32,000 bases of DNA, from the NCBI GenBank assembly GCA_030679915.1, contig JAUXRY010000013.1, positions 26,631 to 58,630 on the forward strand. Direction: 5' to 3'. Position 1 is the first letter of the stretch; every line of letters begins with the position of its first letter. Origin of the DNA: Thiobacillus sp. GTDB taxonomy: Bacteria; Pseudomonadota; Gammaproteobacteria; Burkholderiales; Thiobacillaceae. The position numbers were made by a program, and so were the translations under genes. Below the pieces are notes generated by a model. That model made no database searches. It was not told where the DNA came from and worked only from the letters and a program-made list of their open reading frames with translations. Shown here in pieces: positions 1-32,000 of this stretch.

Positions 1-1572
1 GATGGGGCCGCTGCAGTCGCCGGTGTCGATGCGCCGGCCCTGGATATACACACCATCCGTCGCCGTGGTACCGACGCGCTTGCCGCTCAGCGTCAGGAAA
101 TGGGCGATCAGCCGCACTGTGGTGGTCTTGCCGTTGGTGCCGGTCACCGCCACTACCGGAATGCGGCCGTCCTCGCCCGGCGGAAACAGGGCCGAGACGA
201 TGGCCTCGCCCACCGGCTGCCCCTTGCCAAACGACGGCATCAGGTGCATGCGCAAGCCCGGCGCGGCATTGACTTCGACTACGCCGCCACCCTGTTCTTC
301 CAGCGGCTTGTGCACCGTCTGGCAAACGACATCAACGCCGCAGATATCGAGCCCGATCATCTGTGCGGCTTCCACCGCCCGCGCCGCCACTTCGGGGTGC
401 ACATCGTCAGTCACATCGGTCGCCGTTCCGCCTGTGCTCAGATTGGCGTTGTTGCGCAGCACGACTCGCTCGCCCAGGGGGATGATCGAATCGGCGTTGT
501 AGCCTTGCACAGCCAATCGCGCCAAGGCGATATAGTCAAATCGAATTTTGGTCAGCGAAGTGGCATGCCCTTCGCCACGGCGTGGATCGCTGTTCACCTG
601 CTCGACCAGTTCACGCACGCTATGCACGCCGTCGCCGGTCACATGTGGCGGTTCGCGACGCGCCGCGGCGACCAGCTGGTTGCCCACCACCAGCAAGCGA
701 TGGTCATGTCCGGGAATAAAGCGTTCAACCAGCACATCCTCGCTGATCGCTGCCGCAACACCGTATACAGTCATGAAGTGCTCACGGGTCTGGATGTTGA
801 CTGTCACCCCCTTGCCCTGGTTGCCGTCACGCGGCTTGACCACCACTGGCAGTCCGATCTTGCAGGCGGCAGCCCACCCTGCCTCGGCATCGGTTACCAC
901 CTGTCCAAGCGGCACCGGCACACCAGCCGCATCCAGCATCTGCTTGGTGAGATCCTTGTCCTGCGCGATGGCCTCGGAAATGGCACTGGAGCGATCCGTT
1001 TCCGCCGCCTGGATGCGCCGTTGACGGCTGCCCCAGCCAAACTGCACCAGACTGCTATCCGTCAGCCGGCGAAAAGGAATGCCGCGTGCAACTGCAGCCT
1101 GCACGATTGCGCCGGTGCTCGGACCGAGGCGAACCTCCTCATCCAGATCCCGCAACCGCTTCAGGGCATCGTCCAGATTGAAAGACGTATCGTTGCGTGC
1201 GGACAGGCACACCGACTCGGCCAGTTCGAGCGCCAGACGTCCTACCGCCTCCTCGATATATTCAACAACAACCTGATAAATTCCCGGCTGCACCGTAGCG
1301 GCCGTGAGGCAGAAACTGACCGGACAGCAGCCCGCATTGGCCTGCAAGGCCAGGGCAGAGAAAGCCAGGGCATGCGCCATGGAAATATCGTCTTCATCTC
1401 CGATAGGGCGCATCGGTCCAATGTCGGGCAGGCGCGCGCGCAAACGGGCCTCGAAACCGCTGATCGCACCAATCCTGAATTCGTCGGAGGCGCAACTCAC
1501 CAAGGCCTCGATGGCAGTGTGACGACTCCAGAGGTTGGGGCCACGCAGTGCCCGTATCCGTGATATTTCCAT
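1..1572 (-). CDS. cphA: Cyanophycin synthetase CphA, 3' end cut by the window edge (N-terminal 524 codons present)
   Basis: Absent from the supplied ORF track. Found by translating the minus strand from the ATG at 1572-1570: MEISRIRALRGPNLWSRHTAIEALV... The frame is open for 524 codons to position 1. It has ATP-grasp-type segments (LPVVVKPRDGNQGKGV, GGGVVEVNAAPGLRMH) and a Mur-ligase-type P-loop VTGTNGKTTT (reverse complement of 118-147). It is collinear with, and clearly similar to, the 1629-3818 paralog. Confidence 0.92.
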   Translation of the reverse strand, partial: MEISRIRALRGPNLWSRHTAIEALVSCASDEFRIGAISGFEARLRARLPDIGPMRPIGDEDDISMAHALAFSALALQANAGCCPVSFCLTAATVQPGIYQVVVEYIEEAVGRLALELAESVCLSARNDTSFNLDDALKRLRDLDEEVRLGPSTGAIVQAAVARGIPFRRLTDSSLVQFGWGSRQRRIQAAETDRSSAISEAIAQDKDLTKQMLDAAGVPVPLGQVVTDAEAGWAAACKIGLPVVVKPRDGNQGKGVTVNIQTREHFMTVYGVAAAISEDVLVERFIPGHDHRLLVVGNQLVAAARREPPHVTGDGVHSVRELVEQVNSDPRRGEGHATSLTKIRFDYIALARLAVQGYNADSIIPLGERVVLRNNANLSTGGTATDVTDDVHPEVAARAVEAAQMIGLDICGVDVVCQTVHKPLEEQGGGVVEVNAAPGLRMHLMPSFGKGQPVGEAIVSALFPPGEDGRIPVVAVTGTNGKTTTVRLIAHFLTLSGKRVGTTATDGVYIQGRRIDTGDCSGPI

Positions 1573-1599
1573 GAACACCTGTTCCTGTTTTGCATGCGG

Positions 1600-1617
1600 T
1601 GGCAGGATGCCCTGCCA
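1600..1617 (-). other. Intergenic stem-loop between the two cphA genes (7-bp stem TGGCAGG/CCTGCCA, 4-nt loop)
   Basis: Read directly: tggcagg-atgc-cctgcca at 1600-1617, inside the 56-nt gap between the stop of the upstream paralog (1629) and the cphA start (1572). No U-tract follows on the transcribed strand, so it is not a classical intrinsic terminator. Confidence 0.35.
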
Positions 1618-1628
1618 TCTGTCTTTAT

Positions 1629-3818
1629 TTAAGCGTTGCCCGGATTAGCCAACGAGACACGCAACGCGAATGATTCAATCCCGGCCCGAATCAGATCCGG
1701 CGAAATATCCAGCGCCAGCGCCACGCCAACCGCTGCGAGTACAGGCAGCGCCTGCAGCGGCGGAATGCCGCTGGCGACTGGCGGCAGGGCAGCCAGGTCA
1801 AAAATCGTCGTTTCGTTGCTGCCGCTCGCGATGACGATCTGGTTGTCACGCAGGAACAGCGCCCGGCCTCCCTGCGCGCGATGCGCGACTATCACCGGCA
1901 GATCCGCTTCCAGCGCGTAGAACAGAACAGCGCCGTCACACAGCGGGGCCAGCTCGACCACAGCCGGATCGGCCGCAGGCAATACTGCTGTGCCCTCGGA
2001 CAGGATGACGTCCACCTGGGTGCGCATCACGGTATGCATGTGCTCAGGTTCGCGGATGTAATACTCGGCGAGTCCCGGATCAATCTGCATGTCGGTCACC
2101 AAGCCGACCAGACAACGATCATAGGCATAGCCTTCACTGAGAATGGACTGGGCGTCATGCTCGAAGACCGCAGCATCGACGCCCCGGTTCATCAGCTGCT
2201 GCCGGCCCATGCGCCAGTTGGCACAGTTGCCGGTCTTGACCTGTCGTTGTCCCAGATACAGGCCATCGCGGCAGGCGAGACTGGTGCGCTTGCCGCTGAG
2301 CGCCATCAAATGGGCAACCAGGTGCGCAATAGACGTAGTGCCCTGCGAACCGCTGATACCGATGATGGGAATTCGGCCGCTTTCTGCACCGGGGAACAAG
2401 TGATCGGCAATTGCCCGCCCTACTGGCTGGGGTTCGCCTGTGGCCGGTTTCAGGTGCATGAGCAGGCCGGGGCCGGCGTTCACCTCGACGATACAGCCCC
2501 CCTGCTCATCGAGTGGTCGCGAAATGTCTTCCGCTACCAGGTCGATGCCCGCAATGTCCAGCCCCACCACCCGCGCGGCGAGGACGGCGGTTTCTGCCAC
2601 GCTGGGGTGCAGCGTATGGGTGACATCAAACGCCACGTTGCCATTTCGCTGGATCAGGATGCTTTGTTCAGCCTGCGGAACGGTATCCGGCGCACAGCCC
2701 TGTCGCGCCAGTTCCAGGCCAACAGCCGGGTCTTCATCAATCAGGATGCGGTTGAGCGGGTAGTCTTCGGTGGTGCCTCGGCGCGGATCAGAATTGATCT
2801 GGCTGTCGATCAGTTCGACGATGGTGGAGCGGCCATCGCCCACCACCCAGGCCGCCTCGCCACGCGCGGCCGCAACCACGCGCGACCCCACCACCAGCAA
2901 CCGATGCTCGTTGCCGCGCACGTAACGTTCGACCATCACCTCGCTGCCTTCGGGTAGTGCCAGCTGATAGGCCTGTTCGACTTCTTCGCGCGTGTTGAGG
3001 TCGAGCGAAATTCCGCGTCCGTGGTTGCCATCCACCGGCTTCACTGCCACGGGCAGACCAATGTCTTCTGCAGCCTCCCAGGCATCGTCCGGGCTTTCGG
3101 CAATGCGTCCCTCCGGTACCGGCACCCCGCAGGATTTCAGCAGCCGCTTGGTCAGATCCTTATCGCTGGCGATGCCTTCGGCAATCGCGCCGGTCAGGTC
3201 GGTTTCCGCGGTCCAGATGCGCCGCTGCCGGGCGCCATAGCCGAGCTGCACCAGGTTGCCGTCGGTCAGGCGAATCGACGGAATTTTTCGGCTGGCGGCG
3301 CCATCGACGATGCAGGCCGTGCTCGGGCCCAAGCAGGCCCTGTCTGCCAAATCATGCAGGCGAGCCACGGTGCCTGCCACATCAAAGGGCGTATCTTCAA
3401 TCGCTGCCATGAGCAGATCGCGGCCTGCCCGCAGCGCAGCGCGGCCGACCTGCTCGTTGCGCGTGCGCACCGCCACCTTGTAGATAGCACGTTCGGGCGT
3501 TTCGCGCGCCTTGCCGAAGCCCACCTGCATGCCGGCCAGGTTCTGCAGCTCGATCGTAACGTGCTCAAGAATGTGGGCCGGCCAGGTGCCCTCGCGCAGG
3601 CGCAACAAAAACCCACCGCGCTCGCCCACGCCACAGCGATGCTCGATCAGGCCGGGCAGCCAGCGGGTCAGCCGCTCATAAAGACCAGGCAGGGTGTTGG
3701 AGGGACAGTCTTCAAGGTCGCCGATGTCGACCCAGGCCTCAATCACCGACCGGTAAGTCCAGATATTCGGTCCGTCTAAATAGGCGATGCGCAGGAATTC
3801 GATGGCGTGTCTGCTCAT
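1629..3818 (-). CDS. Cyanophycin synthetase paralog (CphA'/CphA2-type) with a degenerate Mur-ligase P-loop
   Basis: The track ORF 1629-3857 aligns along its length to CphA (IEFLRIAYLDGPNIWTYRSVIE, LPVAVKPVDGNHGRGI, GGCIVEVNAGPGLLMH). The likely start is the internal Met MSRHAIEF at 3818. The P-loop position reads GISGSQGTTS (2331-2360) where the neighbour has GTNGKTT. Confidence 0.88.
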   Translation of the reverse strand: MSRHAIEFLRIAYLDGPNIWTYRSVIEAWVDIGDLEDCPSNTLPGLYERLTRWLPGLIEHRCGVGERGGFLLRLREGTWPAHILEHVTIELQNLAGMQVGFGKARETPERAIYKVAVRTRNEQVGRAALRAGRDLLMAAIEDTPFDVAGTVARLHDLADRACLGPSTACIVDGAASRKIPSIRLTDGNLVQLGYGARQRRIWTAETDLTGAIAEGIASDKDLTKRLLKSCGVPVPEGRIAESPDDAWEAAEDIGLPVAVKPVDGNHGRGISLDLNTREEVEQAYQLALPEGSEVMVERYVRGNEHRLLVVGSRVVAAARGEAAWVVGDGRSTIVELIDSQINSDPRRGTTEDYPLNRILIDEDPAVGLELARQGCAPDTVPQAEQSILIQRNGNVAFDVTHTLHPSVAETAVLAARVVGLDIAGIDLVAEDISRPLDEQGGCIVEVNAGPGLLMHLKPATGEPQPVGRAIADHLFPGAESGRIPIIGISGSQGTTSIAHLVAHLMALSGKRTSLACRDGLYLGQRQVKTGNCANWRMGRQQLMNRGVDAAVFEHDAQSILSEGYAYDRCLVGLVTDMQIDPGLAEYYIREPEHMHTVMRTQVDVILSEGTAVLPAADPAVVELAPLCDGAVLFYALEADLPVIVAHRAQGGRALFLRDNQIVIASGSNETTIFDLAALPPVASGIPPLQALPVLAAVGVALALDISPDLIRAGIESFALRVSLANPGNA

Positions 3819-4080
3819 GACGCTAGCGCCCGGACCAGACAAAATTGTGCAACTCAATAGGCATGGGATAGTGAATCAGAAAGCTGCAACAAGACCAAGT
3901 ACTACATTTGCCAGTTTAGATTGTGTTAATCGAAATCACGCCGCGCAGCATACAATAAACACCGCTTTGTCGGTGTGCGCCAAGCGCATCGACCCGCCTT
4001 TACAGGACAACAATTGCCATGCCCGCAGCCGGAATCACCGAGCGACGCTCTTCAGGCCGAGCGTGGCTGCGCTCTCACTC
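3819..4080. promoter_or_regulatory. Divergent intergenic region between the cphA paralog and the ABC transporter gene; presumed bidirectional promoter region
   Basis: A 262-bp AT-richer non-coding gap between divergently oriented genes. I could not pin down specific -35/-10 boxes. Confidence 0.3.
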
Positions 4081-6375
4081 ATGACCCGCATACCGAATCC
4101 CATCGCCGATTCACCCGCAACCCCCTCCGAAACCAGGCACGCCGAACTGAAGCTGTTGCCAGCCGAACAGGTCGTTGCCTCGCTCGACCTCGATCTCGAT
4201 GCGCACCTGGTTTTTTCGCAGGGACAGGTGGTGCTAACCAACCAGCGCCTGCTGGCCCGATCGTCCGACGAGACGGACTGGACTGCCTGGCCGTTCACGG
4301 CAGGCCTGACCCTGCAGCATTCCGATCATGCTGGCGTCGGCACGCTGGAATTGCACGATGCGACATCGCGGCTGGCCTGCTGGCGCTTTACGCTGGCCCA
4401 CAATGTGGCAGCGCTGCGGCTGCACGCTCGCTTTGCCGAAGAATCCGCCGATCACTTGTCCGACCAGCCCGTGTCGCCCCCAAACGAAGCGGTGTGCCCC
4501 ACCTGCAAGACACCGCTGCCGCCCGACCAGGATGAATGTCCGCTGTGCAGTCGTGAACGGCTCGAGGTGCCCTCGACCTGGACCCTGTTCCGGCTGTGGC
4601 GTTTCGCGAAGCCTTACCAAAATCCGCTGCTGGCCGGTTTTCTGCTGACGCTGGCCTCCACCGCCGCCACGCTGGTGCCGCCCTACCTGACCATGCCGCT
4701 GATGGACAAGGTACTAATCCCCTACCAGAACGGCCAGCCGATCGATATCGGGCTGGTGGCGCTGTTGCTGGCCGGCCTGCTGGCGTCGGCGCTGGCGGCC
4801 TGGAGTCTCGGCTGGGCACGCACCTACATTCTCGCGCGGGTCAGCGAGCGCATCGGTTCCGACCTTCGCACCACCACCTATGAGCATCTGTTGCAGCTGT
4901 CGCTGGAATATTTCGGCGGCAAGCGCACCGGCGACCTGATGACGCGCATCGGCTCGGAAACCGACCGCATCTGCGTCTTCCTGTCTCTGCATCTGCTCGA
5001 CTTCGCCACCGACGTATTGATGATCGTCATGACGGCAGTGATCCTGTTTTCGATCAATCCCGCGCTGGCGCTGGTCACCCTGGTGCCGCTGCCCTTCATC
5101 GCCTGGATGATCCATCGGGTACGCGACCGCTTGCGAACCGGCTTCGAGAAAATCGACCGGGTCTGGTCCGAAGTCACCAACGTGCTGGCCGACACCATTC
5201 CCGGCATTCGCGTGGTCAAGGCATTTGCCCAGGAAAAACGCGAAGCGCAGCGCTTTCGCGACGCCAACCACCACAACCTGGCCGCCAACGACCGTCTGAA
5301 TAAAACCTGGTCACTGTTCTCGCCCACCATCACGCTGCTTACCGAGTTCGGTTTGCTGGTGGTGTGGGCATTCGGTATCTGGCAGGTGGCGCATGACGAA
5401 ATCACCGTCGGCGTGCTCACCGCCTTCCTCGCCTACATCAGCCGCTTCTACAGCCGCCTCGATTCGATGAGCCGCATCGTATCTGTTACGCAGAAAGCCG
5501 CGGCCGGCGCCAAGCGCATTTTCGATGTGCTCGACCATGTCTCAAGCGTGCCGGAGCCGACCCATCCCGTGCAGCTCGATCAGGTGCAGGGCCAGATCGA
5601 GATCCGCGACGCCGGCTTCCGCTACGGCAACCGCGGCGTGATCCGTGGCCTCAACCTGAGCATCCAGCCGGGCGAGATGATCGGCCTGGTCGGCCACAGC
5701 GGATCCGGCAAGAGCACGCTGGTCAACCTGATCTGCCGATTCTACGATCTCACCGAAGGCGCGATCCGCCTCGATGGCGTCGACATCCGCTCGCTGGCGG
5801 TGGCCGACTACCGACGCCACATCGGACTGGTGCTGCAGGAACCCTTCCTGTTCTTTGGCACCATTGCCGAGAACATCGCCTACGGCAAACCCGATGCCAG
5901 CCGTGCAGAAATCATTGCCGCGGCACGCGCCGCGCATGCCCACGAATTCATCCTGCGCCTGCCGCAGGGCTACGACTCGCTGGTCGGCGAACGCGGCCAG
6001 GGCCTCTCGGGCGGCGAGCGCCAGCGCATTTCCATCGCGCGCGCGCTGCTGATCGACCCACGCATTCTCATCCTCGACGAAGCCACGTCTTCGGTCGATA
6101 CCGAAACCGAAAAGGAAATCCAGAAAGCGCTCGACAACCTGGTGCGCGGCCGCACCACGCTCGCCATCGCCCACCGTTTGTCCACCTTGCGCCAGGCCGA
6201 CCGGCTTGTCGTCATGGACCGCGGCCAGATCGTCGAGGTCGGCAACCACGACACGCTGATGGCGCGTGAAGGACACTACTACCGGCTCTATCAGGCCCAG
6301 GCCCGCAACGTCGACACCGACCTGGACGAGTCGCCCACGGCCAGTGCCGAACCCAAACCCCCGATGCCCAAGTGA
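4081..6375 (+). CDS. ABC transporter, fused permease/ATPase (exporter type), with a ~170-aa N-terminal cytoplasmic extension; cyanophycin-metabolism-associated type
   Basis: Walker A GHSGSGKST, signature LSGGERQR and Walker B ILILDEATS, preceded by a six-TM-like ABC exporter domain. The start is set at ATG 4081 (MTRIPNPI); the upstream part of track ORF 3787-6375 overlaps the cphA' start and looks non-coding. The N-terminal extension contains CPTC...CPLC at 4495-4548. Confidence 0.88.
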   Translation: MTRIPNPIADSPATPSETRHAELKLLPAEQVVASLDLDLDAHLVFSQGQVVLTNQRLLARSSDETDWTAWPFTAGLTLQHSDHAGVGTLELHDATSRLACWRFTLAHNVAALRLHARFAEESADHLSDQPVSPPNEAVCPTCKTPLPPDQDECPLCSRERLEVPSTWTLFRLWRFAKPYQNPLLAGFLLTLASTAATLVPPYLTMPLMDKVLIPYQNGQPIDIGLVALLLAGLLASALAAWSLGWARTYILARVSERIGSDLRTTTYEHLLQLSLEYFGGKRTGDLMTRIGSETDRICVFLSLHLLDFATDVLMIVMTAVILFSINPALALVTLVPLPFIAWMIHRVRDRLRTGFEKIDRVWSEVTNVLADTIPGIRVVKAFAQEKREAQRFRDANHHNLAANDRLNKTWSLFSPTITLLTEFGLLVVWAFGIWQVAHDEITVGVLTAFLAYISRFYSRLDSMSRIVSVTQKAAAGAKRIFDVLDHVSSVPEPTHPVQLDQVQGQIEIRDAGFRYGNRGVIRGLNLSIQPGEMIGLVGHSGSGKSTLVNLICRFYDLTEGAIRLDGVDIRSLAVADYRRHIGLVLQEPFLFFGTIAENIAYGKPDASRAEIIAAARAAHAHEFILRLPQGYDSLVGERGQGLSGGERQRISIARALLIDPRILILDEATSSVDTETEKEIQKALDNLVRGRTTLAIAHRLSTLRQADRLVVMDRGQIVEVGNHDTLMAREGHYYRLYQAQARNVDTDLDESPTASAEPKPPMPK

Positions 6376-6851
6376 CTGCCATGACGACTGTCGATTTTCA
6401 GCTCACCCGTAACAGCCATGGACGGCTCCAGTTGACCGCATCCGACGGCAGCGTGCATGACAACGTGGTGCCGGTGCGTGCGTTTCCGATTGCCGCGCCA
6501 ACAGAAGGCATCGCCCTGATGGGTGCCGATGGTCACGAACTGGCCTGGATCGAACGTCTGGACAGCCTGCCCGATGCCAGCCGCGCAGTGGTCGAAGCAG
6601 AACTCGCCAGCCGCGAATTTGTGCCCGAAATCCGGCGACTAATCCAGGTCTCCACCTTTGCCACGCCCAGCACCTGGACCGTAGACACCGACCGTGGCGA
6701 AACCCGTTTCATCCTCAAGGGTGAAGAAGACATCCGGCGCCTGGGTACCGCCACGCTCATGATTGCGGACAGCCACGGCATCCAGTTCCTGATCCGCGAC
6801 CTGCAGTCACTCGATCGGCACAGCCGCAAACTGCTGGACCGGTTTCTGTGA
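6372..6851 (+). CDS. DUF1854-family protein (cyanophycin-metabolism-associated partner of the ABC transporter)
   Basis: The GTG at 6372 overlaps the ABC stop (GTGA); an alternative ATG lies at 6381. The sequence (FQLTRNSHGRLQL...VRAFPIAAP...) matches my recollection of the DUF1854 family, which is found next to this ABC type and cphA. Confidence 0.75.
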   Translation: MTAMTTVDFQLTRNSHGRLQLTASDGSVHDNVVPVRAFPIAAPTEGIALMGADGHELAWIERLDSLPDASRAVVEAELASREFVPEIRRLIQVSTFATPSTWTVDTDRGETRFILKGEEDIRRLGTATLMIADSHGIQFLIRDLQSLDRHSRKLLDRFL

Positions 6852-6990
6852 TCAAGACAATCGGCAGGGGAAATTGCTACCACTAACTCCCGCTTGTTTA
6901 GTCGAACAAAACTCAATTGGCACAATATCAGTACGGGTTTCATCGCCATCAATCCGGCTAGAATGTCGCTTTATAACGCAGGAGCTCCAC

Positions 6991-7242
6991 ATGTCCGAAC
7001 CCGTTGTTTTTGATAAAAACCCCGCCGAACTTGAACTCGAACCCGGTGAATACTGGTGGTGTTCGTGTGGCCGCTCGATGACGCAACCGTTTTGCGATGG
7101 CTCGCACGAAGGCACCGATATGGAACCCGTGTCGTTTGTAGTCGAAGAAAAAACCACTGTTTGGCTGTGCAACTGCAAGCACACCCAAACCAAACCCTTC
7201 TGTGACGGTTCGCACAACGACCTGCCCGACGATATTTTCTGA
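6991..7242 (+). CDS. CDGSH iron-sulfur domain protein (two CDGSH motifs)
   Basis: Two copies of the C-x-C-x(8-9)-P-F-C-D-G-S-H pattern (CSCGRSMTQPFCDGSH and CNCKHTQTKPFCDGSH). ATG at 6991 is preceded by GGAG. The upstream part of track ORF 6874-7242 is unlikely to be coding. Confidence 0.88.
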   Translation: MSEPVVFDKNPAELELEPGEYWWCSCGRSMTQPFCDGSHEGTDMEPVSFVVEEKTTVWLCNCKHTQTKPFCDGSHNDLPDDIF

Positions 7243-7310
7243 TCTCATTTTTTCGTCCATAACAAGAAGGCAAGCTGCCCATCGAACTGACAGCAATTTG
7301 GCCAGATCTG

Positions 7311-8177
7311 TTGCTGCCGTTTGCCTGGGGCGGACTGGTCGGCCTGGTGTTTTCGCTGGTGGGCGCGGCGGGGGGGATTCTGGCCTCGTTTGGTCTGATC
7401 TCGGTGTTGGGTCTCACCGACGCCAATCAGGTCAAACCCATGGCCCAGGTACTCACCCTGGCCACCCCACTGATCGCTGTACCCCATTACCTGCGGCAGT
7501 GCCGCGTCGTGCTCCGGCTGGGATTCATCCTGGCAACGGGTGGCTTGCTGGGTGCGTTGGTGGGTAGCCGTTTATCCATGCACCACCTGGCCGACCTCTC
7601 CGAATTCAAGCCCGCATTCGCAATTCTGGTGCTGATCATCGCTGCGCAACTTGCGTGGTCCCTGCGCCGGTCCGGCCAATCGGCAGGCCCTGCCGCCCGT
7701 GCAGCCGCCGCCTTCGAAGGTCTGGTGCTTCAAGGCGAACCGACTTGTTCAGTAGGCGTGCAGCGCCGGCCCTGGTCGTGGCGTCGCCTTGAGTTCGAGT
7801 TTGGTGGAGAGGTCTTTGGATATCGTCCCGCCACTGCATTTGCGGCCGGATTCACCATTGCGGCCCTCGCCTCGGCCTTGGGTGTGGGCGGTGGTTTTTT
7901 GCTGGTCCCGTTCATGGCCATGGTGCTGCGCCTGCCCATGTTTGTGGTGGCAGGCACGGCAGCGTTGGCCATCTTCATCAGCTCGTCGGCCTCCATCGTC
8001 AACTACATGGTCATGGGCGTTCAGCTGGACTGGGGACTGCTGATTCCCATGCTGATAGGCACTATAGTCGGTGCTTTTCTGGGCCCGCACATCAGCCGAC
8101 ATTTCAAGGAAAGCTGGTTGCGAATCTTGTTGGCGAGTGTGTTGCTGGGAATTGGCGTTAAGTATCTCGTTGGGTAA
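7311..8177 (+). CDS. TSUP-family (TauE/SafE-like) anion permease
   Basis: Polytopic membrane protein with the duplicated glycine-rich TSUP signature (LVGAAGGILASFGL and ALGVGGGFLLVPFM). The TTG start at 7311 is the first canonical start after the in-frame stop at 7260, so the start is uncertain. Confidence 0.75.
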   Translation: MLPFAWGGLVGLVFSLVGAAGGILASFGLISVLGLTDANQVKPMAQVLTLATPLIAVPHYLRQCRVVLRLGFILATGGLLGALVGSRLSMHHLADLSEFKPAFAILVLIIAAQLAWSLRRSGQSAGPAARAAAAFEGLVLQGEPTCSVGVQRRPWSWRRLEFEFGGEVFGYRPATAFAAGFTIAALASALGVGGGFLLVPFMAMVLRLPMFVVAGTAALAIFISSSASIVNYMVMGVQLDWGLLIPMLIGTIVGAFLGPHISRHFKESWLRILLASVLLGIGVKYLVG

Positions 8178-8682
8178 CAAGGGACGTAGGCAGGGACGTT
8201 GATGTGACGAAATGCGTATTGAAAGACTGCGACTGTTCCTTGTAAGTCAAATAACCGGGCATTACACGTGTCCAGTATCCGGCGCATGCTTTCAATGACT
8301 CAAACCTATCCTAAAGCAGAAATTCGGGCGGTTTCTCGCGAACGACTCATGTCGGCCAAAGTTATTGGTTGCTGAATGCCAGTCAGTTCTGCGAATAAAA
8401 CATGGGATCACGAATAAAACTCGGGTTAGCTCAACCTGACCCCGTGTTTCAAGATATTGCAAACCACAGACCCCATGAGCCACACCCCCGTCAGCAAGAA
8501 ATGCTACGCTCTTGGCCGGCGGGCGTCACCCACAAATTCGATGGTAGGCCCCGTGTTTCTCAGTAGCTATAAATAGGGATGAAAAATGGACTCACCGTCG
8601 TGAGTGTTGAAAGTAAGTTCTGTGGGGTTTCTCATTGCTTGGGTATCTGTAGTAGCTATTAAGAAAAAATTCTGACTCTGAT

Positions 8683-10161
8683 TTATCTATTGCCGCACGC
8701 GACTGAGAAACGTCCACAAAACGCGATATGAACTTCATAGTTTTTTGAATTCAATCCGAACTGGATTTGCTCATCCGTCATCTGCACACGGTTGTTTCGT
8801 GCAAGAGCAACCTGGACTTGAACGGTAGATCCCCTCAATGCCGCCCAAACGAATGGTTCAAGGGCCGTGTCGGCCTTCGATCCATGGGTGAAAGTTGTAA
8901 AAACAAACGGATTTTCATCCAGCAGTATGGTTTCAAACCTAGCTTGATTAAGCAGATACTCCAGCCGCTCGACACAAGCGCGACGCACCGGGATAACGCG
9001 ATCAACGGTGCAGCGGTCAAGTTGCGGCTCTGTCAGGGTGATGTCCCTTCGTGCGAGAAAGGCCAACCTCACGCGTTGTTCAGAGTCCATCAGGCCGCGT
9101 TCAACTTGTTCTTTGGTTGGCGTAATTTTTTTCATTTGCGCATAGTCCAGACGCGTCATGATCGCTGTACTCGTCAGGCCGGCATCGTTTTGCTCGGGCG
9201 TTGGGTGGAATTCGTCGCGGCTTCTGAACTGACGCGCTACATTCTCATCCGTATGGTTTATTCCGCGATTGACTTGTTCTGGACTCAGGACGACATCGCG
9301 CCGCCGAAGTAAGCCAATACTCACGGAGGGGTCAGCGTCACCGACAATGGCATCGACCTGTCGCGGGGTGGGAGTAAATGCCCCCTGCATAGTCAGGTAC
9401 CTTCTCACGGCCGGGTTGGGCTGATTCAACATCATATCCACGACCTCTTCAGGCAGGGGCCTGTAGTGCCCGATGGCGCGACTGATATCCCCCTCATTTT
9501 TGCCATGGATCAATGCCATCATGGCTTGCTTCTCCGATCCATCCCGTTTTCGTAAAGCGAGAAACAACTTAATGAGCAGGTCATTGCCGGATTCGAGTTG
9601 ATCGACCTGTTTTTTCGTGAGTTGCCTTTGTCCTGAGGCAATCATCAGGTTGAGCTCCCTTGAATTCAAGTCGAGCACGGAGTCAATCAGAGAATCCATA
9701 TCCCTTTCCTTGACCGTGATGTGCGGATTTTCAAGAAGCGCGCGTCCTATATTGGCATCTCTCGTTAAGATGAGCGCCTCAACTTGAGATTCGTTAAGGT
9801 ATGGGTAGTAGGCGATTGCTGCCCGAATTCGGGTTGACCGATGTTTGATCGCCTTAAGAACCAACGCCTCAGGTAATCGAACTTTTTTTGTGACAACTTC
9901 TCCAATCAGGAGGATACGTAAAGAGTCCACCTCGCGCTCCGGTTTAACATAGAGCCCTCTCAGCATTTCATCATCTACGCGCTGCCCCGAGAACAGGGCG
10001 AAGCTGCGGATGAAATCACGCCCACTCTCATCACCCAGTGCCAACTCAACCAATTTCAGTATTTCAGCTTCTTGGTGCGGCAAGGGGGCCGCCGATGATG
10101 GCAGGTGCATGGTCAGCGTGAGGACTGCACTGAGAAGAAAATTGATGAGATTTTTTTTCAT
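8683..10161 (-). CDS. Secreted alpha-helical repeat protein (~28-aa HEAT/LRV-like repeats), function unknown; last gene of the Tad-Rhs cluster
   Basis: N-terminal signal peptide MKKNLINFLLSAVLTLTMHLPSSA/AP. Recurring [LP][ST]xxQ[VL]xxG motif with anchors at aa 267, 295, 323, 351 and 379 (exact 28-aa spacing), and further copies at about 125, 184, 239 and 464. Spot GC is about 48-52%. Confidence 0.7.
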   Translation of the reverse strand: MKKNLINFLLSAVLTLTMHLPSSAAPLPHQEAEILKLVELALGDESGRDFIRSFALFSGQRVDDEMLRGLYVKPEREVDSLRILLIGEVVTKKVRLPEALVLKAIKHRSTRIRAAIAYYPYLNESQVEALILTRDANIGRALLENPHITVKERDMDSLIDSVLDLNSRELNLMIASGQRQLTKKQVDQLESGNDLLIKLFLALRKRDGSEKQAMMALIHGKNEGDISRAIGHYRPLPEEVVDMMLNQPNPAVRRYLTMQGAFTPTPRQVDAIVGDADPSVSIGLLRRRDVVLSPEQVNRGINHTDENVARQFRSRDEFHPTPEQNDAGLTSTAIMTRLDYAQMKKITPTKEQVERGLMDSEQRVRLAFLARRDITLTEPQLDRCTVDRVIPVRRACVERLEYLLNQARFETILLDENPFVFTTFTHGSKADTALEPFVWAALRGSTVQVQVALARNNRVQMTDEQIQFGLNSKNYEVHIAFCGRFSVACGNR

Positions 10162-10211
10162 GAAGGATCAAATTTAGGAAGACGGCAACAAACCCCGTTG
10201 TCATGCGGCCA

Positions 10212-10916
10212 TTAATAATCGGTTTCGATTTTTTGTCCGTTCTTGTCGATGTACCAGCCTTTTCTGACAGCCTTGCCGTTGAAAATTTTGGCCTCCTGAA
10301 AGTCGCCACCGGGCATGTCATGCACGGCCGACACGGAGTATCCGGGCCTGTATCCTGGCCGCCGCTCGATATCCCAGCCGAAGTAAACCCCATTGGGGTG
10401 AAGCCGGAACTTGATGCGCAACATCCCTGGGTCTTTGTGCAGGGATTCCAGCACCGCGTCGGGGATGCGCTCAGCTATCGGGAGGGTGAAGTCGCCGATG
10501 ATGGGTCCGTCCCAATCGATCCCGCCATTTTTCCCCCAGATCGCTTTAGGCTTTTCCCGCCATATCACCCGTACCCAAAGGGGCACACGGGCACTGCCGA
10601 AATCACCGATTGATCGCTTACGAAGGGCGACGCTACCTGAACTGAAAATCGAATAGCCATTATCGCTGTAGATCTTCACACCCTCCATCTCTGCGCCCGC
10701 TACCGCATCCACCACCAACTGGATGCCGATACCGTGGAAGCGCAGTAGCATGGCTTGCTCCTTGGGGCTCAGGGAGTCGTGATACGTCTTTTCGCGTTCC
10801 TCGCCTGCCTTGCGGGCGGCGCGCACTTCGGCTGGGACGCACGCCGTGAGCAAGGGCAAGCCTGCGAGCAGGGCCAACAGTTTGCGTTTCATGGGCTGGT
10901 GTCGGGTGTTTTGCAT
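10212..10916 (-). CDS. Lipoprotein, candidate immunity protein for the Rhs C-terminal lipase
   Basis: Lipobox LLTAC in MQNTRHQPMKRKLLALLAGLPLLTAC/VP. The start is 1 nt after the Rhs stop codon. Its position matches the canonical toxin-immunity order. The immunity role is inference. Confidence 0.72.
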   Translation of the reverse strand: MQNTRHQPMKRKLLALLAGLPLLTACVPAEVRAARKAGEEREKTYHDSLSPKEQAMLLRFHGIGIQLVVDAVAGAEMEGVKIYSDNGYSIFSSGSVALRKRSIGDFGSARVPLWVRVIWREKPKAIWGKNGGIDWDGPIIGDFTLPIAERIPDAVLESLHKDPGMLRIKFRLHPNGVYFGWDIERRPGYRPGYSVSAVHDMPGGDFQEAKIFNGKAVRKGWYIDKNGQKIETDY

Positions 10917-10917
10917 C

Positions 10918-13900
10918 TTACTGTACCGTCAGGTTGATGTTATAGCCATTGGCATTGAGCCATTTCAGATAGCCCTGCATATCAATCGTCCCCGTCTGAT
11001 TAGTCGTGTAGCCAAACGAGTTCTTGGGCAGGTCCGAACGCTCGGTATAGGTGATGAACTGCTCGGTATCGGCAAAGGTCATGCCGGTACCGGTCATTTT
11101 GCGCTGCGTGGTCTTGGCGGTGATTTTGCCCTTGTCGTCGCGATAGCGCACTTCCCGATCCTCCGCGCCCGAGCCCGAAATTGACGTGGTCGGGATGTCG
11201 TAGTCGTTATTCCACGCGCTGTCGTTGACGATGGGCGAGCCCGCTTTGGGGGAACCAAAGCGGATGGCATCGCTTTTATCATGGATGACGGGGTTGGCAA
11301 TGATGGTATTGGGTGGCGACTTCATCGTTACTCCGGCAGCCTCGGCCTGATCGATCATCCACACTAGGGCGACTTGCGCCAACTGGTTTTCGTTAGGGCC
11401 AAATCCGCCGCCAATGTCGGCGTGGGCGCCGATGAAGCCACGCTCAATATGGGTCTGCCCAAAGGGCACGGTTCCGCCCATAATGGACTCCAGCGGAAAC
11501 CCGCCCCAGGAATGGGTATCCCAAGGCTTGGCACGCCCGAGCGGCAGTGTATGGTCTCGGAACTCGTTCAGGGCGACAGCCTGCGCCACATACTGAAAGC
11601 CGGGCACGATATTGAAGTTGTAACTGGTACCAGACCAATTGTCACTTAGCACGGTGTCCCACAGACCCATGAAGCGGAAGTTTATTTTTTGGCAGTATTG
11701 TTTCCCGTCACGGACGTAGCGGTAGGCGCCGTTGATGGTGTTTGCGTTGATGCGGTTGGCAAATTCGCGCGCCTGCGCCGCACCGCGGCTAAAACCAACG
11801 ATGTCAATGTCCATGGCTATCCCATCATCAAAAGCATCCGCTTCGTCTTTGAAATACTCCACCATGCGCTCGATGCGTTCCGGTCCGCTCCAGTTGACGC
11901 CGGTATCCAGCAGTGGCGCGTTGATGTCGCTGTACGCAGAGCCATCGGGTTCTTTGTGCACGACACCAACACCAGTGATGTAGCGCTTGTTTCCATCGTT
12001 ATACAAATCATAGAAATTCCACACATTCGACAGAGAACTGTCGTTCTTGGCCAACCAAGCCAGGTCCTTCGTATTCTCCGTTCCATCAAACGCAAACAAT
12101 ATCAACCCCCACGGATCGATATAACTCAGCGGGTTGTTGTTGACGTACGCGTAGGTATTGGGGCTGCCCAATACTTCAGCCAGCCTACCCAGCGGATCTG
12201 GACTTAGGTAGCGGCCTGCTTGCGGGTCGTAATAGCGGATGTCGTTGTAATACAGCCCACTCTCGGCATCTTCCCACTGGCCGGGCAAGCGCAGGGCCAG
12301 GGTGTAGATGGATTTATTACTTGGAGATGCACTGGTTTTAATCAGCCGGCCATAGGGTGCATAGTCGGTCTGCCATAAGGTTTGCCCTTTGCGGTCGGTG
12401 GCGGCAATGGGCGCACCCAGATGGTTGACGTGGACAAAGGCAATACTGTCTTCATTGCCAGTAAGGCTGGTCCACAGTGCTTGGGCAGTTTGGGTCAGCT
12501 CTGCGAAGAAATCATCGGCAGGTGCGTGTAGTGCTTTGGGTTGTTTAGTATCCAAAGTGGCAATGAGCTGATCAGCCAGCCAAAGATATTGCCGGATGAT
12601 ATGACCGTTGGCGTCGAGGTCGGCAATGCGCTGGCGTTGAGCGTTATAAAGGGCATAGGTTGATTCACTGCCCACCTGTTTGCTGACGCGAAGACCGTGA
12701 TGGTCATAGCGATAGTGGGCAATGTCTTTGTTTGCCTGCCGAATGGTGATGAGTTGGCCCTGGGCATTCCAGACGTATTCGCGACCCAGCTCAGGCGGGG
12801 TCAACATGGCATTGCTGGCGGAATCGTAGCTGGCTTTGCGGGTGTGGCCCATCTCGGTGACGGGAACATTTTCTTGTGCGAGATCACGGTTGCCTTTGCG
12901 GTCGTAGCGATAACGCCAAGCACTGGGCGCACTTGCCGCATTGGTCACTTTGACTGTCGCTGACATGCCAGAGGATTGCGCAGCGACCAGCTGCGATTGC
13001 CGATCGTAGGCATAGGCTTGGCTGTGCTGCACGCCCTGTCCTTGCTGTTCTTGCAGCAGCACATTGCCAGCGCCATCGTAAATCAATCGTGCGTCGAATA
13101 AGGCCAGCGGATTAGCTGGGAGGCCCAGTGCGCCGGGGAGTTTTCTAGGGGCATCGGCCGGTGTTTGTGCATGCGCTACAGGTAGAAGCTTACTCAACAA
13201 GCTTTCAAGAATGGGTTGCCTGACAGCCTCCCGAGAAGCGGCGGCGATACGTGCAGAATTAACTGCCATGCCTTTAGGGCGGGTGTACACCACGCGTGCC
13301 AATATGCCCTGCTTGCTGCGTTGCCATTGGCCCTGAATGCCGTTGCCGTAGGTCACGCTACGCAGGCCAATCAGGTCGCGTTCCAGATCTTTAACGAGGG
13401 TGGTTTTGCCCCAGCCGAATAATGTCCATGGGCTGCTTTGCTGGCTCACGGCTACAACCTGGCCCTGGCCGTTGCGCTCGTAATTGATTTGGGTGCCGTC
13501 GGGTAGGCTTTGGCTTTGCAGGCTGCCATCGGCGGTGTAGCGGTAACAGGTTACGTGGGTAGCTACAGCGCCGTTATTCAACCTGAGGGTGTCGGTTTTG
13601 ATGGCTGGCTGGCCACGCTCGTTGTAGGTGATGCGTTCGGACTGGTTGGGATGAACGACTTCAGCCAGCCGACCCTGCTTATCGCGCCAGGTTGTGGTTT
13701 GTGGCTCGCCTGTTTTTGGAATAATACTGAGGCGTATGCGCTGGCCGGTCAGGTCGTAGGCGTAGATTTGTATGTCGCCTTGGTCATTGCGCTGCTGAAT
13801 GAGTTGGTCAGCTGCGTTGTATTGCTTGATGGTGCTGCCATGGCTGGGACTTATAACGCTGACAGTGCGGCCAAAATCATCCTTCAGTGTTTGGAAAGCT

Positions 13901-16143
13901 GACTGACTACGCGGCCGCTGGGCATTCGAGCTTTTACCGTAAACAATATTGCGCACACTGCCGGTGTTGTCTGCCACCTGGACGAGGCGATTGAGTACGT
14001 CATATCGATACTGCTCGGTTTGCTCAAAGCTGCGGGTTTGTACGGTGCTGCTGAGCAGATTGCCTTCGGTGTCGTAGCGGGCGCGTTTGAGTATGCCCAG
14101 CGCTTCGGCCTGCCATAACAGGCGGCCGGCCACGTCGTAGGCTAGTCGGGTTTGCGGGCGGTAAGGTTCTACTGCTCCACGTTCAGATGTGTCAGGCGCG
14201 TTAATCTGGCCACCCATTCCTGTTTCGATCATGTGGCCCAGCGCGTCGTAACGATAACGCTGCACCGTTGGTTGGATGCCGGCCTGTTCCCAATTCTGCC
14301 CACTGCTGGATGTTTGAATGAGTTGGCTTCCCGCATCGTAGGTGAAAGTGGTTTTGAAATTGTCGGCGTTGCTGACCACTGCAATGCGACCGACCGCATC
14401 ATATTTAACCGTGCTCGTTTGACTGCCCGGTGGTGTCATCACCACTACTGCATTACCCCGCCCATCCCACTCAATCCGCGTGACATCCGAATCCACCGGA
14501 CTGTTCTTCGGCCCGTTCTTCAACGGCCCATCGATCTGGCTCAGCAGGCTGCGGCCATTGATCGTTTGGTAGGTGTAAGTGGTGGTGCGGCTGATCGGGG
14601 TAGCGGTGGTCTGCCCCTTGTCATCCAGCGGACTGAAGCCGGTTTCGGTGACCTGTGTAGGTTGGCCCAGTGCGTTGGTGCTGATGCGAACCTGATGTTC
14701 ACGGCCGGGAATAACGCTGGGGCGGGCGATGAGACTGGGCTGGTTGGTATCGCCAGCGTATTCGTAGCGCACCTGCAGTTGGGCGGGCTGGGGGTTGCCG
14801 TTTATATAGGCAACGGTGTCGATGCGGAGGGGCCGGCCCGGGTTGTCGCGTTCGGTTTGGGTGGTGAGGCGCGGCTGGCCGCTGGGGCTGAGTTGGGTGT
14901 GTTCGGTTAAGCGGCCGAGTCTGTCGTAGCCGTATTTGACGTTGGACTCGCCGCAGCTGGCGCAGCCGGGGCCGCGCACGTCGAGCAGGCGGTGTTCGTT
15001 GCCGACGATGGCGTGGCTGTAGGTGGTTTGTTGGCCAAGGCTGTTGGTGAGGGTGGTCTTGCCGGGGGAGAAGGTGAGGTTGACCTGTTCGAGGCCGCGT
15101 CCTGAGTTTGCCGAAGGGCCGGTGCCGGGAACAGGCTTGCCGTCTGTGCCGAGTTGCCGGGGCAGGCCTTTGACGCTGAGGATGCCGCGACCCTGGTTGT
15201 CGTAAGCCCAGGTGGAGATGCGTTGAGGCTTGCCCTGCCCTGCCACGCTCAGCCCGGTTAGCAGGGTGGCGTGCGCGGCATCTTCGTAGTGGTAGTGGCG
15301 GCTGGTTGTATTGGGGAAGGTGACGGCGACGAGGTTGGCCAGGAGGTCGCGCGGGTTGCCGGTGTAGGCTTGGGGAGCAGCGCTGCCGTAGGCATAGCTG
15401 AAGCGGCCGACGGGGCTTTCGATATGGGTGACGCCGTTGAAGCGGCTGGGGTCGCGTTTGCCGGGGTAGCCGAGGACGAGGCTGCGGCCCTGGGGGTCGG
15501 TGACTTTGACGAGGACGCCGGTAAGGTCGCGGGTGAGGCTGGCAAATTCGCCGGTGGGGGCGCGGATTTCAGTGAGTTTGCCTTGTGTGTTGAAGATGAG
15601 GATGCGGCCGTTATTCCAGGTCCAGCGGTATTCGTCTCCGCGTTGGGTTTTATGGATGGTAACGCTGCCGTTTGCAGGGTTGTTGGTGGCGCACAGGTTG
15701 GGGTTGTTGCGGTTGCGGATGAAGATGATGCGGGTGCCGTCGGCCTGCATGATCTGCAAGGTGTTGCCGATGGGGTTGAGATCGGTTTCGTAAGAAAGGC
15801 GCCAGCCGCGGCCGAGCACGCCGTTGGACGACCGGGGATCGGCGTGCACGCTGTTGTAGTGACGAACGATTTCCAGGCCGAGCACACCGGGCAAGGCAGG
15901 CAAGTCGACTTCACGCTGATACTTGTTGCCGGTGATGAGGTTGATGGGGTTGCCGGCACCCTGGTTGGTGTCTGAGGTATTGCCCTGGCTGGCGGGACCT
16001 TCTCCTCCGCAAGGGGAACCCGAGTCGCCCGGTCCGCACTGGGTGGGAGTGACGCCTGGGGGGAGTTCGGCTTGTGCCGGCAGAGCGAATAGCAGGCTGC
16101 CGATCAGTAACAGCAGGAGGGTAAAGGCGCGCAGGGGGGTCAT
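10918..16143 (-). CDS. Rhs/YD-repeat toxin with an N-terminal Sec signal peptide and a C-terminal DUF2235 (Tle1-like) phospholipase domain
   Basis: 1741-aa ORF. Signal peptide MTPLRAFTLLLLLIGSLLFALPAQA/E. Rhs entry motif GNPINLITGNKYQREVDLP and many YD-type repeats (YxYDxxGxL-like). Core end motifs RYYDPQAGRYLSPDP and NNPLSYIDPWGL. The C-terminus has FDGTEN, GFSRG and FMGLWDTV. Confidence 0.93.
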   Translation of the reverse strand: MTPLRAFTLLLLLIGSLLFALPAQAELPPGVTPTQCGPGDSGSPCGGEGPASQGNTSDTNQGAGNPINLITGNKYQREVDLPALPGVLGLEIVRHYNSVHADPRSSNGVLGRGWRLSYETDLNPIGNTLQIMQADGTRIIFIRNRNNPNLCATNNPANGSVTIHKTQRGDEYRWTWNNGRILIFNTQGKLTEIRAPTGEFASLTRDLTGVLVKVTDPQGRSLVLGYPGKRDPSRFNGVTHIESPVGRFSYAYGSAAPQAYTGNPRDLLANLVAVTFPNTTSRHYHYEDAAHATLLTGLSVAGQGKPQRISTWAYDNQGRGILSVKGLPRQLGTDGKPVPGTGPSANSGRGLEQVNLTFSPGKTTLTNSLGQQTTYSHAIVGNEHRLLDVRGPGCASCGESNVKYGYDRLGRLTEHTQLSPSGQPRLTTQTERDNPGRPLRIDTVAYINGNPQPAQLQVRYEYAGDTNQPSLIARPSVIPGREHQVRISTNALGQPTQVTETGFSPLDDKGQTTATPISRTTTYTYQTINGRSLLSQIDGPLKNGPKNSPVDSDVTRIEWDGRGNAVVVMTPPGSQTSTVKYDAVGRIAVVSNADNFKTTFTYDAGSQLIQTSSSGQNWEQAGIQPTVQRYRYDALGHMIETGMGGQINAPDTSERGAVEPYRPQTRLAYDVAGRLLWQAEALGILKRARYDTEGNLLSSTVQTRSFEQTEQYRYDVLNRLVQVADNTGSVRNIVYGKSSNAQRPRSQSAFQTLKDDFGRTVSVISPSHGSTIKQYNAADQLIQQRNDQGDIQIYAYDLTGQRIRLSIIPKTGEPQTTTWRDKQGRLAEVVHPNQSERITYNERGQPAIKTDTLRLNNGAVATHVTCYRYTADGSLQSQSLPDGTQINYERNGQGQVVAVSQQSSPWTLFGWGKTTLVKDLERDLIGLRSVTYGNGIQGQWQRSKQGILARVVYTRPKGMAVNSARIAAASREAVRQPILESLLSKLLPVAHAQTPADAPRKLPGALGLPANPLALFDARLIYDGAGNVLLQEQQGQGVQHSQAYAYDRQSQLVAAQSSGMSATVKVTNAASAPSAWRYRYDRKGNRDLAQENVPVTEMGHTRKASYDSASNAMLTPPELGREYVWNAQGQLITIRQANKDIAHYRYDHHGLRVSKQVGSESTYALYNAQRQRIADLDANGHIIRQYLWLADQLIATLDTKQPKALHAPADDFFAELTQTAQALWTSLTGNEDSIAFVHVNHLGAPIAATDRKGQTLWQTDYAPYGRLIKTSASPSNKSIYTLALRLPGQWEDAESGLYYNDIRYYDPQAGRYLSPDPLGRLAEVLGSPNTYAYVNNNPLSYIDPWGLILFAFDGTENTKDLAWLAKNDSSLSNVWNFYDLYNDGNKRYITGVGVVHKEPDGSAYSDINAPLLDTGVNWSGPERIERMVEYFKDEADAFDDGIAMDIDIVGFSRGAAQAREFANRINANTINGAYRYVRDGKQYCQKINFRFMGLWDTVLSDNWSGTSYNFNIVPGFQYVAQAVALNEFRDHTLPLGRAKPWDTHSWGGFPLESIMGGTVPFGQTHIERGFIGAHADIGGGFGPNENQLAQVALVWMIDQAEAAGVTMKSPPNTIIANPVIHDKSDAIRFGSPKAGSPIVNDSAWNNDYDIPTTSISGSGAEDREVRYRDDKGKITAKTTQRKMTGTGMTFADTEQFITYTERSDLPKNSFGYTTNQTGTIDMQGYLKWLNANGYNINLTVQ
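10921..12102 (-). other. Rhs C-terminal toxin module (394 aa after DPWGL): DUF2235/Tle1-like alpha/beta-hydrolase lipase plus a ~130-aa unassigned tail
   Basis: The DPWGL boundary is encoded at 12103-12117. The GxSxG nucleophile elbow GFSRG is at 11782-11796 (ggttttagccgcggt on the minus strand). FAFDGTEN and GLWDTV motifs are typical of DUF2235. Confidence 0.8.
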
Positions 16144-17186
16144 CGTTTGATCGAATCAAGAATCGAAGGAGGATTGTTTGAAGGGATGCTCGACATCTGC
16201 GGAACGTCATCCGGGTCGATCTCACCATTGGCCAACAGACAGCAGTAGTTCTTGCCGCAGCCGGGGTCGCAACTCACGTCGCCCACCTGGCAGCCTGGAG
16301 GGCGGCAACCATTGGGGTCGGTGCTGGCATCGCATTGCGGGGTAGGTGTGCATGCCGGGTTGCTGACCGGGCACTTTGGCAATTCGCCATTTCCAGGCCC
16401 GGGGTCTTGGCCCGGACCTGGGTCTTTGGGCACCCCTTCATTGCCGGGACCGGGGCTGCTGGCGTTAGCGTTTTCATAGGCCGCGCTTTGCATGCGCATG
16501 ACGGTGTGGGTGACGACGGGGATGCGCCCGGCTGCAACCAGCCCCTGACGAAAAGAATCGGTGTCGCCGCCGTTCAAGAATCCGAGCGCCCAGGTCATGA
16601 AACGGCCGGCCAACGGAATCTGCTTGCGATCGGGAATACCGTAAGTAATACGGATTTTGAGGAGGTTGGCGTCGAGCAGGGTCTGGCCGCTTTTATTGAC
16701 CTTGGGGTCGTTGTTGCAGCCGGGCACATCCACCGGGCATTTAATAAAGGCCAAGTTGCTGTTGGGAATGACGCGCGATGAGATGCCGAGTTTCGCCTTG
16801 AGACCAGAACTGGCGTAATCATCAAAGCTCTCTTTGGTGGGAGAAAGAATTTCGACGCGAACGAAAGCGGCGTCGGCAGCAGCCCTGGCATAGGATGTAG
16901 CGAGCTGGGCGGTGGTGGTGCCACCGCCGTAATAGCCGGTCATGGCGCGTGTGAAGGCGGTGCGGATGGCGGTGGGGTCGGCGTTGGAGACACTACCCGC
17001 TCGAGCAGCTTCATAGGTGGCGTAGTTGAGCTGGCTCTTGGCGTGGTATAGCAGGCCATACTGAATGAGGTTCATCAGCACAAACAGCAAGGTGGGCGCA
17101 ACGATGACGAACTCGACCAGAGTGGCGCCGGCCTGGAATACCGAAGGGCGCTGCGGATGTATGGAAACAGGATTGAAGGCGCGCAT
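16140..17186 (-). CDS. TadE-like pseudopilin with a Gly/Pro linker and a Cys-rich C-terminal module
   Basis: N-terminus ...FQAG/ATLVEFVIVAPTLLFVLM (G/xxxxEF prepilin-like motif plus TadE-type hydrophobic helix). C-terminus has a SSPGPGNEGVPKDPGPGQDPGPGNGELP linker, then 9 Cys within aa 272-316. Its stop overlaps the Rhs start (ATGA at 16140-16143). Confidence 0.8.
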   Translation of the reverse strand: MRAFNPVSIHPQRPSVFQAGATLVEFVIVAPTLLFVLMNLIQYGLLYHAKSQLNYATYEAARAGSVSNADPTAIRTAFTRAMTGYYGGGTTTAQLATSYARAAADAAFVRVEILSPTKESFDDYASSGLKAKLGISSRVIPNSNLAFIKCPVDVPGCNNDPKVNKSGQTLLDANLLKIRITYGIPDRKQIPLAGRFMTWALGFLNGGDTDSFRQGLVAAGRIPVVTHTVMRMQSAAYENANASSPGPGNEGVPKDPGPGQDPGPGNGELPKCPVSNPACTPTPQCDASTDPNGCRPPGCQVGDVSCDPGCGKNYCCLLANGEIDPDDVPQMSSIPSNNPPSILDSIKR

Positions 17187-17200
17187 GGAAAAGGGAAGTT

Positions 17201-17926
17201 TCAGGGTTTAACGATGAGCGCCTGGTCGACCCAGCCTTCGGCAGCAGCGCTTTTCACTTTGAGGTAGCGGCCCTGGGCTTCACCCAGATAAATCACTTCT
17301 TCCTTTTTTTCGAGTTGGCCCAATACATTGGATTCCAACCGGGGCTCGGCCAGTAACTTGACGCGGGCAATACGGACAGACAAAAGATCGCCGGCGCTGT
17401 ACGCGACATTGGATGCGCTGGCCACTTGATTACCCGGTTTCGCAACCGATTGAACCCGGCCAGATGCGGTGGATGCTCCACTCGCTTGTTCAGTTTGAAA
17501 TTGCGCGTAGGTTTTATCAAAGCTGGCGGCGGAAAAGCCGGTGAGCTTGTGGCTGCCCATGATAGTGAGCGGCACTCCCCGCCCGCCTAATGCGCGCCAT
17601 TCAGATTCGGCCTGTGCATTGCTGGACACGTCTTTTTCCAGAAAGGGGATGCCACGGCTTTGCAGGTGCACACGTGCCTGCTTGCAGTACCCGCAGTTAG
17701 GTGTGCCATAGAGGACGATTTCACCTGGACGGGCATCACGGATTTCAGCGTTGGCCGGGCGAGTGCCCGCGCTAGGGGTTTCGATGCTGCGAAACATGCC
17801 GGATACACCCCGGTAGATTTGCTGATTGACCTGACCTTGCATGGTGCTTTCGAACACCGAAACCGGGTCCCATGCCAGGACCGGCGTTGACATCAGATAC
17901 GCCAGAAAAATGCTCAAACGCTTCAT
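17201..17926 (-). CDS. Secreted glutaredoxin/thioredoxin-fold protein with a C-terminal SH3b-like domain
   Basis: Signal peptide MKRLSIFLAYLMSTPVLA/WD. Redox motif IVLYGTPNCGYCKQAR. The C-terminus (GDLLSVRIARVKLLAEPRLESNVLGQLEKKEEVIYLGEAQGRYLKVK...GWV) resembles bacterial SH3. ATGA overlap with the DUF192 gene. Confidence 0.72.
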   Translation of the reverse strand: MKRLSIFLAYLMSTPVLAWDPVSVFESTMQGQVNQQIYRGVSGMFRSIETPSAGTRPANAEIRDARPGEIVLYGTPNCGYCKQARVHLQSRGIPFLEKDVSSNAQAESEWRALGGRGVPLTIMGSHKLTGFSAASFDKTYAQFQTEQASGASTASGRVQSVAKPGNQVASASNVAYSAGDLLSVRIARVKLLAEPRLESNVLGQLEKKEEVIYLGEAQGRYLKVKSAAAEGWVDQALIVKP

Positions 17927-18291
17927 GCTCCACTCTCCTGATTAAAGCCTTGCAGGCTGCGGGCGAGCGATATGCCGACAGCCAGTTCAAGCCGCTGGGC
18001 TTCGCCCGCTGCCAGCTCAAGCGTCTGCCAGGCGCCGGAGCACGTGGCGGCTCGCCATGGCTTGAGGTGAGGAACAATTTTCTGGATGCGCCCTGCCCCA
18101 TCCAGAAAAACCACGTCGATGGAAAACCGCATGAAGGCGGTGTGGACGGCGGCGCAGGGAACAATAAGCAGGCCCTGGCCAGGCTGCAACGGCGGCGAGA
18201 ACAACAGACCGGCCAGCCGGCTGAAGAAATGGTCGGCGCGGCGCACGGCCAGTTTGGAAGGAGAAGTCAGGGTTTGCATGTCATGCCGCAT
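17923..18291 (-). CDS. DUF192-family protein
   Basis: Size (~120 aa) and motifs (FFSRLAGLLF...GLLIVPCAAVHTAFMRFSIDVVFLD..G.I) fit the DUF192/COG1430 pattern. It starts immediately after the tadC stop. Confidence 0.65.
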   Translation of the reverse strand: MRHDMQTLTSPSKLAVRRADHFFSRLAGLLFSPPLQPGQGLLIVPCAAVHTAFMRFSIDVVFLDGAGRIQKIVPHLKPWRAATCSGAWQTLELAAGEAQRLELAVGISLARSLQGFNQESGA

Positions 18292-19188
18292 CTAAAAGGT
18301 GGAAGCCATGAATTTCATGGCGATGGGGAACATGAGAATGGCGAAGACGCAGGGAAAAATGAAGAAGATCAGCGGGAACAGCAGCTTGACCGGAGCTTCC
18401 ATGGCGAGCTTTTCGGCGCGGGCGAAACGTTCGATGCGGCGCTGGTCAGCCTGGGCGCGCAGGATTGGGCCGAGGCTCATGCCGGTGGCTTCGGCCTGGA
18501 TCAGGGTGGAAACGAAGCTGGAGACGGCGGCCATATCCATACGGGCTGCCAGCTCTCGCAGGGCTTCGGATCGGGGCTTGCCGGCTCGAATATCGCGCAA
18601 CAGGCGAGCGAACTCATCTTTCAGGGCCCCGGATGGACCTTTATCGACGGCCTGCTGGATGGCACCGGCAAGGTTGAGGCCGGATTCGACGCACAGCGTG
18701 ATGAGGTCGAGCATGAACGGCAGTGATTTCAAAGCCTGACGTCGCCGGACGTCAATGCGGTCTTTGAGCCAGATGGCAGGATAGATAAAGCCGAGCAGAA
18801 AGGCCGCCATGGAAGGGCCCGCTGCTGGAATCCTGAAAGTTGTGGCCAACCAACCACCGATTAGGCCGAAAATGCACCCCCACAGTAAACGTCCCGCCAA
18901 ATACTGGGCAGGGCTCAGCGAAAAATCCAGGCCGGCAATACGCAACTTGGTCAATATCGAGGTTTGGCGAGCGGCAGACAGCCAAGGGTCAATGTAGTGT
19001 GCCAACCACTGCAGTGGCCACCACATCAGACGAAAACCAACTGGCGGTGCATCAAGCCAGGCACGATCCTGTTTCGGCACATCCGCTGCCAGACGCGATA
19101 TCACCCAGGCGACGAGCGCGAACGACAGCCCCGCCGCCAGCGCAAAAACGGCGATGATCCATTGGGGATTCAGGTCTGGCGGATTCAT
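18292..19188 (-). CDS. tadC: Tad pilus inner-membrane platform protein TadC (T2SS-F domain)
   Basis: T2SS-F-like domain (LPFMLDLITLCVESGLNLAGAIQQ...) with flanking TM segments. Preferred start is ATG 19188 with GAGGA 7 nt upstream, rather than the track's TTG at 19209. Confidence 0.85.
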   Translation of the reverse strand: MNPPDLNPQWIIAVFALAAGLSFALVAWVISRLAADVPKQDRAWLDAPPVGFRLMWWPLQWLAHYIDPWLSAARQTSILTKLRIAGLDFSLSPAQYLAGRLLWGCIFGLIGGWLATTFRIPAAGPSMAAFLLGFIYPAIWLKDRIDVRRRQALKSLPFMLDLITLCVESGLNLAGAIQQAVDKGPSGALKDEFARLLRDIRAGKPRSEALRELAARMDMAAVSSFVSTLIQAEATGMSLGPILRAQADQRRIERFARAEKLAMEAPVKLLFPLIFFIFPCVFAILMFPIAMKFMASTF

Positions 19189-19198
19189 GCCGAGTTCC

Positions 19199-20047
19199 TC
19201 ATACGTCAATGGCCACGATGCGCCGGATGATCCAGACGCCGAAGAATTCCATGGTCACCACCGCGGCGATTACGCCCCACCCGATCTGGGTAGTCCACAA
19301 CAGTGACATCGCGGCGGGTTCCATTTTGGTGAGCACCCAAAGCAGGAAAAGGGGTAACAAACCAACCACCCAGGCTTGCAGCTTGCCCTGGCTGGTCAGT
19401 GCGCGAATCTTGAGTTCCATGGCGTGTTGGCTGCGCAGGGTGGTGGCGGTGCGTTCCAGCGTTTCGGCCAGACCACCGCCCGTTTCAGACGCAATCCGCA
19501 TGGCCGAGACCATGAGATTGACCGATTGCATGGGGACGCGATGCGTGAGATTTTCCAGCGCGTCGTTAAGGCTGACGCCGAGACGCTGCTCGTGCTGCAT
19601 CAGCTGAAACTCTTGAGACAGCGGCGGCGGTAGTTCAGCGCCCACTTGGCGCACGGCAGAAACGAGCGACAAACCGGCTTTGGCTGCGCCTGAAATCATC
19701 AGCAAGGCATCGGGCAGTTGTTGTTCGATGCGATCGATGCGACGACGCCGAAGCCAACGAAAAATGAAACGTGGCGCCAGCGCCAGCAGAACAGCAACAA
19801 TCAACGCCAGGACCAGGCTATGTGTCAGCAGCCAGGTGCCCGTGGAGGCTATCAGCATCATCGCCAGATTAAGTGCATACAGCCGCGACGGGTCCGCAAA
19901 CAGAAACAGTTCGCGCATGCTGAAATGGGTGTCGCGCGTAAAGCGCGTGCGATAAGCAACCAGCCAGCGCCCCCCCAGATCAGTCAGTGCCCAGACCAGC
20001 AGGGCAACTGCTGCGGCAACGGCAAAACTGAAGCCAATGACAATCAT
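19199..20047 (-). CDS. tadB: Tad pilus inner-membrane platform protein TadB (T2SS-F domain)
   Basis: T2SS-F-like domain (QLPDALLMISGAAKAGLSLVSAVRQV...) with N- and C-terminal TM segments. ATGA overlap with cpaF. Confidence 0.85.
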   Translation of the reverse strand: MIVIGFSFAVAAAVALLVWALTDLGGRWLVAYRTRFTRDTHFSMRELFLFADPSRLYALNLAMMLIASTGTWLLTHSLVLALIVAVLLALAPRFIFRWLRRRRIDRIEQQLPDALLMISGAAKAGLSLVSAVRQVGAELPPPLSQEFQLMQHEQRLGVSLNDALENLTHRVPMQSVNLMVSAMRIASETGGGLAETLERTATTLRSQHAMELKIRALTSQGKLQAWVVGLLPLFLLWVLTKMEPAAMSLLWTTQIGWGVIAAVVTMEFFGVWIIRRIVAIDV

Positions 20048-21705
20048 GCTTCACCCTGCCGATTGAAAATACTCAGATCAAGTGGAATGCCGGCTTCGCG
20101 CAGCCCCTCGTAAAATGAAGGTACGGCATTGCATCCGCTGAAATGTCCTGTGATACGGTCATTTGAATCACGCCCCTTTTGTTCGTATTTAAAGAGTTCC
20201 TGCAACTGAATTTTGTTGGATTCCATGCCGGTGATCTCAACGATGCCGGTAACGACACGCCGGCCATCGGCCAGGCGCGCCTGCTGGATGATGATGTCGA
20301 CGGCAGAAACGACCTGGTCGCGAATCGCTGCCAGTGGCAAATCCATGCCGGCCATCAATATCAGAGTTTCAAGCCGGGCCAAGGCATCTCGCGGGGTATT
20401 GGCATGCAGGGTGGTAAGCGAGCCTTCGTGACCGGTGTTCATGGCTTGCAGCATGTCGAGTGCTTCGCCGCCGCGGCATTCACCGACCACAATGCGATCG
20501 GGGCGCATCCGCAAGGCATTTTTGACGAGGTCACGAATCGCGACCTGGCCGCGACCTTCGGCATTGGCAGGACGTCCTTCAAGACTGATCAGGTGTGAAT
20601 GCGCCAATCGCAATTCAGCGGCATCTTCGATCGTGATGACACGTTCACCATCAGGAATGAAGTTGGACAAGACGTTGAGCAAGGTGGTTTTTCCGGAACC
20701 GGTACCGCCGGAAATGATGATGTTTTTGCGGTGCAAGACGGCCATACGCATGAATTCGGCCATGTCCGCGTTGATTGCGCCAAAGCCTATGAGATCGTCG
20801 ACAGTCAGCGCACGCCGTGAAAATTTCCGGATGGTTAGCGTGGGCCCTTTGATCGCCAACGGCGGGATGATGGCATTGACCCGGGAGCCATCTTTCAAGC
20901 GTGCATCCACCATGGGCGAGGATTCGTCGATGCGCCGACCGATGGGTGCCACGATGCGCTCGATGACGCCAAGCACAGCTCGGTCGCTGCTAAAGATTGA
21001 GGCATGGCGTTCCAGACGCCCTCCGCGTTCGAGATAAATCTCATCGAAGCGGTTGACCATTATCTCGGTAATGCTGTCATCAGCCAGCAGTTCTTCCAGC
21101 GGCCCCAGTCCCACTGCCTCGTTAAGCACATCACGCACCAGGTTTTCGCGGTCGATGGCATCCGGCAAAGCAGATTCCCGTCCGATAATTTCGCGAATCA
21201 GTGCTTCGGTTTCGCGTCGGAGCTCGTCATCTTCCATGCGCATCAAATCGCGCCGGCGCAGATCGATAGCGTCGAGCAGTTGCTCGTGAATGCGACGTCG
21301 CCAAAAGTGGTGTGGCGTGGCAGCATGGGATACAGGCGCTGCCTGAACACCGTGGACCTGGGCAGGTAACTGATCGTCCGCCTGACCAAGCGCCTGATCA
21401 ATCGGCGTGACCTCCAACTTATCCATCACCGTGATGGTGTGGTTCCCCAGCATGATTTCATCCGAATGAACGATGGGGCCGTGGTGCTCAATCCGCACAC
21501 CATTGACCCACGTTCCGGAGAACTGACCGAGATCCTGGATGAACAAACCACTCTTGGTGCGGAAAATACGCGCGTGTTCACGCCCAATTCGCCATCCTGA
21601 CAAGCGGATATGGCACTCCCGGCTCTTGCCGATCATGGCCGTGGTGTCCACGATCAGCTCGGCGCGCTGCTTTTTATCGGGATCGGTAATTTGAACTTGA
21701 AACAT
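20044..21705 (-). CDS. cpaF: CpaF/TadA-family secretion ATPase with an N-terminal FHA-like domain
   Basis: Walker A GGTGSGKTTLLN and the conserved CpaF core (ITIEDAAEL, VGECRGGEALDMLQAMNTGHEGSLTTLHAN). The N-terminal ~95 aa resembles FHA (IGKSRECHIRL...REHARI...FIQDLGQFSGTWVNG...GNHTITV). Confidence 0.9.
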   Translation of the reverse strand: MFQVQITDPDKKQRAELIVDTTAMIGKSRECHIRLSGWRIGREHARIFRTKSGLFIQDLGQFSGTWVNGVRIEHHGPIVHSDEIMLGNHTITVMDKLEVTPIDQALGQADDQLPAQVHGVQAAPVSHAATPHHFWRRRIHEQLLDAIDLRRRDLMRMEDDELRRETEALIREIIGRESALPDAIDRENLVRDVLNEAVGLGPLEELLADDSITEIMVNRFDEIYLERGGRLERHASIFSSDRAVLGVIERIVAPIGRRIDESSPMVDARLKDGSRVNAIIPPLAIKGPTLTIRKFSRRALTVDDLIGFGAINADMAEFMRMAVLHRKNIIISGGTGSGKTTLLNVLSNFIPDGERVITIEDAAELRLAHSHLISLEGRPANAEGRGQVAIRDLVKNALRMRPDRIVVGECRGGEALDMLQAMNTGHEGSLTTLHANTPRDALARLETLILMAGMDLPLAAIRDQVVSAVDIIIQQARLADGRRVVTGIVEITGMESNKIQLQELFKYEQKGRDSNDRITGHFSGCNAVPSFYEGLREAGIPLDLSIFNRQGEA

Positions 21706-21719
21706 AGATATCCCGCTTC

Positions 21720-23324
21720 TCAGTAAGAGGAATCATCCCAGCGCCAACTGGAGGATGGTTCCTTCCTGTCTGCTGATCCGTTGGATGTACCCAGCCCAGG
21801 CACACTTGCCAGATCGGGCTTGCCTGTACGCGGTGTGGACGCAAGTCGAGCGGCAGCCTTGGCCATACTTTCTTCCAATGCGAGCGAGTTTTTGTCCACC
21901 GCAACCGGGGTGACAAAAACCACAAGCTCGGTTTCGTTATTCTGAAAGCGCTTGGAACGGAACAAGGCGCCAAGCACAGGGATGTTGCCCAGGAAAGGGA
22001 CTTTGTCGACCGAAGTGCTGACGTCACGCTTGAGCAAACCACTCAGAACAATGGTGCCGCCTTCCATGACGTTGAACTCGGTTTCGGTCTTGCGGGTGCG
22101 CAAGGCCGGCCCCCCGATTGTGCTGATTGAGGTGTCAATATCGCTGACTTCACTCATGATTTTGGCGCGGATTACGCCGTTGTGATCAACGCGGGGTTCG
22201 ATATCGAGCCGGATCCCATAGGGCTTGAATACGATGGTGGTGCCGTTAATGTTGCTAACGCTATAGGGAAACTCGCCCCCTGCCAGAAAAGTGGCTTTCG
22301 TACCACTACGCGCAGACAACGTGGGCTGGGCCAGTATTGTCGCGGTGCCGTTCTGTTCCATTAAATTGAGCTGGGCATTCAAGCCCATGTTCAGGACGGA
22401 CAAAACATTCAGGCTGGACGTGAGGGGATAAGGACCACTTCCTCCAGGAGGGGTGATCGGCGCGGGTGTTTGTTGACCGGAGATGAGGTTGATCTGATAT
22501 GGCCCGTCGTTGCCACGACGGAACGGGCTCCACACGCCGCCAAATGCGACACCGCCGGTTGCCCCCCACTTAAGTCCGATTTCTTTCAGTGCTGTGGTTG
22601 GAAACTCAACGACCTTGACGTCCATCACGATCATTTTTTCCCAACCGATTGGGTTGGTGAAATTGACGATCTGCGGATAGCGTTTGGCCAGCGTTTCGAC
22701 TTTCGCGAGATCATGGTCACTCAGGTTGTCACCTTCTACGATGACCTTGTCGCCTATCACCGCGGCCTTGGCGTTGGGGATGGTAGCCACGAAAGTAGCA
22801 ACTTCTTGCGTGATCCGTGCCGTTTCGCTCGGCATGATGGTGACCTTGAGGCGACGATTACGACCATCCCGTGTCCAGATATGCAAGGACGAAACACCCA
22901 CTTCGTTAGCGATCAGCAGTATTTCCTTGTCGTCCATCACCGCCGCAGACAGCGCCTTGCCATTACCCACAGCCAAACGTCCGGCGTTGGGCTCGGAAAT
23001 GACACGCGTCTCGCCGCTGAACATTTCGATTTCGCCTGCGAATCCGGCTTTGAGCGAAACCGGGCCTGCCACTGCGGTTTTACGGTTACCTCGTGATTTA
23101 CGTGCCGCAGCTTTTGGGGCCGCTGGTGCCCCGGCTGTTGCTTCATTCGATATCGATTGACTCGAGATAGCCGGCTTAACACTTGATACCGGATCATTTG
23201 CAGCAAGCTGACGAACCTCGGAAGGCGATGGCGAGGCAGGTGCCGCGACCTCTGCGGCATGAACCGACAGGCTCAATGTAATCAGCGCCAGAATCTGGCC
23301 AATGCGTTGAGTAATGCGTTTCAA
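21720..23324 (-). CDS. cpaC: Tad secretin CpaC/RcpA
   Basis: C-terminal secretin domain (VPFLGNIPVLGALFRSKRFQNNETELVVFVTPVAV). Start chosen at TTG 23324 (LKRITQRIGQILALITLSLSVHA, signal peptide) with GGGAG 6 nt upstream. The track's ATG at 23417 adds 31 unlikely residues. Confidence 0.88.
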   Translation of the reverse strand: MKRITQRIGQILALITLSLSVHAAEVAAPASPSPSEVRQLAANDPVSSVKPAISSQSISNEATAGAPAAPKAAARKSRGNRKTAVAGPVSLKAGFAGEIEMFSGETRVISEPNAGRLAVGNGKALSAAVMDDKEILLIANEVGVSSLHIWTRDGRNRRLKVTIMPSETARITQEVATFVATIPNAKAAVIGDKVIVEGDNLSDHDLAKVETLAKRYPQIVNFTNPIGWEKMIVMDVKVVEFPTTALKEIGLKWGATGGVAFGGVWSPFRRGNDGPYQINLISGQQTPAPITPPGGSGPYPLTSSLNVLSVLNMGLNAQLNLMEQNGTATILAQPTLSARSGTKATFLAGGEFPYSVSNINGTTIVFKPYGIRLDIEPRVDHNGVIRAKIMSEVSDIDTSISTIGGPALRTRKTETEFNVMEGGTIVLSGLLKRDVSTSVDKVPFLGNIPVLGALFRSKRFQNNETELVVFVTPVAVDKNSLALEESMAKAAARLASTPRTGKPDLASVPGLGTSNGSADRKEPSSSWRWDDSSY

Positions 23325-23434
23325 AATAAACTCCCTGATCTTTCTATTTTTTGTTGAATTCGCTACGCCAGCTGCACAAAAAATATGCACACCATGCGCG
23401 GTGCCACATTCATGCAATGACTGTTAAATGACTG

Positions 23435-24289
23435 CTATCGGTATGCTGGCAATTCGCCCCCCTCCCGACCCACGCGCGCATTCATGCTTTGGCCTTCGGT
23501 AATAGGCCCACCTCCGTAGATCACGGGAACGGAGCTGGCGGCAGAACCCTGGCCGGTCGCGAGTCCCAGCAAGACCAAGGCATCGGTGCGTTCCTTGGAA
23601 ACATGAGCGCCGTCATTCGGCGCCCGCAGTAAAGCGGTGACACGGCCGACTTCACGCGCAGCAATCACGCGCTTGGCATCTTCCGGGCTGGTATCCAATG
23701 TAATGGTGCTAAACGTGCGGCTACGACCTTCCGGATCTTTTTCCTCTTGCGAGGCCTTGGTGCCAGTTGCCAGCACGGTGACGCTCTGTAGCAGCGTAAA
23801 TGTGAAGTTTTTCTTGTCGTTTTTGATCGAGACGATGATATCGATCAGATCGCCCGGCTCCACCATGCCCGACAGGGAACTGATTTCATCCACCGGAACA
23901 GTGACAGCGCGACGGCCCTGAGTCAGGCGCGTGGAAAAAGTGGGGGCACGTTGCCCTTCGAGTTGTGCCCAGATCACCGGCTCGCCGGCATTGGCCGTGT
24001 AAGCAAGGGTGGAGCCTTCCGCGCGGCCAAACTGATCGGGTGTAATCGCACCCGAGTGCGCCCATTCTTTCGGAATGGACCGCACTGCCATGTTCGCGGC
24101 AAGCAGCGCACTGCCCTTGGCGAGGTCAGTTTTGGCTACCACTACTTGAACCATGGCCTTGTTTTTTTCGCGCGCCTCTATCTCCGCCATTTGAGCGCCA
24201 AGGTAGTTCTTTGCACCCCAGGCAGCCAACCCGCCCACACCTAACGCGGAGACAAGAACAATCCAGTTTTTGTTGATTTTGTATGCCAT
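23435..24289 (-). CDS. cpaB: Flp pilus assembly protein CpaB/RcpC
   Basis: N-terminal TM anchor (NWIVLVSALGVGGLAAWGA) followed by SAF/CpaB-like regions (VVVAKTDLAKGSAL, RAVTVPVDEISSLSGMVEPGDLIDII). Its position is directly upstream of the secretin. Confidence 0.85.
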   Translation of the reverse strand: MAYKINKNWIVLVSALGVGGLAAWGAKNYLGAQMAEIEAREKNKAMVQVVVAKTDLAKGSALLAANMAVRSIPKEWAHSGAITPDQFGRAEGSTLAYTANAGEPVIWAQLEGQRAPTFSTRLTQGRRAVTVPVDEISSLSGMVEPGDLIDIIVSIKNDKKNFTFTLLQSVTVLATGTKASQEEKDPEGRSRTFSTITLDTSPEDAKRVIAAREVGRVTALLRAPNDGAHVSKERTDALVLLGLATGQGSAASSVPVIYGGGPITEGQSMNARVGREGGELPAYR

Positions 24290-24301
24290 GGTTCAGATTT
24301 T

Positions 24302-24487
24302 TTACAAGGGAATAGAAAGAAAGCCGCTCAGATTGTCGAAAGCGGAGTGGACTGAATTGAGAAACACATCGATGACGGAGACATCACCCGCAAAGCTGAC
24401 GCCGACCATCATCATGACGACCAGCATGGCAGCCAGATATTCGGTCATCGACTGTCCAGATTGCCGGTTTCTTGACGTTCCGGTCAT
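24302..24487 (-). CDS. Second Flp-family (type IVb) prepilin-like protein, 61 aa
   Basis: MTGTSRNRQSG/QSMTEYLAAMLVVMMMVGVSF: a charged leader, a G/xxxxEY motif and a hydrophobic helix. ATGA overlap with the upstream gene. Confidence 0.7.
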   Translation of the reverse strand: MTGTSRNRQSGQSMTEYLAAMLVVMMMVGVSFAGDVSVIDVFLNSVHSAFDNLSGFLSIPL

Positions 24488-25146
24488 GGCATTAGAACCG
24501 TCGTTAGAACGACATTACTGGTCCCATCCTTGCGAACCACGACCAGTTGGGCCTCGCGATTTTCGCCCCCAAACATCAGGACTCGGCCGGCTTCCTGTTT
24601 TTTCGCTTCGGCGGACTGCAGTTTGTAACCTCGCGCCTGCAATGTTTTACTTATGAACTCCACGTTGCTGTCTACGGAATGGTTATTCATAAGCACCAGT
24701 TGCCGTGAGATCTTTCCTGCGTCGGTTGACTCCATGTCAGACAGAACCTGGGTGTCGGCTGGAACCGGAAAACCCAAGGAACGCTGAGAAGCGTCTTTAG
24801 CACCGCGCGCATCACTCACCGAAATCAGCGTCTCAGTGAGGGACGGGCCCAATACCTTGATGCGAATGGTTACGAAATAATCGCCCTGCCCCTGCGCAAG
24901 CAAAATACCGTCCGGCAATTTCTCCTCGGCATGTTTAGGACCGAGTGCTGAACGATAAAACTTGATGATGTTTGACGGCTTGTCGGTGCTCAAGACACGC
25001 TGCATACGCATCGGGATCCCATTCAAACGCACTTGCTCGCCTATCTGCTCGACCCTCGCATTTCGTGGTGACGGCACTTCGGGCCAGCCCGCCCAGCCCG
25101 GCAACGTCCATAGCATTGCCGTCAAGAAAAGCCAAACCGATTTCAC
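24484..25146 (-). CDS. Secreted protein of unknown function (220 aa) inside the Tad cluster
   Basis: GTG start with GGAGG 7 nt upstream, overlapping the upstream stop (GTGA). Signal peptide (M)KSVWLFLTAMLWTLPGWA. I recognise no family. Confidence 0.6.
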   Translation of the reverse strand: MKSVWLFLTAMLWTLPGWAGWPEVPSPRNARVEQIGEQVRLNGIPMRMQRVLSTDKPSNIIKFYRSALGPKHAEEKLPDGILLAQGQGDYFVTIRIKVLGPSLTETLISVSDARGAKDASQRSLGFPVPADTQVLSDMESTDAGKISRQLVLMNNHSVDSNVEFISKTLQARGYKLQSAEAKKQEAGRVLMFGGENREAQLVVVRKDGTSNVVLTTVLMP

Positions 25147-25925
25147 TTATATGCCTCCAGAACGCGATCTTGCGGAACACGGTCGGGGTCGACGCGTCCC
25201 ACATCGGGTGGAGTGGTATCCGCGCCCAATATGGCCAGCGCTGGATTGCTCATCAGTACAGCAAGTGGTTGTGCAATGACTTCCAGTGCCTGGTAGGGAA
25301 AGAGCAAACCCGCACCTTGAACGTTATCGGTTACTTGGCCAGGTCCACTGGCTGCCCATGGGTCCACCAGAACCGTAGTCCAGCGCGTCATCCCAAGGCC
25401 AAGGGAATCGAAGGGCTTCAGACCCGCGATGTCGGCGATATTCACATTGACCCGGCCGGTGTATAAATTCTGCTCGGGTAAGCTGAAATTGCCAGCAAGT
25501 GCACCTGCTGGCTGCGAAAGCGATTCCTTATTGGTTGTCACAAGGACATTTGTGACAAATTCGGGCAGCAAGGGTTTGCCACGGTGGTCAAACCAAAGCG
25601 TGTTGCGGTGCGCGTTGAAATCGCCTGCAACGTCGTTGGTCTTGATGGGCGCATCGCTGTTGCTGAAAAAACGCCTGTGCACTTCGGTTGCCAGTTCAGC
25701 ATCGGATTTCCAGCTGTCCGTGCTGGAAGAATGTCTCACTGCACCTTCGAACGCCGTATAGCGGCTTGCCACTGCCGTTGTTTGTGCGATATCCATGTAT
25801 TTTCCCAACAGCGGAACAATGAGGATCAGTGGCACCAAAACCAATGACAGCACCACGAATTCCACTGTGGACTGCCCTCGTTGACGAAGCATGCTAAATG
25901 GGCAATTACTTGCCATCATCAGCAT
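25143..25925 (-). CDS. tadE: TadE-like pseudopilin
   Basis: ...LRQRG/QSTVEFVVLSLVLVPLILIVPLLGKYMD: G/xxxxEF motif plus TadE N-terminal helix. The start is ambiguous (Met codons at 25925, 25919, 25916 and 25892). Confidence 0.78.
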   Translation of the reverse strand: MLMMASNCPFSMLRQRGQSTVEFVVLSLVLVPLILIVPLLGKYMDIAQTTAVASRYTAFEGAVRHSSSTDSWKSDAELATEVHRRFFSNSDAPIKTNDVAGDFNAHRNTLWFDHRGKPLLPEFVTNVLVTTNKESLSQPAGALAGNFSLPEQNLYTGRVNVNIADIAGLKPFDSLGLGMTRWTTVLVDPWAASGPGQVTDNVQGAGLLFPYQALEVIAQPLAVLMSNPALAILGADTTPPDVGRVDPDRVPQDRVLEAYK

Positions 25926-26862
25926 CCTTTTCGCAAGGGTTGATGCCGGTTTTTATTTTCTGCTTTGCACACCATTTTTGCGTTGCGTTGCCCGGCGATT
26001 TGGAAAGTGTCCGCATGCTCTCGACCTTGTCTTGTTCAGGCGGGTAGAAGTAATCCCTTGGCAACATGACTTTCTCGGCCACATCGGTCGCCTGGTCTTC
26101 AAGCATCGTGTCCTTTCCAGCTACAACTTTTCCTGCGAGCGTCACGTGGCCAGGAAATGCCGTTGGTGTGACTTTGAGACAGAAAGTACCCGACCACGGG
26201 CCGGCGATTTCACGCACCTCGCATTTGTGCCCTGCGATCGTTTTAAAGCTTAAAACCGGGGAGACTTTCGATGCGTCGGACAATGGGAAAACCCCAGCCA
26301 GCAAGGCACCCGCTTTCGGAGCCAGATTTTTATGCTCGGAACGTATCCAGTAACGTCCTTTCTCCGGATGGTCCTTCAATTCATAGTGAGTATGGCCTTG
26401 CGTCGCGTAGTGCCAGATGTCCGCGCCCTTCCGCTCTACCACTTCAACCTCACATAAGGATTTCACGTGCAGCACGGTCTTTGTTGTCTGCCTGGCAGCC
26501 ATATTCATTGCCGTCGCAAAATATTCGTCAGTTTCCTGCTTGCCAACGTCGGCCAGATTGCCCTTCAAACTGAATCCACCTGAAACATTGGCACAGGCAG
26601 CCTTGTCTTTGGCGCTTGCGCCTTTTGGCATCATTGCGCAAATGGACTTCATCATTTTGCATTGGCCTTCATACGTTTTAATCGATTCCTGGGCAGCATG
26701 TAAAAAGTAGGGCGATGTCCCTGAACGATGAACATGTATCCCTTCCAGCGATGGCGGTGCATCCTTGGCGTGAACCCAGGCAGCTATAAAAAATAACGCC
26801 ATGCCCAGCACGAGGGAAAAACGGGAAATAGTGAAATGCATAGTCATATCGGTTTCTTTCAT
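25906..26862 (-). CDS. Secreted protein of unknown function (318 aa) inside the Tad cluster
   Basis: Signal peptide ...MHFTISRFSLVLGMALFFIAAWVHA/KD. Starts 2 nt after the tadG-like stop. Several Cys residues. I recognise no family. Confidence 0.6.
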   Translation of the reverse strand: MKETDMTMHFTISRFSLVLGMALFFIAAWVHAKDAPPSLEGIHVHRSGTSPYFLHAAQESIKTYEGQCKMMKSICAMMPKGASAKDKAACANVSGGFSLKGNLADVGKQETDEYFATAMNMAARQTTKTVLHVKSLCEVEVVERKGADIWHYATQGHTHYELKDHPEKGRYWIRSEHKNLAPKAGALLAGVFPLSDASKVSPVLSFKTIAGHKCEVREIAGPWSGTFCLKVTPTAFPGHVTLAGKVVAGKDTMLEDQATDVAEKVMLPRDYFYPPEQDKVESMRTLSKSPGNATQKWCAKQKIKTGINPCEKDADDGK

Positions 26863-26864
26863 AA

Positions 26865-28226
26865 CTAAGGCAGGAGCGCGCCGCCTTGTAGTAACTGCGC
26901 GGTAGCGCGATCAGCCGCCGAGACCGGAACAAGGCGAACCTGCCAATAAGGATTGAACAGGCTTCCCTTCTCCGCTTTCCCGGGAAAAATCGGATTGGCG
27001 CCGTCGGGACGCTCGAAGAAAACCTCGGCACGCGCGATTGAAGCACTCTGCCCATTGGCATGTTGTCCCTGATACAAATCCAGACTGCCGCTCGGTTTGA
27101 CCACGCTGCTACCCCCCGAGTAGCGCTGTTTAACGCTGGATTTGGTGACCCGTATGGTGATTTGTGTGCGGGGATCGGACTGCTTCAGCGCGTTTTCCGA
27201 GAGTTCGTGAAACGCTGGAATGGCCCCTTTGCCAATACTGTAGGGTGCGGGATCGTAACCTCCGGCGATTCCTTCGCTTGAATCAGCCTTGTTGCTGGCA
27301 TTAGGATTGGTACTGCGTGAACCCGCATAGCTGTAATCAGAGTCGTCAAGGTCGTCTTCTGAAAAGGCCGTTCCGTATCCAACGGGGGTTTCGCTATGTT
27401 TGCAACTGGGGATTCCCCACTTCCACTTGATCCAATAGGTATGTGCCGAGAGGGTATCCATAGATTTCCACCCTTCGGTAAGGTCTATCAATTCTGTGCT
27501 GCCCCTTTTTTCCAGCTTCACACCGGTACACGCGAAAACCAGACCAAAACCCCAGTTTCGACTTTTCAAGAAAGCATCACGCCCATCGCTTACTACCTGA
27601 CCCATGCGGACTCGTTCTTCCTGGGATTCGTAACGCTGGGTGAATCCCATGAAGTTATCAGCGAGAGGAATCAGATCCACCTTGGCATCCGGGTCATTTC
27701 TTTTCGCCACCTCATCCATCACTTGCTTGCGATTGAACAGTGCAACCGCATTGCCCGGACCATGCACCGCATACTGAGAAAGCATCAGTGCCTGAATAGC
27801 TGCGTCATGAAAGGGGATCACATAGGAAAGCGCAAGCGAGACGTAGTCCATGATGGTCTCGATGTAATCCATCAACTGCTTCAGATAAGGACCGACATAG
27901 GGAATCAACTGGAGATAGGGGCCGATCGTGTCCGCAGATGTCCCCATGTATTTAGCCCAGGAGGAAAGTCCTACTGCCTGGCCGATTGCGATTTCATTGG
28001 CGATAATGGCGCGGTTGGTATAGGCATCGTAGTTCAGTACGCGTGCCTCATACACGCCCGCGCTATAGGCCACAGCATCTGCAGTGTTGGTGAGACGGAT
28101 TTTTTCCTGCACCAGTTGCCCGCTGTTGAACATGAAAAACACGGTCGCGGCAACGGCAACAAGCAAAACCAGACCCAAAGGCAAGGCCTGGCCGCGCTGA
28201 AAATGGTATTGAATAGGGAAAGACAT
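26865..28226 (-). CDS. tadG: TadG-like pilus assembly protein
   Basis: N-terminus FQRGQALPLGLVLLVAVAATVFFMFNSGQLVQEKIRLTNTADAVAYSAG matches the TadG-type N-terminal pattern (TM helix followed by ...aDaaAlAaa). 453 aa. Confidence 0.78.
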   Translation of the reverse strand: MSFPIQYHFQRGQALPLGLVLLVAVAATVFFMFNSGQLVQEKIRLTNTADAVAYSAGVYEARVLNYDAYTNRAIIANEIAIGQAVGLSSWAKYMGTSADTIGPYLQLIPYVGPYLKQLMDYIETIMDYVSLALSYVIPFHDAAIQALMLSQYAVHGPGNAVALFNRKQVMDEVAKRNDPDAKVDLIPLADNFMGFTQRYESQEERVRMGQVVSDGRDAFLKSRNWGFGLVFACTGVKLEKRGSTELIDLTEGWKSMDTLSAHTYWIKWKWGIPSCKHSETPVGYGTAFSEDDLDDSDYSYAGSRSTNPNASNKADSSEGIAGGYDPAPYSIGKGAIPAFHELSENALKQSDPRTQITIRVTKSSVKQRYSGGSSVVKPSGSLDLYQGQHANGQSASIARAEVFFERPDGANPIFPGKAEKGSLFNPYWQVRLVPVSAADRATAQLLQGGALLP

Positions 28227-28233
28227 TTGAGTT

Positions 28234-28259
28234 GCCGCCTACCCCACTTGGCAGGCGGC
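28234..28259 (-). terminator. Stem-loop just downstream of the flp pilin gene (possible attenuator or partial terminator)
   Basis: GCCGCCT (28234-28240) pairs with AGGCGGC (28253-28259), extendable by CC/GG across a mismatch. It lies in the 40-nt flp-tadG gap. No clear U-tract follows, so at most a leaky terminator or stabiliser. Confidence 0.4.
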
Positions 28260-28266
28260 GATCCGC

Positions 28267-28530
28267 TTACTCGTCCTTATTATTTGTGTAGGTATCGAGC
28301 GTCTCTTTTGTGGCTGCTTTAGCCGCGCCAGCTGTCGCAGCCGTTTGCGCCGCTGCTTTGGCCGTGGTGCCGTCGTTGCCAGCCAATTCCTGGGCGATCG
28401 CAGCGGTCTGGTTACGTACCGTAGAACCAAAATACTGATACACGGCAATCGCGGCAATCGCAATCATCGCAACAATAATGATGTATTCAGTCATGCCCTG
28501 ACCCCGTTGTGAACGACGCATTGATTTCAT
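28267..28530 (-). CDS. flp: Flp-family type IVb prepilin (major pilin candidate), 87 aa
   Basis: MKSMRRSQRG/QGMTEYIIIVAMIAIAAIAVYQYFG: Flp G/xxxxEY motif and hydrophobic helix. ATG 28530 is preceded by GGGAG. The longer track ORF (to 28608) adds an implausible leader. Unusually long Ala/Thr/Lys-rich C-terminal tail. Confidence 0.85.
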   Translation of the reverse strand: MKSMRRSQRGQGMTEYIIIVAMIAIAAIAVYQYFGSTVRNQTAAIAQELAGNDGTTAKAAAQTAATAGAAKAATKETLDTYTNNKDE

Positions 28531-28659
28531 GCCAACTCCCTTTCTTAAAACGATTTTGAGAAGCCACACACAAAGTGCGCGACTTGCGCGGAGCAACGCC
28601 AAGCACAATCAGGCGTAACTTCAGGGCGCGAGAGTATTGGGTTGGAAATGGCAGGACCA

Positions 28660-28675
28660 TAGAGCATATGCTCTA
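28660..28675. promoter_or_regulatory. Perfect 16-bp palindrome TAGAGCATATGCTCTA in the flp upstream region; candidate operator
   Basis: Read directly. It lies ~130 bp upstream of the flp ATG and ~140 bp downstream of the LuxR-type gene stop. The binding factor is unknown. Confidence 0.4.
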
Positions 28676-28811
28676 CGACTAAAGTAGTAGACGATGTTGT
28701 TTGCTGAAACAAGCCCTGTCTATGGCACTTTGCAGAGGAGTGCTTTAGTCCAAGGCGCTGCGGGTAGTAAAAATGTGCCGCCTGGAGAATGGAGCGCGTG
28801 TGTTCGATACT

Positions 28812-29591
28812 TCAGAAAGCACTGAATTGCGAGTCGGGCTGGCGGTTGACGACCCATCCCTTCTTGATGGCTTTGGCCACCGCTTGCGAGCGCGTGTTGA
28901 CGCGCAGTTTGACGAGCGTGCTTTGAATCTGGTTTCTGACAGTGCTGCGTGCGATGCCCAGAATGGATGCGATTTCGGCACTGGTTTTGCCGTCGCAGAC
29001 CCAGGTCAGCACTTCGAGTTCACGTGGCGTCAGGGTCTTATCTGTTCGAATGGCGCGTGCATCGGCCTTGATTTTATGCAGGATGCGCAACAATGCAGCA
29101 TGCATGTGCGGAACAAGTATTTTAAGCTTGTGTCGGTGGCCCTCTCCTAGTGGCCGGGGGATTTGGTGAAAGCTGAAATAGGATGCGTATTGACGCGATA
29201 AATCATAAGCACCGTGCGCTGCAATATTTTGCAGGCCGCTGGCTTTAAAGTGTTCAAGCCAGACCTTGTCCACCTTCGCGCCAACAGGCCCCTCGCTATC
29301 CAGCAACTGCACTTCACTACTTGCCAGCCAGTTTTTAATGACGGGGGAAGAGATCAGACCGCCTGGCTGTTTGAGTGTGCGCAGATAATCAATCGGAAAA
29401 TTGGATGCAAAGAGTTTAACGGGGGAAACGCCTGTTGAATGAACGCGCCCCATCCCGAATATGAAAGCACCATGAGGAAACGTCGATTGCAAGTCGGTGT
29501 TGGCCCAAGCCGTCAACTGGTCGCCGGTGGTAACCGAACCAAGTGATTCGAGGAGTTCGATGAGCGCGGTATTGTCAGCTAGAGTTGCCAT
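28812..29591 (-). CDS. LuxR/GerE-family transcriptional regulator (C-terminal HTH; N-terminal domain of unclear ligand specificity)
   Basis: C-terminal LTPRELEVLTWVCDGKTSAEIASILGIARSTVRNQIQSTLVKLRV is a textbook LuxR_C HTH. The ~170-aa N-terminal domain has the size of an autoinducer-binding domain, but I could not find the conserved W/Y/D-P residues. No luxI gene is in the window. Confidence 0.85.
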   Translation of the reverse strand: MATLADNTALIELLESLGSVTTGDQLTAWANTDLQSTFPHGAFIFGMGRVHSTGVSPVKLFASNFPIDYLRTLKQPGGLISSPVIKNWLASSEVQLLDSEGPVGAKVDKVWLEHFKASGLQNIAAHGAYDLSRQYASYFSFHQIPRPLGEGHRHKLKILVPHMHAALLRILHKIKADARAIRTDKTLTPRELEVLTWVCDGKTSAEIASILGIARSTVRNQIQSTLVKLRVNTRSQAVAKAIKKGWVVNRQPDSQFSAF

Positions 29592-29741
29592 GAGAGAGAT
29601 AAAACGGCTCGCTGAATGAACGGAGAATATAGGGTAGGGCTACTACAAGGTCAAATTGACCAATACGTGCCCAGGTTACAAAGCGTGCCACATCTCAAAG
29701 CATTCGAACGAAGTATTTCACCTGGTCTCAGGAGATCATGC

Positions 29742-30344
29742 ATGACCACACAAGCTAAAAACGTACTCGACTTCTGGTTCGGCCCATGCGGCACTGCAAC
29801 TGAACTCGTCGGCCGGCAGCGCAAGCTGTGGTTCGCAAAATCGGCGGCCAATGATCAGGCTGTGGTCGACCAATTTTCCGACACACTGGTTGCGGCAACG
29901 GCAGGGCGACTTGATCACTGGGCCGACACCCCTCGTGGCCGGCTGGCTTTGTTGATCGTTTTCGATCAGTTTCCGCACCACATCCATCGCGATCAGCCGC
30001 AGGCATTTGCCACGGACCCGCAGGCCCTGGCCTTGAATTTGACTGCATTAAAAACAGGCGATGAGCAGCATCTGACACCGATCGAACGCGTGTTTCTGTA
30101 TCTGCCGCTGGAACACGCCGAATCGAATGACATGCAGGATTGGTCGGTTTCGCTGTACGAGAAACTGGCAGACGAAGCCGCGATTGAAGAGCGTGCACTA
30201 TTCGATGACTTTCTGAGATATGCGCGGCAGCACCGCGACGTGGTGGCGCGCTTCGGGCGTTTTCCGCATCGCAACACGATACTGGGGCGGCCTTCGTCCG
30301 ACGATGAACTTGAATTTTTGAAGCAGCCCGGCTCGCGCTTCTAA
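29742..30344 (+). CDS. DUF924-family protein
   Basis: MTTQAKNVLDFWFG...LALLIVFDQFPHHI...RFGRFPHRNTILGRPSSDDELEFL matches the DUF924 pattern. ATG 29742 is preceded by AGGAG. The track's upstream extension (from 29616) is unlikely. Confidence 0.82.
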   Translation: MTTQAKNVLDFWFGPCGTATELVGRQRKLWFAKSAANDQAVVDQFSDTLVAATAGRLDHWADTPRGRLALLIVFDQFPHHIHRDQPQAFATDPQALALNLTALKTGDEQHLTPIERVFLYLPLEHAESNDMQDWSVSLYEKLADEAAIEERALFDDFLRYARQHRDVVARFGRFPHRNTILGRPSSDDELEFLKQPGSRF

Positions 30345-32000
30345 CGAGGCTGTATAAAAAGCCCCTAAAAAATAATCGTTCCCGCATCTTGCCCCAGTCA
30401 TCAGTCTGCATCAACATCGCTGCATTGATTGAGTGATGGAGGGCACTGCATGGCCCGCTACAAGCACATCGACACCAGCCCGCGGTTTCTTGCTGTTGAC
30501 CTGCAACGGCAACTGCTTCCCGGTACTTTCGAGCACGCGCTCAACCACCTCATCGATCACGAACTTGACCTGTCTGGCTTCGATGCCCGCTTCAACAATG
30601 ACGCCACCGGTGCGGCGGCTTATCCGCCCGCCATGCTGCTTAAAGTGGTGTTGTTCGCCTACAGCCAGGGCATCATTTCCAGCCGCAACATCGAAGCCGT
30701 CTGCCGCGACCACGTCACCTTCATCGCCCTGTCAGGCGACACCCAGCCCCACTTCACCACCATTGCCGCATTTGTTTCCAGCCTCGCCGACGACATCACC
30801 CGCGTCTTCACCCAGATCCTCTACCTGTGCGACCGGCAGGGGTTGATCGGACGCGAGATGTTTGCCATCGACGGCGTCAAGCTGCCGAGCAACGCATCCA
30901 AACAGAAGAGCGGCACTCGTGCCGACTTCGAACACCAGGCCACCAAGCTCGAAGCTGCTGCCCGCGTCATGCTCGAACGGCATCGGGAAGCAGACAGCAA
31001 ACCGGTCGAGGCCGACCTCAGACAGAAAGAAGTCCAGCGCATCAGCCGCCTGCAAACCGATGCTGCCAAACTGCGTCAATGGCTCACCGATCATCCCGAA
31101 GATCGCAAGGGCAGCAAAGGCACGATACGGAAGAGCAACCGAACCGACAACGAATCCGCCAAGATGGCGACCAGCAAAGGCGTTATCCAGGGTTATACGG
31201 GTGTGGCCGCCGTCGATGCCCGTCACCAGATCATCGTGGACGCGCAAGCCCACGGTACCGGCAGCGAACAGGAACTGCTGATGCCGGTGGTCAAGGCCAT
31301 CCAGGTCGCATTGAATGATGCTCCACTCATCACCCCGGCCAGCCTCATAACAGCGGACGCGGGTTACCACTCAGAAGCCAATCTCAAGCAGCTTACTGAA
31401 CTGGAAGTGGACGCCTTGATTGCCGACAACGGCATGCGGCAACGTGATCCACGTTTCAAAGACCAAGCCAAACACAAACAGTCCCCCGATCCTCTGCACG
31501 ACAAATCCGGCCAGAAGAAAGAGAAGAAGCCGACTGCTGTTTATCGCCCCGCGGATTTCCACTACGACATGGACGCGCAGACCTGCGTTTGCCCTGCGGG
31601 CAAGACGCTCTACGGCAATGGCAGCCATTGCATCATCAATGGTTTTGTTGCCGTCAAGTTTCAGGGCGCGCAGCAGGACTGCGTGCCTTGCGCACAACGG
31701 GATAAGTGTCTGCGCACGCCGGCCAAGACCAAGACCCGACAGGTGGGTTTCTTTCAGGGCAAGGCTGATGGAACGGCGTCCTTCACCGACAAGATGAAAG
31801 CCCGCATCGACAGCCACGAAGGGCAAGCGAAATACGGACGACGCTTCGCAACGGTGGAGCCGGTGTTCGGCAACTTGCGGCACAACAAGCAGCTCAACCG
31901 CTTTACCTTGAGGGGGCAGAAGAAAGTGGATGCGCAATGGAAGCTCTACTGCCTGGTGCATAACATCGAGAAGCTGGCGCATCATGGGTATGCACAGTAG
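30345..32000 (+). mobile_element. IS1182-family insertion sequence; left end unresolved, right end beyond the window
   Basis: The transposase ORF fills 30450-32000. The left terminal inverted repeat must lie between the DUF924 stop (30344) and 30449, but it cannot be defined without the right end. Confidence 0.6.
30450..32000 (+). CDS. IS1182-family transposase
   Basis: MARYKHIDTSPRFLAVDLQRQLLPGTFEHALNHLIDHELDLSGFDARFNNDATGAAAYPPAMLLKVVLFAYSQGIISSRNIE...PHFTTIAAFVS is the characteristic IS1182-family N-terminus. The C-terminus is ...WKLYCLVHNIEKL. The stop TAG is at 31998-32000. Confidence 0.9.
   Translation: MARYKHIDTSPRFLAVDLQRQLLPGTFEHALNHLIDHELDLSGFDARFNNDATGAAAYPPAMLLKVVLFAYSQGIISSRNIEAVCRDHVTFIALSGDTQPHFTTIAAFVSSLADDITRVFTQILYLCDRQGLIGREMFAIDGVKLPSNASKQKSGTRADFEHQATKLEAAARVMLERHREADSKPVEADLRQKEVQRISRLQTDAAKLRQWLTDHPEDRKGSKGTIRKSNRTDNESAKMATSKGVIQGYTGVAAVDARHQIIVDAQAHGTGSEQELLMPVVKAIQVALNDAPLITPASLITADAGYHSEANLKQLTELEVDALIADNGMRQRDPRFKDQAKHKQSPDPLHDKSGQKKEKKPTAVYRPADFHYDMDAQTCVCPAGKTLYGNGSHCIINGFVAVKFQGAQQDCVPCAQRDKCLRTPAKTKTRQVGFFQGKADGTASFTDKMKARIDSHEGQAKYGRRFATVEPVFGNLRHNKQLNRFTLRGQKKVDAQWKLYCLVHNIEKLAHHGYAQ

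Follow-up and report, generated by a model that had tools for sequence, protein, structure and literature searches.

A Tad (type IVc pilus) machine encoded in the analysed stretch of Thiobacillus sp. DNA (32,000 nucleotides, hereafter the window) is probably specialised to carry polymorphic toxins, which a TadE-like minor pilin would carry or dock. The operon is predicted to encode a filament machine with an Flp pilin, an ATPase, two platform proteins, CpaB, a secretin and several minor pilins. Judged from the gene layout, translation of the last minor pilin, which is TadE-like, is coupled to that of an Rhs toxin equipped with a Sec signal peptide of its own. This pairing points to a toxin-delivery route of which no description was found in the searchable literature, polymorphic-toxin surveys included. 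A preliminary description of the window had read the Tad-like machine as exporting or presenting the Rhs protein, and this reading gained support from conserved synteny, a reciprocal search, a second operon position and pilin-toxin fusions.

Table 1. Features of the Tad-Rhs operon and its flanks (positions in the window).
Feature	Position	Strand	Basis and remarks
IS transposase	30429-32000		Found in flank of operon
LuxR-family regulator	28812..29591	-	PF00196 GerE 4e-15; directly upstream of flp
flp major prepilin, 87 aa	28267..28530	-	Leader ...RGQG/MTEYIIIV, read from sequence
TadG-like large minor pilin, 453 aa	26865..28226	-	PF13400 Tad 1.3e-5; kept in related loci
Secreted protein, 318 aa	25906..26862	-	Sequence; signal peptide; function not assigned
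TadE/TadF-like pseudopilin, 260 aa	25143..25925	-	RGQSTVEF leader motif alone; no Pfam match
Conserved periplasmic protein, 220 aa	24484..25146	-	Sequence; signal peptide; also in related clusters
Second Flp-like prepilin, 61 aa	24302..24487	-	Sequence, SGQS/MTEYLAAM; kept in relatives
RcpC/CpaB	23435..24289	-	PF16976 1.1e-25; SAF domain
CpaC/RcpA-type secretin, 565 aa	21720..23417	-	PF00263 1e-41; PF13629
CpaF/TadA ATPase with N-terminal FHA, 553 aa	20044..21705	-	PF00437 1.3e-60; PF00498 5.9e-13
TadB-like platform protein	19199..20047	-	PF00482 (T2SSF)
TadC-like platform protein	18292..19209	-	PF00482 (T2SSF); gene call on L001 is 298 aa
DUF192 protein	17923..18291	-	PF02643 1.7e-16; no signal peptide
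Periplasmic glutaredoxin-like (CGYC) + SH3 accessory	17201..17926	-	PF00462, PF08239; signal peptide
TadE-like minor pilin, 348 aa	16140..17186	-	PF07811 2e-13
Rhs polymorphic toxin, 1741 aa	10918..16143	-	Pfam and sequence
Rhs signal peptide	16069-16143	-	N-terminus MTPLRAFTLLLLLIGSLLFALPAQA/ELPP reads as Sec signal peptide
Rhs conserved C-x8-C..GPASQ motif	about 16009-16038	-	Sequence
Rhs DUF6531 domain	15721-15954	-	Pfam, PF20148
Rhs YD shell, ending at DPWGL	DPWGL 12103-12117	-	Motif search
Tle1-like phospholipase tip of Rhs	10921-12102	-	Pfam and match to 6sjl_D
Lipoprotein	10212..10916	-	Sequence; lipobox LLTAC
Secreted helical-repeat protein, 492 aa	8683..10161	-	Sequence; signal peptide; weak DUF2336 match only
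Variable cassette (tip, lipoprotein, repeat protein)	8161..12071	-	blastn against closest relative L085

All 17 minus-strand open reading frames previously described as a co-directional run were found between positions 8683 and 28530, and the identical arrangement was seen on an independent assembly (L001). The compact spacing also held, but the largest intergenic gap measured about 50 nt rather than the ~110 nt reported. The ends of the reading frames give the five proposed 4-nt overlaps at 25143-25146, 24484-24487, 20044-20047, 17923-17926 and 16140-16143, the last being the ATGA that joins the Cys-rich TadE-like pilin to the signal-peptide Rhs. Inspection of the sequence revealed no terminator or promoter consensus that would separate these two overlapping genes. 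As had also been described, the first ATG of the lipoprotein lies 1 nt after the Rhs stop (the gene call on the identical L001 contig begins 24 nt later), its lipobox is present, and the last gene reads as a secreted protein with a signal peptide and helical repeats. The LuxR-family gene upstream of flp is a possible regulator.

The core Tad set is complete, with ATPase, TadB/TadC, secretin, RcpC/CpaB and an Flp prepilin with a G/xxxxEY leader. Translation of flp starts from the ATG at 28530 behind the ribosome-binding site AAGGGAG and gives the product MKSMRRSQRGQG/MTEYIIIV with the G/xxxEY Flp motif; a 57-aa reading frame overlapping flp had no Pfam match. The TadE, TadF and TadG pseudopilins are represented by PF07811 (348 aa), PF13400 (453 aa) and, by leader motif only, the 260-aa protein, which is kept in all related clusters. 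The earlier estimate of four or five prepilin-like proteins can be set at five: Flp, the 453-aa TadG-like protein, the 260-aa protein (RGQSTVEF), the 61-aa Flp-like protein (GQSMTEY) and the 348-aa TadE-like protein (AGATLVEF). In the ATPase, Pfam places FHA at residues 25-87 and T2SSE at 197-475, and the real start of the TadC-like protein probably lies 21 nt past the TTG. The 318-aa secreted protein has no Pfam or NCBIfam match and is weakly conserved in relatives (26-66%). By its distribution, the DUF192 protein is a hallmark of the Tad subtype found here: its gene lies directly upstream of tadE in both beta- and gamma-type loci, and DUF192::TadE fusions also occur. The glutaredoxin-like gene is missing from the closest relative, L085, and is found in some other loci. 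A scan of the 17 operon genes and the flanking reading frames gave no Peptidase_A24 or ParA/MinD-like match, and the prepilin peptidase (TadV/CpaA) and TadZ/CpaE genes may be encoded elsewhere in the genome. Assignment to the type II secretion systems (T2SS) was rejected, as the platform consists of two TadB/C-type proteins, the pilins are of Flp/TadE type and RcpC is present.

The TadE-like pilin has the leader QAG/ATLVEF at 17109-17135 and a C-terminal tail at 16143-16439 with 9 Cys. This type of tail was found only in TadE paralogs that an Rhs follows. Where a locus has two TadE paralogs (L007, L010 and L069), Rhs lies directly behind one of them, and in L007 and L010 that one has the long Cys-rich tail. 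AF2 modelled the N-terminal helix and alpha/beta core of the window protein with confidence and left the tail at pLDDT below 50, so a docking interface there is conjecture.

The Rhs protein matches PF05593 (5.8e-35), PF20148 and PF03527 (RHS core) and contains the autoprotease motif PxxxxDPxGL (...NNNPLSYIDPWGL at residues 1335-1347). Its tip can be classed as a predicted Tle1 (DUF2235) phospholipase: PF09994 (DUF2235, Tle1-like catalytic) matches in two stretches (1.7e-17), GFSRG provides the GxSxG nucleophile motif, and residues 1386-1588 match the solved EAEC Tle1 (6sjl_D, 1.8e-6). The lipoprotein matched no Pfam, NCBIfam or PDB entry and no known immunity family. Its homologues occur only behind Rhs genes whose tip is 41-55% identical to the window tip, and it is a candidate for periplasmic immunity to the phospholipase. 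A type VI secretion system (T6SS) Rhs effector was ruled against by the Sec signal peptide, the lack of a PAAR/VgrG match in the scanned window and the neighbouring Tad genes.

Comparison with L085 by blastn places the boundary of exchange within the toxin. Homology at 86% ends at 12071, about 10 codons past DPWGL, and returns at 8161 with 91% identity; the two loci share the operon and an Rhs core 90% identical in protein, and L085 has a different toxin tip, lipoprotein and repeat protein. About 160 related loci contained no homologue of the helical-repeat protein, which is best assigned to the swapped cassette, not to the conserved system. The cassette has a GC content of 0.49-0.57, compared with 0.60-0.65 in the left flank. 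Such a lower-GC, recombinogenic tip/immunity cassette, the nearby IS transposase at 30429-32000, and the fact that the nearest solved Rhs structures are all T6SS or Tc proteins would suit an operon end that is a landing site for mobile Rhs cassettes, with no functional coupling and with exit by lysis, vesicles or a T6SS encoded elsewhere. We consider this account most improbable. The recombining part begins past the Rhs core, whereas the pilin-Rhs junction itself is 86% identical in L085, and the cleavable Sec signal peptide together with the absence of a PAAR/VgrG match argues against cytoplasmic T6SS loading. Against it also stand single-chain pilin-toxin fusions and an adjacency that spans families and two classes, two operon positions and stand-alone pilin and Rhs pairs, as set out below.

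The synteny comparison across genera that had been proposed placed Rhs beside a TadE-like gene at 37 of the 46 betaproteobacterial loci that were informative (species-representative genomes; the counts are not phylogenetically independent), so that relatives do not consistently lack the toxin. Genera with the pairing include Thiobacillus, Sulfuricella, Rhodoferax, Thauera, Pelomonas/Roseateles, Methylophilaceae, Noviherbaspirillum and Aquabacterium. The pairing also occurs in Granulosicoccaceae and Ca. Thiodiazotropha. Of 19 gamma-type clusters of this Tad subtype, 17 have no toxin; an Rhs lies next to a TadE-like gene in 2 gamma-type loci. When metagenomes were searched reciprocally with the Rhs N-terminus, 53 of 70 classifiable Rhs genes were Tad-linked: 36 immediately behind a TadE-like gene, 9 immediately behind cpaC in a Tad operon and 8 in Tad-linked arrays or clusters. 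Ten of the 70 had no Tad gene nearby. The second architecture, TadG-...-CpaB-CpaC-[Rhs-Lipo]-CpaF-TadB-TadC-DUF192-TadE, places Rhs between secretin and ATPase, and stand-alone TadE, Rhs and immunity modules lie amid housekeeping genes in five loci (L032, L038, L049, L050 and L081). By a crude heuristic, a signal-peptide-like N-terminus was present in 33/42 and 76/87 split (non-fused) Rhs genes. Among the Rhs tips, 22/28 are Tle1-like and 5/28 are DUF6765.

Non-Rhs toxins fill the same place behind TadE paralogs in relatives, where the other cargo comprises PT-HINT nucleases, pesticin-like lysozyme and PLA2-like proteins; the relatives' machine appears to carry these through paralogous TadE-like pilins. 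Such occupants, and the exchange of toxin tip and candidate immunity gene between close relatives, count against the idea that the Rhs/YD protein serves the pilus first of all, as a tip adhesin or a periplasmic extension regulator, with a secondary toxin tip. That idea draws on Bdellovibrio Bd0109, a periplasmic YD-repeat protein proposed to regulate pilus extrusion and with homologues described as associated with Tad pili (PMC3818213), and on the many clusters of the same Tad subtype that function without a toxin. The window protein, however, is a full Rhs: it has the autoprotease motif and an enzymatic tip, and the lipoprotein encoded behind it co-varies with tip subtype. We judge an accessory role very unlikely.

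In other bacteria, pilin and toxin form one polypeptide. About 90 TadE::PT-HINT::toxin proteins were found, some in cultured Steroidobacter species, and L069 encodes a TadE::PT-HINT::AHH protein in a single chain. Fused TadE toxins (TadE::Rhs and TadE::PT-HINT::nuclease) occur in Gammaproteobacteria; among seven listed proteins with TadE and DUF6531, six also carry RHS repeats. The TadE::Rhs protein P0316 aligns to residues 18-250 of the window TadE and is then colinear with the window Rhs from residue 27, which is the predicted mature end. A split PT-HINT toxin in L008 aligns to a fusion protein without its TadE part. In Steroidobacter agaridevorans a fusion gene lies inside a Tad operon of the same DUF192 type, flanked by the secretin gene and the ATPase gene. 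These single chains are Rosetta-stone evidence that the two partners are linked physically or functionally. Across bacteria, the gene arrangements show this pilin and this kind of toxin passed on together, exchanged together or joined in one chain.

The same set of proteins bears on how the toxins might leave the cell. Tad, T4P and T2SS belong to one superfamily, and the authors of the Kil study consider T2SS-like secretion possible for Kil too (PMC8460266). The split toxins carry Sec signal peptides, like T2SS substrates, and thus imply periplasmic intermediates; as cargo, the lipases, the lysozyme and the PLA2-like proteins look like typical secreted enzymes. A short Tad pseudopilus could accordingly push periplasmic toxins through the secretin as soluble proteins freed into the medium, and although the machine may work in a T2SS manner, we hold this reading as a whole to be rather unlikely. 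The toxin is covalently part of the TadE prepilin in about 90 proteins, and we know of no T2SS substrate fused to a pseudopilin. Nuclease toxins with immunity genes (AHH, Tox-REase-5 and WHH) imply entry into the cytoplasm of another cell rather than release, and a dedicated Flp major pilin is encoded.

Under the favoured reading of a toxin-carrying Tad machine, the Rhs cage enclosing the Tle1-like phospholipase would reach the periplasm via Sec, where its N-terminal C-x8-C/GPASQ segment could dock on the Cys-rich TadE-like tail, possibly with help from the operon's glutaredoxin-like protein in forming disulfides. As minor pilins prime filament assembly, the pilin-toxin complex would be placed at the Flp filament tip, and the FHA-CpaF motor would push it outward via the CpaC secretin. 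Once a neighbouring cell is touched, the autoprotease motif (DPWGL) would free the phospholipase to attack target membranes, while the lipoprotein would shield the producer's own periplasm. We infer the passage through the secretin, and likewise the choice between a pilus-tip and a piston-like route. The only solved Tad secretin, RcpA, has a lumen of 62 Å (PMC10499894), and the folded Rhs cocoon is large, so its passage is not obviously possible. The lipase tips (22/28) could equally act as freely secreted enzymes.

Vibrio cholerae TcpF and the CofJ-CofB pair of ETEC offer a parallel: Sec-exported proteins of type IVb pilus operons leave through the pilus secretin, and an N-terminal segment of such cargo binds the filament-priming minor pilin. 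This cargo consists of small colonisation factors rather than toxin-immunity modules, and the machines are T4b, not Tad. To our knowledge, no pilin-cargo fusions exist for type IVb pilus effectors.

The preliminary description knew of no described Tad-Rhs linkage, which was nearly right; a 2013 study links homologues of the YD-repeat protein Bd0109 to Tad pili in a remark (PMC3818213). [quoted passage not shown] The study describes neither a toxin tip or immunity gene nor any role in delivery or pairing with a pilin for it (PMC3818213).

The description's statement on Kil in Myxococcus xanthus, a contact-dependent killing apparatus, was correct (PMC8460266), and the window resembles it where gene architecture is set against the published description. 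Both have a Tad-type machine with a single ATPase bearing an N-terminal FHA, a fusion also carried by KilF, and no TadZ (PMC8460266). They also share TadE/F/G-type minor pilins with variable disulfide-rich C-terminal modules, and paralogous minor-pilin sets within and outside the main cluster, which in Kil form interchangeable 'Tip' complexes (PMC8460266, PMC12075869). Kil has no known toxin, its authors calling toxin secretion unclear (PMC8460266), and Kil Tip genes have been reported from Myxococcota only (PMC8460266, PMC12075869). In contrast, the minor pilin type of the window is paired or fused with polymorphic toxins and immunity genes in non-predatory Beta- and Gammaproteobacteria.

T6SS Rhs effectors (RhsA 7q97, Tse5 8cp6, Tse15 8uy4 and Tre23 7pq5) share the YD-repeat cocoon, the C-terminal DPxGL autoprotease motif and a polymorphic tip with an adjacent immunity gene (in the window a candidate), and the Tle1-like phospholipase is a known T6SS effector domain. 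The window Rhs differs in starting with a Sec signal peptide and Cys motif instead of a PAAR/VgrG-binding domain, in being encoded in a Tad operon and in the narrow tip repertoire of its type. More generally, polymorphic toxins with defined N-terminal trafficking domains (PAAR/VgrG, LXG, TPS/FhaB, MafB, TANFOR and others; PMC3482391, bioRxiv 2021.10.19.465003, PMC11796102) have the same modular order of trafficking, repeat or pretoxin and toxin parts, adjacent immunity and evolution through cassette swapping. The words pilin, pilus and TadE do not occur in Zhang et al. (PMC3482391), TadE is not in the trafficking-domain list of the 2022 preprint (bioRxiv 2021.10.19.465003), and a 2025 paper never mentions the pilus and quotes a non-exhaustive list without TadE (PMC11796102). 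Compared with these described systems, the trafficking module proposed here is a TadE prepilin domain, either fused to the toxin or encoded by the neighbouring gene.

The window is part of a metagenome-assembled genome of Thiobacillus sp.; its TadE-like protein is 100% identical to the NCBI entry 'MAG: pilus assembly protein [Thiobacillus sp.]', and an identical 12-kb contig is present in an independent Logan assembly. Gene order was assigned by Pfam and direct sequence reading. The preliminary description had proposed 17 co-directional genes with at least five start/stop overlaps and gaps of at most ~110 nt. We found 17 minus-strand ORFs from 28530 to 8683 and all five overlaps specified there were real by the ORF coordinates; the genes were closely packed as described, with a measured maximum gap of only about 50 nt. 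At the level of sequence, the assigned genes make up a complete Tad filament machine, with translational coupling between a minor pilin and a Sec-exported Rhs. The operon genes and flanking ORFs gave no hit to a prepilin peptidase or TadZ, and neither an NCBIfam search of six unannotated operon proteins nor a PDB sequence search with the lipoprotein returned a match. A promoter/terminator consensus scan of 8000-18500 detected no site between tadE and rhs, with fewer sites overall than in shuffled controls.

Genes of the Tad operon and selected flanking genes in the window
Gene	Feature	Coordinates	Size	Strand	Remarks
1	Flp prepilin	28267-28530		-	RGQG/MTEYIIIV, sequence reading
2	TadG-like protein		453 aa	-	
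3	Secreted protein		318 aa	-	
4	TadE/F-like protein		260 aa	-	
5	Periplasmic protein		220 aa	-	
6	Flp-like prepilin no. 2		61 aa	-	
7	RcpC/CpaB			-	
8	Secretin			-	
9	FHA-CpaF ATPase			-	
10-11	TadB then TadC			-	
12	DUF192 gene	17923-18291		-	No signal peptide
13	Periplasmic glutaredoxin+SH3 protein	17201-17926		-	CGYC
14	TadE-like pilin	16140-17186	348 aa	-	9-Cys tail
15	Rhs	10918-16143	1741 aa	-	
16	Lipoprotein	10212-10916		-	
17	Secreted helical-repeat protein	8683-10161	492 aa	-	
	LuxR-family regulator	28812-29591		-	Immediately upstream of flp
	IS transposase (DDE_Tnp_1_6/DUF772)	30429-32000			Two genes beyond the LuxR regulator; continues past window end
	Cyanophycin-synthetase-like ATP-grasp gene (minus) beside ABC transporter with N-terminal extension and DUF1854 gene (plus)	1629-6851			

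Flanking genes were unrelated to the Tad operon on both sides, with a cyanophycin-synthetase-like gene, an ABC transporter, DUF1854 and TauE to the left and a LuxR-type regulator, DUF924 and an IS transposase to the right. The Tad locus has a GC content of 0.52-0.60 against 0.60-0.65 in the left flank, which makes it possible that the entire cluster is an island. Most beta-/gamma-type clusters (related loci L002-L080 generally) carry a DUF192 gene without a signal peptide immediately upstream of the terminal TadE-like gene, and DUF192 is fused ahead of the TadE leader in several proteins (P0084, P0088, P0303-P0309); a prepilin peptidase gene is absent from clusters of this DUF192-type Tad subtype. 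Thiol-disulfide oxidoreductase-like periplasmic genes recur within toxin cassettes (window 17201-17926, L010:7735-8370, L022:13717-14316), as a glutaredoxin with CGYC in the window and as Tat-signal thioredoxin/DsbA-like proteins with CPAC or CPHC elsewhere, in keeping with pilin tails and toxin N-termini that are rich in cysteine. The glutaredoxin+SH3 gene is absent from L085, the closest relative. The window TadE-like protein has 11 Cys in total, an odd number.

The window Rhs starts with a Sec-type signal peptide, MTPLRAFTLLLLLIGSLLFALPAQA/E, followed by a short segment with two conserved cysteines (TQCGPGDSGSPCGGEGPASQGN), DUF6531, a YD shell, an RHS core that closes with ...NNNPLSYIDPWGL (residues 1335-1347), and a tip of 394 aa, which matched a Tle1-like phospholipase domain (PF09994, 1.7e-17) and the solved EAEC Tle1. 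The nearest solved Rhs structures were without exception T6SS or Tc components. The window Rhs itself carries a signal peptide and lacks a PAAR or VgrG module.

Conservation of the TadE-Rhs adjacency was assessed by aligning TadE-like homologues, fetching with this alignment 79 loci with 10-kb flanks from one-genome-per-species contigs, and mapping every window protein onto them. Among 46 betaproteobacterial-type loci with enough downstream sequence, an Rhs started within 1.3 kb of a TadE-like gene in 37, lay about 3 kb downstream, beyond another toxin-like cassette, in two, and was absent from seven. Carriers included Thiobacillus, Hydrogenophilales, Sulfuricella, Rhodoferax, Thauera, Pelomonas/Roseateles, Methylophilaceae, Noviherbaspirillum and Aquabacterium, among others, and Rhs identity across them was 43-76% in the first 150 residues and 27-67% in the shell. 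At loci with two or three TadE paralogs (L007, L010, L069) the Rhs directly followed one paralog, and within the Thiobacillus group it was preceded only by the 9-Cys-tail paralog (...CD..TDPxGCRPPGC..GD..CDPGCGKNYCCLL). Five loci (L032, L038, L049, L050, L081) carried a TadE-like gene and Rhs as an isolated module amid housekeeping genes, with an immunity-like gene as well in at least three. Some Rhs-preceding TadE-like proteins (L037:10001-11296, L050:10001-11299, L081:8733-9944 and P0319-P0322, from Methylophilaceae, Actimicrobium and Herminiimonas) have an OmpA-like peptidoglycan-binding C-terminal domain in place of the Cys-rich tail. Gamma-type clusters of the same Tad subtype (L055-L078; Granulosicoccaceae and others), with a TPR-like lipoprotein gene, DUF192 and a terminal TadE, mostly run into housekeeping genes, for example mutS, without a toxin; this makes the toxin modules look like optional additions to a pilus that is otherwise ordinary.

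Since querying directly for homologues of the Rhs N-terminus yielded nothing but short fragments at contig ends, used solely to choose contexts, the systematic reciprocal test was run on metagenome contigs. Scanning these with an alignment of the Rhs N-terminus gave 77 loci with 87 Rhs starts. A TadE-like gene lay immediately upstream of 36/87 and a secretin gene of 9/87; second Rhs copies within a Tad-linked array made up 7/87, and 1/87 lay within a Tad cluster with other genes intervening. Another 7/87 stood behind a different Rhs beyond which the upstream sequence ended, 10/87 had at least 3 kb upstream without a Tad or Rhs gene, and 17/87 had less than 3 kb of upstream sequence. Altogether, 53 of the 70 classifiable Rhs genes at these loci were Tad-linked. 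Weak DUF6531-only matches (Delftia and one distant 37%-identical match) were not Tad-linked, and the Tad association is therefore specific to the Rhs subgroup sharing the window-type N-terminus. A second architecture, at L142, reads TadG-p260-p220-CpaB-CpaC-[Rhs-lipoprotein]-CpaF-TadB-TadC-DUF192-TadE, and secretin-adjacent genes of this kind rule out a rule that each linked Rhs adjoins a TadE-like gene. Tandem pairs of Rhs genes with the same N-terminal motif stand behind a single TadE-like gene at seven metagenome loci (L111, L121, L124, L136, L144, L155, L116).

Pilin and toxin also occurred in one polypeptide. At L069, a Granulosicoccaceae locus, a single 760-aa ORF combined TadE (6.7e-13), PT-HINT (1.3e-15) and an AHH nuclease (1.7e-10); a plain TadE gene stands on one side of it and, on the other, a third TadE gene that an Rhs follows. 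A search with this ORF returned ~90 proteins with TadE and PT-HINT plus AHH, Tox-REase-5, WHH/colicin-DNase or other tips, including those of the cultured Steroidobacter agaridevorans, S. flavus and S. cummioxidans, and of Allohahella, as well as TadE+DUF6531+RHS+YD-shell proteins in Ca. Thiodiazotropha and Chromatiaceae. In S. agaridevorans the fusion gene is flanked by the secretin and ATPase genes of a Tad operon of the same DUF192 type. P0316, a natural TadE::Rhs fusion, aligned N-terminally to residues 18-250 of the window TadE-like protein (7e-22) and, past an acidic linker, was colinear with the window Rhs from residue 27 (29% identity, 909 columns, 7e-77), which by alignment identifies the fusion as pilin body plus mature Rhs. 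The split toxin of locus L008 likewise aligned to the non-pilin portion of the L069 fusion (38% identity, 3e-91). For both toxin classes, cysteine-bearing segments flank the break in the split form and a linker occupies that place in the fused form; we infer that the segments of split pilin and toxin form a docking interface. Synteny across genera, the comparative test put forward in the preliminary description, and gene fusions support the earlier suggestion that a Tad machine is linked to Rhs export or presentation, and they establish, at the level of sequence, a pilin-toxin link that is conserved, modular and sometimes covalent.

Other Sec-signal, non-Rhs toxin-like proteins were encoded directly downstream of short-tailed TadE paralogs. 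L008:10855-12534 and L024:10801-12477 encode PT-HINT with a PD-(D/E)xK-like tip, followed at L008 by a PoNi-domain immunity protein, and L010:5927-7024 a pesticin-like lysozyme, with a Tat-signal thioredoxin-like protein encoded behind it. A PLA2-like CxxHDxCY motif with weak or absent Pfam support was seen at L009, L014, L022 and L025; coordinates of non-Rhs toxin-like proteins are L009:2864-3784, L015:10933-12171, L022:10851-11753 and L025:10848-11753. The non-Rhs toxins in the TadE slot share a Cys-rich N-terminal domain, C-x3-4-C-[FL]...[FWY]x[KR]xNxCx[FL], a possible second module for Tad trafficking.

Toxin tips were surveyed in 28 full-length Tad-linked Rhs (L001-L053) in which the core-end DPxGL motif was located. 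Tle1-like lipases accounted for 22/28, DUF6765 for 5/28 and another tip for 1/28, and lipoprotein homologues occurred only behind the tips closest to that of the window. This repertoire is unusually narrow for Rhs, nuclease tips being rare on these proteins and common on TadE::PT-HINT fusions. The narrow lipase repertoire is no proof of periplasm-only delivery, since nuclease tips of the PD-(D/E)xK-like, AHH, WHH and Tox-REase-5 kinds also occur, on Rhs (L028, L053) as well as TadE fusions. Candidate immunity proteins for DUF6765-tipped Rhs are the right-handed beta-helix proteins encoded behind them (e.g. L050:16659-17627, PF13229).

L085 shares 86% DNA identity with the window from tadE through the Rhs core; homology ends at window position 12071, about 10 codons past DPWGL, and restarts at 8161 in the common TauE flank. 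This break indicates that tip, lipoprotein and 492-aa repeat protein are one swapped cassette, and the lower GC of the segment fits such a swap. The repeat protein had no homologue in any other related locus compared. It lies outside the conserved Tad-toxin system.

We describe the locus as a Tad/Kil-like machine and polymorphic toxins, apparently joined through a TadE trafficking module, for which we infer the following mechanism. The Rhs would dock onto the pilin tail in the periplasm and travel at the filament tip through the secretin, with FHA-CpaF as motor; the phospholipase would be freed by autoproteolysis at the target cell, and the lipoprotein would shield the producer. The covalent fusions favour display on the pilin over piston-type release, with which they would be compatible too. 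Size is the main physical doubt: in RcpA, the solved Tad secretin, the lumen measures 62 Å (PMC10499894). An AF2 model of the window TadE-like protein had a confident pilin-like N-terminal helix and core and a tail with pLDDT <50, and Foldseek against PDB gave it no match with E <0.1.

We give an even chance to a joint reading in which Tad (type IVc) pili are an unrecognised polymorphic-toxin delivery route, widespread in Beta- and Gammaproteobacteria. Within it, the TadE prepilin domain would be the trafficking module: some lineages have it in one chain with an Rhs or PT-HINT toxin, and others split the pair into a Cys-rich-tailed minor pilin and a toxin exported by Sec, with a matching Cys-bearing N-terminus; this toxin would be carried on the pilus tip through the secretin and delivered by contact. 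On the same reading, this pilin-toxin logic may also point to what the Myxococcus/Bdellovibrio Kil apparatus delivers as its missing lethal cargo, and loaded pilins would have a new assembly factor in the conserved DUF192 protein, which also occurs fused ahead of TadE leaders.

Polymorphic toxins are classed by their delivery machine (T5, T6, T7, eCIS and so on). If the reading is true, a pilus-borne route adds one class, a large subgroup of Tad pili gains a function beyond adhesion, and secretin passage of an Rhs cocoon of about 150 kDa or more becomes a physical question. How a Tad-like apparatus such as Kil kills its neighbour, and with which toxin, also becomes testable, as pilin adaptor, cargo and immunity genes lie side by side and there are cultured carriers: Thauera terpenica 58Eu, Thauera sp. 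WH-2, Roseateles hydrophilus UHG3, Pelomonas aquatica KCTC 42961, Aquabacterium sp. A7-Y, Actimicrobium antarcticum and Steroidobacter species. Location 'downstream of, or fused to, TadE' is a possible new criterion for toxin-mining pipelines. It is unused in the 2012 polymorphic-toxin survey (PMC3482391), which never mentions pilin, pilus or TadE, in the 2022 preprint (bioRxiv 2021.10.19.465003), whose trafficking-domain list has no TadE, and in the 2025 paper (PMC11796102), where the quoted, non-exhaustive trafficking-domain list is without TadE and the pilus is never mentioned. A full-text search of literature outside subscription-only sources returned no description of a link between Tad or TadE and polymorphic toxins.

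Homologues of the Bdellovibrio YD-repeat protein Bd0109 were noted as Tad-pilus-associated in 2013, with a regulatory role proposed (PMC3818213). The toxin of Kil, the contact-dependent killing apparatus of Myxococcus xanthus, is not known, and its authors leave secretion of any toxin open (PMC8460266). The variable minor-pilin tips of Kil, reported as confined to Myxococcota and without toxin domains (PMC8460266, PMC12075869), are the nearest concept, and Kil and the window operon are further alike in combining an FHA-ATPase fusion with the lack of TadZ.

Follow-up and report, generated by a model that had tools for sequence, protein, structure and literature searches.

A signal-peptide Rhs toxin encoded at the end of a Tad-like operon in Thiobacillus: probable cargo of a type IVc pilus machine

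The Rhs gene at positions 10918-16143 (minus strand) of the window, by which we mean the whole 32,000-nucleotide stretch of Thiobacillus DNA analysed here, is the last cargo gene of an 18-kb Tad-like operon, which it closes, with an immunity candidate after it. Hundreds of related loci were compared, natural fusions of pilins with toxins among them, and the comparison makes it probable that the Tad-like machine of the same operon (a type IVc filament) has the Rhs protein as its cargo, with a TadE-like minor pilin, TadE348, as toxin carrier. A Sec signal on an Rhs toxin is by itself not unusual: the class has been known since 2012, when RHS toxins were already entered under 'T2SS/Sec-dependent' in a survey that makes no mention of pilin, pilus or TadE (Zhang et al. 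2012, PMC3482391). The Tad-operon context of such a protein appears to be new, as no paper linking Rhs with Tad, TadE with a toxin or a pilin with PT-HINT was found in the literature searched. One bioRxiv candidate for an Rhs-Tad link concerned the T6SS only and was set aside.

The uninterrupted open reading frame encodes a protein of 1741 aa, a cage of ~190 kDa of which the toxin makes up ~43 kDa (Table 1). RHS repeats are recognised by both Pfam (PF05593, E 5.8e-35) and NCBIfam (TIGR01643, E 4.3e-23), as is the RHS core (Pfam, aa 1234-1269; NCBIfam Rhs_assc_core TIGR03696, aa 1261-1347, E 5.7e-23), and the shell matches in sequence the Rhs cores of PDB entries 7q97, 8cp6 and 7pq5. A predicted DPxGL autoprotease motif, read as PDPLG...IDPWGL, marks the toxin boundary. 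The Tle1-like domain beyond it matches PDB 6sjl_D, a 'putative type VI secretion protein' (E 1.8e-6), and contains a GxSxG nucleophile motif (GFSRG), as expected of a putative phospholipase. Homologous Rhs proteins have different or divergent (polymorphic) C-termini, and homologues of the candidate immunity lipoprotein Imm234, which has no family match in Pfam or NCBIfam, mostly adjoin the more similar Tle1-type C-termini at other loci. With a variable C-terminal toxin and a candidate immunity gene directly downstream, the protein can be classed, by sequence, as a polymorphic toxin.

Table 1. Features of the Rhs gene and of the Tad-like operon, in window positions (L numbers denote related loci).
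Feature	Position	Strand	Evidence and remarks
LuxR-family regulator, directly upstream of operon	28812..29591	-	Pfam GerE E 4e-15; possible operon regulator
Flp-type major pilin candidate, 87 aa, ...RGQG/MTEYIIIVAMIAIAA	28267..28530	-	Pfam Flp_Fap E 1.1e-4, below gathering score; G/xxxEY motif read
TadG-like large minor pilin (TadG453), 453 aa	26865..28226	-	PF13400 Tad E 1.3e-5, aa 12-57; homologues head related clusters
Conserved exported protein, 318 aa, Cys-rich	25906..26862	-	No Pfam/NCBIfam match; hydrophobic N-terminus; same position in related clusters
Second TadE/TadF-like pseudopilin, 260 aa, RGQ/STVEFVVL	25143..25925	-	Motif; weak Pfam TadE E 0.04; conserved in related clusters
Conserved signal-peptide protein, 220 aa	24484..25146	-	No family match; position conserved in related clusters
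Second small Flp-like pilin, 61 aa, GQS/MTEYLAAM	24302..24487	-	61-62 aa gene at same position in L077, L079, L081, L082
RcpC/CpaB periplasmic alignment protein	23435..24289	-	Pfam RcpC E 1.1e-25, SAF
CpaC/RcpA-type outer-membrane secretin, 565 aa	21720..23417	-	Pfam Secretin E 1e-41; T2SS-T3SS_pil_N E 6e-12
CpaF/TadA ATPase with N-terminal FHA	20044..21705	-	T2SSE E 1.3e-60, aa 197-475; FHA E 5.9e-13, aa 25-87
TadB platform protein	19199..20047	-	Pfam T2SSF E 6.8e-20
TadC platform protein	18292..19209	-	Pfam T2SSF E 2.2e-18
DUF192 protein	17923..18291	-	Pfam DUF192 E 1.7e-16; in almost all related loci; TPR-fused in L166
Exported glutaredoxin-like protein (CGYC), C-terminal SH3	17201..17926	-	Glutaredoxin E 1.9e-9; SH3_3 E 6.8e-6; signal-like N-terminus
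TadE-like minor pilin TadE348, 348 aa, Pro/Gly linker, 9-Cys tail; proposed toxin carrier	16140..17186	-	Pfam TadE E 2e-13
Rhs signal peptide, aa 1-25	16069..16143	-	Predicted cleavage AQA/E; property kept among homologues
Rhs N-terminal linker with Cys pair (C36...C45, CGPGDSGSPC)	15955..16068	-	Candidate targeting/docking element
DUF6531, Rhs N-terminal plug region	15721..15954	-	Pfam E 1.4e-18, aa 64-141
YD-repeat shell and RHS-associated core	12103..15720	-	Pfam, NCBIfam; ends ...SPDPLG...IDPWGL, aspartyl autoprotease motif
Tle1-like (DUF2235) phospholipase toxin, C-terminal, ~394 aa	10921..12102	-	PF09994 E 1.7e-17; GFSRG serine motif
Candidate immunity lipoprotein (Imm234)	10212..10916	-	Lipobox LLTA/C read from sequence

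The original prediction had described the N-terminus as a cleavable signal peptide followed by a short linker and directly by the Rhs entry motif, and both parts of this description hold. The protein begins with MTPLRAFTLLLLLIGSLLFALPAQA/ELPP..., identical to the N-terminus then quoted, and a rule-based reading finds an n-region with one Arg (R5), an uncharged 16-residue hydrophobic core (A6-L21; mean Kyte-Doolittle value of the best 12-mer 2.88) and a c-region P-A-Q-A followed by E, with small residues at -3 and -1 of the predicted cleavage site (A-Q-A/E); no lipobox Cys, twin-Arg or prepilin G/xxxxE motif was seen in this N-terminus. A strict hydrophobicity/charge rule is passed by 69 of the 94 homologues having a complete N-terminus, those failing it being mostly borderline or with mis-called starts. 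The linker, TQCGPGDSGSPCGGEGP, joins GNPINLITGNKYQ directly; it spans 38 aa from the cleavage site to DUF6531 and contains one Cys pair, whose C36 is invariant in the alignment of Rhs homologues (consensus CGPxxGGxxC). A Cys pair immediately upstream of GPASQGN..GNPIN is a recurrent pattern in the family, a simple regular expression for it matching 73 of 121 distinct N-termini, and similar Cys loops are carried by non-Rhs cargo toxins (see below). Being both conserved and common to unrelated cargo toxins, the Cys-loop linker is a candidate targeting element. That no trafficking domain is recognisable thus holds for T6SS modules, and would be too sweeping in general.

The overall organisation of the operon, in which overlaps or short gaps run throughout from TadG453 to the immunity gene, is that of a Tad/Flp (type IVc) set, with Flp, TadE/F/G, RcpC, CpaC, CpaF, TadB and TadC all assigned by sequence family or motif. 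The TadE348 stop and the Rhs start overlap by 4 nt, in a shared ATGA. Scans for promoters and terminators at the two ends of the operon did not exceed shuffled controls. The fusion of FHA to CpaF recurs in every related cluster looked up, and the position of the glutaredoxin-like gene is taken at other loci by Trx-like or DsbA-like proteins. The ORFs of the operon and of the window showed no prepilin peptidase (TadV/CpaA), no TadZ/CpaE and no TadD pilotin; these parts may be encoded elsewhere, and the Kil system discussed below is likewise without some of them.

TadE348 has 657 homologues. Its AlphaFold2 model (mean pLDDT 67.6) shows a confident pilin-type helix (residues 23-66) and core, with a tail of low confidence, and a Foldseek comparison with the PDB gave no match with E<=0.001. 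The median Cys counts of TadE tails are odd (9, 5, 7) and those of Rhs linkers even (mostly 2, 4 or 6), and long-tail pilins pair with 2-Cys linkers only (15/15). This pairing is suggestive of complementary modules or of an intermolecular disulfide, and, being confounded by phylogeny, is a lead only.

The association of Rhs with Tad genes was followed in both directions. In a forward survey of GTDB species genomes seeded with the Rhs N-terminus, 269 relatives were found and 75 loci kept; of the Rhs copies whose upstream DNA was long enough, 27 are directly preceded by a TadE348 homologue and accompanied by the CpaF/TadB/TadC/CpaC/RcpC core (at least 15 named genera are represented, the gammaproteobacterium Solimonas being one of them), six have TadE only, with no core cluster, and four are later members of Rhs arrays behind a Tad cluster. 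About half of the genome copies stand alone: the 10 kb upstream of them contain no Tad gene, and they share no alternative upstream neighbour, their neighbours being variable. In a reverse survey of 80 metagenome loci seeded with TadE only, this Rhs N-terminus lies within ~1.1 kb after TadE in 41 of the 53 informative loci (those with at least 1.2 kb downstream), and other cargo was identified as a PLA2-like gene set (3 loci), a pesticin-like toxin (1) or a PT-HINT toxin (1). The cassette may also occupy other places: in Methylibium (L071) TadE-Rhs-Imm sits within the cluster, with RcpC on one side and CpaC on the other, Rhs-Imm is found upstream of CpaF in L159, and an Imm234 homologue upstream of CpaF, at the contig edge, in L156, L158 and L162. 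The Rhs-Tad family is essentially betaproteobacterial, and carriers include cultured type strains (Collimonas antrihumi, Massilia pinisoli, Telluria antibiotica, Aquabacterium soli, Paraherbaspirillum soli and Solimonas aquatica), which makes the hypothesis of Tad delivery directly testable.

As tadE is normally the last gene of tad operons, adjacency alone is weak evidence, and the argument therefore rests on the TadE-only modules, on duplicated Grx-TadE-toxin modules and on fusions. At several loci the gene directly after TadE encodes a different toxin: in Rhodoferax ferrireducens (L077) it is a PT-HINT toxin, accompanied by a PoNi immunity gene; in L082 it is a toxin with a pesticin domain, after which comes a second Grx-TadE module; and in L079 and L081 it is a PLA2-like protein with CVDHDVCY. 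All of these have a signal peptide and a Cys loop (CDP[ST]xxSC or a variant). An exhaustive phmmer search with TadE348 gave 1189 matches, and among the long matches tested, eight join TadE, DUF6531 and RHS in a single chain (some with a recognisable toxin domain, one with a Tle1-like C-terminus), while six join TadE and PT-HINT (four also with a recognisable nuclease domain). In L166, Flp-RcpC-secretin-DUF192/TPR-FHA-CpaF-TadB-TadC is followed by a TadE-Rhs fusion of 1696 aa, and in L164 a PT-HINT fusion follows TadC-DUF192. None of the tested fusions has an internal signal peptide; the signal is present exactly where the toxin is a separate gene and absent where it is fused to the pilin, as can be understood if the pilin brings its own membrane-targeting helix. 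The window holds the split form (a pilin gene and a signal-peptide toxin gene) of what is a single pilin-toxin polypeptide in other bacteria. The original prediction had tentatively pointed to CpaC, indeed the sole secretin in the window (21720-23417), as an outer-membrane route; linkage, swapped cargo and fusions strongly reinforce the Tad secretin in this role, and we infer transport through CpaC.

A possible mechanism can be outlined in four steps. The Rhs protein would be exported by Sec to the periplasm, where the YD shell would fold around the toxin or part of it, while the lipoprotein would shield the producer's own envelope. The mature, disulfide-looped N-terminus would then dock on the TadE-like minor pilin, perhaps at its Cys-rich tail, and the exported glutaredoxin-like protein may aid folding or linkage. 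FHA-CpaF, TadB and TadC would polymerise the Flp pilin beneath the minor-pilin tip complex, and the Rhs protein would be carried or pushed through RcpC and the CpaC secretin, ending up displayed at the pilus tip or set free. Contact with a competitor would let the DPxGL autoprotease release the toxin, which would attack membrane phospholipids from the periplasmic side.

Several points count against Tad delivery, for which the evidence is comparative throughout. The passage of an Rhs cocoon with a ~43 kDa toxin through the Tad conduit is a real question: the pore of the RcpC ring of P. aeruginosa measures ~5 nm and the Tad pilus is ~4.5 nm wide (PMC12307814), whereas the cocoon of a T6SS Rhs protein is 86 x 65 A in size (PMC8765631). 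To this must be added the standalone Rhs copies, the missing prepilin peptidase, TadZ/CpaE and TadD, the low-confidence tail of TadE348, and the outer membrane of the target, which a Tle1-type toxin would have to cross.

The size mismatch and the many standalone family members favour another route, in which a generic Sec-dependent Rhs protein leaves through the general T2SS, in outer-membrane vesicles or upon lysis, and the co-regulated Tad pilus serves adhesion or contact only; 'T2SS/Sec-dependent' is the default class for signal-peptide RHS proteins (Zhang et al. 2012, PMC3482391), and Tad pili are classically adhesive. However, this reading is unlikely, as it leaves unexplained the single-chain TadE-Rhs and TadE-PT-HINT-nuclease fusions, the TadE-Rhs modules away from a core cluster, the repeated Grx-TadE-toxin modules, and the four unrelated toxin classes found after TadE, all with a signal peptide and a Cys loop. 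It is very improbable that the N-terminus is an uncleaved signal anchor tethering the Rhs protein to the inner membrane, so that it would be no secreted effector. The h-region is indeed fairly long (16 residues), and the Rhs part of the fused relatives would at first be membrane-tethered by the pilin helix, but a helix-breaking Pro and a canonical A-x-A site follow the hydrophobic stretch, homologues keep the signal-like property and not the sequence, as is typical of cleaved signals, and the immunity gene and polymorphic C-terminus argue for delivery to other cells.

That the protein is a T6SS effector with a cryptic PAAR, prePAAR or adaptor module, or with one encoded at another place in the genome, is hardly credible, even though T6SS cargo makes up most characterised Gram-negative Rhs toxins and the Tle1 family is known from the T6SS, given that the protein has a Sec signal and, within the regions covered, no PAAR, VgrG or Eag partner, that the 38 residues between cleavage site and DUF6531 leave no room for a PAAR domain, and that T6SS effectors are described as being without canonical signal sequences (PMC11582642). 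The absence of PAAR, prePAAR, MIX, DUF1795 and VgrG from the protein had been foreseen in the original prediction: a lenient Pfam scan of aa 1-200 (E<=10) returned DUF6531 and noise only, and Pfam and NCBIfam scans of the whole protein revealed no cryptic T6SS module. Likewise, the claim that the window has no T6SS genes agrees with the large ORFs scanned, and neither the window nor the related loci with inspected flanking gene calls showed a vgrG, hcp or eag gene.

Beyond Tad delivery of this one protein, the related loci raise a broader proposal that we regard as evenly balanced: a widespread and so far unrecognised contact-dependent toxin pathway, mainly of Betaproteobacteria, in which a TadE-like pilin of an FHA-CpaF Tad pilus would serve as trafficking module for Rhs proteins, PT-HINT nucleases, pesticin-like muramidases and PLA2-like lipases, the toxin being either fused to it or exported by Sec and docked by a disulfide-looped tag. 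The sorting of polymorphic toxins is based on the trafficking module at their N-terminus (T5SS, T6SS, T7SS and others), and Gram-negative Rhs proteins with a signal peptide have so far been placed in a default 'Sec/T2SS' bin, without a known outer-membrane route. The window locus and its relatives tie this bin to a specific machine, with the TadE-like pilin as candidate carrier and the Cys-loop linker as candidate tag. They also bear on what lethal cargo Tad-like killing pili (Kil in Myxococcus and related systems in Bdellovibrio) carry and how it is attached: here the cargo can be read from the genes, and some bacteria have it covalently joined to the pilin. If true, the proposed pathway would be a pilus-based functional counterpart of PAAR/VgrG loading in the T6SS, and would suggest the kind of cargo to seek in Kil-like killing pili.

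The Kil Tad pilus of M. xanthus kills on contact and has an FHA-fused ATPase (KilF) and interchangeable TadE/F/G tips; its toxin is unidentified, it works with a needle-less T3SS, and its Tip genes are reported to be restricted, by sequence, to Myxococcota (PMC8460266, PMC12075869). Judged from these published descriptions, the window locus resembles Kil in being Tad-derived, with FHA on a CpaF-type ATPase, a single ATPase and no TadD, and in having several TadE/F/G-like minor pilins with variable and disulfide-rich distal parts. Kil has an antagonistic function, as is proposed here for the window locus. Unlike the myxococcal Kil, the essentially betaproteobacterial Rhs-Tad family has explicit toxin-immunity genes (Rhs, PT-HINT, pesticin-like, PLA2-like), which are attached to the cluster or form one chain with the pilin. 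T3SS genes were seen neither in the window nor in the related loci.

TcpF of V. cholerae is secreted by a type IVb pilus, to whose minor pilin TcpB it attaches by its N-terminus (PMC9565799). Both TcpF and CofJ of ETEC are exported by Sec, encoded in the pilus operon and bound to the tip minor pilin by a flexible mature N-terminus, a mechanism that we propose also for the Rhs linker and TadE348; in contrast, their pilus is of type IVb and not Tad (type IVc), and their cargo is a small colonisation factor rather than a 190-kDa toxin cage with an immunity gene. To our knowledge, no pilin-cargo fusions exist in these systems. The T2SS, another member of the type IV filament superfamily, uses a short pseudopilus with a minor pseudopilin tip to drive folded periplasmic proteins, exported by Sec, out through a secretin. 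Unlike the T2SS, the window operon is made of Tad-type parts (Flp, TadE/G, RcpC, CpaC, CpaF, TadB/C); only Tad-type families were matched by Pfam among the window ORFs, with GspC/L/M and GspG-K absent.

WapA of B. subtilis and the Sec-dependent RHS class of 2012 share with the window protein a signal peptide, RHS repeats, a C-terminal toxin and immunity. However, WapA is Gram-positive and wall-anchored, and the 2012 class has no signature neighbourhood genes, as opposed to the conserved dedicated machine and Cys-loop element described here. Finally, the PAAR-Rhs and VgrG-Rhs proteins of the T6SS (such as P. protegens RhsA, Photorhabdus Rhs1/Tre23 and P. aeruginosa Tse5) have the same DUF6531 plug, YD cocoon, DPxGL motif and polymorphic toxin with immunity, and follow the same tip-carrier logic, either fused (PAAR-Rhs) or separate (VgrG and Rhs), with orphan carrier-effector islands common to both T6SS Rhs and Tad-Rhs. 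Yet they have no signal peptide and are loaded from the cytoplasm onto a contractile spike, whereas the Rhs protein of the window has a Sec signal in place of any PAAR, prePAAR or transmembrane region, and its proposed carrier is a TadE-like pilin.

The Rhs open reading frame is intact and its 1741-aa product begins, as the original prediction had it, with a signal peptide and a short Gly/Pro/Cys linker leading straight into the Rhs region. By a rule-based reading, a single basic residue at the N-terminus precedes an uncharged hydrophobic core of 16 residues (best 12-mer Kyte-Doolittle mean 2.88), which leads into a proline and A-x-A, and no lipobox, twin-arginine or prepilin motif could be read in aa 1-25. 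The claimed lack of PAAR, prePAAR, MIX, DUF1795-binding or VgrG-like elements at the Rhs N-terminus was likewise borne out, since DUF6531 was the only Pfam match in aa 1-200 at E≤10, and the 38 residues from the predicted cleavage site to DUF6531 would leave no room for a PAAR-like module. The 32 kb had also been described as free of T6SS genes, with CpaC as sole secretin; among the window ORFs scanned no T6SS component was found and CpaC is indeed the only secretin. The C-terminal domain additionally matches PDB 6sjl_D (E 1.8e-6). The lipoprotein encoded by the next gene (Imm234), the immunity candidate, received no family assignment in Pfam and NCBIfam scans; a periplasmic lipoprotein as immunity would fit a toxin crossing the producer periplasm and also attacking from the periplasmic side.

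Within a tightly packed Tad-like operon of ~18 kb, the Rhs gene takes the second-to-last place, and the stop codon of the directly upstream gene, encoding the TadE-like pilin TadE348, overlaps the Rhs start (ATGA). TadE348 consists of a pilin-type N-terminus, a ~230-aa core, a Pro/Gly linker and a nine-cysteine tail, of which AlphaFold2 modelled the helix and core alone with confidence, and an annotated protein of a Thiobacillus sp. MAG is 100% identical to it. No prepilin peptidase, TadZ/CpaE or TadD was found in the window. The LuxR-family gene, directly upstream of the first Flp pilin gene and on the same strand, may regulate this operon.

Features of the Tad-Rhs operon, the Rhs protein and the flanking genes
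Feature	Position	Strand	Operon position	Remarks
Cyanophycin-synthetase-like ATP-grasp protein	1629-3857	-		742 aa
Fused ABC transporter and DUF1854 protein	3787-6851 (region)	+		transporter 862 aa; adjoin ATP-grasp gene
Signal-peptide protein	8683-10161	-		492 aa
Immunity candidate	10212-10916	-	16	234-aa lipoprotein (LLTA/C)
Rhs	10918-16143	-	15	
Rhs signal peptide	aa 1-25			MTPLRAFTLLLLLIGSLLFALPAQA, then E
Rhs linker	aa 26-63			Gly/Pro-rich, exactly two cysteines (CGPGDSGSPC)
Rhs DUF6531	aa 64-141			Pfam, E 1.4e-18
RHS repeats				E 5.8e-35
RHS-associated core	aa 1261-1347			ends PDPLG...IDPWGL
Rhs C-terminal domain				~394 aa; Tle1/DUF2235 phospholipase family, PF09994 E 1.7e-17, GFSRG motif
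TadE-like pilin (TadE348)	16140-17186	-	14	348 aa; G/ATLVEF
Exported glutaredoxin-like protein		-	13	CGYC; SH3 domain
DUF192 protein		-	12	
TadB, then TadC		-	10-11	
CpaF ATPase		-	9	N-terminal FHA domain
CpaC secretin		-	8	
RcpC/CpaB		-	7	
Second Flp-like pilin		-	6	61 aa
Exported protein		-	5	220 aa; no assigned function
TadE/F-like pseudopilin		-	4	260 aa; GQ/STVEF
Exported protein		-	3	318 aa; no assigned function
TadG-like protein		-	2	453 aa
Flp-like pilin	about 28267-28530	-	1	
LuxR-family gene	28812-29591	-		GerE HTH
IS-type DDE transposase	30429-32000 (region)			DUF772 + DDE_Tnp_1_6; island end

In tad operons tadE is canonically the final gene, so TadE-Rhs adjacency by itself is not specific. 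Linkage was examined in both directions. In the forward test, an Rhs N-terminus alignment was searched against GTDB contigs, one genome per species (269 relatives, 75 loci kept), and the loci were compared by tblastn with the window operon proteins, counting Rhs copies with enough upstream DNA. A TadE348 homolog directly upstream together with a Tad core accompanies 27 copies, six have TadE only, four come later in Rhs arrays that follow a TadE-Tad cluster, and about half (~30) are standalone with variable neighbors. Linked copies occur in Thiobacillus, Sulfuricella, Collimonas, Paraherbaspirillum, Massilia, Telluria, Noviherbaspirillum, Pseudoduganella, Propionivibrio, Rubrivivax, Rhodoferax, Aquabacterium, Verminephrobacter, Methylibium (where TadE-Rhs-Imm is embedded in the cluster, with RcpC on one side and CpaC on the other) and the gammaproteobacterium Solimonas. 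Carriers that can be cultured include Collimonas antrihumi DSM 104040 (L013), Massilia pinisoli JCM 31316 (L047), Aquabacterium soli SJQ9 (L055) and Solimonas aquatica DSM 25927 (L074). The reverse test used a TadE-only alignment against metagenome contigs (311 relatives, 80 loci kept, 53 with at least 1.2 kb downstream), and an Rhs N-terminus of the window type follows TadE within ~1.1 kb in 41 of the 53. A PLA2-like gene set follows in three (L102, L093 and L127), with an Rhs homolog a few kb beyond it in L102 and none in the contig sequence covered in L093 and L127; a pesticin-like toxin and a PT-HINT toxin follow in one each. Rhs-Imm is placed upstream of CpaF in locus L159, while L156, L158 and L162 have only an Imm234 homolog there, at the contig edge. 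Downstream of Rhs, additional C-terminal fragments of the Tle1-like type and repeats of the immunity homolog were observed in L005, L015, L016, L033, L062 (up to three immunity homologs), L090 and L129. They resemble orphan toxin-tip/immunity arrays, which Rhs and CDI loci typically have.

Among TadE homologs looked up on long contigs, the same cluster also has toxins of other types directly after TadE. In Rhodoferax ferrireducens (L077) it is a 559-aa PT-HINT toxin accompanied by a PoNi/DUF6630 immunity-type gene. L082 has a toxin with a pesticin domain (E 2.7e-31), followed by a small gene and a second glutaredoxin-TadE module, and L079 and L081 encode a protein of 298 aa that carries a CVDHDVCY motif and weakly matches PLA2G12. 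All of these toxins start with a signal peptide and then a short Cys loop (ACDPSKASC, ACDPTVSSC, CGVNMSC or CEPPPIC). Many Rhs homologs similarly carry CDPTxQSC, CPPNSSC or CGVTMSC ahead of a near-universal CGPxxGGxxC loop, the latter being the only one in the window Rhs. The clusters also encode exported thiol-disulfide oxidoreductases, glutaredoxin-like in the window and thioredoxin-like or Tat-signal DsbA-like elsewhere. A recurrent four-gene set was observed in the TadE to Rhs interval (L079 10921-14411, L081 10920-14418, L093 and L127), comprising the PLA2-like secreted protein (CVDHDVCY), a ~360-aa exported protein, a ~260-aa membrane protein and a Tat-signal DsbA-like protein (CPAC).

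Long-tail TadE pilins are partnered exclusively by two-Cys Rhs linkers (15/15), and the partners of short-tail pilins often have 4-6-Cys linkers, a pairing that is suggestive but confounded by phylogeny. Total cysteines per TadE tail are odd (5, 7 or 9) and those per Rhs linker even. Short tails end in a conserved C-x-G-x-x-C-P-x-C (L013, L018, L019, L026, L040, L041, L044, L047, L059 and L062), which includes CPxC, like redox active sites. TadE-like pilins encoded upstream of Rhs in Actimicrobium, Aquabacterium, Rhodoferax and Pseudoduganella (L051, L052, L060, L066, L076, L049, L055, L056, L067 and L068) have, instead of a Cys-rich tail, an end (GYTD...NRRVEV) that by its motifs looks like an OmpA_C-type peptidoglycan-binding domain, which would be odd on a pilin supposed to leave the cell.

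Pilin and toxin can also be a single protein. In an exhaustive phmmer search of 1.84 billion cluster representatives with TadE348 as query, 1189 matched at E≤1e-3 (545 at E≤1e-10), and long proteins opening with a TadE domain were found among the best 150 of the 1189. Eight of those tested combine TadE with RHS repeats (DUF6531 detectable in seven), several having an RHS core and a recognizable toxin domain, such as the Tle1-like C-terminus of P0321. Six others combine TadE with PT-HINT, four of them with a C-terminal nuclease domain (barnase-like, Tox-REase-5 or Endonuclease_NS_2) and two (P0350 and P0363) with no recognized C-terminal domain. At the junction, the pilin core (...RLPIxATATVRMQS) is followed by a Gly/Asp/Pro-rich linker of ~100 aa or more with one or two cysteines and then SLSVGNPIHVVTGNKFQ. 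No internal signal peptide was found at the inspected junctions, so a toxin bears a signal peptide of its own if, and only if, it is split from the pilin. Gene order in L166 (Flp-RcpC-secretin-DUF192/TPR-FHA-CpaF-TadB-TadC-[TadE-Rhs, 1696 aa]) and L164 (TadC-179 aa-DUF192-TPR-[TadE-PT-HINT-endonuclease], then small immunity-like genes) confirms that the predicted fusions occupy the same slot as split TadE/toxin genes. DUF192, for which we know of no role in Tad systems, is nearly universal in the FHA-CpaF/TadE cluster type. It was also called as fused to the TadE N-terminus (P0193, P0197, P0219, P0222, P0225, P0227 and P0228) or to TPR repeats (L166 3839-4714); for some of these fusions, overlapping ORFs may have misled the gene calling.

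The Tad-Rhs island (8000-30400) has a G+C content of 0.49-0.60 vs 0.60-0.64 in the left flank, and is bounded by the LuxR-family gene and the IS transposase; its lower G+C and the adjoining transposase suggest horizontal acquisition. Just downstream of the immunity gene, in the lowest-GC stretch, the 492-aa signal-peptide protein matches DUF2336 (HEAT-like repeat) alone, and weakly, and has no homolog in the related loci compared, save the identical contig L001. Long plus-strand ORFs without family matches overlap the ATP-grasp gene and are probably spurious.

The link to the same-operon Tad genes drawn in the original prediction is supported and, beyond the domain content and operon structure observed in the window, extended by two-way conserved synteny, the variety of cargo after TadE and the fusion proteins; the Tad-like system probably carries the window Rhs as cargo, by way of the TadE-like pilin. 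Rhs would be exported by Sec with cleavage of its signal peptide, and its mature, disulfide-looped N-terminus would dock on the TadE-like minor pilin. A minor-pilin tip complex would then assemble, with FHA-CpaF, TadB and TadC polymerizing Flp, and Rhs would pass RcpC and CpaC to be displayed at the tip or released, the DPxGL autoprotease freeing the toxin to attack target membranes. Weak points are the standalone Rhs copies (half of those in genomes) and the pilin peptidase missing from the window. The toxin (~43 kDa) also exceeds, to our knowledge, the cargos known to be encapsulated in Rhs. A further weak point is the RcpC pore, ~5 nm wide in P. aeruginosa (PMC12307814), vs an Rhs cocoon of 86 x 65 A (PMC8765631).

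Signal-peptide RHS toxins are a recognized category, so the bare observation is not new: Table 1 of Zhang et al. 2012 (PMC3482391) places them under 'T2SS/Sec-dependent system', without signature neighborhood genes, as does a myxobacterial review. Searching that survey for pilin, pilus and TadE revealed no Tad-linked or TadE-fused polymorphic toxin, nor did a full-text literature search, with subscription papers mostly outside it. There is a substantial chance that the Tad-linked Rhs locus represents a distinct toxin-delivery pathway. It falls within known kinds, type IV filament secretion and Tad-like killing pili. TcpF is exported by the type IVb pilus by hooking its N-terminus to the minor pilin TcpB (PMC9565799), a precedent for N-terminal docking of cargo on a minor pilin. 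Kil Tad pili, a further precedent, kill on contact via interchangeable TadE/F/G tips, with no known toxin (PMC8460266, PMC12075869), and have an FHA-fused ATPase like the window CpaF. Finally, the fused-or-split logic of TadE and toxin has its precedent in the T6SS, where PAAR-Rhs vs VgrG plus Rhs follows the same logic.
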